A stretch of 64,000 nt of DNA from a virus. Position numbers and translations under genes: made by a program. The DNA is taken from positions 1 to 64,000 of the IMG/VR virus record IMGVR_UViG_3300030090_005798; one strand, written 5' to 3'. Positions within the stretch are counted from its first letter, which is position 1; every line of letters starts with the position of its first letter. The notes beneath the pieces were generated by a model. The model had not been told where the DNA came from. It worked only from the letters and a program-made list of their open reading frames with translations, and searched no databases. Shown piece by piece: positions 1-64,000 of the stretch.

Positions 1-3000
1 AACGTGAGAGACGCTTGCTTGCCGTCTATTTGCGTCTGGATCGCACTGGTTACGCCGTCAAGGTAATCGAACTCCGTATTTGATACGTTGCCAGAGGAAC
101 CAATAAGGTTCGCATTCAATCGACTGGAAGCACTTATCGTTGCTTGTTTGGCATCTAACTGCGTCTGGATCGCACTGGTAACGCCATCAAGGTAACCGAA
201 CTCTGTATTTGATACGTCTCCGTTCGCTCCGATAAGATTCGCATTCAATCGGCTGGAAGACGTAATTTCGTCTTGGTATCTTCCGTCGAGATCGACGGTT
301 ACTGTTGCAGAGTCGGTGCGAGTCAACGTCAGAACTCCGTCAGAGGTTCCGAACGCTGCACTCGATACATAAACATTTCCATCGTTGCTATCAACATAGT
401 CCTTAACAGCCGCTGAAGTCGGGATCGTCGTATCGTTATCGTTAGACCCGATACCTTCAGACTCCGTTACCAGTGTGGAGGCTTTAAGGTTATCGACCTC
501 TAAGTTTGAGACAGTAACGCTATCAGCATCAACTGCGCTAAGAGTGGCAAGCGATCCTAAAGAAAGATCGCTACGAACATCGCTTGCAGAACGTCCTTCA
601 AGACCGTTAGCAGTAAAGCGAGCATACTCGTCGTCACTTGGGCTACCATCAATTAATACAGCTTTGCCATCAGATATACCAAAGGAACTTCCTCCTATAG
701 AACCATCCACTGTGAGGGTGTAATCTGGACTAGTGGAACCTATTCCTATTTTACCATCTGACTTGATGGTCATTCTTGCAGAACCCGCAGTATGAAAATC
801 TATTGTATCATCCGCTGGGTAACCCATCTTAGTGTTTGAGTCACTAGTATGGATTAAATAATCAGATATATAGTAATCGTCAGAGGAAGTGCAACAAGTG
901 CCTTGAATCTCATAACCACATCCATCACCCTGAGGGGTAATACTTAAGCCTAGCTCATCAGAAGAGCCTACAGTCAGATTGTGAAATTCTTCATAATCAG
1001 ATGTGCAATCTTTATATGGAGCGTATCCCGCTGAACCACAATTCTTTAATTGTGTTCGTATTGTGACTTTACAGTCATCTGTGGGAGTAGTGGTTCCTAA
1101 ACCACATCCAAAATCTAAAACTCGGAAAGATGCTTCTTTAGGATCATTAGACGATATTCCTGAATATGGCATATAATCAGCGGAACCGCAGTTTATATAC
1201 TTAGCTCTTATATCAACTTTCTCCCCGTCAACAGCAACAGTTATATTATCTTCTCCTGTCAGCGTTCTGAACTTTGAGGGCATTAAGCTATATTCGTCAT
1301 ATATCTCTGCGCCCCCTCCTATGTTCTCCCCAGACCAACCAGTTGTAGAATGAATAGTAGTTGTGCAGTCATTATCAGTATTGAAGACAATACCTGATCC
1401 AGCATTTAAAGTTCTAAATATAGCTTCTCCACCAGCTATACCTGAGTAAGCCTTCCAGTCTGCTGAGTTGTTGCAGTTATTATATTGTGCATCAATGTTG
1501 ATATAATCATTGCCTTTATCACCATCACCACCACCATCAATCAACGCTACGGTAATATTGCTGGTCGCGTTATCTCCATAAATTTTATGGAACTCTGCTG
1601 GCATTGTGCTGTATTCGTTATATACCCCAACACCTTGTTGCCCTATATTTTCACCAGACCAGCCCGTTCCATTTATTGTTGTGACACAATAATTAGTGGC
1701 ATGATCTACGTCTTTAACAAACTCAATATTATCTCCCGCCCTTAGTCCTCTAAATTTAGCTTTTCCACCAGCTATACCCTTATAAGCCCAGTGGTCAGCA
1801 TCTGCTAAACTGTCGCTACAGGCACCATATTCTGCTGATACTTGGATATAATCATTGCTTTTATTAGCATCAGCACCGTGATTAATCATCTGGACGGTGA
1901 CATTGCTGGCTATGTTGTCTCCATAAATTTTATGGAACTCTGCTGGCATTAAAGTGTATTCGTTATACACCCCGACACCTAGTTCTCCTACATTCTGCCC
2001 AGACCAGCCCGTGTTTCCTGATGGGCAATGTATTGTTGTGACACAATAATTAGTGTCATGATCTACATCTTTTTTAAAGATAACCCCAGTTCCTGCTTTT
2101 AATCCTCTGAAAATTGCAGTTCCATTTTCTATGGCTCTATACGCCCAATGATCTGCATCTTGATCGCTCCCTTCATCATCTCCACAGTTAGCAAAATGAG
2201 AGTTTATTAATATTGTATCGTTGTTACCTGCCTGACCATCAGCATTCCCATATGTGGTAGATATATTGCTAAGACCATTCGGTCCTTGGTTGCCATAAAT
2301 TGTATGAAACTCCGATGGCATCAGAGTATATTCATCATAGACACAACAACCTTGAGAGGGATTGTATGGTGAGGAAACAGTCCCCTCAAAACCTATACAC
2401 TCTCCAGACCACTCGCCTGAACCTCCTGCTCCACTAGCTTCAATTTCAATGTAGTTCTCTCTCTGGTATACTTTAACTCCACTTCCTGCTTTTATAGCTC
2501 TTACATTGACAGGATAAGTTTCTGATCTGTAATGAGGTCCAACACCAGTGGACATATCTACGTCTCCGTCTCCAGTTTTTAATATATGAGCAGAGGTTCC
2601 CTGAACAAAATTACCCCTTTGCTCAAATTGTCTGTCAGAAACAAATATATCGTCTCTTTGGTGATATTCTATTAAATGGCCATTTTTAATTCTGCAAATA
2701 GGATAATATCCAGTATAGCAATTATGACCCGTATCATATTCTTCAAATATAATGTGGGGAAACTGAGTAGTAAACGGTCTTTCGTCATTAGGGTCAGCTT
2801 CTTCTCCTTCAGGAACTTCAGGCTCTTTGTAAGGGTTTTCAACTCCCGTGAATAATGCTTCGGTTATTAAGAAGTTTTTAGAAGAAATTTGAACCTTTAC
2901 AAAATAGTGTAGATCATCTTCAAAATCCAAAGTATGGATTTTCTGCATATTATCAATATCCTGCTGCCTAGGCTCTTGTAGCTGGCTACTGGAAACCCTG

Positions 3001-3239
3001 TTGTAGATATAAGCTTGGTTGAACTCAACTAGATAACCAGTGGCATCACCATCTTGCCATTCCTCTCCATCAGGCGCTAATGGAAGATCACCCTCATGAT
3101 CGTCCTTGTCGAAGTATGCGTAATTTATTGTGGGTAAGAACGGAGTTGGTTCACCAACATTAAAGCCATCCCTGTCTTCATTTTGAGTCCAGTCCTTATT
3201 TCCAAAAGCATCACCCTCGGTTTTCTCTTCAATTCCCAT
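1..3239 (-). CDS. Long tail fibre / receptor-binding protein, 3' end outside window (>1,079 aa)
   Basis: Manually translated; absent from the ORF track because there is no stop in the window. ATG at 3239 overlaps the TGA of the upstream gene (MGIEEKTEGDAFG...). It has four Cys-containing GWSG..G..YDEY..MP..F repeats, a TAGSARMTIKSDGKIGIGSTSP fibre motif and two EF.YLDGVTSAIQTQ.D.KQ repeats. Confidence 0.85.
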   Translation of the reverse strand, partial: MGIEEKTEGDAFGNKDWTQNEDRDGFNVGEPTPFLPTINYAYFDKDDHEGDLPLAPDGEEWQDGDATGYLVEFNQAYIYNRVSSSQLQEPRQQDIDNMQKIHTLDFEDDLHYFVKVQISSKNFLITEALFTGVENPYKEPEVPEGEEADPNDERPFTTQFPHIIFEEYDTGHNCYTGYYPICRIKNGHLIEYHQRDDIFVSDRQFEQRGNFVQGTSAHILKTGDGDVDMSTGVGPHYRSETYPVNVRAIKAGSGVKVYQRENYIEIEASGAGGSGEWSGECIGFEGTVSSPYNPSQGCCVYDEYTLMPSEFHTIYGNQGPNGLSNISTTYGNADGQAGNNDTILINSHFANCGDDEGSDQDADHWAYRAIENGTAIFRGLKAGTGVIFKKDVDHDTNYCVTTIHCPSGNTGWSGQNVGELGVGVYNEYTLMPAEFHKIYGDNIASNVTVQMINHGADANKSNDYIQVSAEYGACSDSLADADHWAYKGIAGGKAKFRGLRAGDNIEFVKDVDHATNYCVTTINGTGWSGENIGQQGVGVYNEYSTMPAEFHKIYGDNATSNITVALIDGGGDGDKGNDYINIDAQYNNCNNSADWKAYSGIAGGEAIFRTLNAGSGIVFNTDNDCTTTIHSTTGWSGENIGGGAEIYDEYSLMPSKFRTLTGEDNITVAVDGEKVDIRAKYINCGSADYMPYSGISSNDPKEASFRVLDFGCGLGTTTPTDDCKVTIRTQLKNCGSAGYAPYKDCTSDYEEFHNLTVGSSDELGLSITPQGDGCGYEIQGTCCTSSDDYYISDYLIHTSDSNTKMGYPADDTIDFHTAGSARMTIKSDGKIGIGSTSPDYTLTVDGSIGGSSFGISDGKAVLIDGSPSDDEYARFTANGLEGRSASDVRSDLSLGSLATLSAVDADSVTVSNLEVDNLKASTLVTESEGIGSNDNDTTIPTSAAVKDYVDSNDGNVYVSSAAFGTSDGVLTLTRTDSATVTVDLDGRYQDEITSSSRLNANLIGANGDVSNTEFGYLDGVTSAIQTQLDAKQATISASSRLNANLIGSSGNVSNTEFDYLDGVTSAIQTQIDGKQASLT
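12..262 (-). repeat. Two tandem 129-bp (43 aa) coding repeats in the tail fibre
   Basis: tgcgtctggatcgcactggt occurs at 31 and 160; unit SSRLNANLIG.(N/S)G.VSNTEF.YLDGVTSAIQTQ.D.KQA. Confidence 0.85.
1120..2430 (-). repeat. Four degenerate 321-372 bp coding repeats in the tail fibre
   Basis: ccataaattttatggaactctgctggcatt is identical at 1576 and 1921; diverged copies lie near 2293 and 1260-1285. Confidence 0.8.
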
Positions 3240-3580
3240 CAGCCTCCCCCTTCATCTTTTGATGACGGAGAAATAGAACTATTATCACAGTCTATTTGAT
3301 GCACATTTCCATCTCCATCAAGGTAAAATAAATTATTAAACAAATTAAAATTATCAAAATTAATTGGTTTAATCTCCTTCTCTATTTCGTCGTCAAGGGA
3401 TGAATGAAAATATTTAATCCCTCCCCGTTTAACAGATCCATCTGGCCACAAATATTGTTTTTCAGCGAAATAACAATCAGTTAATGTGTTATTACGCCAA
3501 ACCTCAACATATGCAAAATCATTATCAAAGTCATGTCGCTTTGTTTCTAGCCTTACTACCTTTTTGACGATGGTTTTCAC
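3239..3580 (-). CDS. Hypothetical protein, translationally coupled to the tail fibre
   Basis: 113 aa, GTG start, TGATG overlap with the fibre gene, GTGTAA motif upstream. Confidence 0.65.
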   Translation of the reverse strand: MKTIVKKVVRLETKRHDFDNDFAYVEVWRNNTLTDCYFAEKQYLWPDGSVKRGGIKYFHSSLDDEIEKEIKPINFDNFNLFNNLFYLDGDGNVHQIDCDNSSISPSSKDEGGG

Positions 3581-3651
3581 TTTAATAATAATATAAAATA
3601 CTTACACCTATTTCAATTTTTATTCGGTATCTGAAATAAGTCTAATTAAAA

Positions 3652-4761
3652 TTAATTTTTATTAAATGAAGGGGGGTTATGCCATTCAGCTATAACTCTG
3701 GCCACCCCCCATCTTAGAGCTAATATTCTAGCAAAATCATAAGTGAATAAATCTGTATAAGGGGGAGTTCTTTGATTGATAGTAAACCAACCCGACCAAG
3801 GTTCATATACTTCAGTTGTATATTGCACTTTTTGATTAACAAACCACCCAGCGTTAAAGTATGGTTGCCCATCACCCTGCCAAATTTCTATATATGGAAA
3901 TATTTGCACTTTAGGTGGGGCATTTAGCAACCTAGTCGCTATTTTTTTCTGAGCTAACCCAGCAGGAGGTAATATAACAACCTTACCGTGACGTTTTTTT
4001 TGTATAGATAAAGATGATGGGATGTAATCATATCCAGCATCTTCCCCATCACTCCCTATTTTTCTCCACGCATCTGGCATAAATGGGAAATCACGAATAT
4101 CTGAATAATAATATTGGTCGTATTCTCCAGTTCGCTCTCTATAAATCCAGATGATGTCTCCATTTCTTCCTTTTTGGAAACCTCTTGAATTCTGTATCCC
4201 CGATTCATTTAAAGTAATAGGCACAGGGTAACCTCTATTCAAAGAATTAAAACCTTCTATTAGATTATAAACCATAGCTCCGCGTTTTACAAAGCCGCCA
4301 AATCCTATTACCCAATCTACATCTTTTTTTGATTCTATCCAGAAACCATTGTTTTCTGGAATATAATAATCTCCATAGTCAGCATCACCCCACCCTACAG
4401 CCTTCCAGCCTATTGATATGTTTTCAGGCTCGTCTCTTAAATCTTGATCATTGTAGTAAACTTGGGTCCAGTAAGACCCATCTTTAATCCAAATAATATC
4501 TGCATCTCGCCAGTATGGAGCAGATTTGAGACCTATCTCGTTATTGATCCCGAATGTTTCATTGATACTTTGATAGAGTCTGCCATCAGGGTTTCTGGTA
4601 ACATTAAAGGCAACTGGAGTAAAGCTATTAGCCTTGATGGTTTCTACATGAAAACCAACATAATCAGAAACAGAATAAGTCTGCTGCACCTGAGAGGTGC
4701 ATACAGAAGAAAATAATACAGGTAATATTAAAAACTTGAGATATGTCAGTGATTTGATCAC
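3652..4761 (-). CDS. Secreted protein resembling the Verrucomicrobia TIGR02597 family
   Basis: N-terminal signal peptide; DYVGFHVETIKANSFTPVAFNVTR and NRGYPVPITLNESG segments; duplicated DIIWI...YY...W..G module. Confidence 0.5.
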   Translation of the reverse strand: MIKSLTYLKFLILPVLFSSVCTSQVQQTYSVSDYVGFHVETIKANSFTPVAFNVTRNPDGRLYQSINETFGINNEIGLKSAPYWRDADIIWIKDGSYWTQVYYNDQDLRDEPENISIGWKAVGWGDADYGDYYIPENNGFWIESKKDVDWVIGFGGFVKRGAMVYNLIEGFNSLNRGYPVPITLNESGIQNSRGFQKGRNGDIIWIYRERTGEYDQYYYSDIRDFPFMPDAWRKIGSDGEDAGYDYIPSSLSIQKKRHGKVVILPPAGLAQKKIATRLLNAPPKVQIFPYIEIWQGDGQPYFNAGWFVNQKVQYTTEVYEPWSGWFTINQRTPPYTDLFTYDFARILALRWGVARVIAEWHNPPSFNKN

Positions 4762-4844
4762 CTCATTATCCCCTTACTTGACTGATTACATGCATTTTTA
4801 ATTATTTTTAATTATCTACAGACCGCAGATTATTTACAAGAGCC

Positions 4845-6176
4845 TCATCCACCCTTAGGTTTAGGCTTGGGTTTAGGCTCTGGTTCTGGCTCTGGCTCTG
4901 TTTCTGAGCCTTTAGCTCTTTGAACCTGTTCCTCAGTAGGAGCGCCTTTTTCCCCTTTTTTCCTCATTTTTTCCCCAGAACCCCTCTTAATTCTCTCTCT
5001 TTTCTTTCTGATGTTCTCCCAGAGACTACTATCAGATTTCTCTTTTTCTTTTAGAATCTCTTTATGGCGCTTCATGAAAGCTTCATGATTAGGTCCAGCC
5101 ATGTAAAGAGTCTTGCCATCCTCGGTTTTATGAGTATGAACTCCTTTCAAACCCATCTTTTCAGCATCTTTCATAGCTTTCTCTTTGCTGTCGAAGTAAT
5201 GATCATTCATATCAGGAGATCCATAAGACTTTTTCTTTTTATCTCCGTAAGCAGCTTTCGCTATATCTTGGTCTGCTTTTCTATATGATTCTTTTACCTT
5301 TCCTCCCCTCATCATCTTGAGGAATGTGTTTACCCTTGCCATAGCCCAACCATGACGAGACATATTTGGACGGTGAGATGTGCTAAAAGCACCAGCACCG
5401 CGCCTATAAACTCTTTTGAGTTGGCCTAAAGTAACCTTTTTGGAATACTTGGCATTGTGAGCTTTTACTTTTTCTTTTAAAGTATTTGTAGTTTTTTCAC
5501 TGAATGTAATTTTACCACCACCCTTTTTTGCGCTTCCTTTTGGGTTTCTTTTAGAACCCTTTTTTCTTTCGCTTGGTTCTGCGGGGGTTTGTGCTCCACT
5601 CTTTGGCCCCCTCCTTTTTGCAGCTTCAGAAACCTCAGCTAAAGCGGGACATTCTCTAAGCAAATCTTCATGGTCAAAAAAGGTCTCACCATCCCACTCA
5701 TAATCTTCAGAGCCTTTTGTCATATTTGTAACGCTCTTCTTGCTCCACATTTTACAAGACCAGTATCTAGCCTTCCATTTAGGACCAGCGTTATCGCAAT
5801 TGTGACGACTTCTAAAAGCCTTCCTTCTTTTTGGGTCGTCCCTCTTAATTTCCATATTGGGGTCACCGAAGTTTACCTTAACCACGTTTCCTTTTTCGTT
5901 TTTTACATAAACAGAGAATTTTTTCGGACCTTTGGGGGTTCTAAAGGGTTTATTAAGAGTTTTATTTTCGTTAGCTGCCTCACTAAAAAAAAGAGTGGTA
6001 TCCTCCCCATCATCAAAAACAACAGATGCTTTGGACTCAGCATCTTTAAATATATTCATACAAACAGCTACTCGCTGTTTATTGTCGTTAAATTCTTTTT
6101 TATCGGTTAAGTCTGAGACGCAGCGACCTACAAAATCACTGCGCTTCTCATTGTTTCTTGGAGTCGGCAATGGCAT
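4845..6176 (-). CDS. Highly basic multi-module viral protein with Pro-rich tail
   Basis: Modules MPLPTP..E..DFV.RC, VNFGDPNM..RRKAFRSRHNC..ARYWSC, LKRVYRRG.GAFSTSHRP..WAMARVN (DUF5824-like) and LWENIRKKRER; ends EPEPEPEPKPKPKPK. Confidence 0.75.
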   Translation of the reverse strand: MPLPTPRNNEKRSDFVGRCVSDLTDKKEFNDNKQRVAVCMNIFKDAESKASVVFDDGEDTTLFFSEAANENKTLNKPFRTPKGPKKFSVYVKNEKGNVVKVNFGDPNMEIKRDDPKRRKAFRSRHNCDNAGPKWKARYWSCKMWSKKSVTNMTKGSEDYEWDGETFFDHEDLLRECPALAEVSEAAKRRGPKSGAQTPAEPSERKKGSKRNPKGSAKKGGGKITFSEKTTNTLKEKVKAHNAKYSKKVTLGQLKRVYRRGAGAFSTSHRPNMSRHGWAMARVNTFLKMMRGGKVKESYRKADQDIAKAAYGDKKKKSYGSPDMNDHYFDSKEKAMKDAEKMGLKGVHTHKTEDGKTLYMAGPNHEAFMKRHKEILKEKEKSDSSLWENIRKKRERIKRGSGEKMRKKGEKGAPTEEQVQRAKGSETEPEPEPEPKPKPKPKGG

Positions 6177-6189
6177 ATTTTTGTTTACA

Positions 6190-6723
6190 CTATAAAAGTT
6201 CCATAGGGGAACGATATTCTTCGTATGGTAAGAACCAATGTTCGCATGTATTTAGTATATCATACAGTAAAACAGTGGTCATTAAGTCCTCTCTACCCTT
6301 CCTCGTATATCCTTTATACAGAGAATCTTTGAAATTTGAGACCTTTTTAGTCCAGTCACAAGTGTGGGCAAGGTCAAATAAATCGTCATTTTTGACACAT
6401 AAGAAGAAAGCCCCATAATCAAACGCGATCCAAGCTGGCTTTTGTTCGCCATTGCACCAACCCATTTTCCCCTGCACGTTCTTTATCTCTAATACTACCT
6501 TACCTTCTTTTTGCGTTTGTTTTAGCCCTTTTACGTCAAATCCCACACCATCCACTACGAAGTCCGTATGATTTTTTATATCATCATGCTGACTTGTTTT
6601 TTTAATTTCTTTACCTGCTGCTCTACAAGAGTCGTAGAATCTTTGTTGACCTTCATGGCCAGTATTTATTGATTTTTTAATATGCCCAGCAGATGACATA
6701 TTTTTAGCTTTGTCTGATATCAT
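6190..6723 (-). CDS. PD-(D/E)xK-fold endonuclease-like protein
   Basis: HTDFVVDGVGFDVKG motif and downstream LEIKN. Confidence 0.55.
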   Translation of the reverse strand: MISDKAKNMSSAGHIKKSINTGHEGQQRFYDSCRAAGKEIKKTSQHDDIKNHTDFVVDGVGFDVKGLKQTQKEGKVVLEIKNVQGKMGWCNGEQKPAWIAFDYGAFFLCVKNDDLFDLAHTCDWTKKVSNFKDSLYKGYTRKGREDLMTTVLLYDILNTCEHWFLPYEEYRSPMELL

Positions 6724-6730
6724 ATATTAT

Positions 6731-7456
6731 TTAAGGTTGTTCTATTTTATAACCTAGATACTCAACAACTTCTTCGTCTAAGTTTCGATTTATTTCCTCT
6801 ATGTGATCTTGCCTGAAATAGTAGCCCTCAGGACTACATGAAGCGTCATGACGTAGCTTATCCAAGTATAACTTATCCATGTAAAAACGTCTTCTATCCT
6901 CTGAAAAAGGAACGCGATTATTCATGTAAAGGTTTTTTTTAATATTTGTAATATTTTCAACTTTTTTTTCCAGATTCATCATTTGACCTAATCTTTCCAC
7001 ATTGTTTATATTTGAAATCATATCAATATACCTTACAAAAATAAAATTTCCACCTTGTTTTGAGAGAGATATTAGTTTTTTATAATATAAACTATATTCT
7101 TTAATAGGATGAAATTTTAAATTTTTATATCTTCTATCCCATTCCGAGAAGGCTCTAAAGCTTAACAACCAACTATAAGGGTCTTTTGATGTGATGACAA
7201 AAAAATCTGGGAAAGGGTTATTTTTTTTTATTCTTGCTTTAAGGTCTTCAAAGTCTCTTATACAAAAACATTTAAAACCCCCTGACGCAAAATCACTATT
7301 GCAATATAATCTGGCATGTTTGTGACATACGTCATACTCCTCTCTCTCCTGAGCGTGGTTAAGGTGTTCAATATGAAAATTATCAGACAGAAGCGCCTGT
7401 AAATAATTAGTGCCAGTCCTGTAAAGACCGTAAAGTAATATCTTTTTTTTGAGCAT
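6731..7456 (-). CDS. Sulfotransferase-family protein
   Basis: GLYRTGTNYL (5'-phosphosulfate loop-like) and KDPYSWLLS (3'-phosphate-binding-like). Confidence 0.6.
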   Translation of the reverse strand: MLKKKILLYGLYRTGTNYLQALLSDNFHIEHLNHAQEREEYDVCHKHARLYCNSDFASGGFKCFCIRDFEDLKARIKKNNPFPDFFVITSKDPYSWLLSFRAFSEWDRRYKNLKFHPIKEYSLYYKKLISLSKQGGNFIFVRYIDMISNINNVERLGQMMNLEKKVENITNIKKNLYMNNRVPFSEDRRRFYMDKLYLDKLRHDASCSPEGYYFRQDHIEEINRNLDEEVVEYLGYKIEQP

Positions 7457-7474
7457 ACTTTACTCTATTAAATA

Positions 7475-7816
7475 TTATAAAGTCATTGATTTTGTTTCAC
7501 CTGTCCTCGTATCTACCATAAAAAAATCATTTACATTATAAGCCCTGTCATCAATCCAGTAATCATAAGGAGGTTTACCCATCCTTAGCTCTGTTCTCTT
7601 CACACCCCATTCATCTAGTTGGCGCTTAGTTAGTTCTGAGTGATCTCTACCAGACCACCCTCCTCTTGCTGTCCAGTAAATAATTGTATGACCAGCATCA
7701 TACAGCTTATTGAAGAATTCAATTCTTTCTTTTATAGGTTTACCTCTGCTGTAAGGTGCGGTATCATCCTCATGTCGGCAAATAGTGCCGTCAATATCTA
7801 CAATGTATGTTTTCAT
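7475..7816 (-). CDS. Small HAD-superfamily phosphatase (possible GmhB equivalent)
   Basis: VDIDGTI (motif I), YWTARG (II), GKP (III), WIDD (IV). Confidence 0.8.
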   Translation of the reverse strand: MKTYIVDIDGTICRHEDDTAPYSRGKPIKERIEFFNKLYDAGHTIIYWTARGGWSGRDHSELTKRQLDEWGVKRTELRMGKPPYDYWIDDRAYNVNDFFMVDTRTGETKSMTL

Positions 7817-8412
7817 TATGATTTGTGATTTTTTTGAAATCCAAAACTATTTCCTGTAATCTGGTGAATTTCTGCATGTTTATCGACTCTGTAACCAAAA
7901 TGATAAACTGCTCTTTTTATTTGTTCGGCGCAAAAGTCATGGCCAAGCATCCAGCCTCCATGAGCTAGCTTAGGCCACCAAGCTTCTAAGTCTCTCGTCA
8001 CCCCCTCGTAAGTATGATTAGCATCAATAAAAATACTAGGTATGCTATTGTATGGAAAATGTCTTGCAGCTTCAGCAGAATCTGACTCTATCGTAGTTAT
8101 TAAATCTTCTAATCCTAAATCTTTTACATTTTTCTCAAAGATATCTAAAATAGAACCGCCATTAGACTCTGCCTCATCTAGAAGATCCTGCTCATTAGTT
8201 GTTCCTTTAAACCAGTCTACGGCAAAAAGTCGGTTTGATTTGTTTAATTTTTTAAGGCGTTCAGCTAAATAGCAAATAGACTTACCCTTCCAAACTCCGA
8301 CTTCTACATGAACCCAGTCCTCTTGCATAGATTCAGCTACACTGTCATATAGTTCTTCCCAATCAAAGAACCCATCAATATCTTCATAACTTTTTATTTT
8401 AGTTTCGGTCAT
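7816..8412 (-). CDS. Class I SAM-dependent methyltransferase (Methyltransf_24-like)
   Basis: VEVGVWKGKS, FIDANHTYE, GGWMLGHDF. Confidence 0.85.
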   Translation of the reverse strand: MTETKIKSYEDIDGFFDWEELYDSVAESMQEDWVHVEVGVWKGKSICYLAERLKKLNKSNRLFAVDWFKGTTNEQDLLDEAESNGGSILDIFEKNVKDLGLEDLITTIESDSAEAARHFPYNSIPSIFIDANHTYEGVTRDLEAWWPKLAHGGWMLGHDFCAEQIKRAVYHFGYRVDKHAEIHQITGNSFGFQKNHKS

Positions 8413-8906
8413 TTTTTTATTTTGTTAATAATGCGACTAGTGCTTGTGTTTTTGATAAATGGTATAACTTTTAAAATAGCATTACCTTTAGCTTTTAACT
8501 CTGCTTTATTTAAGGAATCTGGGTCATAGTCGCCCCCTTTGCACCAAAAGTCTGGTTGAAGCTCCTTTAAATGCTTAGAAACAGTTTTTGTATTGAAGAT
8601 AAATACATAATCAACCGCTTCGTGACAAGCTACCATGTATGCTCTTTCTTTGGCTGGAATGATTGGACGACCATCTCCTTTAAGTGCCTTGACGCTCGCG
8701 TCTCCATTTATACCTACAACCAATTTAGAATTCAAGCTACAAGCATTCTTCATGGCATTTAGCAAACTAGCGTGACCAGCATGAAATAAGTCGAAACACC
8801 CGTTAGCAAAAATAAAAAATTTTTTAAGACCGCAAGCCTCTAAAGTTCTAGCAAATTCCCTCTCTTGCTTGATTTCTTCAAAAGATAGGATTTTTTTATG
8901 TTTCAT
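8409..8906 (-). CDS. hldC: Heptose-1-phosphate adenylyltransferase (RfaE/HldE domain II)
   Basis: NGCFDLFHAGH, GINGDASVKALKG..RP, KGGDY, STS.II; start set at the ATGA overlap at 8906. Confidence 0.85.
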   Translation of the reverse strand: MKHKKILSFEEIKQEREFARTLEACGLKKFFIFANGCFDLFHAGHASLLNAMKNACSLNSKLVVGINGDASVKALKGDGRPIIPAKERAYMVACHEAVDYVFIFNTKTVSKHLKELQPDFWCKGGDYDPDSLNKAELKAKGNAILKVIPFIKNTSTSRIINKIKK

Positions 8907-9649
8907 ACTGTAGAAACCCCCTTCTTCCTTATTACTTTTTGGCAACAGTCTTGGGCGAAAATAATAGCTGTTTTTATGTTTTGTGTAGATGTGAACCCGT
9001 AAGAAAAAGCCGCCAAAAAAGTATCTCCAGCACCAGAAACATCTCTTATCTCTGATGGGTTTTTTAATTCAAAATCCTGATCTTTATAAGAGCAACCTCT
9101 TTCTGCTTTTGTTACAATTACGTTTTCCGCTCTATGTTTCCATCCATTCTCTAGGTATTCTTTCTCGTTAATTTTTATAAACGTAAAACAATCTGCCCAA
9201 TCGACATTAAATTCTTTTTTAGTATCCAAGAAGGATAGTTTGGCTCTCCTAGCTATTTGCACAAGGTCTGAGTCCTTTAAGAATCCCTTATTATAATCTG
9301 AAACAACAACAGCATCATATTCCTCTATGTTTTCTGGAAGTGTTCCACAATAGGTGTAGCTATCCGTATCTACCCTCAAGAGCATTTGATTAGATATAGA
9401 GTCTATATACCTAGTCTTGTATCCCATAGATTCATTAGTAAACAAATCAATTTGATTTTTATGTGGGATGTCTTTATGGGTCTCATTATCTATAGCTACC
9501 AAATTTGAATAAACATTACTAGCCATGCCTGAGTTACTTACTCCACTTTCTGGGACAAAAACTGGAGCAGGGGCTTCTGGGCAAAGTCTGTTAGCAGTTC
9601 CGTAGCAAAACCGATCATTGCAAGTTTCTCCTATGACTAAAAACTTCAT
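8903..9649 (-). CDS. hldA: PfkB-family heptose-7-phosphate kinase (RfaE/HldE domain I)
   Basis: RLCPEAPAPV, VSDYNKG, DVSGAGDTFLAA; start set at the ATGA overlap at 9649. Confidence 0.85.
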   Translation of the reverse strand: MKFLVIGETCNDRFCYGTANRLCPEAPAPVFVPESGVSNSGMASNVYSNLVAIDNETHKDIPHKNQIDLFTNESMGYKTRYIDSISNQMLLRVDTDSYTYCGTLPENIEEYDAVVVSDYNKGFLKDSDLVQIARRAKLSFLDTKKEFNVDWADCFTFIKINEKEYLENGWKHRAENVIVTKAERGCSYKDQDFELKNPSEIRDVSGAGDTFLAAFSYGFTSTQNIKTAIIFAQDCCQKVIRKKGVSTV

Positions 9650-10017
9650 TGGGAACAACCTTTCTCAACTCGATATGAGTCTTCGTTAAAATGCTCTGTG
9701 CTTACTTCAAAAACACTGGACTCCTCAAGGGCTGTTAATTTATGAGGAACACAAGGTTTTAAGTGAACTACATCTCCCTCTTCAAGTAGTTTTTCTTTCC
9801 TAGTAGCTTTTTCTAAATCAAAATATTCTAACTTAAGCCTTCCCCTAGTAACACACCATGTTTCTTCTTTTTTAATATGGTAATGCATAGAAAAAGAAGA
9901 GTCCTTTTTGAACTGTAAGATTTTACCACAATATTTGTTATTGTTAGTAATCCAAAGTTCTTCTCCCCAACCTTTTGAGTGGACTTCTAAACGACTAAAA
10001 ACAGGCTCAATACTCAT
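9646..10017 (-). CDS. Cupin protein (sugar-phosphate isomerase-like)
   Basis: KGWGEELW..YCGKIL..SMHYH.KKEETW..PH..FEVST. Confidence 0.8.
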   Translation of the reverse strand: MSIEPVFSRLEVHSKGWGEELWITNNNKYCGKILQFKKDSSFSMHYHIKKEETWCVTRGRLKLEYFDLEKATRKEKLLEEGDVVHLKPCVPHKLTALEESSVFEVSTEHFNEDSYRVEKGCSQ

Positions 10018-10024
10018 CTAGAGT

Positions 10025-10052
10025 ATTATAGCCTGTTGTCTGAATTATTCAA
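10025..10052 (-). promoter_or_regulatory. Sigma70-like promoter, probably leaderless
   Basis: TTGAAT-16-TATAAT ending 7 nt before the ATG at 10017. Confidence 0.6.
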
Positions 10053-10061
10053 GGAATAAAA

Positions 10062-10250
10062 TTACTCTCCTTTATCTTTGCTCTTACCGATATTTAAAGC
10101 AGCCCAATCAATAAGTGCATAGATTTTAGCCCAAAAAGTTCCCTTTTTAGGAGTAGGGGTTGCTGCGGTAATGGCAGAGGCGAGGGCAACAGCAGAAGCT
10201 ACTACACCCCACCAAGGGTTATCCTGAATCAATTGAATGATTGTGTCCAT
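10062..10250 (-). CDS. Small membrane protein
   Basis: 62 aa, one hydrophobic helix then TPTPK; GTGTAA upstream. Confidence 0.65.
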   Translation of the reverse strand: MDTIIQLIQDNPWWGVVASAVALASAITAATPTPKKGTFWAKIYALIDWAALNIGKSKDKGE

Positions 10251-10305
10251 AATAAATTATATGATTATATTCTATATTACACAACCGAAAATTTAAGGGG
10301 AAGAA

Positions 10306-11220
10306 TTATATTCTTTTGTAGGAATAGGCCACCCCCATATCGTGCTCTTCAGTAGAATAATACTGCCAATGATGATCTATCCAGCTAAAATTACCACTCA
10401 AATGGCCACCCAAAGGAGTAAATCTTGCTAAATCGGCATGACAATTCGTCCAAGAAGCTGTATTTATAATAATTTTTTTACTAAGATGTGGATAACAGTT
10501 AGCTATATTCATTGGTCCACTATTAATGCCAATAAAAATTGCGCTTTTGGCTATAGTTTCTACCATTTCCCAAATACTTTGTCCTCTCTTGTCTATAAAC
10601 GGAGAGTCGTTGTCTTGTTCCCCTCCAACTTGTATAATTTTGTAATTAGAATATCTCTTTCTAATTTGTTCTACTACGTTATGAGGTATGTATTGAGTTG
10701 TGCTTACCCCACGACCAATGTGTATGGCTATTTGATCCTGAACCACATCATTTGGATCTTCATATTTGTATAGCCTTGGTGATCTTGGAAGATCTAGTTT
10801 AGGGTTTTGATAGGGGTGTATGCCAAGCCACTCGTATAGCCAAGTATTCCTACCGCTGGTTATATACTCTTCTCTGTAGGCTGGATAAAGTCGAAATACT
10901 AATATATTATCCTTTTTATTTTTCTCCTCTAAAAGCATGGTCCGATGACCACGGATATCAGGGTTGATCCAATCAGTAGCCTTACAGCAAAGATGGGCAT
11001 AAGGCTCATTGCCAGCAAAATTTATTTTAATTGGTTTGTAATCTGGGAGTCTTGCCTCTACATCTCTATCTACATATGGATTGTGATCAAAAACCCAACT
11101 TTTATTAAGGTCAATTAATCTTACTCCATACCATTTATAAAAAGCCTCTGGTATGGCGGCAAATTGAACTCTATCACCTACGCCATTATAATCTATATTT
11201 ATGTAGATTTGTTTGCTCAT
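10306..11220 (-). CDS. GT9-like (heptosyltransferase-fold) glycosyltransferase
   Basis: GVGD at the N-terminus, HNPYVD, IIQVG, FIGINSGPMNIA. Confidence 0.7.
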   Translation of the reverse strand: MSKQIYINIDYNGVGDRVQFAAIPEAFYKWYGVRLIDLNKSWVFDHNPYVDRDVEARLPDYKPIKINFAGNEPYAHLCCKATDWINPDIRGHRTMLLEEKNKKDNILVFRLYPAYREEYITSGRNTWLYEWLGIHPYQNPKLDLPRSPRLYKYEDPNDVVQDQIAIHIGRGVSTTQYIPHNVVEQIRKRYSNYKIIQVGGEQDNDSPFIDKRGQSIWEMVETIAKSAIFIGINSGPMNIANCYPHLSKKIIINTASWTNCHADLARFTPLGGHLSGNFSWIDHHWQYYSTEEHDMGVAYSYKRI

Positions 11221-11513
11221 TAAGAAAGATTCAATGATTCTGGGGCTATTTCTTCTAGCTCCTCACACAGTCTATCTATCTCATCAGGCATCATGTGCCT
11301 AGCATTATTTCTGAGCTTTGAAACTTCCCACTCAAACTTACAGAACTTGTCCCCCTGTTCTATATTCTTCTTTTCTTTATTATCATAAATAAAGGTATCG
11401 AAAACCTCATACCTGATAGGGTCTATACATTTCTCAATTGGATCAAATGTGGAGCGACTGGTGACATAATCAAAGATGTCATACCTACTTACTTTAATTT
11501 TGACTTTTTGCAT
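11220..11513 (-). CDS. Hypothetical protein
   Basis: 97 aa ORF; TAGACT-17-TATAAT upstream. Confidence 0.6.
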   Translation of the reverse strand: MQKVKIKVSRYDIFDYVTSRSTFDPIEKCIDPIRYEVFDTFIYDNKEKKNIEQGDKFCKFEWEVSKLRNNARHMMPDEIDRLCEELEEIAPESLNLS

Positions 11514-11557
11514 TAGAGTCTAATATACGAGATTATATATTAGATTTTAGAAAAAGT

Positions 11558-12178
11558 CTAGACAATTCTAATTCTGCTCCTGATTTTTGAAACGTGCCTT
11601 TTCTTTTCTAAAACAGAGCCGCCCTCCCTGCTTCCAGCACCGTTTGTGTTACCTTCAATAGTAACTACATAACCGCTTGAGTCTGCGTCTTTTACAGCTA
11701 ATCCAATATGAGAAAAAGTAAATACAACAATATCACCTGCTTTAATATCTTCGTTTGTAGGTTTGCGGAGTTCCACGCCTTTTGTGCTTTCTTGTTTAGC
11801 CCAGTTCTCAAAGTCCCAAGCTCCAGCGGTTCTCGGTCTTTTGAATGCTACATCCTCTCCTTCAATAGCTTCTCTAACTAACCAGCAAATAAAAGCAGCG
11901 CACCAAGGCCAACCTTTGTCTGCGTCTAACCATGTGGCCGCTTTGTATTCATCTACTCTTGGCCCACAATTACTGCCGTCAACTTCGGAGACTCCTATTT
12001 CTTCTCTCGCCAAGGAAACCATTTTCTCTGCTACACTCCCACCAGAGACAACAGTATCTTTGGTCGATAACTTAGCTAAAATAGCATTCCACGTTACAGG
12101 CCCATCAGCACCATCAGCAGAGACTCCAAGGAGTTTCTGCACAGCTTTTACTACTTCTTTTTTGCCTTTAAAATTCAT
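11558..12178 (-). CDS. Endolysin: peptidoglycan-binding domain + CHAP domain
   Basis: VQKLLGVSADGADGPVT (PG_binding_1-like); PWCAAF, SHIGL, TIEGNT (CHAP Cys/His); start at the TAATG overlap. Confidence 0.9.
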   Translation of the reverse strand: MNFKGKKEVVKAVQKLLGVSADGADGPVTWNAILAKLSTKDTVVSGGSVAEKMVSLAREEIGVSEVDGSNCGPRVDEYKAATWLDADKGWPWCAAFICWLVREAIEGEDVAFKRPRTAGAWDFENWAKQESTKGVELRKPTNEDIKAGDIVVFTFSHIGLAVKDADSSGYVVTIEGNTNGAGSREGGSVLEKKRHVSKIRSRIRIV

Positions 12179-12783
12179 TATGAACACCTTCTGCTAAAAC
12201 TAGCGCACACAGACATCACGATACATAGAACAACTGTTAGTATCATGAAGTTTTTGTAGTCAGTTATTTTTTCATTTAAAATCGCAGCTTGTTCCTCATT
12301 GTAATACATTTTTGTATCCATGATGTTGTTGATGGCTTCTATTGTGGGGTCAGTCATCTCATACATCGTGGGAACTGATGCTTTAATCAATTCAACATTG
12401 TTCGTATTCCCCCATTCAATTAATTGATTAACATAAAGATTTATTTTCTTTTCTTGTTCAAATACAAAATCTGCATACTCAACCTCTTTTGGGGTTATAT
12501 CCTTCTTATAACCTTCTAAATATTCATCCTTATATACCCTCTCCTCTTCTAAGGTCTCTACCATTTCTGCTGGAGTTATGACTCCATGAGAGGTTTTTAC
12601 GACCGAATCTACAATGATGACCCCATACCAATCAAAGCACATGCCAATCTCCATAATGGAAGACTCTGATTGTCGAGCATTCTCTTTTAGTGTGTTTTGA
12701 ATGTTTTCAGTAAGGAAAAGACCCTTGAAACCAAAAGCTAGACAAATAGCAGATAAACAATAAACAATAAATTTAGGTCTCAT
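12178..12783 (-). CDS. Two-TM protein with periplasmic four-helix-bundle chemoreceptor-like domain and no signalling tail
   Basis: TM-periplasmic-TM topology; DWYGVIIVD..K..G...Y..ITPKE...MYEMTDPTIEAINNIMD resembles 4HB_MCP_1. Confidence 0.6.
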   Translation of the reverse strand: MRPKFIVYCLSAICLAFGFKGLFLTENIQNTLKENARQSESSIMEIGMCFDWYGVIIVDSVVKTSHGVITPAEMVETLEEERVYKDEYLEGYKKDITPKEVEYADFVFEQEKKINLYVNQLIEWGNTNNVELIKASVPTMYEMTDPTIEAINNIMDTKMYYNEEQAAILNEKITDYKNFMILTVVLCIVMSVCASFSRRCS

Positions 12784-13097
12784 TTTTTAATAAAATTTTC
12801 TGGGTTCTTGGCGAATTTTTCACCTAGCCTTACTATACCACTAATAACCTCTGGACTTATTACACCAATAATACCGTAAGTGATTGCCTTAGTTAAGGAT
12901 GATACATCTGTTTGTTCTAATACAAACCAAGCTATGCCAGCAGCGAGGGCTGCTGTAATTACCCTTTTAAACTGTTGTTTAAGTGTTAATCCATTATTAC
13001 CTGATAAGAGCCTAGCAAACATCGCAGCAGCACCTACAAGCGGGACTAACCAGCCTCCATTGAGGAATTCTTTGATTAAAGACTTTTCAGGTTCCAT
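12780..13097 (-). CDS. Holin (LydA-like, 3 TM)
   Basis: 105 aa, three hydrophobic segments, basic C-terminus, first gene of the cassette ending in the endolysin. Confidence 0.7.
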   Translation of the reverse strand: MEPEKSLIKEFLNGGWLVPLVGAAAMFARLLSGNNGLTLKQQFKRVITAALAAGIAWFVLEQTDVSSLTKAITYGIIGVISPEVISGIVRLGEKFAKNPENFIKK

Positions 13098-13114
13098 GTA
13101 ATTAACTTCTACAC

Positions 13115-13145
13115 AAAAAAAGCCACCCGTGCAGGTGGCTTTTTT
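13115..13145. terminator. Bidirectional intrinsic terminator
   Basis: aaaaaaagccacc-cgtgca-ggtggctttttt downstream of the porin-like gene. Confidence 0.85.
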
Positions 13146-13170
13146 ATTTTATAATTAAAACTAATTTAAA

Positions 13171-13842
13171 TTAGAAGTTGTATGACAATCCTGCGCCAAC
13201 AATCCACTCTTGATCTACTTCAAGAGAAGACCCGTCGAGGTCGTTATCGTTAAAGGAAACTTTTCCAACGATAGAAATATCCTCTGTCAAAACATAATTT
13301 GCTTTAACGCCAAGCTCAAGTGAATCATATTCTTCTGCAATATTTACAGTCACAAAAGGGCTTAAGGTAAGATTTTCGACAGGTGTCTTAAAGTCATATG
13401 AAGCTCCAAGCTCTACTCCGAACCAGTCGTTGTTGTCCTCATACCAAACACCAACAGAAAAATCTGCAATGTAAGTATAATCAGCAGTCAAAGATAGTTC
13501 TTCTCTGTCTCCAAAGATAGATTCGGTGTCTTTTAGAGCAGCAGTCAAGCCAATGTTTTGACCGAAAAGATCAACCCCAAGGCTGTAGCTAGCTCCAAAG
13601 TCCATCTCGCCACCGCCGTCAGTGTCGAAAAGTGATGCACTAAATGAAAGATCTCCCCCTCCCAGAGCGGTAGATAGAGCAAGAGAAGCTCCAATAGAGT
13701 CTTCCCTTGTTGCTAGACCTCTGTCAGTGCTAAAGTTTGAAATTGATGCCCCACCTTCAACGGACAAATCCGTTGCTACAGTGGTAGCAGAGGCTGCGCT
13801 AATAATTGAAGCGCCCAGTAGTGTAAGAATTAGTTTCTTCAT
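13171..13842 (-). CDS. Outer-membrane beta-barrel protein (TorF/TIGR02001-like)
   Basis: Signal peptide, SNFSTDRG, amphipathic beta strands, C-terminal GAGLSYNF BAM signal; TTGACC-17-TATATT promoter. Confidence 0.75.
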   Translation of the reverse strand: MKKLILTLLGASIISAASATTVATDLSVEGGASISNFSTDRGLATREDSIGASLALSTALGGGDLSFSASLFDTDGGGEMDFGASYSLGVDLFGQNIGLTAALKDTESIFGDREELSLTADYTYIADFSVGVWYEDNNDWFGVELGASYDFKTPVENLTLSPFVTVNIAEEYDSLELGVKANYVLTEDISIVGKVSFNDNDLDGSSLEVDQEWIVGAGLSYNF

Positions 13843-13885
13843 AAATCAAATATATATTACAGAATTGTCATGGTCAAGGGAAAAT

Positions 13886-14101
13886 TTATTCCTCTTCAGG
13901 AATTTCTGCTGGTGCTTCAACAGAGTCAGCAAACTGAGGGGATGAATCAACCTCTGGAGGTGGTCCAGCCGCAGATTCTCTTACTTTCTTCGCTAAAATC
14001 ACAGCGGCTTCAGCTACATTTAAACCTTGAGCCTTGACTGAAATGTCGATTAATTGAATTAATGCCTGAAGCTCATCATCTGAAAAGTCAATAGTTGTCA
14101 T
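13886..14101 (-). CDS. Small acidic hypothetical protein
   Basis: 71 aa; TTGATT-16-TATAAT upstream. Confidence 0.65.
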   Translation of the reverse strand: MTTIDFSDDELQALIQLIDISVKAQGLNVAEAAVILAKKVRESAAGPPPEVDSSPQFADSVEAPAEIPEEE

Positions 14102-14140
14102 ATATGAATTATTATAAATCTGTTTTAAAAAAAATCAACA

Positions 14141-14410
14141 TTATTTGCCGCTAGAAAAGTAAAGTTGCCTCTCTAGCCTCCTGAATCTAGCGTCAGAATG
14201 CCAAATTTCATCATTATTAGGGGTATAAATACCCTTACTTGTTTCTATTGGAATCCCTTTTGTCAAACTCAGAGTAGAAGGCTGATAAATGTTTAAAGGA
14301 GTTGTCTTCACGGATGAGTTCGTCGCGCAAGAGATCAGCACGGTCGGCATCACCGCCATTAGCCCTAATGTCTTCAAGTTCTTGAATAATTCTTTTTCTT
14401 TCTTCTTCAT
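14141..14410 (-). CDS. Putative o-spanin lipoprotein (Rz1-like); true start probably internal
   Basis: Lipobox-like VLIS-C; overlaps 14235..14501 in another frame. Confidence 0.6.
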   Translation of the reverse strand: MKKKEKELFKNLKTLGLMAVMPTVLISCATNSSVKTTPLNIYQPSTLSLTKGIPIETSKGIYTPNNDEIWHSDARFRRLERQLYFSSGK

Positions 14411-14501
14411 GGTCTTGTTTTAATTGTAGATAGAAAGTCTTATTTTTTAAAGATAAAAATAACTCAATTGATTTTAAAACACTTTTAATTAAGGTAAGCA
14501 T
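14235..14501 (-). CDS. Putative i-spanin (Rz-like)
   Basis: Hydrophobic/amphipathic N-terminus then coiled coil; overlaps the lipoprotein gene. Confidence 0.55.
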   Translation of the reverse strand: MLTLIKSVLKSIELFLSLKNKTFYLQLKQDHEEERKRIIQELEDIRANGGDADRADLLRDELIREDNSFKHLSAFYSEFDKRDSNRNK

Positions 14502-15327
14502 CGATATTTTGGTTTATATATTGTTCTACAGTCTGCCAATCATAATCACCTATAACCTCTAATAATTTAGAGTTATCTGCTTTTGTAAATTTTTGATATT
14601 GACCTTTTAACTCTTTTGGCATTGGGGTCTCAGTAATAATTGCATGAGAATTTGATTTTACAATCTCTGCAACATCCCTGAATGAAGTTGTTTGCCCTGT
14701 CCCTACATTAAAAACGCCTGAAGCATCATTATCTAGCATTCTATAATGTATTTCGCAAACATCATCAATAGAAACAAAATCTCTTTTATATTTTTCGCTT
14801 TTCTCAAATATTTTTATTTCGCCATTTCTTTGAGCTTGTTTGATAAATTTAGACACAGGGCTAGCTTGTTTCCCTTTTTTGTCTTCTCCTAAGCCATAAA
14901 CATTAAAGTATCTAAATCCTTGGTATGGATAATTTTGATGAATTAGCCAACAATCGAACATGTATTTACTAAAAGCATATGGGCTAAGAGGTTTGCAAAA
15001 ATCACTCTCCTTAAAACTTTTTGATGTCCCATAAACAGATGCGCTACTAGCATATTGAAATTTTATTTCATAAAGTTCGCACAATTCGTAAAGCATTACT
15101 GAATATTCGAAATTCTGCTCTAGAATTTTTTCAAGATTAGTTTCAGTGGTATCAGAGTTACCGCCGAGGTGGATGACAATATCTTGGTTCATTACATCTG
15201 GTAAACCAGAATTACCAAGGGTTATGTCAAATTTGGTAACATCGTAGTTTCTATGAGACAAATAGGCGGCTAAATTGCCGCCTATAAATCCTCCCGCTCC
15301 TGTTATTAATACTCTATTTTGTATCAC
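14485..15327 (-). CDS. hldD: ADP-L-glycero-D-manno-heptose 6-epimerase
   Basis: TGAGGFIG, SDTTE, YASSASVYG, YAFSK, RYFNVYG, RDFVSIDD, YQKFTKAD. Confidence 0.85.
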   Translation of the reverse strand: MIQNRVLITGAGGFIGGNLAAYLSHRNYDVTKFDITLGNSGLPDVMNQDIVIHLGGNSDTTETNLEKILEQNFEYSVMLYELCELYEIKFQYASSASVYGTSKSFKESDFCKPLSPYAFSKYMFDCWLIHQNYPYQGFRYFNVYGLGEDKKGKQASPVSKFIKQAQRNGEIKIFEKSEKYKRDFVSIDDVCEIHYRMLDNDASGVFNVGTGQTTSFRDVAEIVKSNSHAIITETPMPKELKGQYQKFTKADNSKLLEVIGDYDWQTVEQYINQNIDAYLN

Positions 15328-15790
15328 TTTCTTCTTCTGGTTCTTCTTCAGAAGCTTCTGAGTCTTCAGGTTTTTGTGGATATTCCCCTTGAAGTAAACT
15401 GTCTAGAATGCAAGCCTTGATTACTGACTCATCAAAATCAGATTGATGTATTTTAAGTAAAATTTTATCAAGTTCTTCATCTCCCGTTTCTTTTTCTAAC
15501 TCTGACTTTTTAAAAAAGTCAAAGTCATCAGAAACAGCAAAGGACTGCACTAATTCGACAACAAGTTCATCATTTTCAAAATGTTTATTAATAGAATAAG
15601 AAGGACTACTTAACGGAGGTTTTTCCTTCTTCTCGCCCTCTGATAACTCAATTAACTGCCCTTGTTTTTTATATTCTTTTAAACACCAAATTTTTTTGGC
15701 GTAAATAGAAGCTTCAGGGAATTTAATATCAGCATCAAAAGATAAACTTTGATATAATTTGTTGTCTAAAAACGTGACAGTGTAAGGCAT
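15314..15790 (-). CDS. Hypothetical acidic protein
   Basis: 158 aa; GTGTAA about 10 nt upstream. Confidence 0.65.
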   Translation of the reverse strand: MPYTVTFLDNKLYQSLSFDADIKFPEASIYAKKIWCLKEYKKQGQLIELSEGEKKEKPPLSSPSYSINKHFENDELVVELVQSFAVSDDFDFFKKSELEKETGDEELDKILLKIHQSDFDESVIKACILDSLLQGEYPQKPEDSEASEEEPEEESDTK

Positions 15791-15806
15791 TTAAAGACTT
15801 TTACAC

Positions 15807-16034
15807 CTATTCTCCAGTTTTTACCCTTTGGTTTTCAGCTTTAGCCGCTTCGACTTTTGCAGTTAATTCCTCAAAAGCGGAATTTTTCTCCTCATCAGAC
15901 ATTTTTTCTACATTTTCTTCGACCTCTTGGACCGCAAGATTATGCATTATATTGATAGCCTCTGCCAATGTGACGCGAGAAACCATCTCCGATGTGAGCA
16001 TTGCTTTTAGATTATTTATGTTTTCTTCTGTCAT
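15807..16034 (-). CDS. Hypothetical protein
   Basis: 75 aa helical ORF in operon. Confidence 0.6.
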   Translation of the reverse strand: MTEENINNLKAMLTSEMVSRVTLAEAINIMHNLAVQEVEENVEKMSDEEKNSAFEELTAKVEAAKAENQRVKTGE

Positions 16035-16037
16035 GCT

Positions 16038-16250
16038 CTAGTCCTTTTCTTTACTTGCGTAAATTCTTATATCGGGCTGATTTGACCCTTTTTCTTTGAA
16101 AGAGTTTGGAAAACAGACAATTTTCACATCATTACCCTCTGAATCCTTGATAGATCCACTGTAGTAAGACTGTTTTTGACCGTCAACTCTCCAAAGCGCT
16201 CCTAATTCACGCTTCTTCCATTCATCGTTTTGTTTAGTGTTTTCACTCAT
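16038..16250 (-). CDS. DUF736-like small protein
   Basis: ELGALW..YYSGSI..VCFPN..QPDIRIY pattern. Confidence 0.55.
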   Translation of the reverse strand: MSENTKQNDEWKKRELGALWRVDGQKQSYYSGSIKDSEGNDVKIVCFPNSFKEKGSNQPDIRIYASKEKD

Positions 16251-16252
16251 AA

Positions 16253-16417
16253 TTATTTATTGTTAAATCTACCTTCGACGCTTTTCCAAAATTCTTCTGC
16301 GCCCACAGCAAGATATCTCCCCTTCAGGTGTTTGTAAAGTTTTTTTTGAATGTGATTGGCATTTTTTTTATCGTATCCAATAAGTTGACGAATTTTCTTA
16401 GCGGCAGATCCACTCAT
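16253..16417 (-). CDS. Small basic hypothetical protein (54 aa, not in ORF track)
   Basis: MSGSAAKKIRQLIGYDKK...GRFNNK*; ATGA overlap with the Clp gene stop. Confidence 0.65.
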   Translation of the reverse strand: MSGSAAKKIRQLIGYDKKNANHIQKKLYKHLKGRYLAVGAEEFWKSVEGRFNNK

Positions 16418-18756
16418 GCTTTATGATCAACCTTACTGACGTTTTTTTCAATAAAAAGTTTGATATTCTTTTCTCCTTTTAAAACACTATCAGAAACAAA
16501 GGGGGTTATCTCTGATAATATCTTTTTAGATAAGGCTTCTACTTTTATTTTTTCCTTAAGAATACTTTTAATTGTTTGATTAATATATTTAAAATCGAAA
16601 GTTAAATCAATATCATTGTCCTTTAACCTATTTTTTAATCTTTTTAATTTCATCCATAAAAGTCTCCTCAAGCCCTTCTCGTCAATCTCTTTAAGTGGAA
16701 AGCACTCGTCAACAAGTGAGAGTATGTCTGGGTGAATCATTAGGTTATCTCTGTCCGAAACTGCTCCCTGAAATCCCATAGCAGACTGGCTATTAGATAT
16801 ATCGCTTGTCAGGAATATTTTACAGTTTGTGAAATCTGCCATATCTCCGTTGCTCATCTGAAACTTACCATGCTTAAATATTTGATTGAAAAGCGGAATT
16901 GCAGAATTATCAACTTTGTGGAAATCATCTATGATGATCACGCTATTTGGAGATATTAGAACTTTTTCGCATATAGATGTATTGTTGCCCTGAGATGTCG
17001 CTATCTTATGTGGAGCAAAGGTATCTGCAAAGTGAACACCACTATAGGAGAGAACACTGACTCCATGTTTTTGCAAAGTATCTTTAAACAAGTCTAAAAA
17101 GTAAGATTTACCACTGAATCTTGAGCCACTTATAACATAGCACTCTGGAGCAGAGAAATTGTCAGTCTTTTTTATACCCAAGCTAGATAAAATAATTTTA
17201 TCTTTTAGTTTCTGCAAAAGCTCATCTTGACCTACAAGGGATTTGCTGACACAAGAAAAAACTTTCTCGACCATCTCTTGATCGTTTAAAGGGTTTGTCT
17301 TCTTTTTAAAGAAGTCTTTTAAATGGCATAGTTTTACCTCTGGAATTAAATCTGAAACACCTTCTGTCCATTTTTCTAGGCTTTCGTTTAATTTTTCTAA
17401 AAGTTTTGTGTGGTCTTTTTCAGGGTCTAGAGCCGCAGCCATTGTCTCTTCTTGCTGGCTTTTTATTGATGGCGTAACGTGCCAGAAATTTACTTTAGCC
17501 TGTGCTCCGCAGTGATCAATGATATCAATAGCTTTATCTGGGTAGAATTTATTAGGGATGTATTTTTCGCAGTAATCAATTATGTTTTCTAGAAACTCAT
17601 CAGTATATGTAATGGTATGAAAGTTTTCATAATAAGAAATTATTGTGGGTAAAATTTCTTCCATCTGAAATCTAGATGGCTCTCTAATTATAACGCGCTC
17701 AAACCTGCGATCTAAGGCGGTGTCTTTTTTAATTGTGTTTGTATATTCGTTAATCGTTGTGGCTCCTATACAACTTATTGTTCCTCTGGCAAGCTCTGGC
17801 TTAAGAATGTTAGAGGCTTCTAGAGAGTTGTTTGTTGCCCCTCCTGCACCAATTAAAGTATGAACCTCATCAATAAACAAAATTAAGTTACTATATTTTT
17901 TTGCTTCATTAACAAAGTCTTCTAGTCTTTTCTCAAACTGACCTCTGTATTCTGTCCCAGCAACCATGCTAGATAAACTCACAGAATAAATCACCTTGTT
18001 AGCTATAAGCTCAGGTGCGTCTCCAGCAACAATTTTACAAGCTAAACCCTCCACCAAGGAAGTTTTACCTGTTCCTGCTGGTCCAACAAGAAGCGCGTTA
18101 GGTTTTTTCTTTCTGCAAAGAATTGTAGCTACTTCATCAATTTTACCGTCGAAATCAACTATCTTGTCGAACTCGTTGTTTAACGCTTTTAAATTTAAGT
18201 TTTCTGCAAACTGAGAGAGTATCTCATTCTTGTCGAACATGTCGATCCAGTCTTCAGGGGTATCCACTCTCATTGAAGTAGTTACTCGATCTGGGTCAAA
18301 GTCTTTAACGACTAAAGAGCACTCTGTAACAAATCCTAGAAATACTTCATCCGAAGATTGATCTCCTTTTGGGAAAAGGTTTTTTACAACTTTAGGGGAA
18401 TGCTCATCATCAAAGAAAACCATTAAGATCACCTCTGGGGGTATGTAATCTAGGTTAAAGTTTTCTATAGAAAATTTCTCAGCCTCTTTTAAAAGTTTTC
18501 TAACATCTGTTTTTAGAATCTTTTTTGCGTATTTGTTCTTACGCTTTTTACTTAAAACAGTCCTAGACTCTTTTAATAAGTCCTTGGGGTCTACATTTAC
18601 TTTTTTAAATATAGATGAGCAAGACTGACTTAAGTCACTTAAAAAGCAGTGAAAAAATAGATCTACATCTGCCCCGTTTCTGTATAGAATATTAGAGAGT
18701 TCTTTTGTTTTTTCTATGACTCCCTCAATATGCGGTGTTAAAGGTAATTTAGGCAC
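16414..18756 (-). CDS. ClpA/ClpC-family AAA+ ATPase
   Basis: Clp N-domain-like start, GPAGTGKT, GTEYRGQFEKRL, LFIDEVH, DTALDRRF, PDKAIDIID; diverged second NBD. Confidence 0.9.
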   Translation of the reverse strand: MPKLPLTPHIEGVIEKTKELSNILYRNGADVDLFFHCFLSDLSQSCSSIFKKVNVDPKDLLKESRTVLSKKRKNKYAKKILKTDVRKLLKEAEKFSIENFNLDYIPPEVILMVFFDDEHSPKVVKNLFPKGDQSSDEVFLGFVTECSLVVKDFDPDRVTTSMRVDTPEDWIDMFDKNEILSQFAENLNLKALNNEFDKIVDFDGKIDEVATILCRKKKPNALLVGPAGTGKTSLVEGLACKIVAGDAPELIANKVIYSVSLSSMVAGTEYRGQFEKRLEDFVNEAKKYSNLILFIDEVHTLIGAGGATNNSLEASNILKPELARGTISCIGATTINEYTNTIKKDTALDRRFERVIIREPSRFQMEEILPTIISYYENFHTITYTDEFLENIIDYCEKYIPNKFYPDKAIDIIDHCGAQAKVNFWHVTPSIKSQQEETMAAALDPEKDHTKLLEKLNESLEKWTEGVSDLIPEVKLCHLKDFFKKKTNPLNDQEMVEKVFSCVSKSLVGQDELLQKLKDKIILSSLGIKKTDNFSAPECYVISGSRFSGKSYFLDLFKDTLQKHGVSVLSYSGVHFADTFAPHKIATSQGNNTSICEKVLISPNSVIIIDDFHKVDNSAIPLFNQIFKHGKFQMSNGDMADFTNCKIFLTSDISNSQSAMGFQGAVSDRDNLMIHPDILSLVDECFPLKEIDEKGLRRLLWMKLKRLKNRLKDNDIDLTFDFKYINQTIKSILKEKIKVEALSKKILSEITPFVSDSVLKGEKNIKLFIEKNVSKVDHKA

Positions 18757-21310
18757 CCTTCACCTCCCTTAACTTCATGTATATATCTGTCTCCACTGGA
18801 TTTATGTGATCTACAAAAAATGTATCTCTGCTCTTTGATCCATTTAAAACTATAACTTTGTTTTTTGTTAACTTGTATCCGCTTCTTAAGAAGTCAGATA
18901 ATCTCTCTTCTCTAGCGTTGTCCATGAAAAGAAAGTTTTTAGTTGCTGTATTATCACAGATTGAAATCATCATGTATTTGTTACCATTCTGAGATGTCCT
19001 AGTAAAGAAATCTTTTACCTCGCCTACAACTTGGAAGTTTTGTCTGTCTACAAGATCCTCTACTTGCCTCAAGTCGATCAAAGACGAAAATCTATCCTGA
19101 AAGCATTCACGTAGGTTGTGTGAATAACTATAGCCAAGCAAAGAGCTTTCATATCTCCACTTAGCAAACATTTCATGCTTCCTGTTTTGACTATAGATTT
19201 TTTTATACTGATCAAATTTAGTTTTAAATGTTTTAAATCTCTTTTCAGACATGATTGGTCTATTGTCATCTCCAAGAGTTTGTTTCTCTATAACTTCTGA
19301 TATTGCCTTAAGTATGTCGAAGCCAAATCTCTCTCCAATCTTTACAAAGTTTCTCTTTTCTCTATCTGTTAGCAGGTTAAAGGCTTGAGCTTCTAGGACC
19401 ATGCGAGTTCTATTCGTTCTCGCATGATCCATAGTTCCAGCTTGTATAAGAGCCGCAAGCACAGATATGTTGATACCGCACTGTTTAGCTGCCAGAAAAA
19501 CCTCATACTTATTGTTAAATTCTATGCCTCTAAAGTCTATTAGGCTCTGTATTGATTTTAGAGAGATTCCTTTAATGCTATTCAATCCGTAGCGAATATT
19601 GTTGTTTTCAATTGTAAAATCAAAATCAGACTTATATAGGCAAGGAGGTAACATTTCCATGCCGAAATCTGGCAACTCTTCGTTTACCCCAGAAATTGTT
19701 TGTAAAGGTTCTGGATCAAACTCAGCGCACTCAAGAATAGAAAGAAAGAATTCTTGAGGATATTTGTGCTTTAAGTAAACTGTTTTAGCCGCGAGGTCGG
19801 CGTAGGCGAAACTGTGTGACTTATTGAAAGAGTAATGTGAGGCGGCGACTAATGAATTCCAGTAGAAGTCTGCTATCTCTTCACTAAGACCTCTAGATTC
19901 AGCAGCATTGTAAATTGTATCTTTCCACTTAGGCATTTCATCTACTTTTTTCTTGCCTACAATCCTTCTTAACACCTCTGCCTCTTCAAGCGTTAAGCCG
20001 AAAACTTTGTGAGCAATTTGCATTAGTTGCTCTTGATATAGGATCACATTTTTAGACCAAGACAATATCGAGTCTAACTCTGGATTTAAGTTTAACTCAG
20101 ATGGAAATTCTTTTTGTGTTTTATAAACAGAAACAAATTCAAGTGCTGCGGGGCGAGCTAAAGCAACAACATCAGAAAGCTCATTTATATCTTTTGGTTT
20201 TATCTCTCTGCAAACTTTAAAGTTTGTCTCAGCGGAGATCTGAAACAAGCCCATAGGATGTTTGAAATCTTGCAATATCTCATAGATCATCTCGTTATTG
20301 GCATCTATGTCCTCTATGTTTATGCCAACTTTTTCACAAGTTTTGTGAGCGATTGTTAGGGTTCTTAAACCAAGGATGTCGAACTTGACCATGAGGTCTG
20401 CAACGTCATTCATGTCATAACCTGTAACTAAATCTCCATCTTTTGTTTTTTGCAGTGGGACAATATTCTCAATGCTTTCTGAGCAAATCGCGATCCCTGA
20501 TGGGTGAACTCCAGTATTCTTCGGTAAGTTTTCTATTTTTAATGCATTTTTAAATGTCTTCTTGTGATTTTTAACCCACTTTTTGAATTTATCTGCCTCT
20601 TCTCTAGCTTGGCTCAAAGGGAAAACAACCCCATGTAATTTCGGGATCATATCGGAGACTTGGTTAGCCTCATCTTCCTTAGCCTCATCAAAGTATTTTG
20701 TTGCCTCTCTAATGCAAAGTTTTGAACTAAAGGTATTGAATGTTAGAATCTTAGCAGTTCTACCTTCATGCTTTCTCTCGATATATTGTATGACCTTATA
20801 TCGCTGATCATAAGATATATCTGAATCAACATCTGGCAACAAACTGCCGACAAGAAACTCTTTACCTCTTTTGTCGGTGACTTTTTTGGCTCTTGATTTA
20901 GACACAAATCTCTCAAAGAATAAATCGTGAGGGATTGGGTCAATATTAGTTACTCCGAGCAAATATAAAACAAGAGAGCCAGCAGCAGAGCCACGGCCAG
21001 CACCAGTTGGAATATTATTGTCATGACAAAAATTTAAAACGTCCCAGTTGAGTAAGATGTAATCTGTGAACCCAAGTTCTTCAAATGTCTCAAGCTCTTG
21101 CTTTGCTCTTTTATAATAGACCTCTTTATTTTCATATTTTGTAATGCCTTTATCTCTCAATCCCTTTCTAGCAAGCTCATACAAAATATCTTTAGTGGAG
21201 CTATCAGGCCCAAGCCCAATTTCCTCTAATTTATTTATGTCAACGATTGTTTTAGGGAGATCTACTCCCGCAGGTTCACAATCGTCGTATGGTGTAAAAT
21301 CTTCAAACAT
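18749..21310 (-). CDS. dnaE: DNA polymerase III alpha catalytic part (no PHP domain)
   Basis: GAGRGSAAGSLV, FERF, PDVDSD, HPSG, KFDILGL, LYQEQLM, FNKSHS, C-terminal OB-like region. Confidence 0.95.
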   Translation of the reverse strand: MFEDFTPYDDCEPAGVDLPKTIVDINKLEEIGLGPDSSTKDILYELARKGLRDKGITKYENKEVYYKRAKQELETFEELGFTDYILLNWDVLNFCHDNNIPTGAGRGSAAGSLVLYLLGVTNIDPIPHDLFFERFVSKSRAKKVTDKRGKEFLVGSLLPDVDSDISYDQRYKVIQYIERKHEGRTAKILTFNTFSSKLCIREATKYFDEAKEDEANQVSDMIPKLHGVVFPLSQAREEADKFKKWVKNHKKTFKNALKIENLPKNTGVHPSGIAICSESIENIVPLQKTKDGDLVTGYDMNDVADLMVKFDILGLRTLTIAHKTCEKVGINIEDIDANNEMIYEILQDFKHPMGLFQISAETNFKVCREIKPKDINELSDVVALARPAALEFVSVYKTQKEFPSELNLNPELDSILSWSKNVILYQEQLMQIAHKVFGLTLEEAEVLRRIVGKKKVDEMPKWKDTIYNAAESRGLSEEIADFYWNSLVAASHYSFNKSHSFAYADLAAKTVYLKHKYPQEFFLSILECAEFDPEPLQTISGVNEELPDFGMEMLPPCLYKSDFDFTIENNNIRYGLNSIKGISLKSIQSLIDFRGIEFNNKYEVFLAAKQCGINISVLAALIQAGTMDHARTNRTRMVLEAQAFNLLTDREKRNFVKIGERFGFDILKAISEVIEKQTLGDDNRPIMSEKRFKTFKTKFDQYKKIYSQNRKHEMFAKWRYESSLLGYSYSHNLRECFQDRFSSLIDLRQVEDLVDRQNFQVVGEVKDFFTRTSQNGNKYMMISICDNTATKNFLFMDNAREERLSDFLRSGYKLTKNKVIVLNGSKSRDTFFVDHINPVETDIYMKLREVKGA

Positions 21311-21924
21311 TACAAGTCCATGTGTTTCTTAAGTTTTAAGAAAACTTTATAGCACATCTTGATGTCGTATAATGCATCGTGGAGTTTTTCTTCCTCAAAA
21401 TCTATATCAAAAAACTTTAATAGCTGATTTTGTGACACCTTTGCCTTTAGGGTTCTGTCGTTTATTATTTTATACTGCCAGCTTAACAAATCACCTCTGG
21501 GTTTATCTAGCTCTTCCCTATATGCCTTTGCTAAAGCTCTTGTATCATATATTCTTGGCAAATAAGAGTAATCTGGCTCTTGTCCAAGCATCCTTTGTAA
21601 ATGAGATACCATGTAAACATCAAACCCAAGTAGGTTTTGCCCCACTACAATATATTTTGGGTCAAATAAATATTTCTCAAACTTTGACCAAACAGAAATA
21701 AGAGATTCCGCTTTAGAGTTATATTTATCCCAATCAAAGCCCGTTAGCTTTCTAACAACCTCTGGTATATTTAACTCTTTATGTTTTATAAACTTATCGT
21801 GTGTTTCTAACACTTTGTTTCCTTGACAAATTATCCAAGATAACTGCCAAGTTTTAGAAGAGTGTAAATTTAAACCCTCCGTCTCTGTATCGAATACTAA
21901 ATATTTTTGATTACTTGGCAACAT
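21310..21924 (-). CDS. DEDDh 3'-5' exonuclease (DnaQ-like)
   Basis: FDTETEG, GQNLLGFD, HDALYD. Confidence 0.9.
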   Translation of the reverse strand: MLPSNQKYLVFDTETEGLNLHSSKTWQLSWIICQGNKVLETHDKFIKHKELNIPEVVRKLTGFDWDKYNSKAESLISVWSKFEKYLFDPKYIVVGQNLLGFDVYMVSHLQRMLGQEPDYSYLPRIYDTRALAKAYREELDKPRGDLLSWQYKIINDRTLKAKVSQNQLLKFFDIDFEEEKLHDALYDIKMCYKVFLKLKKHMDL

Positions 21925-22609
21925 TTTCTAAAAAAGATTCATAGCTAAACTCATCAGAACAGAAATCGTTTAGTCTTGGGTTACTGTATGTTGGAACTCT
22001 GCCCTGTTTCCTGTTGCATATGGCTTTATACATTTGGAAAGCTTCAAAATCCTCTTTATTTCTATAATAGATGCTTTTTGCTTTTTCTGTTTTTACATTC
22101 AGCTTTTTGAGAGCGTTACTGATTTGGAAATCAAAAGGATGATTATTAGATTCCTCTATGTAAAAGTGATCATACTTGTCTAGCCAAAGATCACACATGC
22201 CAAAATGAAAAATATTGTTGAATACATAAGAGTCATAAAACGGCACTCCAATACTGATGTCATCAAGCTCTCCCTCGCCCAGATCTGACATGTTTAAATA
22301 TTCTCCTACGCTTGTAAAGCATTTAGTATAAAGGTTTCTAGCAACAGCTACGCCTTTGTTGTTTTTAGGGAAGAAAATTAGTTTACTGGGCTTTTCGGTA
22401 ATACTTGAATGAACAACAGGCAACTTAACTCCATAGACCATAGGAACTTCTATGTGAAGAAATGCTTTATTTATTACCCTGAATCCGTAGAAATTATCTT
22501 CTACTAAAATCATCTTCTTAACATCACCGCTTTGTGCAATGTCTACTAAATCCTCAACCCTCAGAAGGGATCGTCCTATGCTGAAGGTGCTTTTAAATAA
22601 TGGTATCAC
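21911..22609 (-). CDS. Stand-alone degenerate PHP domain of DnaE
   Basis: LFKSTFSIGRSLLRVEDLV..ILVEDNFYG..YGVKL..LIFFPKNNKG..NL mirrors the DnaE N-terminus with the His ligands lost. Confidence 0.75.
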   Translation of the reverse strand: MIPLFKSTFSIGRSLLRVEDLVDIAQSGDVKKMILVEDNFYGFRVINKAFLHIEVPMVYGVKLPVVHSSITEKPSKLIFFPKNNKGVAVARNLYTKCFTSVGEYLNMSDLGEGELDDISIGVPFYDSYVFNNIFHFGMCDLWLDKYDHFYIEESNNHPFDFQISNALKKLNVKTEKAKSIYYRNKEDFEAFQMYKAICNRKQGRVPTYSNPRLNDFCSDEFSYESFLENVAK

Positions 22610-22618
22610 TCCTGTATG

Positions 22619-23659
22619 TTACAGAAGCTCCATTGGTTTGTCAAAGGAAAAAGCAGGGCATCCGTCATATTTAACTTTTTCTATCGTCAAATCTTTTGTC
22701 TTTTTTTCTTTGAGATCTTTTTTTAAGTCGGCAGATGCGACCCTCACTCCATCCTTGTCTACTAAAGTGTAAAACTCTCTAGGAAATTTAAATGGACAAT
22801 GCCACATGGGAGTCCCGTCTTTTTTGAGTTGGCCAGCATACTCTGCTCTACCACAAACAACTCTGCCAGCAAAGCCATCGTCTCTACCTAAATAGCCCTT
22901 ATCGTAAGCTAAATTTTTAGAGGCGGCAACTTCATTAAAATTATTAATAATTTGTTGAACTTCTGTCAAAAAATATTCAAAGCCTTCTAACTCGTCTTCG
23001 TCTAATGGCTCCATTTCACAACACCCATCGTTATTGCAATCAAACTTAACAAACAAAAACTCCATCTTTCTTTTTAAGAACTCTGGATATAAGTGTTTTA
23101 CCGCCAAACAATACATTAAATTCTGCATGTTGTCGGTATACTCCTTTCCAGAAAAAATTTGTTTTGATGTTTTAAAATCTCTAATAAGGGCAGTCTTCTT
23201 TCTCTTAAATAAAAAAAGCTTATCAATAAAGCCTAGTATGCGGTAGTTTTTACCCTGTTCGTTTACAGATATATCAAAATCCTTTTCACTGATAGAGTTG
23301 GTTGGCTTCCCGTCCTTGTCCCCAAAAAAATCGTAATTAAGACCCTCTACTGTCATTTGGTTTATCAGGTCCATATTCTCAAAATCATCTATATTATGTT
23401 TTTTAGCATATGCTTCTATCATCCTTTTGACTGGAGGTGAGGCAAAGGCGTTTTGAGTTTTAATTATGCGGGTATAATGTTTTTTATGCTTAGGATTTCC
23501 CAAATTTTCAAAAACAGCGTGACATATCGTTCCACGTAAACTCCCCTCGTTAGCTTTATCTGGGAGCTTTAAGTGGTATTTGCACCAATACTGCCAAGAA
23601 CACATTTGTAGCGTCTTTATGCGTGATGCAGATAGAGGCTTGTTCTCAGAAGTCGTCAT
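22619..23659 (-). CDS. PD-(D/E)xK exonuclease (RecB/AddB/Cas4-like)
   Basis: LSASRIK..C, GTICHAVFE, GFIDKL, IRDFKTSK, WHCPF. Confidence 0.85.
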   Translation of the reverse strand: MTTSENKPLSASRIKTLQMCSWQYWCKYHLKLPDKANEGSLRGTICHAVFENLGNPKHKKHYTRIIKTQNAFASPPVKRMIEAYAKKHNIDDFENMDLINQMTVEGLNYDFFGDKDGKPTNSISEKDFDISVNEQGKNYRILGFIDKLFLFKRKKTALIRDFKTSKQIFSGKEYTDNMQNLMYCLAVKHLYPEFLKRKMEFLFVKFDCNNDGCCEMEPLDEDELEGFEYFLTEVQQIINNFNEVAASKNLAYDKGYLGRDDGFAGRVVCGRAEYAGQLKKDGTPMWHCPFKFPREFYTLVDKDGVRVASADLKKDLKEKKTKDLTIEKVKYDGCPAFSFDKPMELL

Positions 23660-24692
23660 AATGAAATGAGTTTTTCTTTACAAGCTTTGCAAAAGAAGAA
23701 GAAAAACTTTTATTTACACCTCGTTGATTCATATCTTTAGCAATCTTTATCACTTTAGACATGGATTCTTGATGTTGTATATTATAGCAATCTGAAGCGT
23801 ATTTTTCTATTTGATCTTTAGACATTTCCCCAAAGTCATTCTCTTCAGGAGGAATAAAGTATATTTTGTCAAAATCAATCGACTCAACCAATTTAAAAAT
23901 AGATTTAATTGCTCCTTCAAACCCTCTGTTGACGGAAGATGTGTGATCGTTATTGAAAGATACAAAAACTTTTTTTATAGGCAATAAAGATAACCTTGCT
24001 ATAAATTTTGGAGAAATGTTCAAGCCAAAAGAAACAAGAACATTTTTTATGCCATTGTTATATAAAGACAAACAGTCTCCTACAGATTCCACAATGTGAA
24101 CTGCTTCTTTTTCTTCTATAGCTTTTTGGACTTTAGTAATATTGTAATATGGGAAAAACCAACCTGATGACTTCCCCATATGTAACCACTTTGGTCTATC
24201 ATCGTTAGTAACCTTTCTGCCAGAAAATCCATGTATCCTGCCGTCTTTTCTGAAAATTGGAAATATTACCCTTTGATACATTTTGCCAGACATGGCTAAT
24301 CCACACTTAAAGTCCTCAAGGGTTTCTTTACTAATGTCTTTTTCTAGGTAAAAATCATGATGAGGTAAAAGCTTTGTCAGAACTTTAGGAGAGTATGTCT
24401 TCTCTTCTTTCAATAGGTGTTTTTGTTTTATTCTTGCTCCTATATTTACACCGTTATCCTTTAAATAATGCTTTACTGCATTAGGGTCTTTTGTGTTTAG
24501 AGTTTTTTGGAGTAGAGCCTCGAAAGGCATAAACTGAGAGTCCTCTACATAGTCTTTCCAGACTCCAGTATCTTTATAAATTTGAAGGGCTGTTGAGTTG
24601 TCGCCAGATCTATATACTGCATTTGTTCTCCAGTATGATCCGTGATCCTTGAGGCGATACCCAAGGTTTTCTAGAACCTCTTTGTAATTCAT
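23646..24692 (-). CDS. dnaG: DnaG-like primase (TOPRIM)
   Basis: RVIFPI..GRIHGFSGR, PKW, IVESVGD, FNND; adjacent to DnaB. Confidence 0.85.
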   Translation of the reverse strand: MNYKEVLENLGYRLKDHGSYWRTNAVYRSGDNSTALQIYKDTGVWKDYVEDSQFMPFEALLQKTLNTKDPNAVKHYLKDNGVNIGARIKQKHLLKEEKTYSPKVLTKLLPHHDFYLEKDISKETLEDFKCGLAMSGKMYQRVIFPIFRKDGRIHGFSGRKVTNDDRPKWLHMGKSSGWFFPYYNITKVQKAIEEKEAVHIVESVGDCLSLYNNGIKNVLVSFGLNISPKFIARLSLLPIKKVFVSFNNDHTSSVNRGFEGAIKSIFKLVESIDFDKIYFIPPEENDFGEMSKDQIEKYASDCYNIQHQESMSKVIKIAKDMNQRGVNKSFSSSFAKLVKKNSFHYDDF

Positions 24693-26230
24693 TACGCTCT
24701 AAGATTGATTGGTATCTCTTCTGTCTCATTTGTATTAACCTCAACCCCTCCTCCATTAAAGGCATTTACAACATCTTGCAAATCTCCGCACTCAGTAATC
24801 CTAAAATTTTCTATATTTAAATTAATAAAATTTTGCTTCTTGCTGCCATCTGGCATTTCTACTGGATGGATTGCTCTAAGAGCATCTTTGCCAAGATGTC
24901 TGCATTTTAGGTTGATTAGCTTGTGAGTGCCAAAGTTTACTCCCTCTTCATGAATCTCATCTGCCACCTTTCTTCTAAGCAGGAAAAGATGAGAACAAAA
25001 TTGAGTAATTCCATCAGACAGCGATACAACGCTTTCATCATCAACTATTCCACCTGCTCCTCTATTGTTGGTGATGCCCAACCTGTTAGACTGAACTGAG
25101 GTAAGCATTGAGACGCACGGTTTACCATCAAAAGATAAGTCCCTTTGGATAGTCTGTTTGAATTTGTGAACCATATACGAGACCTGTTGCCAACCGTCAA
25201 CTTTGCCAATGCTACCAAAGTCACTCTTGATATAGTCAAAGCTAAAAATCAGAGGGTTTCCTCTTCCTATCTTGGAAAAATAAAATCTTTTAAGAAGAGA
25301 GCACATTTCATCTGGAGACAAACCTGCTACATTCTCGTAATAGAACTCCATGTTTTTAATTTTACTCCAAGCTGCTCTAACCTTTGCTACAACCTGCTCT
25401 GGCGATAAATCCTTATATCCTGTTGTTCTCCATTTACCTGTTTGCAACAACCACACAGGAATTCCTGTCATCGCTGAACACTGTCTAAAGATAAGTTCCT
25501 CTTCACTCATCTCTCCGTTATCAAAGTGAAGCACGGGGACATCATGCTCGGCAGAAACTCTAGTCGTGTAATCCATGCAGAAGTTAGTTTTACCTACTCC
25601 TGATCTAGCCACAATGACTGATATGTTACCTGCAAGGAGCAAAGACCCATACATTTCATTAATTCTTTGATGGGGACCAAGCATTCCAAAGTCCTCTACA
25701 GGGTTGTTCCCCCTGTCTTCCACAAGCTCCTCCATCATATCAAACAGATTGACAGGACCAGCTTCTGTCATCTCAAAATCTTTTATATTTTTATTATAGA
25801 TTTGATCAGACTGTTCAATAAGCTCGCCATACTTCAGGTTTGGGTCTGCATTCTTAACAAATGACGCGACCTTTTTGCAGCTTGTATAAATTTCCCTACG
25901 GGCTGTATATTTTTTAAGCTCTTTAACAGAACTCAAGAAAATGTTTTCTGTGATTTTGTAAAAAGCTAATGAGAACACATATTCAGCAATGTCCACGCTG
26001 TCAGGAAAGGAGACTTTTAATTGTTGTATCCTTTGAACAAGTATTGTCTCATCGATATTTTCTGCATTGTCTAATGCATTTTTTAATAATTTAAATATTG
26101 ATACGTTTACCTTGGAATCCTCTGAGTAAAAGTCACTCTCATTTATAAAGCTAGATATCTCCTCCCACTTGTGCTGATGTTGTAGGATGCCGCTTAAGAC
26201 TTTCTTCTCTAAATCAAAGGAGTAGATCAT
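24692..26230 (-). CDS. dnaB: Replicative helicase
   Basis: ARSGVGKT Walker A, GEMSEEE, FDYIK, QSNR. Confidence 0.9.
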   Translation of the reverse strand: MIYSFDLEKKVLSGILQHQHKWEEISSFINESDFYSEDSKVNVSIFKLLKNALDNAENIDETILVQRIQQLKVSFPDSVDIAEYVFSLAFYKITENIFLSSVKELKKYTARREIYTSCKKVASFVKNADPNLKYGELIEQSDQIYNKNIKDFEMTEAGPVNLFDMMEELVEDRGNNPVEDFGMLGPHQRINEMYGSLLLAGNISVIVARSGVGKTNFCMDYTTRVSAEHDVPVLHFDNGEMSEEELIFRQCSAMTGIPVWLLQTGKWRTTGYKDLSPEQVVAKVRAAWSKIKNMEFYYENVAGLSPDEMCSLLKRFYFSKIGRGNPLIFSFDYIKSDFGSIGKVDGWQQVSYMVHKFKQTIQRDLSFDGKPCVSMLTSVQSNRLGITNNRGAGGIVDDESVVSLSDGITQFCSHLFLLRRKVADEIHEEGVNFGTHKLINLKCRHLGKDALRAIHPVEMPDGSKKQNFINLNIENFRITECGDLQDVVNAFNGGGVEVNTNETEEIPINLRA

Positions 26231-26460
26231 ATGGTGATATCGTCATCTTTTTTAGCCATTGCCATCTCTATTAATTTGCCAAGAGCCATGTCAACGCAAG
26301 GGTTTTCTGTTTTACTTGTCATACTGGGGCAACCCTCTTTGTTAACATAAAGTAAAATAAACCCTCTATTACCTCCATTTACAGAGCCTGTAGAGTCGTA
26401 AACCTTATCTAGTAGTGATTGAGGAATACCTCCAGTGCTCTCTTCTTCGTCTAATTTCAT
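26227..26460 (-). CDS. Hypothetical protein
   Basis: 77 aa, coupled by ATGA overlaps. Confidence 0.65.
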   Translation of the reverse strand: MKLDEEESTGGIPQSLLDKVYDSTGSVNGGNRGFILLYVNKEGCPSMTSKTENPCVDMALGKLIEMAMAKKDDDITI

Positions 26461-26873
26461 TTTAAAAGTTTTATTAAGTTTTTAGGATATTTCTTTGAGT
26501 CTAGAACATCAGACTCTAATACCCTAATAAGTTTTATATTATTAATATCACAAAAGTATTCTTTCTTCTCATCCCTCTGTAGTTGTTGGAGAAACTTCTG
26601 GCGAGAATTAGAATGAAAAAACTGATTATACCTATAATGCTGGTTGCCATCCACCTCAATAGCTATCTTCTGAGTTGCGTTGTAAAGATCTAGGGTCATT
26701 CTCGTCCCAGCAACAGGGAACTCTTCAAAAACTACATCTGCGAACCAATAAGGCTTAACTTGGTTTTTTACGTCTTTTTGAATCCCACTTTTACAATCAG
26801 AGTCCCAGTCAATCAAATATTTGCTGACGTTTTTTATCTTTTTCTCTCGACCATTGGAACACAAAAATATCAT
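26457..26873 (-). CDS. DUF559/Vsr-like endonuclease
   Basis: EEFPV..LDLY..IAIEVDGNQH..RDEKK. Confidence 0.8.
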   Translation of the reverse strand: MIFLCSNGREKKIKNVSKYLIDWDSDCKSGIQKDVKNQVKPYWFADVVFEEFPVAGTRMTLDLYNATQKIAIEVDGNQHYRYNQFFHSNSRQKFLQQLQRDEKKEYFCDINNIKLIRVLESDVLDSKKYPKNLIKLLK

Positions 26874-27994
26874 TGCTTAAGAATATTCTCTTTTACAAAA
26901 TCAACAAGAAGCGATGTAATTTTTTCATCTGACTCTAGAAACTCATACACCGCTTTGATTCCTTGGTAAGAATCTTTTGTTTCTATTTTATTATCGCTTA
27001 GATAGGTTTTTACTTTATCATCAAGTTTGATCCAAGCTCCTGATTTCTCTAAATAACCCCACATCAAAAGCATGTCAACAACTTCCCTCTCAAGCCAAAT
27101 AGATTTTCCGTTATTGCGACCATGCTTGATTGGATAAGTTACAATTTGTCCTGTGGCTTCATTTGTTGATTTTAAAATTAAAACCTTGGCGTTGTGTCCA
27201 TAAATTTTATTTTCAGGAGTTATTTGTTCTTTTGGATTTTCTAGAATCTTGTCGCCTTTAGTTTGTTTTTTAAATTGCAGAATCCAGTCTGGATAATGAA
27301 GGATTGCATTTCCACCACTGCTATCTGTTTGGTTGTTTGGGTCTTGTTTGGCATACATGCTAGTGGTGATGCTTGACCTGACTTGAGAAATCATAATGCA
27401 CATGTGACCAAACTTACTCATGCCCAGACTCACTCTCTTCAGGAAATCAGAGGTCATCAAAGCTCCTCCTGCTACCTTTCTAGCATCAGAAGATCCTTTT
27501 TCTAAATCTTCTTTTGTTATTAGCCCATCCATGCTGTCAATTACAATGCAGAATTTCTCTTTGTCTGGATTGTTTTTTAGTAAACCTCTGAGGAAATCAA
27601 TCATAGTATCCATGATGTGACACTCAAGAACCAAGCATGTCCCCACATCCCAATCTTCTGCTGAGTGAACAAACTTAATACCTGCTCTATCTTTAATCTC
27701 TTGGCTTAATCTTCCTTCAGCCATTACGAAAAGCCCTTTAGAATTTTCTAAAGTTTTAAGCATGTTGTGCATAACATGCAGAGCCTCATTTGTTTTTCCT
27801 CCTTCGTTAGCTCCAATAAACCTGTGTAAACCAGACCCAAAACCACCCCCTAAAACGTGATCAAGAATCATAGATCCACTGGACACTAGGTATGGTTCTG
27901 CTCCTTCCTCTAAGTTGTAGTGGTAGTCTTTGTTTGATTTGAGGAACGCCTCTGTATAATCCTTCGATCCGCTTTTCTTCTTCATCTTAGTCAT
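26870..27994 (-). CDS. recA: RecA/UvsX-like recombinase
   Basis: SSGS.ILDHVLGGG, GANEGGKT, IVIDS, ISQVR, SGGNA, KSGAW. Confidence 0.85.
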   Translation of the reverse strand: MTKMKKKSGSKDYTEAFLKSNKDYHYNLEEGAEPYLVSSGSMILDHVLGGGFGSGLHRFIGANEGGKTNEALHVMHNMLKTLENSKGLFVMAEGRLSQEIKDRAGIKFVHSAEDWDVGTCLVLECHIMDTMIDFLRGLLKNNPDKEKFCIVIDSMDGLITKEDLEKGSSDARKVAGGALMTSDFLKRVSLGMSKFGHMCIMISQVRSSITTSMYAKQDPNNQTDSSGGNAILHYPDWILQFKKQTKGDKILENPKEQITPENKIYGHNAKVLILKSTNEATGQIVTYPIKHGRNNGKSIWLEREVVDMLLMWGYLEKSGAWIKLDDKVKTYLSDNKIETKDSYQGIKAVYEFLESDEKITSLLVDFVKENILKQ

Positions 27995-28430
27995 TTAAAA
28001 AATCTCTTAGTGTTCTTGTTTTCTTCTTTATAGTATCTTCTCCAACTTTTACGCCCATGTCAACAAATTTATCCTTCTCTGGGGGTTTATAGTTAAATTC
28101 CTTGTATTTTTTATTTAAATATTCTCTTCCATCTCTGGTTAAAAAATATTTAATAGTCCCTTTTAATTCAAAGGGAGGTTTAACCTTGCTTAGAAAATCG
28201 AGGTCGTTTTCAAACTGTGTAAAAATCTTTGTCACAGTAGACATTTCAAAAACGTAATTTACTGGCTTTGAGCCGCCCAGCATACGTTTCAAAAAATCTT
28301 TCCTTTCTTTAAAAAAGGGTTTTGCTTGTTTTTTTGCTTTTGGCAAAAACTCATGACCACAATCACAAACTTTGATCCGCGCTCCTAGTAGACTATTACA
28401 GGATGGACATAACTTTTTACCTCTTGGCAT
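27987..28430 (-). CDS. Zinc-ribbon protein
   Basis: CPSC..VCDCGHEF; TTGACT-16-TATACT ending 6 nt before the ATG. Confidence 0.65.
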   Translation of the reverse strand: MPRGKKLCPSCNSLLGARIKVCDCGHEFLPKAKKQAKPFFKERKDFLKRMLGGSKPVNYVFEMSTVTKIFTQFENDLDFLSKVKPPFELKGTIKYFLTRDGREYLNKKYKEFNYKPPEKDKFVDMGVKVGEDTIKKKTRTLRDFLND

Positions 28431-28455
28431 ACAGTCAGTATAACTGCATGTGGAA

Positions 28456-29517
28456 TTAAGTCAATAGCTCCATGTCATGTTTAACCATTTTATTCACTAG
28501 CTGAATAAAACTTGTTTTTGGTTCCCAGCCAAGCTCTTTTCTTGCTCTAGCTGAGTCGCCCCAAAGTAAGTCAACTTCTGCTGGACGGTAAAACTTAGGA
28601 TCAACTTCCATCAATAAATCATCTGCGTGGTAGTATTTTAATTCTTTTCCATATCCTTCCCATCTGCAAATGCTTCTATGAAAACCAGCGAAGTTAAAAG
28701 CTTCTTCAACAAACTCTTTTATAGTGTGTGTTTCATCTGAAGACAAAACATAATCATCAGGTTTTTTCCTTCTGATATAGGTTAGGTTCTCTTCTTGATT
28801 GAGCATTTTCCAAACACCATCTACAAAATCTTCTGCGTCACTCCAATCTCTTTTAGAATCTACATTGCCTAATCTTAAAGGTTCAAAGTTTTCTTTTCGG
28901 GCAAACTCATCAGCAATACGAGCTACGTTTTGGGTAATCTTCCTAGTAACAAATTCTACACCTCTTCTAGTTCCTTCGTGATTAAATAACCATCCTTGGA
29001 CAGCATATAAGTTGTAAGAATCTCTGTATACCTTGACTAAGTGTCTTGCGGCACATTTAGAAGCTCCGTATGGGCTTCTAGGACGCAGCGGATGTTCTTC
29101 TGATTGAGGTTCTGTAATAACGTCCCCAAACTCCTCAGAGCTACCTGCATTGTAATATCTGCAATCTGGAACGTGTTTTCTTATAGCTTCTAGCTGATGA
29201 AGAACCGCCATACAATTAGTTTGCATGTGGTTAACTGGCATTTGCCAACTTGTGCCTACAAATGAATTAGCGGCAAAATTTATAAAGTAATCAGGCTTGT
29301 GCTCAAAGATGACTCTATCAATGTTTTCTGCATCAGTAACATCTAAATCAATTAAAAAGAATCTTGGGTTATCTAAGAGGTGTTCTATATTTTCATGATT
29401 TTTAACACTAAGTCTCCTTACACCGCCTATGATTGTATGCTCAGTGTTATTGATTAAGTAGTCCACCATGTGACTACCATCTTGACCTGTTACTCCAGTA
29501 ATAATAATTTTTTTCAT
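28456..29517 (-). CDS. gmd: GDP-mannose 4,6-dehydratase
   Basis: ITGVTGQDGS, PRSPYGASK, FNHE, FVTRKI, RDWS, RPAEV. Confidence 0.95.
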   Translation of the reverse strand: MKKIIITGVTGQDGSHMVDYLINNTEHTIIGGVRRLSVKNHENIEHLLDNPRFFLIDLDVTDAENIDRVIFEHKPDYFINFAANSFVGTSWQMPVNHMQTNCMAVLHQLEAIRKHVPDCRYYNAGSSEEFGDVITEPQSEEHPLRPRSPYGASKCAARHLVKVYRDSYNLYAVQGWLFNHEGTRRGVEFVTRKITQNVARIADEFARKENFEPLRLGNVDSKRDWSDAEDFVDGVWKMLNQEENLTYIRRKKPDDYVLSSDETHTIKEFVEEAFNFAGFHRSICRWEGYGKELKYYHADDLLMEVDPKFYRPAEVDLLWGDSARARKELGWEPKTSFIQLVNKMVKHDMELLT

Positions 29518-30380
29518 TTTGACGTATTATACATGTCACTCAAACATTCTTCAAGTTTATGTAAACCTATGTTTTTTATTTCTTTACTAAAAATAGTTAC
29601 TTGATTTTCATTCTTAGGAACCCAGTTTAAATGTGTCGCGGCATCTGGGTAAAAAGATAAATCATAGAGACCAATTGTTGGGTGTGAAAACGCAGAAGAT
29701 GCCCAAATCATTCCCGTATCACAAGACACTAAAATTTTGCTCTGCAAAACTTTAATTACTGATTCACTATAATTGCCTTCAAAATGCTCAACACCCTCTA
29801 TTGAATCCTCTTCTCCTCCTTTTATTTGTATAAGTTTTAAATTATTTTCTTCACAAAAACCTTTAACAATTTCAATTTGCTCTAAAGTTACAGCTTTTGT
29901 ATTATATTCTCCTTCTTTATTTTTCCTTCTGCCTGTGCATATTGTTATAGTTTCTTCTTGTTCTACTTCTGGTTTCGGTAGTTTGAAGTTTTCTTGTTCT
30001 TTTGTTGGTCTTGGAAGAGAGTGCATAACACAGGATTCCGCTGTTTGGTGCCAATAATTATACCAATCTGCTACGGTGTGTTTCTCCATTGGTTGAAAAA
30101 ATTGAAAAGAATTTTCTCCCGCTTTTTTTTCTAACTCTAATAATTTTCCAAGATTAGCAGAGTCTACTGTTAAGGGCCAATCTTCATAGCCTTCCCATAT
30201 TATAAATTTATCTATATATGGACTTAATCTTAAAATAGGTATAACGTCAGTATATTTTTTATTTACTGAATAAATCATAGTAGAACTAGGCCAAATCGAC
30301 TTAATTACACTACAAGCCGTCAACCCTATGAATAAATCTCCATATTGACCTTGATTAAATCCTACTACAAAAGGTTTCAT
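29514..30380 (-). CDS. GT9-like glycosyltransferase
   Basis: QYGDL, SPYIDK, VSCDTGMIWASSAFSHPTIGLY. Confidence 0.7.
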   Translation of the reverse strand: MKPFVVGFNQGQYGDLFIGLTACSVIKSIWPSSTMIYSVNKKYTDVIPILRLSPYIDKFIIWEGYEDWPLTVDSANLGKLLELEKKAGENSFQFFQPMEKHTVADWYNYWHQTAESCVMHSLPRPTKEQENFKLPKPEVEQEETITICTGRRKNKEGEYNTKAVTLEQIEIVKGFCEENNLKLIQIKGGEEDSIEGVEHFEGNYSESVIKVLQSKILVSCDTGMIWASSAFSHPTIGLYDLSFYPDAATHLNWVPKNENQVTIFSKEIKNIGLHKLEECLSDMYNTSK

Positions 30381-31243
30381 TTTGACTTATATATGTTAAC
30401 AATATTTTTTGCTATAGAAAACTTAGAAAACTTATGCTGAACCCAAGGAGTCCACTCATCAACAATAACACTTTGGTAATGGGTGAAGTGATTAATGAGA
30501 GAGTTGTAGGTAGATGTTACTGATTCTACTGTTGGCTCTGCTACGCAAAAATCTGGACAAAGAGAAGAATTTGGATTGTCACTACAAACAAGAGGTATTG
30601 CTCCTGCTGCCATAGCTTCTAAAGCAGGTAAACCAAGACCTTCAAACTTAGAAGGTAAAGCTACTACTTTGCTAGAATTATATAATTGATTTAGTGTTAA
30701 ATCATTTACTAAACCTAAATAATTGCCATTAGCGGCTTGGCCAGATGGTCCCACTACATATTTTTCTATATTGTCCAATAAGTTAAATCTTTTATTAGGA
30801 TCATTCCATCGACCGACATATAAACAGTTTATTTGTTTTTTTACTTGGGGATCATAGAAAATATCTTTTATTGGGTTCCATATAATGTGTGCATCAACTC
30901 CAATGTCTTTTAATTGTTGTTGCACTGGTTTACTTATACATGTGACTACATTTGCGTGAGATAATTGATCCTTTAGTTTATCAATAGGAAAATCATCTAT
31001 GTGAGGCGGGATATCTAAGACATTAAAAATTTTAAAGCCTTTTTTTGGCAATTGGGTATTGCCCTCCCACAAAGCAGAATCGTTGTGTTCAGAATCAATT
31101 GAATCATACTCGAAATTGTTTGCAAAAATAATATCGTAATCATCTCCTGTCACAACCTCATGACCAATGCCTTTTAGCCCGTCTTTAATACGAGGAATTT
31201 GGCACCAGTATTCTTTGGCTCCATATACTTTTATTCTGAGCAT
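30377..31243 (-). CDS. GT4 glycosyltransferase
   Basis: LYVGR, PSKFEGLGLPALEAMAAG. Confidence 0.85.
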   Translation of the reverse strand: MLRIKVYGAKEYWCQIPRIKDGLKGIGHEVVTGDDYDIIFANNFEYDSIDSEHNDSALWEGNTQLPKKGFKIFNVLDIPPHIDDFPIDKLKDQLSHANVVTCISKPVQQQLKDIGVDAHIIWNPIKDIFYDPQVKKQINCLYVGRWNDPNKRFNLLDNIEKYVVGPSGQAANGNYLGLVNDLTLNQLYNSSKVVALPSKFEGLGLPALEAMAAGAIPLVCSDNPNSSLCPDFCVAEPTVESVTSTYNSLINHFTHYQSVIVDEWTPWVQHKFSKFSIAKNIVNIYKSK

Positions 31244-31992
31244 AATACTTTAGGTAATGGTATATTGTTTTTCTTATGAAACTCTTCGTCAAATTCTAAA
31301 TGATGGTGTTCATGGTTCCATTTATATCCACAATGACCAAAATGTCTATGTTGATATTCTACTTTTCTTTTGCCTATTCTATCATTTAACCAAGTATAAT
31401 GAGGTATATAGGCTACATCTTCGGGAATAATTTCTAATTCTTCGATATTATCGAATCTCATCAATTTGCCTTCGTGACCATAACAAATATCGTTATCCCA
31501 ATAAAATGCCTCCAAAAAATATTGATTATCGATATTAGTTTTAAAGATTCTTGGTGGTTGAAAAGGTTCCTCTAAATAATGTTTTAAATCAAAAACGTGA
31601 TTCTTGAGAGATATTTTAAATAAATTTTTATTACTAGATTCAACATATTTTTCTATGTTATTGATATCTTCGTCTGTATAAAACTCGTCTGAATCAACAA
31701 GCCAAATATAGTCTAAATCATATTTTTTTAAATAAAACAAAGAAAAATTTCTAGCCTCTGCCTCTGTTATATATTGTGGGCTATCAACAAGATGTTTTAA
31801 CTTTTTTTGTTCAACAAGCTCTCTTAACAAATCTGTGGTATGATCATGGAATTGGTCAATACCCTTATACTCTTTAAAAGGCACGGACACAGCAGAAACG
31901 ATGTAATTTTTTCTGTTTAAGAAGGGTTCTATGGATTTTAATACATAGTCTTCTGTATTATATCCACAATAAATTATTCCATATTTTTTCAT
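31231..31992 (-). CDS. GT2-like (GT-A) glycosyltransferase
   Basis: YCGYN.E, ARN, WLVDSDEFY, PRIF. Confidence 0.75.
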   Translation of the reverse strand: MKKYGIIYCGYNTEDYVLKSIEPFLNRKNYIVSAVSVPFKEYKGIDQFHDHTTDLLRELVEQKKLKHLVDSPQYITEAEARNFSLFYLKKYDLDYIWLVDSDEFYTDEDINNIEKYVESSNKNLFKISLKNHVFDLKHYLEEPFQPPRIFKTNIDNQYFLEAFYWDNDICYGHEGKLMRFDNIEELEIIPEDVAYIPHYTWLNDRIGKRKVEYQHRHFGHCGYKWNHEHHHLEFDEEFHKKNNIPLPKVLCSE

Positions 31993-32768
31993 AACTTAGG
32001 CCAAATTGGTTGAGGCATATTATGCCTTTTTTTGCGCGAATCTCCATTTTTAATTTCTTCCATCTCGTAAGAAGAATCGTATTTACCGCTTTGCCTATGA
32101 TTCCATATCTTACCCCAAAATTTATTTACTTCGTTTCTTTTCTTCAAATCCAAGTATCCTAAATGAATAATTTTTGGATTTTCTTTATAAAAATCAACCT
32201 TGCCAACACATGGTAACAAATTACCTTTTTCGTCTATTAATTCACAAGTATCACTTTTTTCTGGATCAAGACTTCCATCTTCTTTTCTGGCCCAATTGAC
32301 AGATCCTCTATAAGATCCTTGTCTCGTATGCAGATACCATTTATGTCCAATACTTATATAATGATCTAAATCCTCATATAGATCAATTGTTGGTAACATA
32401 ACGCTGCAAGGAAAATCATTGTCTAAAATAGCCTTACAACAAATTTCTAAATGTTCTTTTTTTCCTGATATTCTTTCGTCTAAGTCGCACTGGAGAACTA
32501 TATCTTTTCTGCAATTTTGAAGTGCAGCATTTTTTAATTTACCCTCCCAATAAACATCTGCTTCTACCTCTACATGTCTAGAAACTACTCCTATTTTTTT
32601 AGGATCGTAGAATTTGCTTTTTATAATTCTATTCCTAACTTTTTCGTGTTCCCACCTAAAGGTGGCTATAATTATTTCATCAACATAGTATAACCAATTA
32701 GAGAAGACCTCATCAAAATCTACGTCTATTTTATCTATATTGAAGACAGTTGTATATAAAGAAATCAT
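31989..32768 (-). CDS. GT2-like (GT-A) glycosyltransferase
   Basis: KNAALQNC, QCDLDERI, IIHLGY. Confidence 0.75.
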   Translation of the reverse strand: MISLYTTVFNIDKIDVDFDEVFSNWLYYVDEIIIATFRWEHEKVRNRIIKSKFYDPKKIGVVSRHVEVEADVYWEGKLKNAALQNCRKDIVLQCDLDERISGKKEHLEICCKAILDNDFPCSVMLPTIDLYEDLDHYISIGHKWYLHTRQGSYRGSVNWARKEDGSLDPEKSDTCELIDEKGNLLPCVGKVDFYKENPKIIHLGYLDLKKRNEVNKFWGKIWNHRQSGKYDSSYEMEEIKNGDSRKKRHNMPQPIWPKL

Positions 32769-33604
32769 TTAAATATAGGCTTGAATAGTGAAAAATCATG
32801 TTTGTCTACAATTCCTTCTTTTTCTTCTAAGATGTTAAATCTATACCAATCATTTAGAAATTTATCAAAGTCTATGTATTCTTTTATCCGATCAGTAAGA
32901 TATGTGCGAAAGCATTCTTTTACAGAATCAATGTTAAAAGGATCAAAGCCTTCAGTGTAAATTTCTTGAATTAATTTTGATCTATTTTCATACCTTTTTT
33001 GAACCAGTTCAGGATCATCTTCAAATCCTAACAAAAGATGGTTTGTGTTTGGCAGGAAGTAATATTTGAAATTATGCTCAATGAAATGATAGGGGTCTTG
33101 CCTCATTTCAGATCTCACATTTTTTTGATATTCTTTATTCCAAAAATTTTGCTTAGATAATTCAATTGTTCTGGATGAACCTGCTATTCCTTCATGTGGG
33201 TTATTTACAAAACGAGTTTGTTCTTTTAGTTTAAACAAAAATCTTTTATTGTATAAATATACCCCATCAACTTCAGATTTATCTAAATGCTTGCAGAAAT
33301 CGGATAACTTATTTGTAAAAACAGGAGATAATCTTTCCAAAGTATCTATAACTAAAAACCAGTCTCCTACTTTCATTGGGCCTTGAAATAGACAATGGTT
33401 TCTGCTGAAATCAAATCTGTTACACCATTTTGTTTTAATGATTTCTCCTTTTGCTTTTACTGAATCTAAATAATCATATCCAGAATCCAGAGGATAGTGA
33501 AACACCCAGACAAGTCCATTAAAATCATTTTTTATTGGTTCAATCAACTCTTTTAGATCTTTCTCATGACCTTTTGAAGTCATGCCTGTAAGCCAAATTC
33601 TCAT
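32765..33604 (-). CDS. GT-A-like glycosyltransferase (degenerate DxD)
   Basis: FDFSRN, WFLVIDTLERL, PHE. Confidence 0.6.
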   Translation of the reverse strand: MRIWLTGMTSKGHEKDLKELIEPIKNDFNGLVWVFHYPLDSGYDYLDSVKAKGEIIKTKWCNRFDFSRNHCLFQGPMKVGDWFLVIDTLERLSPVFTNKLSDFCKHLDKSEVDGVYLYNKRFLFKLKEQTRFVNNPHEGIAGSSRTIELSKQNFWNKEYQKNVRSEMRQDPYHFIEHNFKYYFLPNTNHLLLGFEDDPELVQKRYENRSKLIQEIYTEGFDPFNIDSVKECFRTYLTDRIKEYIDFDKFLNDWYRFNILEEKEGIVDKHDFSLFKPIFK

Positions 33605-34338
33605 CCTATTGTTTTTGAATAAACTTTTTTACTGTCGAAAAAGGAAAAGGGTGTTTGTGAGTTCGTTAGTTTTTTTAAGAAGTGACCTGAAACTATTTCA
33701 CAATGAACTTTACCAAGCTTATCTAAGTGGTTTTGAGCTTCTTTCCAAGCTATAAATATTTCATTTGTTCTACTTATATTGGGTTGGAATGTAAAAGTGG
33801 GACCATATTCAGTGTAGTTTATAGCTTGAGTAAATATATCCTCATTTTCTAATAAAATATTACCCTCTGGCTCTTTAAATTTTACACCTCTATTAAAACG
33901 GACACAAATCTGATCTGGGTTATTATCTAGGAATTCTATTGATTTTTTAAATGCGTCCTCTAATTTAATTTTATTTACTTGAATAAGTTCATCATCTTCT
34001 ACCCAAAAAGAATATTTTTGTTTTCTTATTTCTAGGTCAGAATAGCTTTTATATATGTCTTTGAAATATCCAGCAGAGTGAACTTGATGATTTTCTGCAT
34101 GATACACTATATTTTCTTTTGTTTCTATAACTCTAATATTAAGAGAAGAGCATAGTGACTTTATTTCTTCGGCAATGTCTTCCTCTCCATCTCTTGATTT
34201 CAGATGTAGTAATCTATTCGCAAATACAGACGGGTCTATTTTTTCATAAAGATTATTAATACAATCTTTATAAGTGTGTCTACCAGCATGACCCATAGTG
34301 GTGCAAAAAACAATTAAATTAAGAGGAAGTGGCTTCAT
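33601..34338 (-). CDS. GT-A-like glycosyltransferase
   Basis: YSFWVEDD, FTFQPNI; operon context. Confidence 0.55.
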   Translation of the reverse strand: MKPLPLNLIVFCTTMGHAGRHTYKDCINNLYEKIDPSVFANRLLHLKSRDGEEDIAEEIKSLCSSLNIRVIETKENIVYHAENHQVHSAGYFKDIYKSYSDLEIRKQKYSFWVEDDELIQVNKIKLEDAFKKSIEFLDNNPDQICVRFNRGVKFKEPEGNILLENEDIFTQAINYTEYGPTFTFQPNISRTNEIFIAWKEAQNHLDKLGKVHCEIVSGHFLKKLTNSQTPFSFFDSKKVYSKTIG

Positions 34339-34738
34339 TTATTTTTTTTCTAAGATTTGATGAAGAAAAAGAGTGATCTCTAGTGTTGTAAATTACAGTA
34401 TATTTTTTGCCGCTTAAATTTTTACCTGTAAATTCTTTGCCTTTCCAATCAGACCCTATAAATCTATAATCAATTGGAATTGATGTTAGTATTTCCAAAA
34501 GATCTTCTTCTGTTTCATAAGGTATAACTTTATCTACAAATTTTGTAGCGTTTAATTGTATAAATCTCTCCACTAAAGATTGTATTGGAGAATTTTTATA
34601 TTTCCTATCTACTTGGGGATTAACCTGTAATCCTACTACTAGCTCATCGCATTGAGACGCACACTCCTCAAGCATGATCACATGACCAGCGTGGAGTAAA
34701 TCAAATGCACCGCAAGTAAATCCTATTTTTTTAGACAT
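34319..34738 (-). CDS. tagD: Glycerol-3-phosphate cytidylyltransferase family
   Basis: GAFDLLHAGH, P.QS..ER, YETEEDL, R.HSFSSS.LR. Confidence 0.8.
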   Translation of the reverse strand: MSKKIGFTCGAFDLLHAGHVIMLEECASQCDELVVGLQVNPQVDRKYKNSPIQSLVERFIQLNATKFVDKVIPYETEEDLLEILTSIPIDYRFIGSDWKGKEFTGKNLSGKKYTVIYNTRDHSFSSSNLRKKINEATSS

Positions 34739-34841
34739 AAAAACCTCTGGGCCTTAGTATCAGACCCAGAGGTCTACTATGACCTCAAGGAAATAAATCC
34801 TCGACCTGTCCTATTGTAGAATTAGTTGTCGTATTTGTCAA
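34739..34841 (-). promoter_or_regulatory. Sigma70-like promoter followed by a structured leader ending in a terminator-like hairpin
   Basis: TTGACA(34841-34836)-17-TACAAT; 12-bp hairpin ACCUCUGGGUCU/AGGCCCAGAGGU plus U-tract directly before the tagD ATG. Confidence 0.7.
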
Positions 34842-34961
34842 CTAATCCTCAATAATCTCTTCACTGATGCGCCCAAGTATATAGGCAAGTGTATCATCGG
34901 TGTCAAAATCGGGGGGTGGATTCTCGATCTCCTCTTCAGTTGTGGTGCTTAGGTCAGTCAT
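34842..34961 (-). CDS. Small acidic ORF (39 aa, not in ORF track)
   Basis: MTDLSTTTEEEIENPPPDFDTDDTLAYILGRISEEIIED*; GTGTAG about 11 nt upstream. Confidence 0.5.
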   Translation of the reverse strand: MTDLSTTTEEEIENPPPDFDTDDTLAYILGRISEEIIED

Positions 34962-34998
34962 AGTATGACTTTCTACACCAAATTTTTTCAAAAGGGAA

Positions 34999-36645
34999 TT
35001 AACCCTCACAAGAAGAACAACTTAATATAGACCTAGCTAATTCTTGACTAGGATTAGCGCTTCTTTGATAGTAAAAACTCTTAACTCCTTGTTCCCAGCC
35101 GAAAATAAGAAGTTCACTTACTTGTTTAGGTGGGCATTTTGGAGAAATCATCACATTTAAGCTCTGCCCCTGATCAATGTATTTTTGTCTTTGTGCAGCC
35201 TGTATCACTATCTCCTTTTGGGAAATCTCTCCAAAAGTTTTAAATACGTCTTTTTCATGATCTGAAAGAAAGTCTAAGTGTTGAACTGAGCCTCCTTTTA
35301 CTAAAATTGACTTCCAAGTGGTCGTATTATTTTTACCTTTCTCTTCAAGAAGTTCTTCTAAGTGAGGGTTTTTGTATGTAAATTTACCCTTGGCTAAGTC
35401 TTTGGTAAAATAATTACTATTTAATGGCTCAATAGATGGAGAAACTTGGCCAAGAATAAATGAGCTAGATGTGGTGGGTGCGATAGCCATTGTGGTCATA
35501 TTGCGTCTACCATAACCACGAAGATGTTCTGGTTCTCCAAACTCCTCTGCTAGTTTTGAGGTAGCTCTGTCGCAACGCTCTCTTATAATGTTGTGGATTT
35601 CTGCATTTAAAAATTGTGCTTCCAAACCCTCAAATGCAATACTCTTAGATTGCAGTAATGAATGCCAGCCTAAAACACCGAGACCTAATGCTCTTTGTCT
35701 TTTGGCAAAGTTATGACAAGACTTCATGAAGGGAATATTTTCTGTTTTGTAGATATATTCCTCCATAACTGCATCAAGAAACCAAACAAGTGTTTCTACA
35801 GCATCGGTCTCTTTAATCTCGTCCCATCTAAGCAAGTTTAGAGAAGACAAACAACACACAAAGGATTCATCTTCTGATGAGTGGAGTGCGATCTCACTGC
35901 AAAGATTAGAAGCGTGAATCTTAAGCTTTTTATCTTTATATGCTTGAGGTGCATTGTTGTTAGCGTTGTCCGTAAAGAAAATGTAGGGATAACCTGTTTC
36001 AAATCTTTTCTTTATGACATTGGCCCAAACTTTTCTTTTGTCTTTATCTCCCTCAACCATTGACTGCATCCACTTGTCGTCAATGCAAACAGCAAAGGAC
36101 ATTTCTTGAATGGGGTTCCCTTCACTTCTTATTCTTAAGAATTCATCTATGTCAGGATGGTCAATTGGAAGGTAAGCTGCAAAAGATCCTCTTCTTACAT
36201 GACCTTGAGATACAATCGCGGCAACTTTATCATACAATTCCATAAAGTATACTGCTCCAGCAGAAACTCCACCAACACTAATAGGCACACCTCTTCCCCT
36301 TAAATCACCAAAGTAGCCAGATGTTCCTGAGCCGTGCTTGGTTTGCATTCCAACTTCTGCTTGTTTGCGAAGAATGGAATCCATTTTATCATCAATGTAT
36401 ACGCCATTACAAGATATAGGAAGACCTCTGTCTTTGCCAAAATTGGACCACACTGGACTCGCGAGAGAGTAGAACCCCCTCTTCATATAATCTTCAAACT
36501 TGTCTGCGAATCCGCTTTGTCTGAGATATTTCTCAGCAGCCTCCGCAATAGCCCTTATTCTTTTTTTAGGACTCTCTCCTTTTTGTAAGTAGCCCCTTTC
36601 AAGGAACTGTTTTGAATCTTCGTTTAACCAATAATAATCTTTCAT
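34999..36645 (-). CDS. nrdA: Ribonucleotide reductase class Ia alpha subunit (short, no ATP cone)
   Basis: PISC, SNLCSEI, VCCLSS, APTTSSS, DQGQS, YYQR, C-terminal CSSCEG. Confidence 0.95.
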   Translation of the reverse strand: MKDYYWLNEDSKQFLERGYLQKGESPKKRIRAIAEAAEKYLRQSGFADKFEDYMKRGFYSLASPVWSNFGKDRGLPISCNGVYIDDKMDSILRKQAEVGMQTKHGSGTSGYFGDLRGRGVPISVGGVSAGAVYFMELYDKVAAIVSQGHVRRGSFAAYLPIDHPDIDEFLRIRSEGNPIQEMSFAVCIDDKWMQSMVEGDKDKRKVWANVIKKRFETGYPYIFFTDNANNNAPQAYKDKKLKIHASNLCSEIALHSSEDESFVCCLSSLNLLRWDEIKETDAVETLVWFLDAVMEEYIYKTENIPFMKSCHNFAKRQRALGLGVLGWHSLLQSKSIAFEGLEAQFLNAEIHNIIRERCDRATSKLAEEFGEPEHLRGYGRRNMTTMAIAPTTSSSFILGQVSPSIEPLNSNYFTKDLAKGKFTYKNPHLEELLEEKGKNNTTTWKSILVKGGSVQHLDFLSDHEKDVFKTFGEISQKEIVIQAAQRQKYIDQGQSLNVMISPKCPPKQVSELLIFGWEQGVKSFYYQRSANPSQELARSILSCSSCEG

Positions 36646-37616
36646 TAGAATAAATCCTCTGCATCAAATGTTTGCGAATTTTTCGCGTATTCAACAGGTC
36701 GAGTGTGGAAAAAATCTGTAGCGTTATTGCCAAGCAGTTCTTCCTCAAACCAAATTGTATTCACTAAAAGAGTCTTGTCAACATCAAAAGCTTCAGGAAA
36801 CCCAATTTGTTCTAATGATTCGTTAATTCTGTTTTTTATAAATTCTTTTAAAATCGGCGCTGTTAGCCCCTTTTCTTGATATCCGTTTATCATCCAGTCA
36901 ACAATCTGCGATTCTGCTTTAAAGGCGGCTTCAGATTCTTGAATTATTCTGTTCTCTAGTTCCTCATCAAATAGTTCTGGATGCTCTTCTCTAATCGTAT
37001 TGATTATTTTTATTCCTGCCAAAGCATGAATATTTTCCTCATTCCTAGTATACTTGACCTGCTGGCCAGTATCCTTGAGGACGTTTTTGTATCTATTAAA
37101 CCAGTTGATAATGTAGAACTGAGAAAACAACGACACATTCTCTACAAATAAAGTAAAAAGAATAATTGAATAAACATATTGCTTCTTAGAATCCTTATAG
37201 AACCTATGGTTATATTTTCTTAGGTAATTAACACGACCCTCAATAAAATCTAATTTTAAATTCTCCTCGAAAATGTCTTCTAACCCTAAAACCTTAAGCA
37301 GTCTTTCATAAGCATTGTTGTGAATAACCTCTACATTAGCCATGACATAACCGAGGTCCGTTAAGCTGGGGTGGGGTAAGTTATCTCCTAGTTTGCTCCA
37401 GAACTTTTTTACCGCTACTTCAATTTGTCCAATAGCAGAAAGAGTTCTTATTATTATCTCTTTTTCTGTATCGTTTAAATTCACGTTAAAGTCCTGCACA
37501 TCACTAGTAAAACTAAATTCTTTGTCTGTCCAAAACCCATTATGCATGGCTTCTATAAATTCTTGCGCCCAAGGGTAGTGGTCTGGTTTTCTGGAAATCT
37601 GCTCGTCAAAAATCAT
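36645..37616 (-). CDS. nrdB: Ribonucleotide reductase class Ia beta subunit
   Basis: FWTDKE, EVIHNNAY, ENVSLFSQF, EENIH, DFFHTRPVEY. Confidence 0.95.
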   Translation of the reverse strand: MIFDEQISRKPDHYPWAQEFIEAMHNGFWTDKEFSFTSDVQDFNVNLNDTEKEIIIRTLSAIGQIEVAVKKFWSKLGDNLPHPSLTDLGYVMANVEVIHNNAYERLLKVLGLEDIFEENLKLDFIEGRVNYLRKYNHRFYKDSKKQYVYSIILFTLFVENVSLFSQFYIINWFNRYKNVLKDTGQQVKYTRNEENIHALAGIKIINTIREEHPELFDEELENRIIQESEAAFKAESQIVDWMINGYQEKGLTAPILKEFIKNRINESLEQIGFPEAFDVDKTLLVNTIWFEEELLGNNATDFFHTRPVEYAKNSQTFDAEDLF

Positions 37617-37671
37617 CTCGTAAAGTTACACATGTTAGAAGGGTCAAAGAACCCCGTCAATGGTTTTTCTT

Positions 37672-37772
37672 AAAAAAATGCCAAGGGCATTAAATTAATA
37701 TGAACGTATGGGTAACGTAAGGAATATTATTTTAATTCGTATCCTATACGCTCGTCTCCCATACGATGGATT
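37672..37772 (-). ncRNA. Candidate ~100-nt structured small RNA
   Basis: TTGACA-16-TATTCT upstream; long imperfect hairpin (cgtatggg 37705-12 / cccatacg 37758-65); ends in AATGCC-CTT-GGCATT plus U-tract. Confidence 0.45.
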
Positions 37773-37857
37773 TACTTAAGAATAAAGGCGTTTTTTTAGG
37801 TGTCAAGAAAAAAATGAATTGATTTTTCGGATTTACGCGCTATATTAGAGGTATAGT

Positions 37858-38454
37858 TTGATTGAAGATCTTACAGATTCAGCCTTGACCGATCTAATTA
37901 AGGCTGAGAACGACGAGGGAGCCTTGGAAGAATTAATATCAAGGCACTCTGGAATTTATGTGGACATGCTAAAAAAATTTGGCATGAATTGCTTGACCCA
38001 TAATCAAGTTTCTGACATTATGAACGATAAGGATTATGTGATTTACAAGGCGGCACTAGAATATGACGAGACTAAAGCCAAATTTTCCACTCATTTAGCG
38101 AACAAAACAAAATATATGTGTCTTACTCAAAAGACTAAAAACAAAAATAATAAAATATCTTCAAATTTTGATGATGTCCAATTTTCTCAAAAAGACAATT
38201 CTTACACACCTGACGAAGAGTGCAAAATTAATGATTCTTTTTCTAGAATCTTAAATTTAATAAATAAACACAAAGATAAAAGACTTAAAACAATTTTTCA
38301 TGAAAGATATTTTTGTGGTCGAAGAGGCAAACTTAAACCTTGGAAAGAAGTCGCAAGAAAATTAAATTTATCAGCACAGGGGTGCATTAATATTCACAAT
38401 AAAGCTGTCAAAGAAATCAGTTTAAAAATAGATAATGAAAAAATTAAATTTTGA
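37858..38454 (+). CDS. Phage sigma70-family factor
   Basis: ALEELISRH, YD.TKAKFSTHL (region 2), WKEVARKLNLSAQGCINIHNKA (region 4 HTH); TTG start. Confidence 0.8.
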   Translation: MIEDLTDSALTDLIKAENDEGALEELISRHSGIYVDMLKKFGMNCLTHNQVSDIMNDKDYVIYKAALEYDETKAKFSTHLANKTKYMCLTQKTKNKNNKISSNFDDVQFSQKDNSYTPDEECKINDSFSRILNLINKHKDKRLKTIFHERYFCGRRGKLKPWKEVARKLNLSAQGCINIHNKAVKEISLKIDNEKIKF

Positions 38455-39523
38455 TGGGCCTATTAACTCACTTAGCTTAGGAAATGTATCTGTAAATTTT
38501 TTAAGAGAATTAAGAAAAAAAGATCTTGATATTGGGCTTTTCCCCGTTGGAGATAAAGGAGAGTTCGACGCTTACGATAAAATAGATGAAGATTTTAAAA
38601 AATGGGTCACCCTGAGCGCTAACTCCAGACTAAAAAAACTAAAATCTGATATACCAACTCTTAAAGTTTGGCACATTAACGGATCAGAAAAGATGTTGCC
38701 AAATCAATATCTTTACACTTTCTATGAGTTAGATTCTCCCACGGAGGAAGAAGTAAATATAGTTAAATTACAAAAGCATGTTTTCTTTTCTTCATCTGAG
38801 GCTATGGAAATATTCAAAGAAAAAGGATGTAACAATGTTAGTTACATTCCACTAGGCTTTGATTTAGATTTTCATGAAACAAACAAAGAATATCTAAAAG
38901 ATATAATTCATTTCGGACTGATTGGCAAGTTTGAGAGAAGAAAAAATACACAAGCTTTAATCCAGTTGTGGCTTAAAAAATATGGCAACAATCCTAAATA
39001 TCAATTAAGCTGCTTAATTACAAATCCATTTTTTAATCAAGAACAGATGGATTCTGCGATTCAATCCTGTTTAGGAGGGCAAAATTATTCAAACATAAAT
39101 TTATTACCCCACTTAAAGACAAATTCTGAAGTTAATGATTTAATTAATTCAATTGATATAGATTTATCAGGATTATCAAATGGAGAAGGATGGAATCTCC
39201 CTTCGTTTAACGCTACAGCTTTAGGAAAATGGTCAATTGTTAGCAACTGTTCTGCTCATAAAGATTGGGCTACCGAAGACAATTGCATTTTAGTAAACCC
39301 TATGGGGAAACAACCTTGTTATGATAATTTCTTTTTTAAGGAAGGGATGCCTTTTAATCAAGGAAAATATTATAAGTTAAAAGGGGAAGATATCCTAAAA
39401 GCCTTTGATGAAGCGGTCAAAAAAGTGGGACAGAAAAACACAGAAGGGACAAAACTGCGAGACAAATTTACCTATTCTAAAACAATAGATTCAATTTTAG
39501 ACTGTATTTACAGTGATTATTGA
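38435..39523 (+). CDS. GT4-like glycosyltransferase
   Basis: IGKFERRKN, GEGWNLP..A.ALGK. Confidence 0.8.
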   Translation: MKKLNFDGPINSLSLGNVSVNFLRELRKKDLDIGLFPVGDKGEFDAYDKIDEDFKKWVTLSANSRLKKLKSDIPTLKVWHINGSEKMLPNQYLYTFYELDSPTEEEVNIVKLQKHVFFSSSEAMEIFKEKGCNNVSYIPLGFDLDFHETNKEYLKDIIHFGLIGKFERRKNTQALIQLWLKKYGNNPKYQLSCLITNPFFNQEQMDSAIQSCLGGQNYSNINLLPHLKTNSEVNDLINSIDIDLSGLSNGEGWNLPSFNATALGKWSIVSNCSAHKDWATEDNCILVNPMGKQPCYDNFFFKEGMPFNQGKYYKLKGEDILKAFDEAVKKVGQKNTEGTKLRDKFTYSKTIDSILDCIYSDY

Positions 39524-39556
39524 AATGGCACGTTTAATGTTATATAATAATATATT

Positions 39557-39883
39557 ATGAATTATAAATTAAATACTCACTTATTGGATAACTTCTTTGA
39601 TGCATTTGGAACAAGTAAACACGCTGATGTTAAAGACTGCGGCGATGTATATAGCGCTGAATTTGAGCTTGCTGGCTTTGCCAAAGATGACATTGATATT
39701 ACAGCAACAAATGATAATTTAATTATCAAAGCAAAAAATGAAAAGCGTCAAAAGGATTTTAAATTAAATTTATATGGCGCTGTATCAGTAGAGGATATTA
39801 CCTGTGATACTGAAAATGGTTTACTAACGGTTACAATGCCAAAAAAATGTGTCAGCGAACAACGTAAAATTAGCATTAATTAA
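39557..39883 (+). CDS. Small heat-shock protein (Hsp20)
   Basis: ELAGFAKDDIDI, ENGLLTVTMPK; TTGAAA-17-TATAAT upstream. Confidence 0.9.
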   Translation: MNYKLNTHLLDNFFDAFGTSKHADVKDCGDVYSAEFELAGFAKDDIDITATNDNLIIKAKNEKRQKDFKLNLYGAVSVEDITCDTENGLLTVTMPKKCVSEQRKISIN

Positions 39884-40263
39884 TGCCTATTTATATTTAT
39901 AAGCATCCCACTGAGGAGGTGTATGAGGAAGTTATTCAAGGAATGAATGATGCTCATACATTCTCTAAAGATGGGGTAGAATGGCAAAGGGTTTTCCTTC
40001 CTCCAAATGCTGCTATTTCATCAAGCTCAGACCCATTTAATAGCAACTCTTTTTTGGAAAAGACATCAAACATGAAAGGCACATTTGGTGATATGATGGA
40101 TTATTCAGCAGAACTTAGTGAAAAGAGGGCTGAAAAATCTGGAGGGATTGACCCAATTAAAAAGAAGCATTTTCAGAGGTATGAAAAAGATGTAGGGAAG
40201 AAACATGTGAACGACAAGGGACACTCTTATGAGAATAAATCAATAAAAGTGGACTATGATTAA
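39883..40263 (+). CDS. FmdB-like protein with Cys ligands lost
   Basis: MPIYIY..E..Q.M..WQRVF..P pattern. Confidence 0.5.
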   Translation: MPIYIYKHPTEEVYEEVIQGMNDAHTFSKDGVEWQRVFLPPNAAISSSSDPFNSNSFLEKTSNMKGTFGDMMDYSAELSEKRAEKSGGIDPIKKKHFQRYEKDVGKKHVNDKGHSYENKSIKVDYD

Positions 40264-41148
40264 TTATATAGTTACTGTCCCTATTCCAACCTGACCCCAA
40301 AGGTTGTATCCAGTTTGTATCAAAAGAGTTGCCCCAGATATTGCCATTGCTCCAGTAGCATAGTTGGCTGGCACTCCAACAGCAGAAGTATTCCCTCCCC
40401 ATTCTGGAAGTCGAAATCCTGTCTCAAAATGTGTAATACCTCTCATAAAGTTTTCTCCAGAGAATAAAGTATCTGATTCGAAAACCACTGAACTTTGTCC
40501 ACGGAAAGTATTAATTCCTCCAAAGTTATTATTACCAGACAACAAAGTATTTCCTATTACATCCAAATTTCCCGAGACAATACCAGACTGAGCTAAACTT
40601 GTATGATTGCCCATGTATGTTTGGCCCCCTATAAAGAAATGACCACTATTAAATTGCACTGCCAGACTATGATTTCTTGCAACAGTTAAAGATGTAGCAG
40701 ATAGCGAATCTTTCATTATAACGGAACCAGTTGATTCAGTTGCAATAGTAACACCGCGACCCGCTAAGACTACATTATCTTGACTTCCAGTATTAAATGT
40801 AGTGCTAGAACCATGAACCAAAAAATTTCTACTTCCGCTAATGTCTCCATTTACAGAGTATAATGCAATATTGTCTCCATTATTTGAATCTGCGCCAATT
40901 TCTGTATTAGTCCCAGCTATCAGCAGATTTCCGTCATCGATAGAAAAACTATTATCACCAGTGTTCGGCAAACCAAATATTTGTTTTCCGTTTGTCGTAA
41001 ACTGTCCAGTAAAAGCAAAATTTCCTGTTAAATTTTTAGATACATTGATCTGAACCCCAGTATCAGTCTGAGTGATATTTAAATCTCCAGAATCACTAAA
41101 AAAAGTGGGCATCTGGATTTGTTCAGGTTGAATTTTGTTAAAAGCCAT
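40264..41148 (-). CDS. Probable virion structural/fibre protein, S/T-G rich
   Basis: Beta-rich G/S/T/N composition; 17 SG/TG in 294 aa; GTGTAA upstream; inverted relative to neighbours. Confidence 0.6.
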   Translation of the reverse strand: MAFNKIQPEQIQMPTFFSDSGDLNITQTDTGVQINVSKNLTGNFAFTGQFTTNGKQIFGLPNTGDNSFSIDDGNLLIAGTNTEIGADSNNGDNIALYSVNGDISGSRNFLVHGSSTTFNTGSQDNVVLAGRGVTIATESTGSVIMKDSLSATSLTVARNHSLAVQFNSGHFFIGGQTYMGNHTSLAQSGIVSGNLDVIGNTLLSGNNNFGGINTFRGQSSVVFESDTLFSGENFMRGITHFETGFRLPEWGGNTSAVGVPANYATGAMAISGATLLIQTGYNLWGQVGIGTVTI

Positions 41149-41186
41149 GCTACAATAGATTATCTTTTATAAATTACACGAATTCA

Positions 41187-41747
41187 ATGAAATTTACTCT
41201 TTATAAGCCAAACTCAAAAAATACAGGCGCTGCATTCAGCTTTGACCTAGCGAAAGACAAAAAAGGAAACGCTGTTATGTATGTATCTATGATACAGCAA
41301 CATAGCTGGAATGATAAGACTAAAAGCGGCTCTTTTAAGGAAAATGCAAAAAATCCTGAAAAATCTGGCACAATTAAGTTATCTGCCAACGAAGCTGGTG
41401 AAATTCTCTCATCATTTAAAACCAGAATCCCTTTTTTGGCTTTCCATAGGAGAAACGATGACACAACAATTATCAAATTTACACCTTGGGATAAAAAAAG
41501 AAAAATTATAGGAAAGGATGGCGATGAATGGCACGAAACCCCAGCCTTTGGAGTTAGCGTTACCAGAAATTCCGCTATGACATTCAAACTGCCTTTAGAG
41601 GCTGGAGAAACAGAAGTTTTGTCTGAACTTCTCAAAAAATATATTTTAGAATCTTTTATTGTAGCTGACGCATATAAGACTCAACCTCAAAAAGAAACCT
41701 CCCAAGAAAGCTCTTCAGATATAGAAGATTCAGATGTCCCATTCTAA
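41187..41747 (+). CDS. Probable ssDNA-binding protein (PC4/Whirly-like)
   Basis: Beta-rich core and acidic C-terminal DIEDSDVPF tail. Confidence 0.55.
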   Translation: MKFTLYKPNSKNTGAAFSFDLAKDKKGNAVMYVSMIQQHSWNDKTKSGSFKENAKNPEKSGTIKLSANEAGEILSSFKTRIPFLAFHRRNDDTTIIKFTPWDKKRKIIGKDGDEWHETPAFGVSVTRNSAMTFKLPLEAGETEVLSELLKKYILESFIVADAYKTQPQKETSQESSSDIEDSDVPF

Positions 41748-43443
41748 AAAACTAAAAGTATTAGTTCACTCTAATCACAGTAGGCTTGTTACTGGTTTTG
41801 GTAAAAATACCAAAAACATAATGATGGGTTTACACAATGATCCAGATATAGAATTAATTGAAGTTGCGAATGGAAGTAAGTATGGAGCAGATGCACTAAC
41901 CCCTTGGGAGTCCTGTGGATCTTATCCTACTAATCCTAGCGTTTTGCAACAAATTCAAGGAGATGGAGCAAAAGAAAGAATGGCTCAATATGGATTTTAT
42001 TGTATTGATGATATCGTAGAAAAATATAAACCCGATGTTTATTTAGGTGTTGAAGATATTTGGGCATTTACACAATATGAGCAAAAGCCTTGGTGGAATA
42101 AAATTAACAAAGTATTATGGACCACTTTAGATAGTCTTCCGATTTTAGATCAAGCCTTACACATGGAACCTCTTTGTGACAAGATGCTCGTTTGGGCTTC
42201 TTTCGCTGAAAAAGAAATGAAAAGACTTGGCTACAAAAATGTAGAGACTCTACACGGAGCAGTAGATTATACTAGTTTTTATCCATTAAAAAATAGAAAT
42301 GAAATAAGAAAAAAATTTGGTATAGATGACTGCTTTGTAATTGGGTTCGTATTTAAGAATCAATTAAGAAAATCCGTGCCTAACCTTTTACAAGGATTTA
42401 AAACTTTTAAAGAAGAAAACCCAAACGTAAAAGCAAAACTTTTACTACACACAGATTGGGGAGAAGTGGGATCAGGATGGGATATACCTAGATATATAAA
42501 AGAAATGGGTATTGATCCTGAAGATATCCTATCAACATACGTTTGTCATGCTTGTGATTTCTATTATGTAGCTCCATATCAAGGAGAAGATAAGAATTGT
42601 CCAAGCTGCAATAAAGAAAAAACATTTAAAACAAAAAGCAGTATCAAAGGAATTGGAGAGAAGGAACTTAATGAACTTTATAATTGTATGGATGTTTATT
42701 GTCATCCATTCACTAGCGGAGGACAAGAGTTGCCAATCCAAGAGGCTAAAGCTGCTGGCTTAATCACATTGGTAACAGAATATTCTTGTGGGACAGATTC
42801 TTGCTACGAAGATCAAGGAGGTATACCTCTCAAATGGAACGAATACAGAGAACCTCAAACTCAATTTATAAAAGCATCTACTTGTCCAAAAGACATAGCC
42901 AATAAACTTTCATATGTTTACAAAATGGATGATGTTGATAAATGGCAATTATCCGTAAAAGCAATGAAATATGTAAGGGAAACCTTTTCCACAGAAAGAA
43001 TATGTAAAAAACTAAAAGAGATTCTTTTGAATCTTAAGAAGCCCGAAATAAAAAAGGAGGAAGAAAAACAAAATCAAAAAGCTCTTGATTTACAAGATGT
43101 TTTAGATGACGAGGGAGTGGAAAACAGAATTGCAGTTATATTGCCTGAGTCTGCTGGAGATGTATTAATATTAAATTCTTTAATGGAAAATTTAAAAAGC
43201 TTATATCCAGAGAAGAATATTTATGTATTTACAAAACCTCAATTTTATCAAATGATAGAGGACAACCCAAGCATACATAAAATGTTACCGTATTCTCCTC
43301 AATTAGAAAATTTGCTATTTCTTGAGGGTAGAGGAAATCACCAAGGATATTTTGATATGGCCTTTCTGCCAAACATTGGAACACAGAGACACTTAAACTA
43401 TCTCCACAATGGTAAAGATAAAACCCAATTTGAATTAAGATGA
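41734..43443 (+). CDS. GT4 glycosyltransferase with CxxC-CxxC insert and C-terminal GT9 N-lobe
   Basis: TGFG, KNQLRK, CHAC..CPSC, GGQELPIQEAKAAG; C-terminal SAGDVL..LKSLYP..NPSIHK. Confidence 0.8.
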   Translation: MSHSKKLKVLVHSNHSRLVTGFGKNTKNIMMGLHNDPDIELIEVANGSKYGADALTPWESCGSYPTNPSVLQQIQGDGAKERMAQYGFYCIDDIVEKYKPDVYLGVEDIWAFTQYEQKPWWNKINKVLWTTLDSLPILDQALHMEPLCDKMLVWASFAEKEMKRLGYKNVETLHGAVDYTSFYPLKNRNEIRKKFGIDDCFVIGFVFKNQLRKSVPNLLQGFKTFKEENPNVKAKLLLHTDWGEVGSGWDIPRYIKEMGIDPEDILSTYVCHACDFYYVAPYQGEDKNCPSCNKEKTFKTKSSIKGIGEKELNELYNCMDVYCHPFTSGGQELPIQEAKAAGLITLVTEYSCGTDSCYEDQGGIPLKWNEYREPQTQFIKASTCPKDIANKLSYVYKMDDVDKWQLSVKAMKYVRETFSTERICKKLKEILLNLKKPEIKKEEEKQNQKALDLQDVLDDEGVENRIAVILPESAGDVLILNSLMENLKSLYPEKNIYVFTKPQFYQMIEDNPSIHKMLPYSPQLENLLFLEGRGNHQGYFDMAFLPNIGTQRHLNYLHNGKDKTQFELR

Positions 43444-44564
43444 GTCACTTAGCAGAAGAATATGCAAAATCTTGTGGTGTTAAAATAGGCAAACCTGTTT
43501 TAAAACCTCACTATTTTCCAATACTGCATGATAAATATATTACAATTCATAATGATAAAAAAGTTCAATCTAAAGAATATGATATGTGGATTGATGTTAT
43601 ATCTTTGTTAAGACCACATCTAACAGATACAAAAATAATTCAAGTTGGAGCAATTGGAGAACAAACTATTGAAGGAGTAGACCAGCATATCCCAACAGGA
43701 ACACTTAAACAATCTGCTTATATTATTAAAAATGCATTAGCTCATGTAGGAATTGATAGCGTCCCCGTTCATATAGCTTCTGCCCTAGATAGACCTGTAG
43801 TTGGTATTTATTCTCATACTTATGCATCCACATGCGAACCTCTTTGGAACGAAAAAAGTAAAGTTGTAACAATTGAATCAGATAGAGGGGGCAATAAACC
43901 CTCTTTCTCTTTAGAAGAAATCCCAAAAACAATAAATTTAATTAAGCCAGAAGAAATAGCTCAAGCTGTGCTTGATGTAATGGGTATTAATAAAACAATA
44001 AAACATAAAACTCTTTTTATTGGCAATCAATATACTTCAAACTTTGTAGAAATAATTCCAACCGTCCCAACATCAGTTCAAGCAAACCACATAGACGTAA
44101 GAATGGATTATGCTCATAACGAGCAGATATTATCTGAGATTATAAGCAGAAACGAAGTTGAGGTCACTTTATCCAAACCCATTGACTTAAGATTTTTAAA
44201 ATCTGGAAAGATTAAAAAAATTGTATATAAAGCAAATAGCTTTGAAAAAGATTTTTTAACTGAAATTAAAAAATCAAGCATCCCTCACATAATAATATGC
44301 ACATCTGGAAAGAACCTAGCTCAAGAAAGATTAAAAAATTTCGACTTTTTAATAAATTATTTAGACCTACAAGGCTTAATAAAAAATAATAAAAAAAGAA
44401 TAAAAAACACAGATTTTAATAAAGTTAAAATCAAAAGTAACAAAAAGGTTGTATGTGGGAATAAGGTTTATGATAGTTTTTTTGATTTGAATGGAAGAAA
44501 AAATTTAGATCATTTTTATATTGACTTAGAATTCTTTAGAGTTTATACTGAAGAAGATGAGTGA
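43440..44564 (+). CDS. GT9 C-lobe fused to an unknown C-terminal domain
   Basis: YITIH..KEY..W, IIQVG, HVGIDSVPVHIASALDRPVVGIY. Confidence 0.7.
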   Translation: MSHLAEEYAKSCGVKIGKPVLKPHYFPILHDKYITIHNDKKVQSKEYDMWIDVISLLRPHLTDTKIIQVGAIGEQTIEGVDQHIPTGTLKQSAYIIKNALAHVGIDSVPVHIASALDRPVVGIYSHTYASTCEPLWNEKSKVVTIESDRGGNKPSFSLEEIPKTINLIKPEEIAQAVLDVMGINKTIKHKTLFIGNQYTSNFVEIIPTVPTSVQANHIDVRMDYAHNEQILSEIISRNEVEVTLSKPIDLRFLKSGKIKKIVYKANSFEKDFLTEIKKSSIPHIIICTSGKNLAQERLKNFDFLINYLDLQGLIKNNKKRIKNTDFNKVKIKSNKKVVCGNKVYDSFFDLNGRKNLDHFYIDLEFFRVYTEEDE

Positions 44565-45336
44565 GAAAAAGATCTACGGACCAGATATCTACAAGCGTAA
44601 CGAGCATGGGTTGCTTGAAAATGTAGACTACGAATTTAACGAGGATGGCTCTGTCAACTGGAGAGCTATGATCAAGGAAGAATTCCTCTATCCTAACAAG
44701 GATTGGTTTGCTTCTAGGAAGAAAGATGTCCCTACTTCTGTTGAGGGTCTCTCCGATAAACAGCTTCTCATTATGCTTGGAGGCATCAAAGAGCTAGCTA
44801 AAATGAGAGGCTATCACACCATTGATTTCAAAGTAGATAATATCTCAGATGGTTACGTTACTGCAAAATGCCAGATAGACTGGATAGAAAATTATGAGTG
44901 TTCATTTGGAGGTATTAACTCCCGCTACACAGATGTAGCTAATGCCACTCTTGCAAATACAGACAATTTCTGCGCTAAATTCCTAGAAACAATAGCCTGT
45001 AACCGCGCTTTTGTCCGTTGTGTGCGTAATTATCTCAATATCCACATTGTAGGGGCAGACGAGATAGATAAGTCAAAAGGAGCTAATAATTCCAATACCG
45101 TGGAGTATGATGCCTCTAGCGACTCCGCTATGCTCCCATTAACGCCAGCAGGAACGCTCCAGAAGGCTTTGGACGAAGATAATGGGGTAAAGTCCTTCGA
45201 TGACTTTAAATCGCTTCTGAGGACGTTCTGGAAGGAAGAAATATACAAAAATGAGGAAGCGGCAAATTGGAAGTCTTATGACGATATCCCAGCCAAAGAG
45301 TGCAGAAAGCTTATTGCAATCTGCAAAAAATCATAA
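44557..45336 (+). CDS. Hypothetical protein, possible single-strand annealing protein
   Basis: LGGIKELA..ETIACNRAFVRCVRNYLNI..GADEI weakly resembles Rad52/RecT-type cores. Confidence 0.4.
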   Translation: MSEKKIYGPDIYKRNEHGLLENVDYEFNEDGSVNWRAMIKEEFLYPNKDWFASRKKDVPTSVEGLSDKQLLIMLGGIKELAKMRGYHTIDFKVDNISDGYVTAKCQIDWIENYECSFGGINSRYTDVANATLANTDNFCAKFLETIACNRAFVRCVRNYLNIHIVGADEIDKSKGANNSNTVEYDASSDSAMLPLTPAGTLQKALDEDNGVKSFDDFKSLLRTFWKEEIYKNEEAANWKSYDDIPAKECRKLIAICKKS

Positions 45337-47838
45337 GTCAAAGAAATTTCTTTGAGTAGCACTAAACGTAGACGGAATCATTCCTTTTCTGCTATTAGTA
45401 TTGCCAAAATTATCCATAGAAAATTGCTGATCTGGTGGAATCAGTCGCAGTGTAGATTCATTGATTGTTGTTTTTATACCAGCAGAATCTACAGATATAT
45501 TTAACGAACTTATAATTGGAGTAAAATCAGGTATGTGCAATCCATAAAGAGTTCTGCTTGAAGATTCTGGCTTTGGATTACCTCTATTAAAACCATCTTT
45601 TATTGATTTTAATTTTTCCATTTCTAAAGTGCTCCCAGACACAGATGACAAAGTTAATTTATTTGTATTTTTATAAACAGGACCATCAACCTTGTAGGAC
45701 TTGAGTTCTACTTTATCAAAAAGGTCTGCGAGCTTTTGCTGATCATCATTGCTTGTTGAAATAGCATTATCTTCTTCCTCTTCACCATCCTCAGATTTTT
45801 TATTTACTCTAGTTTTACTTCGTAAATATTTAAGTTTGATTATTTTTTTACCATTAATAGATGTAAAATATCTGTTATAAGATTTTTTTGCCAAATCATA
45901 TACATGTTCGACAATAGCCTTACCAGCAAACTGTGGTCCCCCTATAAAAAACTGTCTTCTAGAATTTTGTGGTTCAAAAAACTCTAAGAAGCTTTGTATG
46001 GGATCGTAGTCAATAGCCTCGTCATCTCCACCTTCTTCACCTTCATTCTTTTTTTCTAAAGCAGGTATATTTCTTATACCAATAAAGAATCTAGCATTTT
46101 CAGGCTCTCTTGTAATTTTTGCTTCTCCATTTGTAGCTTCAGCTAATTGCTGGATGGTAACATTTGTTTCAGCATTATCTTTCCCAGCAAAATGTTGAGT
46201 CAGTAATTGTAACCAATCATTTAAACTAGATAAATCATCTATATCTTTTACTTTATCACTTCCTTTAAATGGACCTAAAACAGTCATATTACCAGTATTT
46301 TGGAAAGTCATTCTATCTGTTTTATATTCACTATATGAATTTGTAATATATACTCCCCCAGCTACCTGAAAATATGCATTTAAATATTCATACAAAGGAC
46401 TACCAGAAGGTCTGGGCATAATTTTAGCTGTGCCAGTTTGTTTCCCTTGGTCATCGATAGGTTTATATTTCAAAAGTTTGTATCTAAATCTATCAACCTC
46501 TCTGTCTAAATTTTTAAGTTCAGTTGGGTTATCTTCATTTATCTTAGCAGATAGAGCTTTGCTGTATATTGCTGGTTTTCCATGACGCAAAGACCAGAAC
46601 CAATAATCAGCACAAAATGGAGTATATTCATAAAGTTTTCCAAAATCTAAAACTTTACCTAATCTTTGTTTATTTGGAATTCGCCCACCCCCTTTCATTG
46701 GGATATTTCCATGCATTAATATATATGTAAATTTATCAAAAACATCAGTGCTTTCATTTTGATTAAAAATACCAAAAAACACACCCATCTCTTTATAATC
46801 TAATAAATTTTTAAATACTTTATTTTTGTGGAATGGTATTCTCTTGAAAAATATTGGTCTTGGTCTATCATCATTCTCATTTGATCTATCTGAATTGTCT
46901 TGAGGTTTTTCTGTAGTTCCCACATAAGTATTTACAATCAGATTAGCTCTATTGCTTTTTGTAAAACTAGCAGAGGTTATTACCTTGCTTGAACTGTTAG
47001 TATAATCCTTAACCTTGTAAGTTGCAGCTTGTTCTGAATTTATAAATCTAATAGAGTAAGATTTTGGATCTATATACCAATAATAACCCAAGTAAGATGC
47101 CACAGAGCTAATAACACTGCTTAGTGTGCCGCTATTTTCAAATAAAATTCCATCAAAATCCTTTCCTGATGGTAGCCCAGTAATTTGAACCCCTGCTAAA
47201 TTTACAATTTGTTTAAACTCATTTAAGGTGTAACCTCCTCTAAAATTGTATTGGGCTAAGTCAGGATTATTTCTATAAAACGGACTAACAAAATCCAAGT
47301 TTAAGCTTAAATCTTCTTTAAGTTCTCTATTATTATAATATAAAGATAGTTTTGTCCCATCGAACTTTGCCGCTGTTTCAAAATTATATATTCTACCAGC
47401 CTTTATAATAGAGCCTTCTTTTTGGGGAGGCACAGAAGGGAATGGTTCCAACCCAATATTTCTAGGAGAATTTATAACCTCCGCAAAAGGTCCAAATGGA
47501 CCTTCATAATCTAAAGAGTTATCTGGGGGGCAATTTATTCCTCTTACCAATACAATAAAAGAATCTAAAATTAAACTTGTCCTATCAATATATCTTCTAC
47601 TTATTGTTTTTTTTGTGGGATCTGCCGTAGTGGTAAGTTCTGTGCATACAAAATTGTCCATTAAATTTTGTAATTTTTCATTAGAAAAAGAATTAACCTG
47701 TCCTAGCTCTCCAATGACAATCCCCAAGCCTTCAGAAGAATCTATATTCTTAGCGTCTACAATAGAACTAACTGACGCAGAGTGTCCTCCACCTGCGTTG
47801 GTAAAATTCATATCTAACTTGGTTATTGATTCCCTCAT
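45331..47838 (-). CDS. Probable tail tip / baseplate hub protein
   Basis: 835 aa at the end of the tail operon; ISSVASYLGYYWYIDP hub-like segment. Confidence 0.55.
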   Translation of the reverse strand: MRESITKLDMNFTNAGGGHSASVSSIVDAKNIDSSEGLGIVIGELGQVNSFSNEKLQNLMDNFVCTELTTTADPTKKTISRRYIDRTSLILDSFIVLVRGINCPPDNSLDYEGPFGPFAEVINSPRNIGLEPFPSVPPQKEGSIIKAGRIYNFETAAKFDGTKLSLYYNNRELKEDLSLNLDFVSPFYRNNPDLAQYNFRGGYTLNEFKQIVNLAGVQITGLPSGKDFDGILFENSGTLSSVISSVASYLGYYWYIDPKSYSIRFINSEQAATYKVKDYTNSSSKVITSASFTKSNRANLIVNTYVGTTEKPQDNSDRSNENDDRPRPIFFKRIPFHKNKVFKNLLDYKEMGVFFGIFNQNESTDVFDKFTYILMHGNIPMKGGGRIPNKQRLGKVLDFGKLYEYTPFCADYWFWSLRHGKPAIYSKALSAKINEDNPTELKNLDREVDRFRYKLLKYKPIDDQGKQTGTAKIMPRPSGSPLYEYLNAYFQVAGGVYITNSYSEYKTDRMTFQNTGNMTVLGPFKGSDKVKDIDDLSSLNDWLQLLTQHFAGKDNAETNVTIQQLAEATNGEAKITREPENARFFIGIRNIPALEKKNEGEEGGDDEAIDYDPIQSFLEFFEPQNSRRQFFIGGPQFAGKAIVEHVYDLAKKSYNRYFTSINGKKIIKLKYLRSKTRVNKKSEDGEEEEDNAISTSNDDQQKLADLFDKVELKSYKVDGPVYKNTNKLTLSSVSGSTLEMEKLKSIKDGFNRGNPKPESSSRTLYGLHIPDFTPIISSLNISVDSAGIKTTINESTLRLIPPDQQFSMDNFGNTNSRKGMIPSTFSATQRNFFDL

Positions 47839-48665
47839 AAATTAAATTCTTCTTTTGAAGTTGCTCCTCCAAAACCAGATTCAGGTAATACAGCGGAAAA
47901 CCCTGATTTAATAATACTTACACCTGTATAAAGCTCTAGAAAGTTTGATTGCAACTCTTCGACTCCATTTATGTAATAATTTGTTCTTTTCTCTACGAAT
48001 TTTGGACCTTTTATATCCGCGTGTTGGCTAATTAAAGAATCAGTGTTGGGACTCTTTTTAAATGCTAAATATTTAAATTTGTTTTCACTTGCTGTTGTAA
48101 CGATACCCCCTACACTACTAGCAGTCCCAAAATTTGGTTCTAAGTTTTCTCCCGCTAATAAGCCTACACCCGAACCTGAATAAACTTTTATACCATTTAA
48201 AAAATAATGGAAATCATCAAAACCTTTTGCTGAAGAATATCTACCATTAATGCCTGTTCTCAAAGACGGACCTAAATCTCCCGTCCCTGCAAATATGCCC
48301 CCAGTTATAATATTATAAACAATATTTGATGTAGCTTTTGCTGGAGTGCTGCCATCAAAGTTTAAAACAGATGTTTCTTGAAGTGGTGCTGTTTCAGATT
48401 TTGTAAAAAAATCACCCGTAAATATTTGGAATATTTTTTCATTTATTGCTTGTGACTCTACGGGAATTTCTTGTTGTAGGGTTTGTCCATTTAAAGATAA
48501 TCTTATAGTATCTTGTCCTGTTGTTAAATCTGTATCAAAATAAAAATTTTCTATTGTATTAACAGCAAAAACATTTCTTTTTGAAGAGAGATCACCACCC
48601 ATATCAGAGGACATACATCCTGATACAGTTACATTTCCTGTTGTTACCACGCTTTCGTAAATCAT
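47835..48665 (-). CDS. Tail/baseplate structural protein
   Basis: Repeated (Y/L)(L/I)NG motifs; 12 SG/TG; operon context. Confidence 0.55.
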   Translation of the reverse strand: MIYESVVTTGNVTVSGCMSSDMGGDLSSKRNVFAVNTIENFYFDTDLTTGQDTIRLSLNGQTLQQEIPVESQAINEKIFQIFTGDFFTKSETAPLQETSVLNFDGSTPAKATSNIVYNIITGGIFAGTGDLGPSLRTGINGRYSSAKGFDDFHYFLNGIKVYSGSGVGLLAGENLEPNFGTASSVGGIVTTASENKFKYLAFKKSPNTDSLISQHADIKGPKFVEKRTNYYINGVEELQSNFLELYTGVSIIKSGFSAVLPESGFGGATSKEEFNL

Positions 48666-50041
48666 AATCTCTCTCCTAAATAGTAAATATAATCTTTCAT
48701 AAATAAATCTGAATTAATATTCATATTTATTCCAGATCTTGTAAAAGATTTGCCGTCTATAATGTTTTCGTAAAGAGGTTCTTGTATAACTCCACTAACT
48801 TCTTCAAGGATGCCTGTTTGAATTCTTGATCCAAAAAGCTGAACAAGAACTTTCTGTGATCCAGAAATAGTTTGTTCTTCTGCAAATTCAGCAACCGCTG
48901 CTGTGACATTTTGAAGACCGAGTGTATCAAAAGCCCCTTCTCCAGTGGGTAAATATTGATACCCTGAAGGTGGATAAAGAAAACCCACTTCCTGTTTATA
49001 AAATGTTTTTACTCCACTTTCTGTAAAGGAATGATATTCAAGATATCTATCACCTTCTCCTGTAAAAGTAGCCGAATCTAAAGAAAATCCTCCTGATAAC
49101 ATATATCTTCCCGTTGAAAGATTTATGTCTCCTGTATTCTGATAATCGTATCCTGTTATCCCCGTCTTATAAACAGTTGTTTGATTGTAACCAGTGATCC
49201 TTCTATTCTCAATATTTGTTGAAGTTCCATCAAAATAATTACCAACTAAGCCACTAGAAATCGAAAACATTGATCCGTCAGAAACATATCCAGAAAACAA
49301 AGCAAACGAATTAAGACTAACTCTTGAAGTAGTATCTTCTCCAGAACTTCCTCTAAAATACTGATCTGAGCCACCTAAGAAAAATTCACTACTATTTGCT
49401 ATAAAATCTGTATCTATGAAAAAATCCTCCGACTCAACAGAACTATTTAATAGATCAACTTTATTTATTGATAAAAAATTATTACCCAAAGAAAATCCTA
49501 CAATATTTCTTTTTGATAGATCTACAGAATTTGCGGTATAGATAAAGTCTCCTCCTCCATCAAATCCTTGATAAAATAATTTTCCTCTGTCGTTTATACC
49601 AAAATTATATCCTTTAGCCCCAGTTATAACTTCACCATTTATAGTTTGAGAGGTCTTATTTAGAGATCCAAATAAAATACAGTCACTAACTGTATCATTA
49701 AATTCAAAATCAAAAATAGTTGAAATACTTGAATATAATAAATCAGAAGTTTCTACTTTTAAATTAGAAAGATTTAACCTTGCTTTATCTCCGTTTAAAA
49801 ATTCGCCTGTCGCAAAAACCTTTGATGATGCTGCACTTGCTCCCACACCAACTACAATACCACTATAAATGCCAGTATCTTTTGAGGGGTCGCAATTTTC
49901 TATTACAGCATAATGAGATGCCCCTTCTGTTTTAGAGCCTATATGTCTACCACTCATTCCAGAAAAATCATAAAAAGTCAAAAGCCTATTCTGACCTCCT
50001 AAAGTTTCTTCTATAGCGTATTGTAATGCGTTGCGGCTCAT
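48662..50041 (-). CDS. Tail/baseplate structural protein (possible LamG-like region)
   Basis: GYNFGINDRGKLFY..FFLGG; about 23 SG/TG. Confidence 0.55.
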   Translation of the reverse strand: MSRNALQYAIEETLGGQNRLLTFYDFSGMSGRHIGSKTEGASHYAVIENCDPSKDTGIYSGIVVGVGASAASSKVFATGEFLNGDKARLNLSNLKVETSDLLYSSISTIFDFEFNDTVSDCILFGSLNKTSQTINGEVITGAKGYNFGINDRGKLFYQGFDGGGDFIYTANSVDLSKRNIVGFSLGNNFLSINKVDLLNSSVESEDFFIDTDFIANSSEFFLGGSDQYFRGSSGEDTTSRVSLNSFALFSGYVSDGSMFSISSGLVGNYFDGTSTNIENRRITGYNQTTVYKTGITGYDYQNTGDINLSTGRYMLSGGFSLDSATFTGEGDRYLEYHSFTESGVKTFYKQEVGFLYPPSGYQYLPTGEGAFDTLGLQNVTAAVAEFAEEQTISGSQKVLVQLFGSRIQTGILEEVSGVIQEPLYENIIDGKSFTRSGINMNINSDLFMKDYIYYLGERL

Positions 50042-50042
50042 A

Positions 50043-51644
50043 TCAATAATATCTACTCATGTTAAAAGATAATGTGTTTTCGTTTACACTACTACTTTCT
50101 GAGAATGTAAACACACCCGTCAAATGACCACTAATAACATCTTTTAATTGTGGTAAACTTCCTGTTTCAGCTTCACAAGTAGCTCCAACAAGCATTTCTC
50201 CAGCAGTCCTGTCAATTAGCTTTTGTATTGCAAAACCACCTAAACTTGGAACAATACCACTTAGTTGTATTGGTTTTTTATCTGTTATCGTTACTTGCAA
50301 ACCAGATAGGGTTCCAGAAGATATATCTATCCTATTATCAAAACTAACACCGTATGAAATTTGGCTTTGCTGTGGATCTTTATTTATAGTTTTACTTGTT
50401 GGAATTGTATTTAAATAGTCTCCACTAATATGATACCCTGTTGCATCCCCAGTAAAATCCTGCAAGGCTTCAACTGCTAAATTAAAAAATCCAGAGTTTG
50501 TCTGAATGCCGCTAAAAACAGAATCTACTTCCAAAAATCTTGTTCCTGTTGCTGGGTCTCCAGTGGGGATAATATTAAATGGATCATTATATGTTAAACT
50601 ACCATTCACAGAAACCGTAACCTTTGAGTCATCCTTTGAAGCTGATACACTTGCAGATCTTGTGTGTAAAACATTACCTATTTGATCTAAATTTTCAGGA
50701 TCATCAAAACCAAAGGAAAAATCTATTTTGTTAGACCCCGTATCAATTTTATAGTTTACAGAAGATGGCTTTCTTTGGCTAAATGAATAAGCTCCACTCT
50801 CATAATCAGATAAAGAAGAAACAACCGCATTGACTGCTATGTCAGATGCCATCTCTGGCGTAATAACTCCTGTATCCAATAAACCATCTCCGTCTTTTGA
50901 GGCCAACATCGATCCCTGAACCGATACATCTACACTCGCTGCCAAACCTCCATTTTTATCAAAAGATATCGATGTTCTTGCAGTTGTTATCCCCGAGTTT
51001 GTTAAAGGGTTTTCAGAAGTATTATATTTGTAAGTTTCTGTGACAGAATAAGAATCAGCTTTTTTATCTATACTTTCATTTTTACTAATTAAAAAACCTG
51101 TAACACCAGTTTGAAATAAACTTAAGTTAGTAAAGCCTGTAATCCTAGAATCTACAAAATTCTTAGCGTTAACTAAAGCCGCTGTAGCATTTACTTTCAC
51201 GCCGACAGCAGACACATTGTGTGTAGCTTGTGTTATCTTGCCTTCTTGTTCATCGAAGCTCCAATTATCGACTGGATTAGTTATCCCAAAAAATTCAGAA
51301 AAAGATCTATCTGTATAAGATGTAAAAGATACAGAATACGGCAATAGCGTAGTTAAGTCCGAATCTTCAAACTGTATTGAATCAGCTTTGGAAAAAGTAA
51401 ATCCCGTAGTAGAACTTCCGTGAGTAATTGATAAGGTCTCAAAATCTGGCATTAAACCACTTATCATTTGCATTTTTTGTAAATGCAAACCACTTAAATT
51501 AGAGCCAGTTAAATTACCTATTAAATTTATTGTTTCGAGAAAGTGATCAACCTTACCTTGAACATATATGGGTTCAACTCCCTGCCCAACTAAAGGGGTA
51601 GGACTTGGAAAAGTATAAGATCCAAATGTAATTTGTTCACTCAC
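50043..51644 (-). CDS. Tail structural protein
   Basis: Beta-rich; second gene after the tape measure; 24 SG/TG. Confidence 0.6.
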   Translation of the reverse strand: MSEQITFGSYTFPSPTPLVGQGVEPIYVQGKVDHFLETINLIGNLTGSNLSGLHLQKMQMISGLMPDFETLSITHGSSTTGFTFSKADSIQFEDSDLTTLLPYSVSFTSYTDRSFSEFFGITNPVDNWSFDEQEGKITQATHNVSAVGVKVNATAALVNAKNFVDSRITGFTNLSLFQTGVTGFLISKNESIDKKADSYSVTETYKYNTSENPLTNSGITTARTSISFDKNGGLAASVDVSVQGSMLASKDGDGLLDTGVITPEMASDIAVNAVVSSLSDYESGAYSFSQRKPSSVNYKIDTGSNKIDFSFGFDDPENLDQIGNVLHTRSASVSASKDDSKVTVSVNGSLTYNDPFNIIPTGDPATGTRFLEVDSVFSGIQTNSGFFNLAVEALQDFTGDATGYHISGDYLNTIPTSKTINKDPQQSQISYGVSFDNRIDISSGTLSGLQVTITDKKPIQLSGIVPSLGGFAIQKLIDRTAGEMLVGATCEAETGSLPQLKDVISGHLTGVFTFSESSSVNENTLSFNMSRYY

Positions 51645-53184
51645 TAGCTATAAATAAATAGTTTATATTTCTTGTGGCTTGACCTTGACCTAAATTCAAA
51701 GTAATAGTGTCAGAAGTTATATGAGTTATATTTTCATTAACTAATGCCGTAAATTCGTCTGTTTTACCCTCTAAAGTCTCTTGTGCTTTATATATTCCTG
51801 CACTCTGACTCACCGTGGCTTGTGCAGAAACAGAGGCGCTCCCAACTGTTTTTAAATCTTTTGTTACAACTTGTTCTTTTAAATTTTGCAAATCTAAGAA
51901 TTTCTCAATTCTATTAATTTGATGAGTCTTATTCAATGTTTTTTTTAATTTTAAAACACCATCGTCATTATCTTTATAGGAATCATCAGTTGTAAATTTT
52001 ATTGTTTCCGCAATTGATCCTTCTGATTTTTGAAAATTTGTAGATCTAGATTTCTCGTATATAGGCACATCAGGGTGAAAAAGCCTCTGTATTCTAAGTT
52101 CATTTAAAGATTGCTCTCTAACCCAAGTCGCTTTTGAGTTAATAAACTTTTCTTTATTGTTTTTGCCTAAACAATTATAGGTTATAGACAAATCAAATTC
52201 TTTAAATTTCCCAGCTTTATTTTCCGCTCCTGTGTATGAAACAATTTCATCTTGAGAGGAGGGGTCTGTGGTAAATTTTATTGTCAAAGTGGCAGTATCT
52301 CCATCTTTGGAGATTCCCTTAGATATGGATGAAGGAGATCCAAATTCACTAGCTTCACTAGCTTTTAGTTCATCTACTATTTCTCCTATCGCAGAAGTTA
52401 AAACATTTTCAGAATCCTGTCTTAAAGCAGACAATTCTATATTAAATGTTTTATTAGTAAAACCTTCTTTTGTTATCTCTATGTCTTGAGTTTCTTTTCT
52501 ACCTACTTTTTTTGAATCGTCTATAAAAGATGAAGAAACACTCTCTGTGAGTTCTACGGATAAACCAATTAAATCATAGCTCTCGCTTATTAACCCTTTA
52601 AAATTATCACTTATTCTAGCATCTTCTGAGATACCATCTTCTTGATATCCAAAATCAGGTCTGTTAGCAAAATAATAATTAGTTAAAAATACTTTTGCAT
52701 CATTTAAAAACTGGTCCCCAGCTTCTTGTTTATAGCTTAATCCTATTTTTCTTGAAGATGTATAGTCTGCACCATTTCTACTAAAATCATAAGATTCGTT
52801 AAAATCTTCTACTAATTGAGGATTGGGAATATATTTAGCAAAAGATGTATTAGAATAACTATCTAACCTTCTTGACTCTTGTATGGTTATTATTACTACC
52901 TCTGAACCAACTAAAGCACCCGCTTCAAAATCAAAAGATTGTATTCTGCCATTAATATAATCATCTGCACCAATACGAGCTACAAGATTCTGTCTGCCAT
53001 AAGCGTGAAATATTGCATCCCTACCTTTTACTAAAACAGTGTCTCTATCTTCTATATGTATGTCAGAAATATCGATTTGATAAGTTCCGACAACCTCGTA
53101 GCCAAATAATTCTTCTTGGGCTATATAACTATAGGATATATTAACCGAGGAAGATAATACATTGTTTACGATTAAAGATGCCAT
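51637..53184 (-). CDS. Tail structural protein (distal-tail position)
   Basis: Immediately downstream of the tape measure; beta-rich. Confidence 0.6.
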   Translation of the reverse strand: MASLIVNNVLSSSVNISYSYIAQEELFGYEVVGTYQIDISDIHIEDRDTVLVKGRDAIFHAYGRQNLVARIGADDYINGRIQSFDFEAGALVGSEVVIITIQESRRLDSYSNTSFAKYIPNPQLVEDFNESYDFSRNGADYTSSRKIGLSYKQEAGDQFLNDAKVFLTNYYFANRPDFGYQEDGISEDARISDNFKGLISESYDLIGLSVELTESVSSSFIDDSKKVGRKETQDIEITKEGFTNKTFNIELSALRQDSENVLTSAIGEIVDELKASEASEFGSPSSISKGISKDGDTATLTIKFTTDPSSQDEIVSYTGAENKAGKFKEFDLSITYNCLGKNNKEKFINSKATWVREQSLNELRIQRLFHPDVPIYEKSRSTNFQKSEGSIAETIKFTTDDSYKDNDDGVLKLKKTLNKTHQINRIEKFLDLQNLKEQVVTKDLKTVGSASVSAQATVSQSAGIYKAQETLEGKTDEFTALVNENITHITSDTITLNLGQGQATRNINYLFIASE

Positions 53185-53186
53185 TA

Positions 53187-56100
53187 TTATTTTCCTTTCG
53201 CTCTATCTAATTCTGCCTGTGCATCTCTTATTAGACCTTGCGCTGTTTTTATAGCCTCTTCTGCGTCTAAAATTGTTTGATTGTTTGTGCTGATCAGACC
53301 CGCTATAGTCTCTGTTTTCTGAACATCCATTCTAATTGGCTTAATAGACTCCTCTGCGTTTGTGGCCAATTGTTGCATTGCATTTTTCGCATCAATAACA
53401 GATTGAGCGAATTCGCCAGCCTCTTCATCGTTAAGAAGATTTTCAATATTCTTTTTCGTAGTTGCTAATTTTTGTTCAATTGCTTTAGCTTCTTCTCTTA
53501 GTTTTGTGTCCAGATCAGTAGTGTCTATTCCTTTATCTCTCAAATAGTCAGGCATCATAGCTCCAGTAAGCTTCTTACCTGCTGCTGTTTCTGCTCCTCC
53601 AAGACCAACTTTCACCACATCGGTTAACACTCCCCTTAGTTCTTTCGCGGTGATACTAGGATCAAATTGTCGTATTAAATCCTCAACCTTAACGCCAAGC
53701 CCCTGATCATCAAACTCAGAAATCATTTGACCTAAAGCCTCTTTATCCATCTTTTCTCCTTTATTTATTTCACTTACAATGTCTCCAACTTGTTGTCCCA
53801 TAAAGTCCATGTCTAAAGCTTCTCCTCCAAATATATTTTTAATTGTATCTGCTGCTGATGAAATAGACTTGGCTAAAGTTTCTTCAATCTTTTTGGCATT
53901 TTCTGCCTTCATCTCCTCAATCTCAGTCATCTTAACTTGGAAGCCAGCCATCGCTGTTTTAACGGCTGTTTCAAAAGCTATTCCAGAGGACTTCACTTTG
54001 GCTCTCTCCTCTCCCACGGCAGCTAAGTAAGCATCTCCCTGCGCCCTAGCCTCATCCGTAAGCTCACCAGCCTGTCCACCCTCAATCATACCCGCAATCT
54101 CTCTTACAACATCAGGGATTAAATTTTTATTGTCTACACTACCAAAAAAGTTGCCTTCCTTTGTTGCTAAATTACTTTGAGCAAGACCAAATTTAGCCCT
54201 TGTAGAATCTACTCCTGCTATAGTTAAGTCTTGTTGAGCAGAAAGCTTCGACGCTCCTTTCATTGGCCCTGTAATAGCATCTGCTAATATGTTTCTTATT
54301 GAAGCCTCTCTTAAATTTTCTTCAGCTACCTCTACGGCTTTTTGGCTTATAGCAGCCAGTTCTCTTTGTGCAGCAACAATTTGTTTTTGTGCCTCAAGAC
54401 TAGCCCTTGCAAACTCTAACTCTGCTTTTTCAATACCTTCTTTGTCTTTAAGTAATTGACCTTCAGAAAGCTGCGCTCCTTTAAGAAGGATATTCTTAAC
54501 TTTTCGTTGAGCCATCGACAAATCCCTTTGTGCTTGGTTGAGTTCAATGGTTGATTCTCCATCTTCCAACTTACTTTCTTCTAAAGCTACAGCACTTGCA
54601 AATCTTGCCATCTCTTGCCTTGCGTTTGTGAGTTCTGTCACAAACTCTGGTGTCGCATTGCCAGTTTTTACTAATCTCTCATTAAACTTGTTGGTTGCTT
54701 TTTTAAAGTCTTCTCCAAAACCCATTTCTGCAAGCTCGCTTGGTAGAAAACTATCTATTCTCTGATTGAGTAGGTCTATTGGATTTGATCCATCTCCTGC
54801 CCCTCCTGCCGCAGCACCGCCTATCGCTTGACCAGCTTTCCCTACCCCAAAAGCTCCTAATATACCCGCTCCAAGTCCTATCGCACCGCCAGCAAGATTT
54901 CCAATTCCTGGAGCGAAACTTCCCAACGCCATTCCAGTAAGCGCGCTTGCACCTATACCTCCCAAGGTTGCTCCTATACCACCTCCCAATGCTCTTCCTT
55001 TTTGATATCTTTTATCTTGCCTACTTATATCTTGTCTTTTTTCTATATTAGATATCTCGCTTGCTGTAAGGGCTATCCCTGCTACTGTTCCAGCAATACC
55101 AAATTTTGTCCCCGTTCCCATGCCTCCTTTGTTTTGGTTTAACATAGCTGCCTTAAGCTTTGGATCTTTAGAAGCGGCAGCAAATGATCCACCTACTGTC
55201 CTAACACCTCCTATCTTACTCGGAGCGATAGAGGGTGTCCTTCTACCAAAAAATCCTCCACCAGAGCCTCTTCCAGAAACATCTCCTGCCCCTTGTCCTC
55301 TGAATGCTAGAAGCATAGCTACAGTAGAACCAACACCAGCTAAACGCATAAGCATTTCTGAAGAGCTTTGTAGGACAGTCCTTTGCTCTTTTAAGCTTTG
55401 TGTTAACTCATCTCTTGCCATCAACTCGTCTGAAACAGCTAAGACTCCTTTCTCAGCAATAGCCTCTTGAGTATTCATTAATTCTTTAGAACTTTCGTTC
55501 ATAGAATCAAGTAGAGCATGTTGTTGCTCCATCTTTGCTGTAACTGTTCCAGCAGCCGAAGTTAAACCCATGAACGCTATGCCAAGAGTCGTCATTCTAT
55601 TTTCAGCCTTAAATAATCCTTTAGTAAATCTAAGGAGCGCTGGACCCGCTTTGGCCACATTATAATTCGGAACAAATCCACCAGCAAACATTCCAACGCC
55701 ATTCCGCTCTCGCTTTATAGCATCTTGTAAACCATTTGGTTCATCTCTTAAGTTTGTTACTGCAACAGGTTCACCTTGATCGTCTTTGTGAACTCTCATC
55801 AAAGACATAGGAACTCCACCTCTTCTAGTGAAGTTTGGTATAAATCCTCTAGCTCTTCTTTTCTCGTTTTTAACCTTTGTCTTCCCTTTACCTATTTCTA
55901 TTCGACCAGCTACGTTATCAATAATTTGTTTAACATATTTAGTCTTGTTTCCAATACTGTCTGAAGATTTAAAATCTCCAAACTCAAAATTCATGTCTTG
56001 TAGACCAAAGATTAATTCTAGATCTTTTCTAGCTTTATCAAATTGAATATCTAGCTGTCCTTTATCTTGAGCAACTCCTCCTGTAATAGCTTGAATAACA

Positions 56101-58406
56101 CCCTCAAAAATCGCTCCTTTAATAGCTCCAAAAGCCCCAGCGCCACCTTTCTCTAATATTTTTGTTACTTCTCCACCTTTGTAACTTTTTGGTTTTGTTT
56201 TTACCCCAGTTTTAGAAACCAAAAGATTTAAGCTCTCATTTACTGCGGCAGCTAGATTATCCTCAATGGTTTCTTTTATATCTAGCAAGTGACCAAATTT
56301 TTTATTCCCCTTTAAGTTGGGGCTAATTCCAGCCATACCTCCTTCGAAGAAATCGATTTGCTTTCTTCCATACGGCGTTGCAAATTTATGATCTGCCTTA
56401 TTAGATGCAAATCCCATCTCTTCTGGGATAATCATAACAGCCTTGTTAGGCTTATTATTAGCATAATATGTTTTCTTACCTGCCGCCGAGTCTCTTTTTG
56501 CAATCAGTGCTGCTCCTAATCTGCTGTTAGGATTAGCAATTGCATTTCTAACTTTATCTGTTTTTGGATTACCATCTGCATCAAAAAACTGAGACCGAGG
56601 TCTATTATTAACAGTATCGATATCTAAATAATTAGGAACAAACCCTCTAGGATATCTTGGTATTACAGCAGAATCTCTTCCTCCTGCAAAATTTCTTATC
56701 TCATCCTCTTGATTATTCATGATGAACCTTTGTCCACCAATTGTTCCTTTACCCATATGAGCCTTAACACTTTGGCTAGCCCCAAGCATCATTGCCTCTG
56801 CTTCTTCTGCCCTAAAACCAGCATTAAATCTTCTCCCCCCTCTGCCGCCAAAACCTCCAGTATCGCTAAACCCTCTAACCCCTCTTGCGGCAGCAGCATT
56901 AGCTAAAGACCTCATTAATTGAGCCTGTTGCGATAGCAAAGCATTTTCTCTTTTGATAGCTTGTATAACAGCCTGTTCTCTTTGAGCTTGCGTTAGCGTA
57001 GTATTTGCCATTTGCTTTCTCAGCATGTCATCTTTCTGAAGAAGCTGAACTATACCACCCTCAATTTGTTTTACTCTTTCTGTTTGAGTCCCCATTTGGA
57101 AAAGAGTTTTTAAACCCTCTCCAGCAAATCTAGCAACAAGTTTAGTAATCTTTACAAAAGCCGTTGTAAATATAACAATAGCAGGACCACTTAAAAATGT
57201 TCCAATAGCCTTAAAAAATCCTTTTATAAAAGTGTTTCCTTTTTCTGGGTCTAATGCATTGTCTAAAAATTCTGTAAATTTGGTAGCTATACCAACTAAA
57301 CTTTCAAGAACAGGACCAAAAGTCAAACTACCAACTTTCTCTGCCAAACTTGTCAAGCCAACAACTAATGCATTTATATTAGAAGCAAGACTTTCTCCTA
57401 ACGCTTTATTTTTTTCAAAAGCCTCATTAGTGGCTGTCGCTGCGGTTGTAGCAGCATCTCTAAATATCCCAGTTTCACTACTCAAATCTTTAAGAGCAGC
57501 ACTAACCACGTTAATCTGGAAGACACCACCTGCGAGTTCTTTTATTTTAGAAACGACAGTGGGATCGGATATGCCTTCTATAGCATTTGATAAAGCATTT
57601 AGTTTTTGAACCCCTGTTTGAGTTGCATCAATTTGAACTCCTAATTCTTTTAATTCTTCTATAGTTGTTCCCCTAGCTAATCTAGTAAAAATAGATTTAA
57701 ATGCGTTACCAATAACCGCTCCACCCCTAGCTGTCTTTTGCTCAACAGCAGTGACTAAAGCCAAAAGTTCATCAAAACTAACTCCAGCATCCTCTGCTGT
57801 GGAACCAGCACGGCTAAATGCTTCTGCTAAGTCTTGAGCAGACACAGCGAAAGCCGTATCAACAGCAACCATTTTATTTACAATTTCTGTATGCTTTAAA
57901 CCAGCAGACTCAAAACCATTAATAGCGGCGGTTAATGCCTTAACTGACTTTTCTGCATCTAAACCAGATATCCTAGTTAACACCAACGCAGATTTCAATC
58001 TTGAGGCAGTTTCTTCAGCATTCAAACCTTGACGAGCTAACTCTGCTGCTCCATCTGCAACAGTCGCAAATGATTGTCCCGTTTCTTTAGCAACTTGAAA
58101 TATAGAATTTCTAAACCTGTTAAAGCTTGTTTCTGTGGCTTGAAATATAGAATTAACTTCAATAAGTCTTTTTTCAACTTCAATAGTCGTAGAAATTAAT
58201 TTTTTAAAGGATTGAGTAACTCCATTTAAAACAGCAGTTGTCGCTCCGAACGCAAAAACACGCGCAGTTGAGGCATCCAGAGATTTTTGGAATTCTGAAG
58301 CCTGTCCTGTAATTCTACCTAAAGCTTGCTTAACCTGCTTTGTAGAAGCATTTAAGCTAGCAGTATTTAGCGAAACATTTAGTGAAGCATTAAAACTTTG
58401 TGCCAT
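53187..58406 (-). CDS. Tail tape measure protein with internal cargo region
   Basis: 1739 aa; TP901-type core (A.ELARQG, TARGGAVIGNAFKSIFTR), Gly/Ala TM-like region, coiled-coil C-terminus. Confidence 0.9.
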   Translation of the reverse strand: MAQSFNASLNVSLNTASLNASTKQVKQALGRITGQASEFQKSLDASTARVFAFGATTAVLNGVTQSFKKLISTTIEVEKRLIEVNSIFQATETSFNRFRNSIFQVAKETGQSFATVADGAAELARQGLNAEETASRLKSALVLTRISGLDAEKSVKALTAAINGFESAGLKHTEIVNKMVAVDTAFAVSAQDLAEAFSRAGSTAEDAGVSFDELLALVTAVEQKTARGGAVIGNAFKSIFTRLARGTTIEELKELGVQIDATQTGVQKLNALSNAIEGISDPTVVSKIKELAGGVFQINVVSAALKDLSSETGIFRDAATTAATATNEAFEKNKALGESLASNINALVVGLTSLAEKVGSLTFGPVLESLVGIATKFTEFLDNALDPEKGNTFIKGFFKAIGTFLSGPAIVIFTTAFVKITKLVARFAGEGLKTLFQMGTQTERVKQIEGGIVQLLQKDDMLRKQMANTTLTQAQREQAVIQAIKRENALLSQQAQLMRSLANAAAARGVRGFSDTGGFGGRGGRRFNAGFRAEEAEAMMLGASQSVKAHMGKGTIGGQRFIMNNQEDEIRNFAGGRDSAVIPRYPRGFVPNYLDIDTVNNRPRSQFFDADGNPKTDKVRNAIANPNSRLGAALIAKRDSAAGKKTYYANNKPNKAVMIIPEEMGFASNKADHKFATPYGRKQIDFFEGGMAGISPNLKGNKKFGHLLDIKETIEDNLAAAVNESLNLLVSKTGVKTKPKSYKGGEVTKILEKGGAGAFGAIKGAIFEGVIQAITGGVAQDKGQLDIQFDKARKDLELIFGLQDMNFEFGDFKSSDSIGNKTKYVKQIIDNVAGRIEIGKGKTKVKNEKRRARGFIPNFTRRGGVPMSLMRVHKDDQGEPVAVTNLRDEPNGLQDAIKRERNGVGMFAGGFVPNYNVAKAGPALLRFTKGLFKAENRMTTLGIAFMGLTSAAGTVTAKMEQQHALLDSMNESSKELMNTQEAIAEKGVLAVSDELMARDELTQSLKEQRTVLQSSSEMLMRLAGVGSTVAMLLAFRGQGAGDVSGRGSGGGFFGRRTPSIAPSKIGGVRTVGGSFAAASKDPKLKAAMLNQNKGGMGTGTKFGIAGTVAGIALTASEISNIEKRQDISRQDKRYQKGRALGGGIGATLGGIGASALTGMALGSFAPGIGNLAGGAIGLGAGILGAFGVGKAGQAIGGAAAGGAGDGSNPIDLLNQRIDSFLPSELAEMGFGEDFKKATNKFNERLVKTGNATPEFVTELTNARQEMARFASAVALEESKLEDGESTIELNQAQRDLSMAQRKVKNILLKGAQLSEGQLLKDKEGIEKAELEFARASLEAQKQIVAAQRELAAISQKAVEVAEENLREASIRNILADAITGPMKGASKLSAQQDLTIAGVDSTRAKFGLAQSNLATKEGNFFGSVDNKNLIPDVVREIAGMIEGGQAGELTDEARAQGDAYLAAVGEERAKVKSSGIAFETAVKTAMAGFQVKMTEIEEMKAENAKKIEETLAKSISSAADTIKNIFGGEALDMDFMGQQVGDIVSEINKGEKMDKEALGQMISEFDDQGLGVKVEDLIRQFDPSITAKELRGVLTDVVKVGLGGAETAAGKKLTGAMMPDYLRDKGIDTTDLDTKLREEAKAIEQKLATTKKNIENLLNDEEAGEFAQSVIDAKNAMQQLATNAEESIKPIRMDVQKTETIAGLISTNNQTILDAEEAIKTAQGLIRDAQAELDRAKGK

Positions 58407-58409
58407 ATA

Positions 58410-58422
58410 GTGTAAATTACAC
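58410..58422 (-). promoter_or_regulatory. GTGTAA late-promoter-like motif, here palindromic (GTGTAAATTACAC); representative of 12 copies
   Basis: Plus-strand (t/c)tacac at 3602, 6185, 10277, 13109, 15801, 34973, 37626, 41174, 58417, 61361, 62741 and 62751, each 8-33 nt upstream of a minus-strand start codon. Confidence 0.7.
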
Positions 58423-58425
58423 CTA

Positions 58426-59292
58426 TCAGCTTAAAAAGTCCTCTGCTTTCAACTTACCTCCTCGCATGGCCATTTTGGTTTTTAAATCATCTACACCATG
58501 AGATGTTTTCCCATCATTATGCGGTTTTTCTTCATATTCGAATACTTTAATAGGGTCTCCAGCTATTTCATGCGGAATGTTAACATTTTTTATTTTATTT
58601 AATAAAGCAGAAGAGTAGATAATTAAATTTTTTTGGAAACAGGTTAATTTATCATAAGTAACCCCAAAAATAGATAATGGGTTATTTGATTGAGCCGCGA
58701 AAAAATCAAAAAAACCAGCATGGTAGGATGCATTTAAACAAGTATCTCTACTATTAAGGTGATTAAACTTTGAAAACAAAATAGCAGTTATTGCAGTTTT
58801 TTCTATTTTATCTATAGGTTTTGAAAAGTTTTTATCTTTGAAAACAGATCCATCCACCATTTTTTTTATCTTTTTTACTTGGGCCAAATGTTCTGCGCTA
58901 TAAGATATTATTTTTGCCTTTTGATCTTCTATTTCCTCTAGGTCTTTTCTTTGTGATTCGATTTGACTATTAAAAATTTTTCTTTGAGTAGGGTCTTCTA
59001 TTTTAGCCAACGAAGCTTCCGATTTTTTTAGCATCCATATACTAGATTTTATTTTTTCTTCTTTTTCAACACTCCAAGAACCTAAGTTTATAGCAGACTT
59101 AACCAATTGATCTTTGGTTTTTATTCCATTTTTAATTGATGAGCTTATATCTGTTTGCTCATCAAATTCTAATTTAAGAACTTCAAGTATAGTAAAGTGC
59201 TTGAAGTAGTAATTATGATTTGAGTATTCTATAATAGAATACCCTTGAAGCATCTCTAATAAATCAGAAGAATAAGACTCATGATTCTTCAT
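58426..59292 (-). CDS. Putative tail assembly chaperone
   Basis: Helical, directly upstream of the tape measure. Confidence 0.5.
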   Translation of the reverse strand: MKNHESYSSDLLEMLQGYSIIEYSNHNYYFKHFTILEVLKLEFDEQTDISSSIKNGIKTKDQLVKSAINLGSWSVEKEEKIKSSIWMLKKSEASLAKIEDPTQRKIFNSQIESQRKDLEEIEDQKAKIISYSAEHLAQVKKIKKMVDGSVFKDKNFSKPIDKIEKTAITAILFSKFNHLNSRDTCLNASYHAGFFDFFAAQSNNPLSIFGVTYDKLTCFQKNLIIYSSALLNKIKNVNIPHEIAGDPIKVFEYEEKPHNDGKTSHGVDDLKTKMAMRGGKLKAEDFLS

Positions 59293-60073
59293 CTTCTTTG
59301 AAGACTTCTTTTAAAGCTTCATCAATTGTTTTTTGGTCGTGACCATAATCATTATACCAAATACTTAAAACTCTAATTAAAGTTTGGTAAGACTCTTGAA
59401 ATAGCCTTTGAATTTTTAAAAACTGAACGTCTTTTATATCTTCGTCTTTTTCTTGAAGTGACAAAAGATAATTTCTTTTTTCATTGTAATTCTCTCCTTG
59501 AAACAAAGGAAACAATTCTTTTTTATCTTCATCTTTTAACTCTTCTTCAAAAAAAGTAAAATTAAGAACAAACCATTCAATTAATTTTTGTTCGGCTTTT
59601 GAATCAGCAGTTTGGCTAAACTGACTTCTTAAACTAGCTTCATAAGTCCTGATTTGAGTTTGAGTTGTCGCGAAAGTAACTTTAGCTTGATCAAGCTGTT
59701 TTTTCTGTTCTTCATCAAGATCTTCAGCTTCTCCAAAAAACTCAATAACCCTAGCTGCGTCTGAGTGTTCTACAGCTAACTCCCCAAGAATATCTTCTGT
59801 TTTTTTAGAAGTCATCCCCCCAAGATCTCCCATCTTTTTTGCCAACATAGCCTTTGTCAGAAAACCAGCATTGATAAATTCATTAAATTTTTGACCATAG
59901 AAAAATTCCGCATCCTCTACATCAGCAACACTTGGTTTTGAAACAACTACTCTAGTTTTAACAGAACTCTTAACTTTTTTTGTTGTCTCGACAGGCCCAC
60001 TTTTGGTCTTTCTTACATGAGGAATTTCTTTTTCCACCTCTCTTTTAACATCAAATGAATATAACTCTTTCAT
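59279..60073 (-). CDS. Putative tail assembly chaperone
   Basis: Helical/charged; between tube genes and tape measure; own TTGATA-16-TATAAT promoter. Confidence 0.5.
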   Translation of the reverse strand: MKELYSFDVKREVEKEIPHVRKTKSGPVETTKKVKSSVKTRVVVSKPSVADVEDAEFFYGQKFNEFINAGFLTKAMLAKKMGDLGGMTSKKTEDILGELAVEHSDAARVIEFFGEAEDLDEEQKKQLDQAKVTFATTQTQIRTYEASLRSQFSQTADSKAEQKLIEWFVLNFTFFEEELKDEDKKELFPLFQGENYNEKRNYLLSLQEKDEDIKDVQFLKIQRLFQESYQTLIRVLSIWYNDYGHDQKTIDEALKEVFKEDEES

Positions 60074-60104
60074 CTCTATTATTATAGAGAATAAAATGAT
60101 ATTA

Positions 60105-60500
60105 TCAACTTTTTACGCCGCTGATAGAAATAGATGCTGTAGAGTCCCCATGCTTTTCAAATGTTATGAGACCAACTTTCCCATCATCGACTACTTCTGT
60201 GCCAGTCACATCCAAACCATTAGCAATCAGAACATCTTCACTATAGTAGCTAAATGTATTATCGTGATAATTGTAATGGATATCAAAATCAATAGGGATG
60301 CCACTTTTATATCCCCCCCAAAAATTACCACTTTGATCAAATAAGTAACCTTCGTGTCCCGAAAATTTAACCAACTCTCCCTGTGAACTAGCTCCAGTCT
60401 CTAATAAACGAAATTCAAAGCCGCTAACTGGTGAGTCAACAACTAAACTAACATTATAAATTGAATTTTTATAAGGGCTAAACTCTCCACTGATGATCAT
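60105..60500 (-). CDS. Small structural protein
   Basis: 131 aa beta-rich, 8 SG/TG. Confidence 0.55.
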   Translation of the reverse strand: MIISGEFSPYKNSIYNVSLVVDSPVSGFEFRLLETGASSQGELVKFSGHEGYLFDQSGNFWGGYKSGIPIDFDIHYNYHDNTFSYYSEDVLIANGLDVTGTEVVDDGKVGLITFEKHGDSTASISISGVKS

Positions 60501-61351
60501 TGTAAAATAGGAAAATAGTAAGAAAAGGTTACATTTGTATTATCGTCTAGAGAAGTTGACTCGTCAATTGTTTCTAAACAACAGCCGCTGACTGAAAAAT
60601 CCATAACAGATGTATTGTTTTCTCCTTTTAAATTAATTTTAATTACCCCGCTTTGGCAAACCAAGCTAGATAAATTAAGACCAGTGATTCTTGTTTTAAG
60701 AACAGTGAAACTTAAATCACCCGCCGCTGGTATCTCAGGATATCTAAATCTTGGAGTTCTGGTTCCTAATCTTGTTTTCGGAACTCTAGGAGTATTAACA
60801 CTCAATGAAAAATCTTGTATATTTAAACTCTCAGTATCAATACCTTCATCTCCCGCTGTAATTGTTGTTATCTCAATATCCTCTGGCCTAAAAAAACCTC
60901 CAAAGCTATCATTTGTTTGATCTGAACTACTTAAAGCACCAGCAGATGTAAATGTGGACGCATTGCCTTCATATGTGGTAGACCCTTCTACTAGATCGCC
61001 CACTGAACCATTTAAAGAATAATTCACAATTGATGCTTCTTTTATTGTAGTTACACCAGCAAGATCTTTGATTTGAAAATCAAATTTTCCTGTAGTTAGA
61101 AACCCAGAATGCATTTGCTGAAAACTATAAAAAGGATCTATGCCAGTAGCTCCAGTTGTAAGCATCATATCCATATTTAGAGAGCTTGTCTGATTAGAAT
61201 TCAAAATTCTTTCAGAGATATTTAAATCTCCTAGCTTTCTTATTTCAGATATTTCTTTATTTGTCGAAACCCCCAGTGAATTAATTGCAGGTAATCGCAA
61301 ATTGTTTGCGAAAACTTGGACATCACTAGAATTAATTCTCTCTATCGACAT
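60497..61351 (-). CDS. Tail tube-like protein (paralogue of 61422..62717)
   Basis: Shares NYSLN.SVG, IQ.FSLSV..PR.P..LG..P and SLDDN pattern with the major tube protein. Confidence 0.6.
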   Translation of the reverse strand: MSIERINSSDVQVFANNLRLPAINSLGVSTNKEISEIRKLGDLNISERILNSNQTSSLNMDMMLTTGATGIDPFYSFQQMHSGFLTTGKFDFQIKDLAGVTTIKEASIVNYSLNGSVGDLVEGSTTYEGNASTFTSAGALSSSDQTNDSFGGFFRPEDIEITTITAGDEGIDTESLNIQDFSLSVNTPRVPKTRLGTRTPRFRYPEIPAAGDLSFTVLKTRITGLNLSSLVCQSGVIKINLKGENNTSVMDFSVSGCCLETIDESTSLDDNTNVTFSYYFPILQ

Positions 61352-61366
61352 ATATGTAGTTTACAC

Positions 61367-61397
61367 AAAAAAGCCCCGCATCTCTGCGAGGCTTTTT
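61367..61397 (-). terminator. Intrinsic terminator after the major tail protein
   Basis: GCCTCGCA-GAGA-TGCGGGGC plus U-tract on the minus strand. Confidence 0.85.
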
Positions 61398-61421
61398 GTA
61401 ATATCTTTAATAACAAGTATA

Positions 61422-62717
61422 TTATAGACCTATATTGTAAGGTTTCTTATCATTACCCTTTAAGTAATAATAACCTCTATCAAATCCACCTGCTCCATAA
61501 GTATCTGGCAATGCTCCAGCAGCACCAGAGTAGAACAAGCCTTGATCTGTTTGATTAGAACCTCCAATTTGAGTAGAGAAAACAAGATCAATTGTCTCGT
61601 TATCATCAAGACCTTGAGAGAACCCTTGAGAGTCCAATACAGCCTTTTGCATAACAAAGTTGTGCTTTGTAGTGCCGTCTTCTCCCTTAACGTCCAATGT
61701 GATATTTGTTGTTTCTTCTCCAGCAGAGCCTGTCAAAATCTTGTCAATTTGACCAGCACTGAAGTTTTTAAGCAATGCACTAACAGACATTGTTACGTTA
61801 ATTGGGAAGTCCAAAGGCTTGGCTACTGCTTTAGCAGAACCAAGAGCCTCAATAGGAGTCCTTGAAAGAGGAACCTCAATAGAAGCACTCTGAACATGCA
61901 TATCCCCAAGATCTGTCCCTCCAAATGTAAACGATTCATTTGAGAAACTAAGAGTAACATCTTCTGGCCTAAGAACAAGAACGTCCATGTTTCCAGTGCT
62001 AGGCACACCAAGCATAAGTTGGCCAGTGTCTGCTCTCATTCCATTTCTTGCCAAGGCTGGATTATAAAGACCAGAGTTTGCGGTATCAAATGAAATGTTT
62101 TCGGCTGTTCCATCAATATCAACTCTTGGAATTTCTCCCACAGCGAAGTTAACAGTATAGCTTTCAAAGTTACAGTTTCCTAATGAAACCACATCTTGTG
62201 CTGCTAATTCCGAAGTTGTAAAACGTCCAGTTGGATTATCAATAAAAGACCCTTGAGGCGCGGTAGTTCCTGCTGTTGTAAAAGCATCCTCACCTTCTGC
62301 TGTAGTTAAAACATAAAGGTTTTTCTCTCTTTTAGCAGGGTCTTCGGAAAGAATGCCTTTAATAAATTGATCCTGTAAATCGCCAGCATCATCTTTTCCT
62401 GCTGGGTTAAATCCTAAATTACTCTCATTTTCCCCATTTCCAAGAAAGTATCCAACTGAAAATGATGGGTTTAAATCTCCGAGATTAATAGTTCCGATAC
62501 GCGCTAATTGTCCAAACTCTCTAACGTCCTGTCTTCCTCCTGCGAGGTCAACATCAAAAGAAAATGTGTCAATGCGGTGAAGCTGCGGAGGCAAAATGCC
62601 TGACAGCGCTGAAATTTTGCGAGAAGCTGAATCAGCAGCCCCAAATGTAGGCAAAATACCTGTTGGAGACACATAAACAGCCTTACTCTGCGAGATTACT
62701 CTAGTTCTAGAAGCCAT
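61422..62717 (-). CDS. Major tail tube protein
   Basis: RQDVREFGQLARI, YTVNFAVG, VQSASIEVPLSRTPIEALG, GLDDNETIDL; two GTGTAA upstream and its own terminator. Confidence 0.7.
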   Translation of the reverse strand: MASRTRVISQSKAVYVSPTGILPTFGAADSASRKISALSGILPPQLHRIDTFSFDVDLAGGRQDVREFGQLARIGTINLGDLNPSFSVGYFLGNGENESNLGFNPAGKDDAGDLQDQFIKGILSEDPAKREKNLYVLTTAEGEDAFTTAGTTAPQGSFIDNPTGRFTTSELAAQDVVSLGNCNFESYTVNFAVGEIPRVDIDGTAENISFDTANSGLYNPALARNGMRADTGQLMLGVPSTGNMDVLVLRPEDVTLSFSNESFTFGGTDLGDMHVQSASIEVPLSRTPIEALGSAKAVAKPLDFPINVTMSVSALLKNFSAGQIDKILTGSAGEETTNITLDVKGEDGTTKHNFVMQKAVLDSQGFSQGLDDNETIDLVFSTQIGGSNQTDQGLFYSGAAGALPDTYGAGGFDRGYYYLKGNDKKPYNIGL

Positions 62718-62760
62718 ATTAATATATTAAAGTGAAATGTTTACACTTTCTTACACGGAT

Positions 62761-63645
62761 TTACAATCTAGGGAAACGATAAGTGCATAATTCAAAGTCT
62801 ATATAGCCAATTGAGATGTTTTTATTTAAATTTTCTCTAATTCTCTCTGAGACTATTTTTGAGACTGAAACTTCCTGAATATGAGATTTTGTAGGGCTAG
62901 ACTGAGCGTCAACCAAACTGTCGTAACTATATGGAAAATCTTTTAATGAAAAGGAAAACCCATAAGGAAAATCTTCATATGGGATATGAGTGATATCTTT
63001 TCTTACGGTGTCTCTAAACAAAGAAAGAACAGAATCTAATGTGTAGTTATCAAACGATAAAACCATGACCCTCATTCTTGTTCTTGTATCTTCCTCTCCT
63101 CCAAAAGAAAACTCTGTATTATCTGAGGAGGCTACAGAAATAAAACAAGCAGGTAGGAAATAAGTTGTTTCATCAAATTCCCCCGTTTTACTGTATTGAT
63201 AAGGTAACTCAGTAGCACTATCTTTAAAATCAGAGTGTATTATTATTTGGGCATCTGTGTCATTTGTGATGTAAGTATTTACTTCTTTTACAGTAGAATT
63301 GGCTGTTAATGCAGTAGAGCCTATTTCAGCGCCAGATGCTTGTGGAAATATCAATCTTCCATTTTCGTAATCTGTGAAAACTCCCCCATTTTCATCATAA
63401 TTTCCTGTGATAAAACTACTACCCAAAAAGAAGCCAGAGTTAGGATTGTCTACATTATGCTCACCAACTAGAGATCTATATTTTCCTTGAAAGGCTACAT
63501 GACTTGGAGGCACATCTGGAAAAGAGCCAGAAGTAAAAGCATTATCTAAATTAATCTTATATGCTTTTGCAGAACTACCAAGCAGTTGGTTTTCAAACCA
63601 TAGGTAGAAACTGGATAAAATATTCTGATCAAACTGCGCCTTCAT
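62761..63645 (-). CDS. Tail terminator / neck protein
   Basis: LPACFI..FSFGGE..RVMVL..LDSVLS pattern; directly upstream of the tube gene. Confidence 0.55.
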   Translation of the reverse strand: MKAQFDQNILSSFYLWFENQLLGSSAKAYKINLDNAFTSGSFPDVPPSHVAFQGKYRSLVGEHNVDNPNSGFFLGSSFITGNYDENGGVFTDYENGRLIFPQASGAEIGSTALTANSTVKEVNTYITNDTDAQIIIHSDFKDSATELPYQYSKTGEFDETTYFLPACFISVASSDNTEFSFGGEEDTRTRMRVMVLSFDNYTLDSVLSLFRDTVRKDITHIPYEDFPYGFSFSLKDFPYSYDSLVDAQSSPTKSHIQEVSVSKIVSERIRENLNKNISIGYIDFELCTYRFPRL

Positions 63646-64000
63646 TTATCTAATCTTAATAATTTATTTTTAAAATCTTTTATTAACTTACCAACATATG
63701 GCATTCTTTTAAAACTTACACCAGAAGACCTGTTTTTGGCTTGTATACCTGTTCCAGAAGTAGAAGAGTCGAATCCAGTAGAACTAAATAAATACTGACC
63801 CAAGTTCGTTAAACCTCCCTCTTCAATACTTCTAGCCCAGCTTTTGCCAGCCATCCACGGTATTGGTGTTAACCCATAAATCTCTTCAATACTTGGTATA
63901 AAAAACGTGACTTGATACTTGCCAGCAGCATTCTTTCTTCTGACTTTGAATTTAATTTTTTCATTAAATATTCTAGAAATAACATCAGTTGGTCTATCTC
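63642..64000 (-). CDS. Neck/tail-completion protein, 5' end outside window
   Basis: The frame of the 63642..63854 ORF stays open to the right edge (...IPSIEEIYGLTPIPWMAGKSWARSIE...). Confidence 0.6.
   Translation of the reverse strand, partial: DRPTDVISRIFNEKIKFKVRRKNAAGKYQVTFFIPSIEEIYGLTPIPWMAGKSWARSIEEGGLTNLGQYLFSSTGFDSSTSGTGIQAKNRSSGVSFKRMPYVGKLIKDFKNKLLRLDK

Follow-up and report, generated by a model that had tools for sequence, protein, structure and literature searches.

What might a protein built like the sensory half of a chemoreceptor be doing between the holin and endolysin genes of a phage? The question is raised by three consecutive genes on the complementary strand of a 64,000-nucleotide stretch of viral DNA (the window, meaning the whole stretch that was analysed), where the product of the middle gene, here called the partner, has two transmembrane segments (TMs) separated by a periplasmic domain. 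Lysis timing determines phage burst size and, at sea, the release of host carbon. A sequence-only reading of this cassette had proposed that a sensor domain captured from the host acts within the membrane on the holin and thereby ties lysis to an external ligand. The cassette, the ancestry of the partner and its distribution among related loci were examined with this proposal in mind.

The lysis cassette and its viral source

The window comes from an IMG/VR virus record of 77.8 kb, whose completeness is estimated at 56%. It has a G+C content of about 35% and encodes a DnaE-type polymerase, a Clp/Lon-like ATPase, RNR and many glycosyltransferases. When the partner and the holin were compared by tblastn with 50,697 phage records, neither gave a match; the DnaE and Clp/Lon-like genes gave only distant matches, and no cultured relative was found. 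The DNA sequencing runs with matching sequence were marine metagenomes, from about nine studies. As to the host, the best genome matches of the gmd gene include Flavobacteriaceae MAGs (72%), and this one gene hints weakly at a host in that family; the partner family is absent from the same MAGs. OMP and ADP-heptose genes lie near the cassette and suggest a host with an outer membrane.

The three genes follow one another from the predicted holin (105 aa, 12780-13097) through the partner (201 aa, 12178-12783) to a CHAP endolysin (11558-12178), all on the complementary strand. The partner ATG overlaps the holin TGA (ATGA), and the endolysin ATG at 12178 overlaps the partner TAA (TAATG), the longest ORF call for the endolysin beginning at a GTG at 12187. 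The coupling of the three genes, both overlaps and the topology of the middle gene product were all as the sequence-only reading had claimed, judging from the ORFs, the sequence and hydropathy. The GTGTAG motif that it had placed in front of the cassette is present (13109-13114), yet the motif occurs 14 times on that strand of the 64 kb, roughly the number expected by chance, and the extended 10-mer around it is not enriched either, which leaves it without support as a promoter motif. The cassette is separated from the upstream OMP gene by a different element, which scanning located at 13116-13145, before the holin gene: a strong, GC-rich hairpin of 12 bp with an A run on one side and a T run on the other, resembling a terminator on either strand.

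The upstream gene is predicted to encode a LydA-type holin on the basis of its position, its topology and matches to LydA (Phage_holin_3_3) and holin PHROGs that remain below threshold. Its product has three hydrophobic segments (residues ~14-32, 45-61 and 71-91) followed by a basic C-tail, and the family to which it belongs shares an invariant AWFxLEQTD loop. The window holin matches PF16083 (LydA) at an E-value of 0.04, short of the Pfam cut-off, and its holin matches among PHROGs are likewise sub-threshold only. In the wider family 15 of 16 relatives match PF16083 (best E-value 1e-5, at 26 bits versus a cut-off of 28.4), and one database relative carries a precomputed PF16083 label. The AF2 model of the holin is all-helical and, with a pLDDT of 56, uninformative.

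The downstream gene encodes an endolysin, its CHAP domain scoring above the Pfam cut-off (E 2.4e-7) and its sequence matching endolysin PHROGs at an E-value of 2e-15. A short peptidoglycan-binding-like segment at the N-terminus precedes the CHAP peptidase domain. Neither a signal nor a SAR segment was found in the protein, which means that this endolysin needs a holin.

Topology of the partner and its linkage to the holin

Hydropathy of the partner reveals two clear TM segments (residues ~5-24 and 179-196) with about 150 residues between them, and the basic residues at both ends of the protein fit an N-in/C-in topology according to the positive-inside pattern. With the AF2 model taken into account, TM1 extends over residues ~5-25 (12709-12771) and runs into the first helix of a four-helix bundle; the periplasmic 4HB_MCP-type domain, delimited by alignment, AF2 and profile comparison, covers residues ~26-178 (12250-12708); and TM2 covers residues ~179-196 (12196-12249). 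The protein ends five residues (SRRCS) past TM2, in a basic tail encoded together with the stop codon at 12178-12195. This ORF end means that the partner is not a chemoreceptor and, along with the lack of any HAMP, kinase or MCPsignal match in Pfam, bears out the earlier statement that output domains are missing. All of the roughly 130 relatives of the partner likewise end shortly after TM2, and a word-index search with the family profile, which counts as weak evidence, found no longer, fused forms. By itself the partner matched no family in either Pfam or PHROGs.

The genomic setting of these proteins was followed in 229 loci, which were collected from IMG/VR with the sequence of a partner or of a holin as seed. 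A holin homologue lies directly upstream of the partner in 88 of the 89 partner-seeded loci, the exception having only 49 nt of upstream DNA, and this linkage persists in clades where the partner is down to 23-32% identity to that of the window, the holin still being at 55-63%. Over all loci, after removal of redundancy, the partner gene overlaps the holin stop by 4 nt in 116 cases and by 1 nt in 13. The endolysin adjoins the pair in the close clade only; elsewhere the holin and partner genes are followed by a tRNA cluster or by structural genes. The expected linkage to lysis genes was thus upheld for the holin and failed in divergent clades for the endolysin, and because of this restricted endolysin adjacency the conserved unit is the holin plus the partner rather than a three-gene cassette. 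Locus searches with single proteins for three distant members of the partner family found no loci.

Selection on the three genes was estimated from 53 close relatives. Holin, partner and endolysin are all under purifying selection, with median dN/dS values of 0.04-0.07 that were obtained with saturated dS; the partner value (~0.07) identifies it as a real gene. Its dN is nevertheless twice that of the holin and of the lysin in the same 53 relatives, and within the partner the TMs change faster (dN 0.15-0.22) than the periplasmic domain (0.12). The OMP gene beside the cassette is hypervariable as well.

The head of the partner is a divergent chemoreceptor sensor module

The periplasmic part had been likened to 4HB_MCP_1 ligand-binding domains, and this resemblance was examined by sequence searches, profile comparison and structure prediction, the HMM and Foldseek checks included. 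An exhaustive phmmer search of 1.84 billion representative proteins, with E-values referring to the whole library, recovered about 20 full-length relatives of 195-232 aa and 20-30% identity, together with four long proteins that match the partner over their first ~200 residues (E 2.8e-5 to 3e-4). These four proteins are chemoreceptors, in which the matched region contains PF12729 and PF02203 and is followed by MCPsignal, with a significant HAMP domain in three of them. Erwinia typographi, Chitinimonas lacunae and Oxalicibacterium faecigallinarum are the sources of three of the matched chemoreceptors, whose identity to the partner is 22-25%.

Comparison of the partner family with the chemoreceptor N-termini by hhalign scored 99.3% over 183 columns. 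With both TMs removed the value was 98.7% (E 2e-16, 119 columns), against 0.1% for a reversed control. The motifs conserved in the periplasmic domain of the partner, FDWYG..VD..VK..HG and MY..TDP, are held in common with true chemoreceptors and lie in helices 1 and 4, at the ends farthest from the membrane. The motifs listed in the sequence-only reading are real and occur also in true chemoreceptor N-termini, although residues Y53, K63 and E100 and the turn motifs, being common to the partner and to chemoreceptors, may be structural rather than ligand-binding.

Structure prediction gave a compatible picture. The AF2 model of the partner, built from the family alignment (pLDDT 90), has helices at residues 3-65, 71-93, 98-126 and 137-199, the first and the last being continuous with the TMs. 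When it was compared with 48,161 chains, the top six matches were all periplasmic 4HB sensors (PcaY, MCP2201, Vc1313, Adeh_2942, HK9 and PilJ; rmsd 2.3-2.7 over 121-154 residues), with Z scores of 14.6-13.4 that barely exceed the chance level for helical bundles, and for this reason the fold match was weighed jointly with the sequence evidence. Foldseek ranked Tar, a sensor-kinase domain, NarQ and Tsr first, weakly, at E-values of about 0.1, and the named clusters nearest to the partner in a language-model atlas carry PF12729.

The degree of divergence is apparent from the curated models. The window partner matched neither the PF12729 nor the PF02203 model even at an E-value of 10, and of 23 family members three match PF12729 (best E 0.005), none reaching its cut-off of 27 bits. 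A profile search of PDB sequences with the partner retrieved designed helical repeat proteins only, and no receptor. Taken together, phmmer, hhalign and the AF2 fold match establish the partner as a genuine but divergent relative of the 4HB_MCP_1/TarH sensor modules, as the sequence-only reading had supposed; being below the PF12729 cut-off, it is placed in the 4HB_MCP clan, as one of its divergent members, and not in PF12729 as curated. The further notion of a captured host sensor fared less well, as the nearest chemoreceptors are this distant in sequence and come from unrelated bacteria.

The head is optional

The constancy of the partner was assessed in 111 non-redundant holin-seeded loci with enough downstream DNA, whose proportions reflect the loci retrieved and not population frequencies. 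The full form of 180-235 aa is present in 67 of them, a short two-TM form of 50-93 aa that lacks the bundle in 32, and no partner or an unrelated ORF in 12; a full or short partner thus occupies 99 of the 111. The short forms can be aligned with both TMs and the tail of the full-length proteins; their periplasmic part is reduced to just ~3-40 residues and is often Cys-rich. Some of them, for example that of locus L216, belong to close relatives of the window's phage.

On the holin tree, which is built from 105 columns only and is poorly resolved, the three partner states need at least 10 changes, two to three per state being required by branches with good support. The coexistence of full, short and absent forms identifies the TM hairpin as the conserved core and the sensor as a swappable head. 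Relatives without the head, or without the whole gene, would fit a dispensable regulator. Since the head was lost or replaced several times, any signal that it reads would not be essential to lysis.

A candidate regulator of the holin

The overlap with the holin stop and the predicted inner-membrane location place the partner where a holin regulator is expected. A hairpin that is constant, coupled to the holin and apparently dispensable argues for an antiholin-like holin partner, and we give about an even chance to the reading, drawn from sequence comparisons, in which the partner is an antiholin-like regulator of the LydA-type holin with the two-TM hairpin as its working part and the 4HB domain as its head. 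Both the rapid evolution of the TMs and the recurrent loss of the head speak against a sensor that is indispensable and finely fitted. Nor would a tight fit within the membrane lead one to expect TMs that evolve faster than the periplasmic domain. A complex prediction of holin and partner from alignments, run without controls, scored 0.27, under the mark, and was counted neither for nor against the model.

The regulator would operate in the following manner. Translational coupling would lead to co-production of the hairpin with the holin, and the hairpin would associate with the helices of the holin within the inner membrane; like 4HB receptors it would probably be dimeric, and its head presumably goes back to the sensor module that chemoreceptors share with sensor kinases. 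Binding of a ligand, or a changed state of the envelope, would then alter the periplasmic head; the change would pass down helices 1 and 4 into TM1 and TM2, and would modify how firmly the holin is restrained or released. Three elements on which such a model depends are inferred: that the partner touches the holin, whether lysis is thereby delayed or advanced, and that the head binds a signal at all; the same holds for the gating of lysis by an external ligand.

A broader version of the same model is possible but doubtful. It would regard the unit as a lysis clock in which the constant hairpin grips the holin while lineages plug in interchangeable periplasmic heads, so that a small molecule or the state of the envelope sets the timing. 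The window head would then be a chemoreceptor-derived ligand sensor, replaced elsewhere by a small Cys-rich loop or by nothing. If true, this would be 4HB transmembrane signalling with a holin, instead of a kinase, as its output.

Among other explanations, the one that survives best is that the hairpin serves as a second, class II-like holin or as a co-holin, which co-assembles with the 3-TM protein, the 4HB head being mainly a steric or dimerising lock and not a reader of signals. The short forms, with their 50-93 residues, two TMs and short basic tail, do resemble class II holins and pinholins, several cooperating holins occur in phages such as P1 (PMC9025707), and coupling to the 3-TM gene makes it likely that both proteins are produced together. 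Against it, about a tenth of the holin-seeded loci have no such partner, while none has lost the 3-TM protein, the much more conserved of the two; the TMs of the partner evolve fast, and it matches no holin family in Pfam or PHROGs. This explanation is accordingly considered unlikely.

Less probable still is a late envelope protein, serving for instance in superinfection exclusion or sensing, that is co-transcribed with the lysis genes and does not act on the holin. Such a role would suit a protein placed in the periplasm and inner membrane, and it would agree with a dN twice that of its holin and lysin neighbours, with a periplasmic head swapped repeatedly, as might suit an arms race, and with the hypervariability shared by the adjacent OMP gene. 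The 4-nt or 1-nt overlap with the holin is kept, however, in nearly all loci and across widely differing genomic settings, which argues for joint function and not for mere shared timing.

It is also conceivable, at a very low probability, that the partner is a dominant-negative decoy that heterodimerises with host 4HB chemoreceptors or sensor kinases and silences them. The homology to receptor sensor modules is real and includes the TM flanks, and 4HB modules dimerise readily (PMC9769921), but relatives fill the same slot with hairpins that have no bundle with which to engage a host sensor, the closest receptors are remote in sequence and belong to unrelated, non-marine bacteria, and the strict coupling to the holin would be left unexplained.

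Finally, a spanin or part of one, bridging the inner and outer membranes, is brought to mind by the lysis-cassette location, the long helical periplasmic part and the OMP and ADP-heptose neighbours that suggest an outer membrane in the host, but it is contradicted by topology and has almost no probability, because both ends of the partner lie in the inner membrane or cytoplasm and leave no free periplasmic C-terminus as in i-spanins, the lipobox and conserved N-terminal Cys of u-spanins are missing (C9 follows IVY and C14 follows SAI, and neither is conserved), the partner is optional in relatives, and a separate pair of lipoprotein and coiled-coil genes, for which a PHROG scan returned nothing significant, is found 1 kb upstream.

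Returning to the antiholin-like regulator, a sensor wired to the holin would, if true, allow abundant marine phages to read the chemistry outside the cytoplasm. It would also offer a minimal and tractable model of how a 4HB signal passes through two membrane helices to a partner protein, with the natural head-swap and head-deletion variants as ready-made controls. Should the head be only a structural lock, the protein would still represent a new class of holin partner, widespread in marine metagenomes.

Comparison with known systems

The closest structural counterparts of the partner are the 4HB_MCP_1/TarH modules of Tar, Tsr, PcaY_PP, MCP2201, Vc1313 and NarQ/NarX, which have the same order of TM1, four antiparallel helices and TM2. 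It differs from these receptors in lacking HAMP, MCPsignal and kinase domains, in being phage-encoded and holin-coupled, and in scoring below the PF12729 cut-off. Sensors with 4HB domains signal by small displacements of helix 4 and TM2 (PMC9769921), which makes a route from the periplasm to an intramembrane partner plausible. A cellular precedent is GlnX of Corynebacterium glutamicum, a 4HB membrane protein with no output domain described, which has been proposed to signal via its membrane helices to a partner protein (PMC9769921). GlnX differs, however, in having two tandem bundles on four TMs and in being proposed to work with the kinase PknG and the binding protein GlnH and not with a holin.

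On the phage side, the holin T of T4 is the target of RI, an antiholin of the periplasm (PMC8385771, PMC11413866), and in ICP1 the gene of the antiholin ArrA adjoins that of the TeaA holin (gp137-139), ArrA homologues having been tabulated for transmembrane domains (PMC7182436). In both phages lysis inhibition is a response to superinfection, and neither antiholin senses through anything that can be recognised as a sensor domain. The partner is comparable to RI and ArrA in being a small, probably non-essential phage protein with a periplasmic part and a putative tuner of the holin that would sense conditions outside the cytoplasm, but no relation in sequence or fold to either was found, there being no Pfam or PHROG match. 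A further difference concerns the site of action. While T4 RI works through the large periplasmic domain of T, the window holin exposes only a 10-residue loop, so that contact between holin and partner would be mainly intramembrane.

The arrangement in phage P1 is similar in another respect, LydA and LydB (PMC9025707) being the counterpart of a holin that is LydA-like at sub-threshold level and a partner gene immediately downstream of it, the two forming a unit that need not adjoin the endolysin gene. P1 LydB has no predicted transmembrane domain (PMC9025707), whereas the partner has two, and the likeness is one of gene position only. Full-text literature searches returned no paper that connects holins, or lysis by phages, with sensor domains of the 4HB or chemoreceptor type. 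Regulators of holins are already known; new, to judge from these searches, are the chemoreceptor-type sensor and its use as a modular head in the partner of a holin.

Candidate spanins and other envelope-related genes around the lysis unit

Upstream of the holin gene of this marine phage, two small ORFs (14141-14410 and 14235-14501, both on the minus strand) overlap each other in different frames and may represent a two-component spanin of the overlapped type. One of them carries a lipoprotein signal (..VLISC), while the product of the second has an amphipathic N-terminus followed by a charged and helical remainder, its gene overlapping the 3' end of an HldD-like epimerase gene. A clear transmembrane segment is absent from this second ORF and neither of the two gave a significant family match. 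An ORF pair of the same type is also found in the related IMG/VR locus L070, again upstream of the unit formed by the OMP-like and holin genes. Another relative, L020, presents on its minus strand (4781-5318) what looks like a clearer o-/i-spanin pair than that of the window, with a lipoprotein gene (..SKGC) followed by an overlapping gene for a protein with a transmembrane segment and a coiled coil; the lipoprotein has a weak match to an Rz-like PHROG (E 0.04).

Just upstream of the holin, the minus strand encodes a beta-barrel OMP-like protein with a signal peptide (13171-13842), which matches MipA and the cyanophage Phage_OMP family, both weakly. Because its identity ranges from 36% to 98% among relatives whose holins and lysins are 81-98% identical, it is a hypervariable envelope gene. 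On the other side of the unit, 1.3 kb downstream of the endolysin gene, a small membrane protein of 62 aa with one hydrophobic segment (10062-10250, minus strand) matches phrog_9685, a family of unknown function (E 1.5e-4), and could likewise be related to lysis.

Contigs from an uncultured Flavobacteriaceae MAG carry genes that share 72% identity with a gmd-like gene of the phage (28456-29517, minus strand), a sequence match that gives a weak hint of a Flavobacteriaceae host. The remaining matches of the gmd-like gene are spread across unrelated MAGs, which may contain mis-binned phage contigs.

Variants of the holin-partner arrangement

In a divergent clade (L002 at 3671-5706, L008 and L010), five to eight clustered tRNA genes lie immediately behind the holin-partner pair and an RNA ligase gene is located upstream of it. 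In L189, L204-L215 and L217-L230, the holin is directly followed by short partner forms of 79-81 aa, whose periplasmic loop of about 30 residues contains three to four Cys with conserved spacing; this loop could form a small disulfide-bonded head in place of the four-helix bundle. Beyond this window, the ESM Atlas holds bacterial clusters of proteins of about 200-217 aa with PF12729 (4HB_MCP_1) in every member, and therefore stand-alone four-helix-bundle modules, comparable in size to the 201-aa partner, may also occur in cellular genomes or prophages.

What the first reader, a model, noticed from the sequence alone, without database searches (positions are those of the whole stretch)
40264..63645. 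Candidate virion O-glycosylation system: [S/T]-G dipeptides enriched in selected structural proteins, paired with about 10 phage glycosyltransferases
Seen (hand counts of SG+TG): 24 in 50043..51644 (24 of 46 Gly), about 23 in 48662..50041, 17 in 40264..41148 (17 of 41 Gly, versus 6 GS/GT), 12 in 47835..48665, 8 in the 131-aa 60105..60500 and 7-8 in each tube protein. TGWSG also recurs in the tail fibre. The adjacent, similarly S/T-rich 51637..53184 has only 1, so composition alone does not explain it. The window also encodes GT9-like, GT4 and GT-A enzymes, HldA/HldC/HldD, Gmd, TagD, a methyltransferase and a sulfotransferase-like protein. Established: ADP-heptose is the donor for Ser/Thr protein heptosylation by Aah/TibC, Ser-Gly is a known O-glycosylation sequon in proteoglycans, and some phages glycosylate their virions. 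Inference: [S/T]-G is an acceptor sequon on exposed virion loops, and the phage builds its own decorated glycan coat.
Basis: partly seen in the sequence, partly recalled or inferred. Interest (0 to 1): 0.88.

Follow-up and report, generated by a model that had tools for sequence, protein, structure and literature searches.

The report
Ser/Thr-Gly-rich phage tail-tip proteins
Five outer tail proteins of this uncultured marine phage, and their counterparts in over a hundred relatives, carry the ordered pair Ser/Thr-Gly about twice too often at conserved positions. This may mark sugar-attachment sites for the phage's own transferases, but nothing yet shows any modification.

Summary
G-[S/T], N-G and D-G are not enriched. 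Codons at the sites are diverse, so selection acts on the amino acids.

About 50 distinct homologues per family keep ratios of 2.1-2.5, while neighbouring tail families sit at 0.5-0.9. Twenty-five T4 structural proteins give 1.1.

The fold does not require the motif. The 50043-51644 family exists in motif-rich and motif-poor forms. The motif's glycines are an extra population (slope 0.91), while other glycines stay constant.

All relatives keep a soluble transferase set: 38435-39523, 41734-43443 and 43440-44564, a GT9 split over two genes. No transferase-less relative was found, so the co-variation test is uninformative.

The heptose link fails: two complete relatives lack the HldA-like kinase and still show the bias. 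Capsid and tube proteins are not enriched. About ten of 23 sites in the good model lie inside beta-strands. Only four or five transferases have profile support, not ten.

Verdict: a conserved motif. It is most likely (about 0.4) an acceptor tag for O-glycosylation. A purely structural cause is nearly as likely (0.35).

This scan has noted similar motifs in other phage genomes.

The parts
50043..51644 (-). 533-aa baseplate/tail-tip protein with a tail-tube-like N-terminal domain; 24 [ST]G
   Evidence: Counts. Residues 4-111 match tube/Dit/hub-type chains of phage baseplates (6v8i_AC Z 9.0, rmsd 2.9, 105 aligned), on a low-confidence model (pLDDT 59). The family has motif-rich and motif-poor forms.
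48662..50041 (-). 459-aa probable receptor-binding protein: N-terminal ConA-like lectin/CBM jelly roll plus a C-terminal region of long beta-strands; 23 [ST]G
   Evidence: AF2 pLDDT is 83.6. Residues 12-265 match 5hon_B (Z 16.9, rmsd 3.0, 190 aligned) and the cyanopodophage Pan3 tailspike 9vyh_q (Z 15.3). All 51 distinct homologues keep 16-30 sites.
47835..48665 (-). 276-aa tail-tip protein; 12 [ST]G
   Evidence: Family ratio is 2.45 over 50 homologues.
40264..41148 (-). 294-aa [ST]G-rich protein, a lone minus-strand gene next to the transferase block; 17 [ST]G against 6 G[ST]
   Evidence: 13 of 17 sites are kept in every homologue aligned. Family ratio is 2.21 over 57 homologues. No Pfam or PHROG match.
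60105..60500 (-). 131-aa protein between the tail-tube candidates and the chaperone-like genes; 8 [ST]G
   Evidence: Family ratio is 1.9-2.2.
51637..53184 (-). 515-aa protein directly after the tape measure; S/T-rich but [ST]G-poor (1 against 5.6). Serves as an internal control.
   Evidence: The family has 149 observed against 278 expected over 50 homologues.
53187..58406 (-). Tape measure protein; not enriched (17 against 22.7)
   Evidence: Pfam PhageMin_Tail 1.2e-25; PHROG tape-measure families.
45331..47838 (-). 835-aa distal tail protein; not enriched (7 against 8.8)
   Evidence: family ratio 0.91.
38435..39523 (+). Soluble GT-B glycosyltransferase, conserved in complete relatives
   Evidence: phrog_2170 at 1.1e-17. 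Each of three relatives has exactly two phrog_2170 genes.
41734..43443 (+). GT4-like transferase with four invariant Cys (CxxC-14-CxxC), fused at its C-terminus to a GT9 N-lobe
   Evidence: phrog_2170 at 3.4e-20 over residues 10-434. Weak Pfam GT1-group hits. Profile residues 467-526 match GT9 3tov residues 9-68, E 0.048. Invariant C271, C274, C289 and C292.
43440..44564 (+). GT9 C-lobe protein; the second half of the split GT9
   Evidence: Pfam Glyco_transf_9 at 4.6e-10, profile positions 173-228. WaaF 1psw residues 246-307, E 0.018. Overlaps the upstream gene.
41187..41747 (+). Whirly-like ssDNA-binding protein candidate with an acidic C-terminal tail; first gene of the conserved four-gene block
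   Evidence: Atlas nearest named cluster is Whirly (0.92, 212 shared features; a lead only). The acidic tail ending in VPF is read from the sequence.
44557..45336 (+). 259-aa protein, possible single-strand annealing protein; last gene of the block
   Evidence: Atlas nearest named clusters are Sak and Rad52 at 0.89 (a lead only). No Pfam or PHROG hit.
8409..9658 (-). HldC-like nucleotidyltransferase and HldA-like PfkB kinase; not conserved with the motif
   Evidence: Pfam. The kinase is absent from two complete relatives.
28456..34738 (-). Sugar operon: Gmd, a GT4, a weak GT2, four unassigned ORFs and a TagD-like cytidylyltransferase
   Evidence: Gmd-like genes are present in three relatives at 74, 42 and 34% identity.

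Best explanation
[S/T]-G is a functional add-on motif on the outermost tail proteins. These are the baseplate protein 50043-51644, the lectin-like receptor-binding protein 48662-50041, 47835-48665, 40264-41148 and 60105-60500.

Most likely it is the acceptor tag for a modification of the Ser/Thr hydroxyl made in the cytoplasm before or during tail assembly. The best candidate is O-glycosylation by the clade's conserved soluble GT-B enzymes: 38435-39523 and the GT4/split-GT9 pair 41734-43443 plus 43440-44564.

The sugar is not specifically phage-made heptose.

Shown here: the motif, its conservation, its independence from fold, and the constant presence of the transferases.

Inferred: that the transferases act on these proteins, and that any modification exists at all.
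For: 1. The excess is ordered. [ST]G is 84 against 38.8 expected, while G[ST] is 0.3-0.8, NG 0.93 and DG 0.81.
2. Codons at the sites use all Ser/Thr and Gly codon classes, including AGY, so this is not a DNA motif or a by-product of CCNGG avoidance.
3. Five families with no detectable similarity share the excess, while adjacent tail families of similar composition are at 0.5-0.9. T4 structural proteins are at 1.1.
4. Sites are conserved far above background. Gly in [ST]G is kept at 0.78-0.93 against 0.44-0.67 for other Gly; Ser/Thr at 0.72-0.88 against 0.40-0.63. When Ser/Thr does change, the other hydroxyl residue is favoured (27-40% against 16-27%).
5. The fold does not need the motif. Homologues of 50043-51644 at 32-40% identity have either 14-24 sites or 1-6. 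Across 104 representatives, total Gly rises with [ST]G at slope 0.91, while other Gly stays at 27.9 +/- 6.2. Motif-poor forms show textbook NG 1.33 and DG 1.46.
6. In a distant subgroup, large proteins beside the transferase block match none of the seven tail-family profiles tested (five motif-rich, two controls), yet are again enriched: 87 against 35.7, 84 against 39.6 and 62 against 32.3, without internal repeats.
7. All 24 loci retrieved through a structural protein, where the flank reaches, carry the transferase block, as do all 80 retrieved through the transferase.
8. Sites occur in coil, at helix ends and in strands, not in one structural context.
9. Precedent: TibC heptosylates Ser-313 of TibA, which lies in N-S-G-G (PMC4358343).
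Against: - No chemistry exists for any of this.
- No transferase-less relative was found, so the association is untested by contrast.
- In several contigs (L024, L060, L070, L073, L079) the 50043-51644 homologue has lost the motif although the transferases are present.
- The enrichment comes from inherited, conserved columns. Outside columns shared by at least 30% of sequences the ratio is 0.97.
- Flanks are hydrophobic, and about 10 of 23 sites in the confident model are inside strands.
- Asn is the commonest replacement for Ser/Thr at these sites in two of the four families tested (48662-50041 and 50043-51644), and Ala is rare there, as expected for turn positions.
- Capsid and tube proteins, the targets in mycobacteriophages, are not enriched.
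- The transferase pair sits between a Whirly-like SSB candidate and an annealing-protein candidate, on the opposite strand to the tail genes. In distant relatives it follows the DnaE genes.
- Profile searches of the transferases did not retrieve TibC.
Confidence: 0.4

Rival explanations
1. Purely structural motif. [ST]G marks tight turns, type I turn plus G1-bulge loops and beta-bulges in very beta-rich tail proteins. The Ser/Thr hydroxyl caps the backbone, and the motif is simply inherited in these families. The transferases serve another target, such as host surface glycans or DNA.
For: - Sites are positionally conserved, and there is no excess outside conserved columns (0.97).
- Positions -2, -1, +2 and +3 are enriched in hydrophobic residues.
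- 16 of 24 and 11 of 23 sites fall in coil or at strand ends, and the rest lie in strands.
- Replacements are mostly Asn, Gly, Glu, Lys and Asp, rarely Ala.
- Motif-poor homologues often carry NG or DG at the same columns.
- Loss of the motif in one family occurs with the transferases still present.
Against: - The same fold exists with 1-6 sites and about 12 fewer glycines.
- In the poorest forms even the Gly is gone at almost all columns.
- T4 beta-rich baseplate and fibre proteins show no excess.
- Several sequence-unrelated families share the excess while neighbours do not.
- Site contexts are heterogeneous.
- An AT-rich genome should favour Asn over Ser/Thr.
Confidence: 0.35
2. Chemical-stability adaptation. 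Long-lived extracellular tail-tip proteins replace deamidation- and isomerisation-prone Asn-Gly and Asp-Gly turns with Ser/Thr-Gly.
For: Motif-poor homologues have NG 1.33 and DG 1.46, whereas motif-rich ones have NG 1.12 and DG 0.78. It is established chemistry that Asn-Gly is the most deamidation-prone dipeptide.
Against: - NG is not depleted in the five window proteins (0.93).
- Motif-rich forms gain about 12 extra glycines rather than swapping Asn for Ser.
- Equally exposed proteins (capsid, tube, 45331-47838) show no such shift.
Confidence: 0.08
3. A functional motif that is not a modification site, for example a repeated contact motif for host glycans or for a partner tail protein.
For: 48662-50041 has a lectin-like domain. 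The motif is restricted to the distal tail proteins.
Against: Sites are spread over whole proteins and over unrelated families, rather than clustered in one binding surface. No such binding motif is known.
Confidence: 0.07

Closest known systems
Bacterial autotransporter heptosyltransferases (TibC/Aah) hyperglycosylating TibA/AIDA-I
   Same: Both involve a soluble cytoplasmic GT-B enzyme of GT9 type. In both, many Ser acceptor sites lie on a beta-rich surface protein, and one mapped TibA site lies in N-S-G-G (PMC4358343). Both enzymes carry a four-Cys metal-finger-like insertion, and enzyme and substrate genes are adjacent.
   Different: - No sequence or profile match to TibC.
- The four Cys sit in the GT4-like domain, not in the GT9 part.
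- The GT9 is split over two ORFs.
- Thr is as frequent as Ser here, whereas TibC modified only Ser.
- The acceptors are phage tail proteins, not autotransporters.
- Phage heptose genes are dispensable in relatives.
Mycobacteriophage virion O-glycosylation (Che8, Corndog, Myrna; Freeman et al. 2023, as cited in PMC12619734)
   Same: Phage-encoded glycosyltransferases modify the phage's own structural proteins.
   Different: There the glycans are on the C-termini of capsid and tail-tube subunits. Here the candidate sites are internal, dipeptide-defined and confined to tail-tip proteins, while capsid and tube are not enriched. The original paper could not be read.
Type I turn plus G1 beta-bulge hairpin loops with Asp/Asn/Ser/Thr before Gly (structural knowledge, from memory)
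   Same: Gly is preceded by a small polar capping residue at strand ends. Asn and Asp appear at the same columns in motif-poor homologues.
   Different: That motif normally favours Asn/Asp and occurs in all beta proteins. Here Ser/Thr is chosen specifically, only in some families and lineages, and many sites lie in helices or inside strands.
Proteoglycan Ser-Gly xylosylation
   Same: The Ser-Gly dipeptide serves as an O-glycosylation acceptor.
   Different: That system has acidic flanks and an SGxG context, is Ser-only, and uses a Golgi GT14 enzyme. None of these features is seen here.

Membership tests
BAHT (TibC/Aah) protein heptosyltransferase system | Sequence membership: more than 50% homology to TibC/AAH, as stated in PMC4358343 | tested here: not met
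   phmmer and profile searches of both transferase proteins against all PDB sequences (TibC is deposited there, per PMC4358343) returned only WaaF 1psw and GT9 3tov at E 0.018-0.43. TibC did not appear.
BAHT (TibC/Aah) protein heptosyltransferase system | GT9-type GT-B catalytic domain | tested here: met
   Pfam Glyco_transf_9 at 4.6e-10 on 43440-44564 (C-lobe). The N-lobe lies at the C-terminus of 41734-43443 (3tov residues 9-68, E 0.048). The domain is split over two ORFs.
BAHT (TibC/Aah) protein heptosyltransferase system | Iron-finger (four Cys) insertion, beta-hairpin thumb, N-terminal beta-barrel and dodecamer | tested here: inconclusive
   Four invariant Cys (CxxC-14-CxxC) exist, but in the GT4-like domain.
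BAHT (TibC/Aah) protein heptosyltransferase system | ADP-heptose as donor | not testable with these tools
   Indirect only. The phage HldA-like kinase is missing in two complete relatives that keep the motif.
BAHT (TibC/Aah) protein heptosyltransferase system | Ser-only acceptors on a beta-helical autotransporter passenger | tested here: not met
   There are 42 Ser and 42 Thr sites. The acceptor candidates are tail proteins, one of them with a ConA-like jelly roll.
Mycobacteriophage-type virion glycosylation | Phage-encoded glycosyltransferases present | tested here: met
Mycobacteriophage-type virion glycosylation | Glycans on capsid and tail-tube subunit C-termini | not testable with these tools
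   Motif statistics only. Head ORFs and the tube candidates are not enriched.
Proteoglycan Ser-Gly sequon | Acidic flanks, Ser only | tested here: not met
   Flanks are enriched in hydrophobic residues, Asp/Glu are not enriched at -1, and Thr equals Ser in frequency.
Turn / G1-bulge structural motif | Sites at hairpin loops or strand ends, replaceable by Asn or Asp | tested here: inconclusive
   16 of 24 sites (low-confidence model) and 11 of 23 sites (pLDDT 83.6) lie in coil or at boundaries. About 10 of 23 are inside strands and several are at helix ends. Asn is the top replacement in two of four families. The fold also exists without the motif.

The most novel reading that the evidence does not exclude
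A large clade of uncultured marine phages O-glycosylates its receptor-binding tail-tip proteins at a minimal Ser/Thr-Gly sequon. The enzymes would be a conserved soluble transferase set that includes a GT9 split over two genes. The same baseplate protein circulates in sequon-rich and sequon-free allelic forms, so the degree of tail glycosylation would be an evolvable trait.
Probability: 0.3. Interest if true: 0.85.

Novelty: new variant of a known kind. Interest (0 to 1): 0.62.

Why it matters
Virion glycosylation by phage enzymes is so far documented only for a few mycobacteriophages, and no sequon is known for any phage. A dipeptide-defined acceptor on receptor-binding proteins would have three consequences. 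Glycosylated phage proteins could be predicted from sequence. It would give a purpose to the many orphan glycosyltransferases in marine phage genomes. It would also add a new layer to host recognition and to the particle's stability or stealth.

If the cause proves structural, the result is still a clean example of lineage-specific dipeptide usage that a fold does not require. The claim can be tested directly with a 131-aa or 459-aa substrate and three enzyme genes.

Tried and rejected
**DNA-level explanations: rejected.**
- Site codons are diverse. 19 of 42 Ser sites use AGY codons, which cannot derive from CCN by one step.
- Only about 4.5 Pro-Gly are expected in the five proteins, against an excess of 45.

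**Other simple explanations: rejected.**
- Internal repeats. There are none in the large enriched proteins. TGWSG alone is repeat-borne.
- A generic property of beta-rich baseplate or fibre proteins. T4 gives 1.1.
- Ongoing gain of new sites. The ratio is 0.97 outside conserved columns.

**DNA hypermodification as the transferases' target: weakened, not excluded.**
- No ThyA-family hydroxymethylase is present in the contig or in two complete relatives.
- The Tet/JBP search had no positive control.

**Searches that led nowhere.**
- Cultured phage relatives: megablast and tblastn of two tail proteins found nothing. The transferase hits only cyanophage GTs at 22-24% identity. DnaE gives no close hit.
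- PHROGs and Pfam on the tail proteins gave no hits.
- The Freeman 2023 paper is not held.
- The first AF2 model (50043-51644) was poor (pLDDT 59). Models give no coordinates here, so solvent exposure could not be computed.


Full report
**Setting.** The window is the first 64 kb of a 77.8-kb IMG/VR contig that CheckV rates 56% complete. It has no cultured relative. On the minus strand, tail genes run from about 63.6 kb down to 45.3 kb. The tape measure is at 53187-58406, and head genes lie beyond the window.

**Observation.**
- The five proteins 50043-51644, 48662-50041, 40264-41148, 47835-48665 and 60105-60500 hold 84 [ST]G against 38.8 expected. Individual P values range from 8.5e-6 to 6.9e-3.
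- The reverse pair G[ST] is at 0.3-0.8.
- The classical turn pairs NG (0.93) and DG (0.81) are not enriched.
- The tube candidates, tape measure, 45331-47838 and all head ORFs are not enriched.
- 51637-53184 is depleted.
- TGWSG belongs to three internal domain repeats of ORF 3-3239.

**Not a DNA effect.** Site codons use all classes: ACT, ACA, AGT, TCT and others for Ser/Thr, and all four Gly codons. Separately, CCNGG (1 site against about 63 expected) and CCGG (0 against about 45) are almost absent from the contig and from every relative. This abolishes Pro-Gly (0 against 27.8 expected in non-tail ORFs). It cannot explain the excess. Only about 4.5 Pro-Gly would be expected in the five proteins, and 45% of Ser sites use AGY codons.

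**Conservation.**
- Twenty-four loci were found through a tail protein and 80 through the transferase. Pooled ratios in these loci are 2.21 (40264-41148 family, n=57), 2.45 (47835-48665, n=50), 2.22 (48662-50041, n=51), 2.08 (50043-51644, n=53) and 1.91 (60105-60500, n=6).
- For comparison, the 51637-53184 family is at 0.54, 45331-47838 at 0.91 and the tape measure at 0.98. These sequences are related, so the numbers are not independent.
- Gly and Ser/Thr inside the motif are conserved far more than elsewhere.
- Changes at the Ser/Thr favour the other hydroxyl residue.
- Twenty-five T4 structural proteins give 1.11 overall and none is clearly enriched.

**The fold does not require the motif.**
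- A profile search found 476 relatives of 50043-51644. At similar divergence (32-40% identity) they carry either 14-24 sites or 1-6.
- Across 104 full-length representatives, total Gly rises with [ST]G count at slope 0.91. Gly not preceded by Ser/Thr is constant (27.9 +/- 6.2, r = -0.08).
- Motif-poor forms have textbook NG 1.33 and DG 1.46 with SG 0.60. Motif-rich forms have SG 2.02 and TG 2.36.
- The motif therefore behaves as an added layer.
- In a distant subgroup, large proteins next to the transferase block lack similarity to any of the seven tail-family profiles tested. They are nevertheless enriched (for example 87 against 35.7), without internal repeats. Some equally large neighbours are not enriched.

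**Structure.**
- 48662-50041 folds confidently (pLDDT 83.6). Residues 12-265 form a ConA-like lectin/CBM jelly roll (5hon_B Z 16.9; Pan3 tailspike Z 15.3), so it is probably a receptor-binding protein.
- Of its 23 sites, about 11 are in coil or at strand boundaries, 2 are at helix C-termini and about 10 are inside strands. Several of the last group lie in two very long C-terminal strands.
- 50043-51644 has a tube-like N-terminal domain (Z 9.0), but the model is poor.
- Flanks are enriched in hydrophobic residues.
- Replacements are mostly Asn, Gly, Glu, Lys or Asp, and rarely Ala.
- Outside columns shared by at least 30% of sequences, the ratio falls to 0.97.
- These points keep a structural reading alive.

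**Enzymes.**
- 41734-43443 is a GT4-like enzyme with four invariant Cys and a GT9 N-lobe at its C-terminus.
- 43440-44564 begins with the GT9 C-lobe.
- 38435-39523 is a paralogous GT.
- The block 41187/41734/43440/44557 is present in every relative whose flank reaches it.
- Its end genes look like a Whirly-type SSB and an annealing protein (leads only). In distant relatives the block follows the DnaE genes. Context therefore does not prove a virion role.
- TibC was not retrieved.
- The HldA-like kinase is absent from two 100%-complete relatives, and the HldD-like epimerase from one. Both relatives keep the bias, so the heptose link is not supported.
- In several contigs, 50043-51644 homologues have lost the motif although the transferases remain.

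**Verdict.**
- The motif is real, conserved, selected at the amino-acid level, family-specific and independent of fold.
- I rate a hydroxyl-directed modification at 0.40, most plausibly O-glycosylation by the conserved transferases. A purely structural cause is at 0.35, and other causes make up the rest.
- The key contrast, relatives without the transferases, could not be obtained.
- Earlier notes of this scan describe similar motifs in other phage genomes. I treat them as leads, not evidence. One of their claims, that the heptose genes are not co-conserved, I tested here and it holds.

Noticed in passing
whole window and all related loci: CCNGG (1 site against about 63 expected) and CCGG (0 against about 45) are almost absent, while GGNCC and GGCC are normal. 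AACGTT, CCATGG and CAGCTG are also absent. As a result Pro-Gly is missing from the proteome (0 against 27.8 expected in 13,009 aa). This looks like restriction-site avoidance shared by the whole clade.
   Followed up: partly
window 41734-44564 (+): A GT9 heptosyltransferase-like domain is split. Its N-lobe is fused to the C-terminus of a GT4-like enzyme that has four invariant Cys (CxxC-14-CxxC). Its C-lobe starts the next, overlapping ORF. The arrangement is conserved in all relatives.
   Followed up: partly
window 41187-41747 (+) and 44557-45336 (+): The genes flanking the transferase pair look like a Whirly-type ssDNA-binding protein with an acidic C-terminal tail and a Sak/Rad52-like annealing protein. 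These are atlas leads at 0.92 and 0.89 only.
   Followed up: partly
window 3-3239 (-): A fibre-like protein of more than 1079 aa, cut by the contig end. It has three ~110-aa repeats, each holding TGWSG, and C-terminal repeats. It is not [ST]G-enriched overall (23 against 20.4).
   Followed up: partly
window 51637-53184 (-): The protein directly after the tape measure is consistently depleted in [ST]G across 50 homologues (149 against 278 expected), although it is Ser/Thr-rich.
   Followed up: partly
L107 (CAKZOO010000042.1): A syntenic relative contig is binned in an uncultured Flavobacteriaceae MAG. This is a weak hint to the host, or a binning artefact.
   Followed up: no
L076, L077, L078: Three closely related contigs have near-identical neighbouring genes, but their 50043-51644 homologues carry 6, 10 and 14 [ST]G. 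This suggests exchange of motif-rich and motif-poor alleles.
   Followed up: no
window 63642-63854: This ORF continues past the window end to 64283 (213 aa) on the full contig. The head module, with candidate capsid, portal and terminase genes, follows at 64.3-73 kb.
   Followed up: partly
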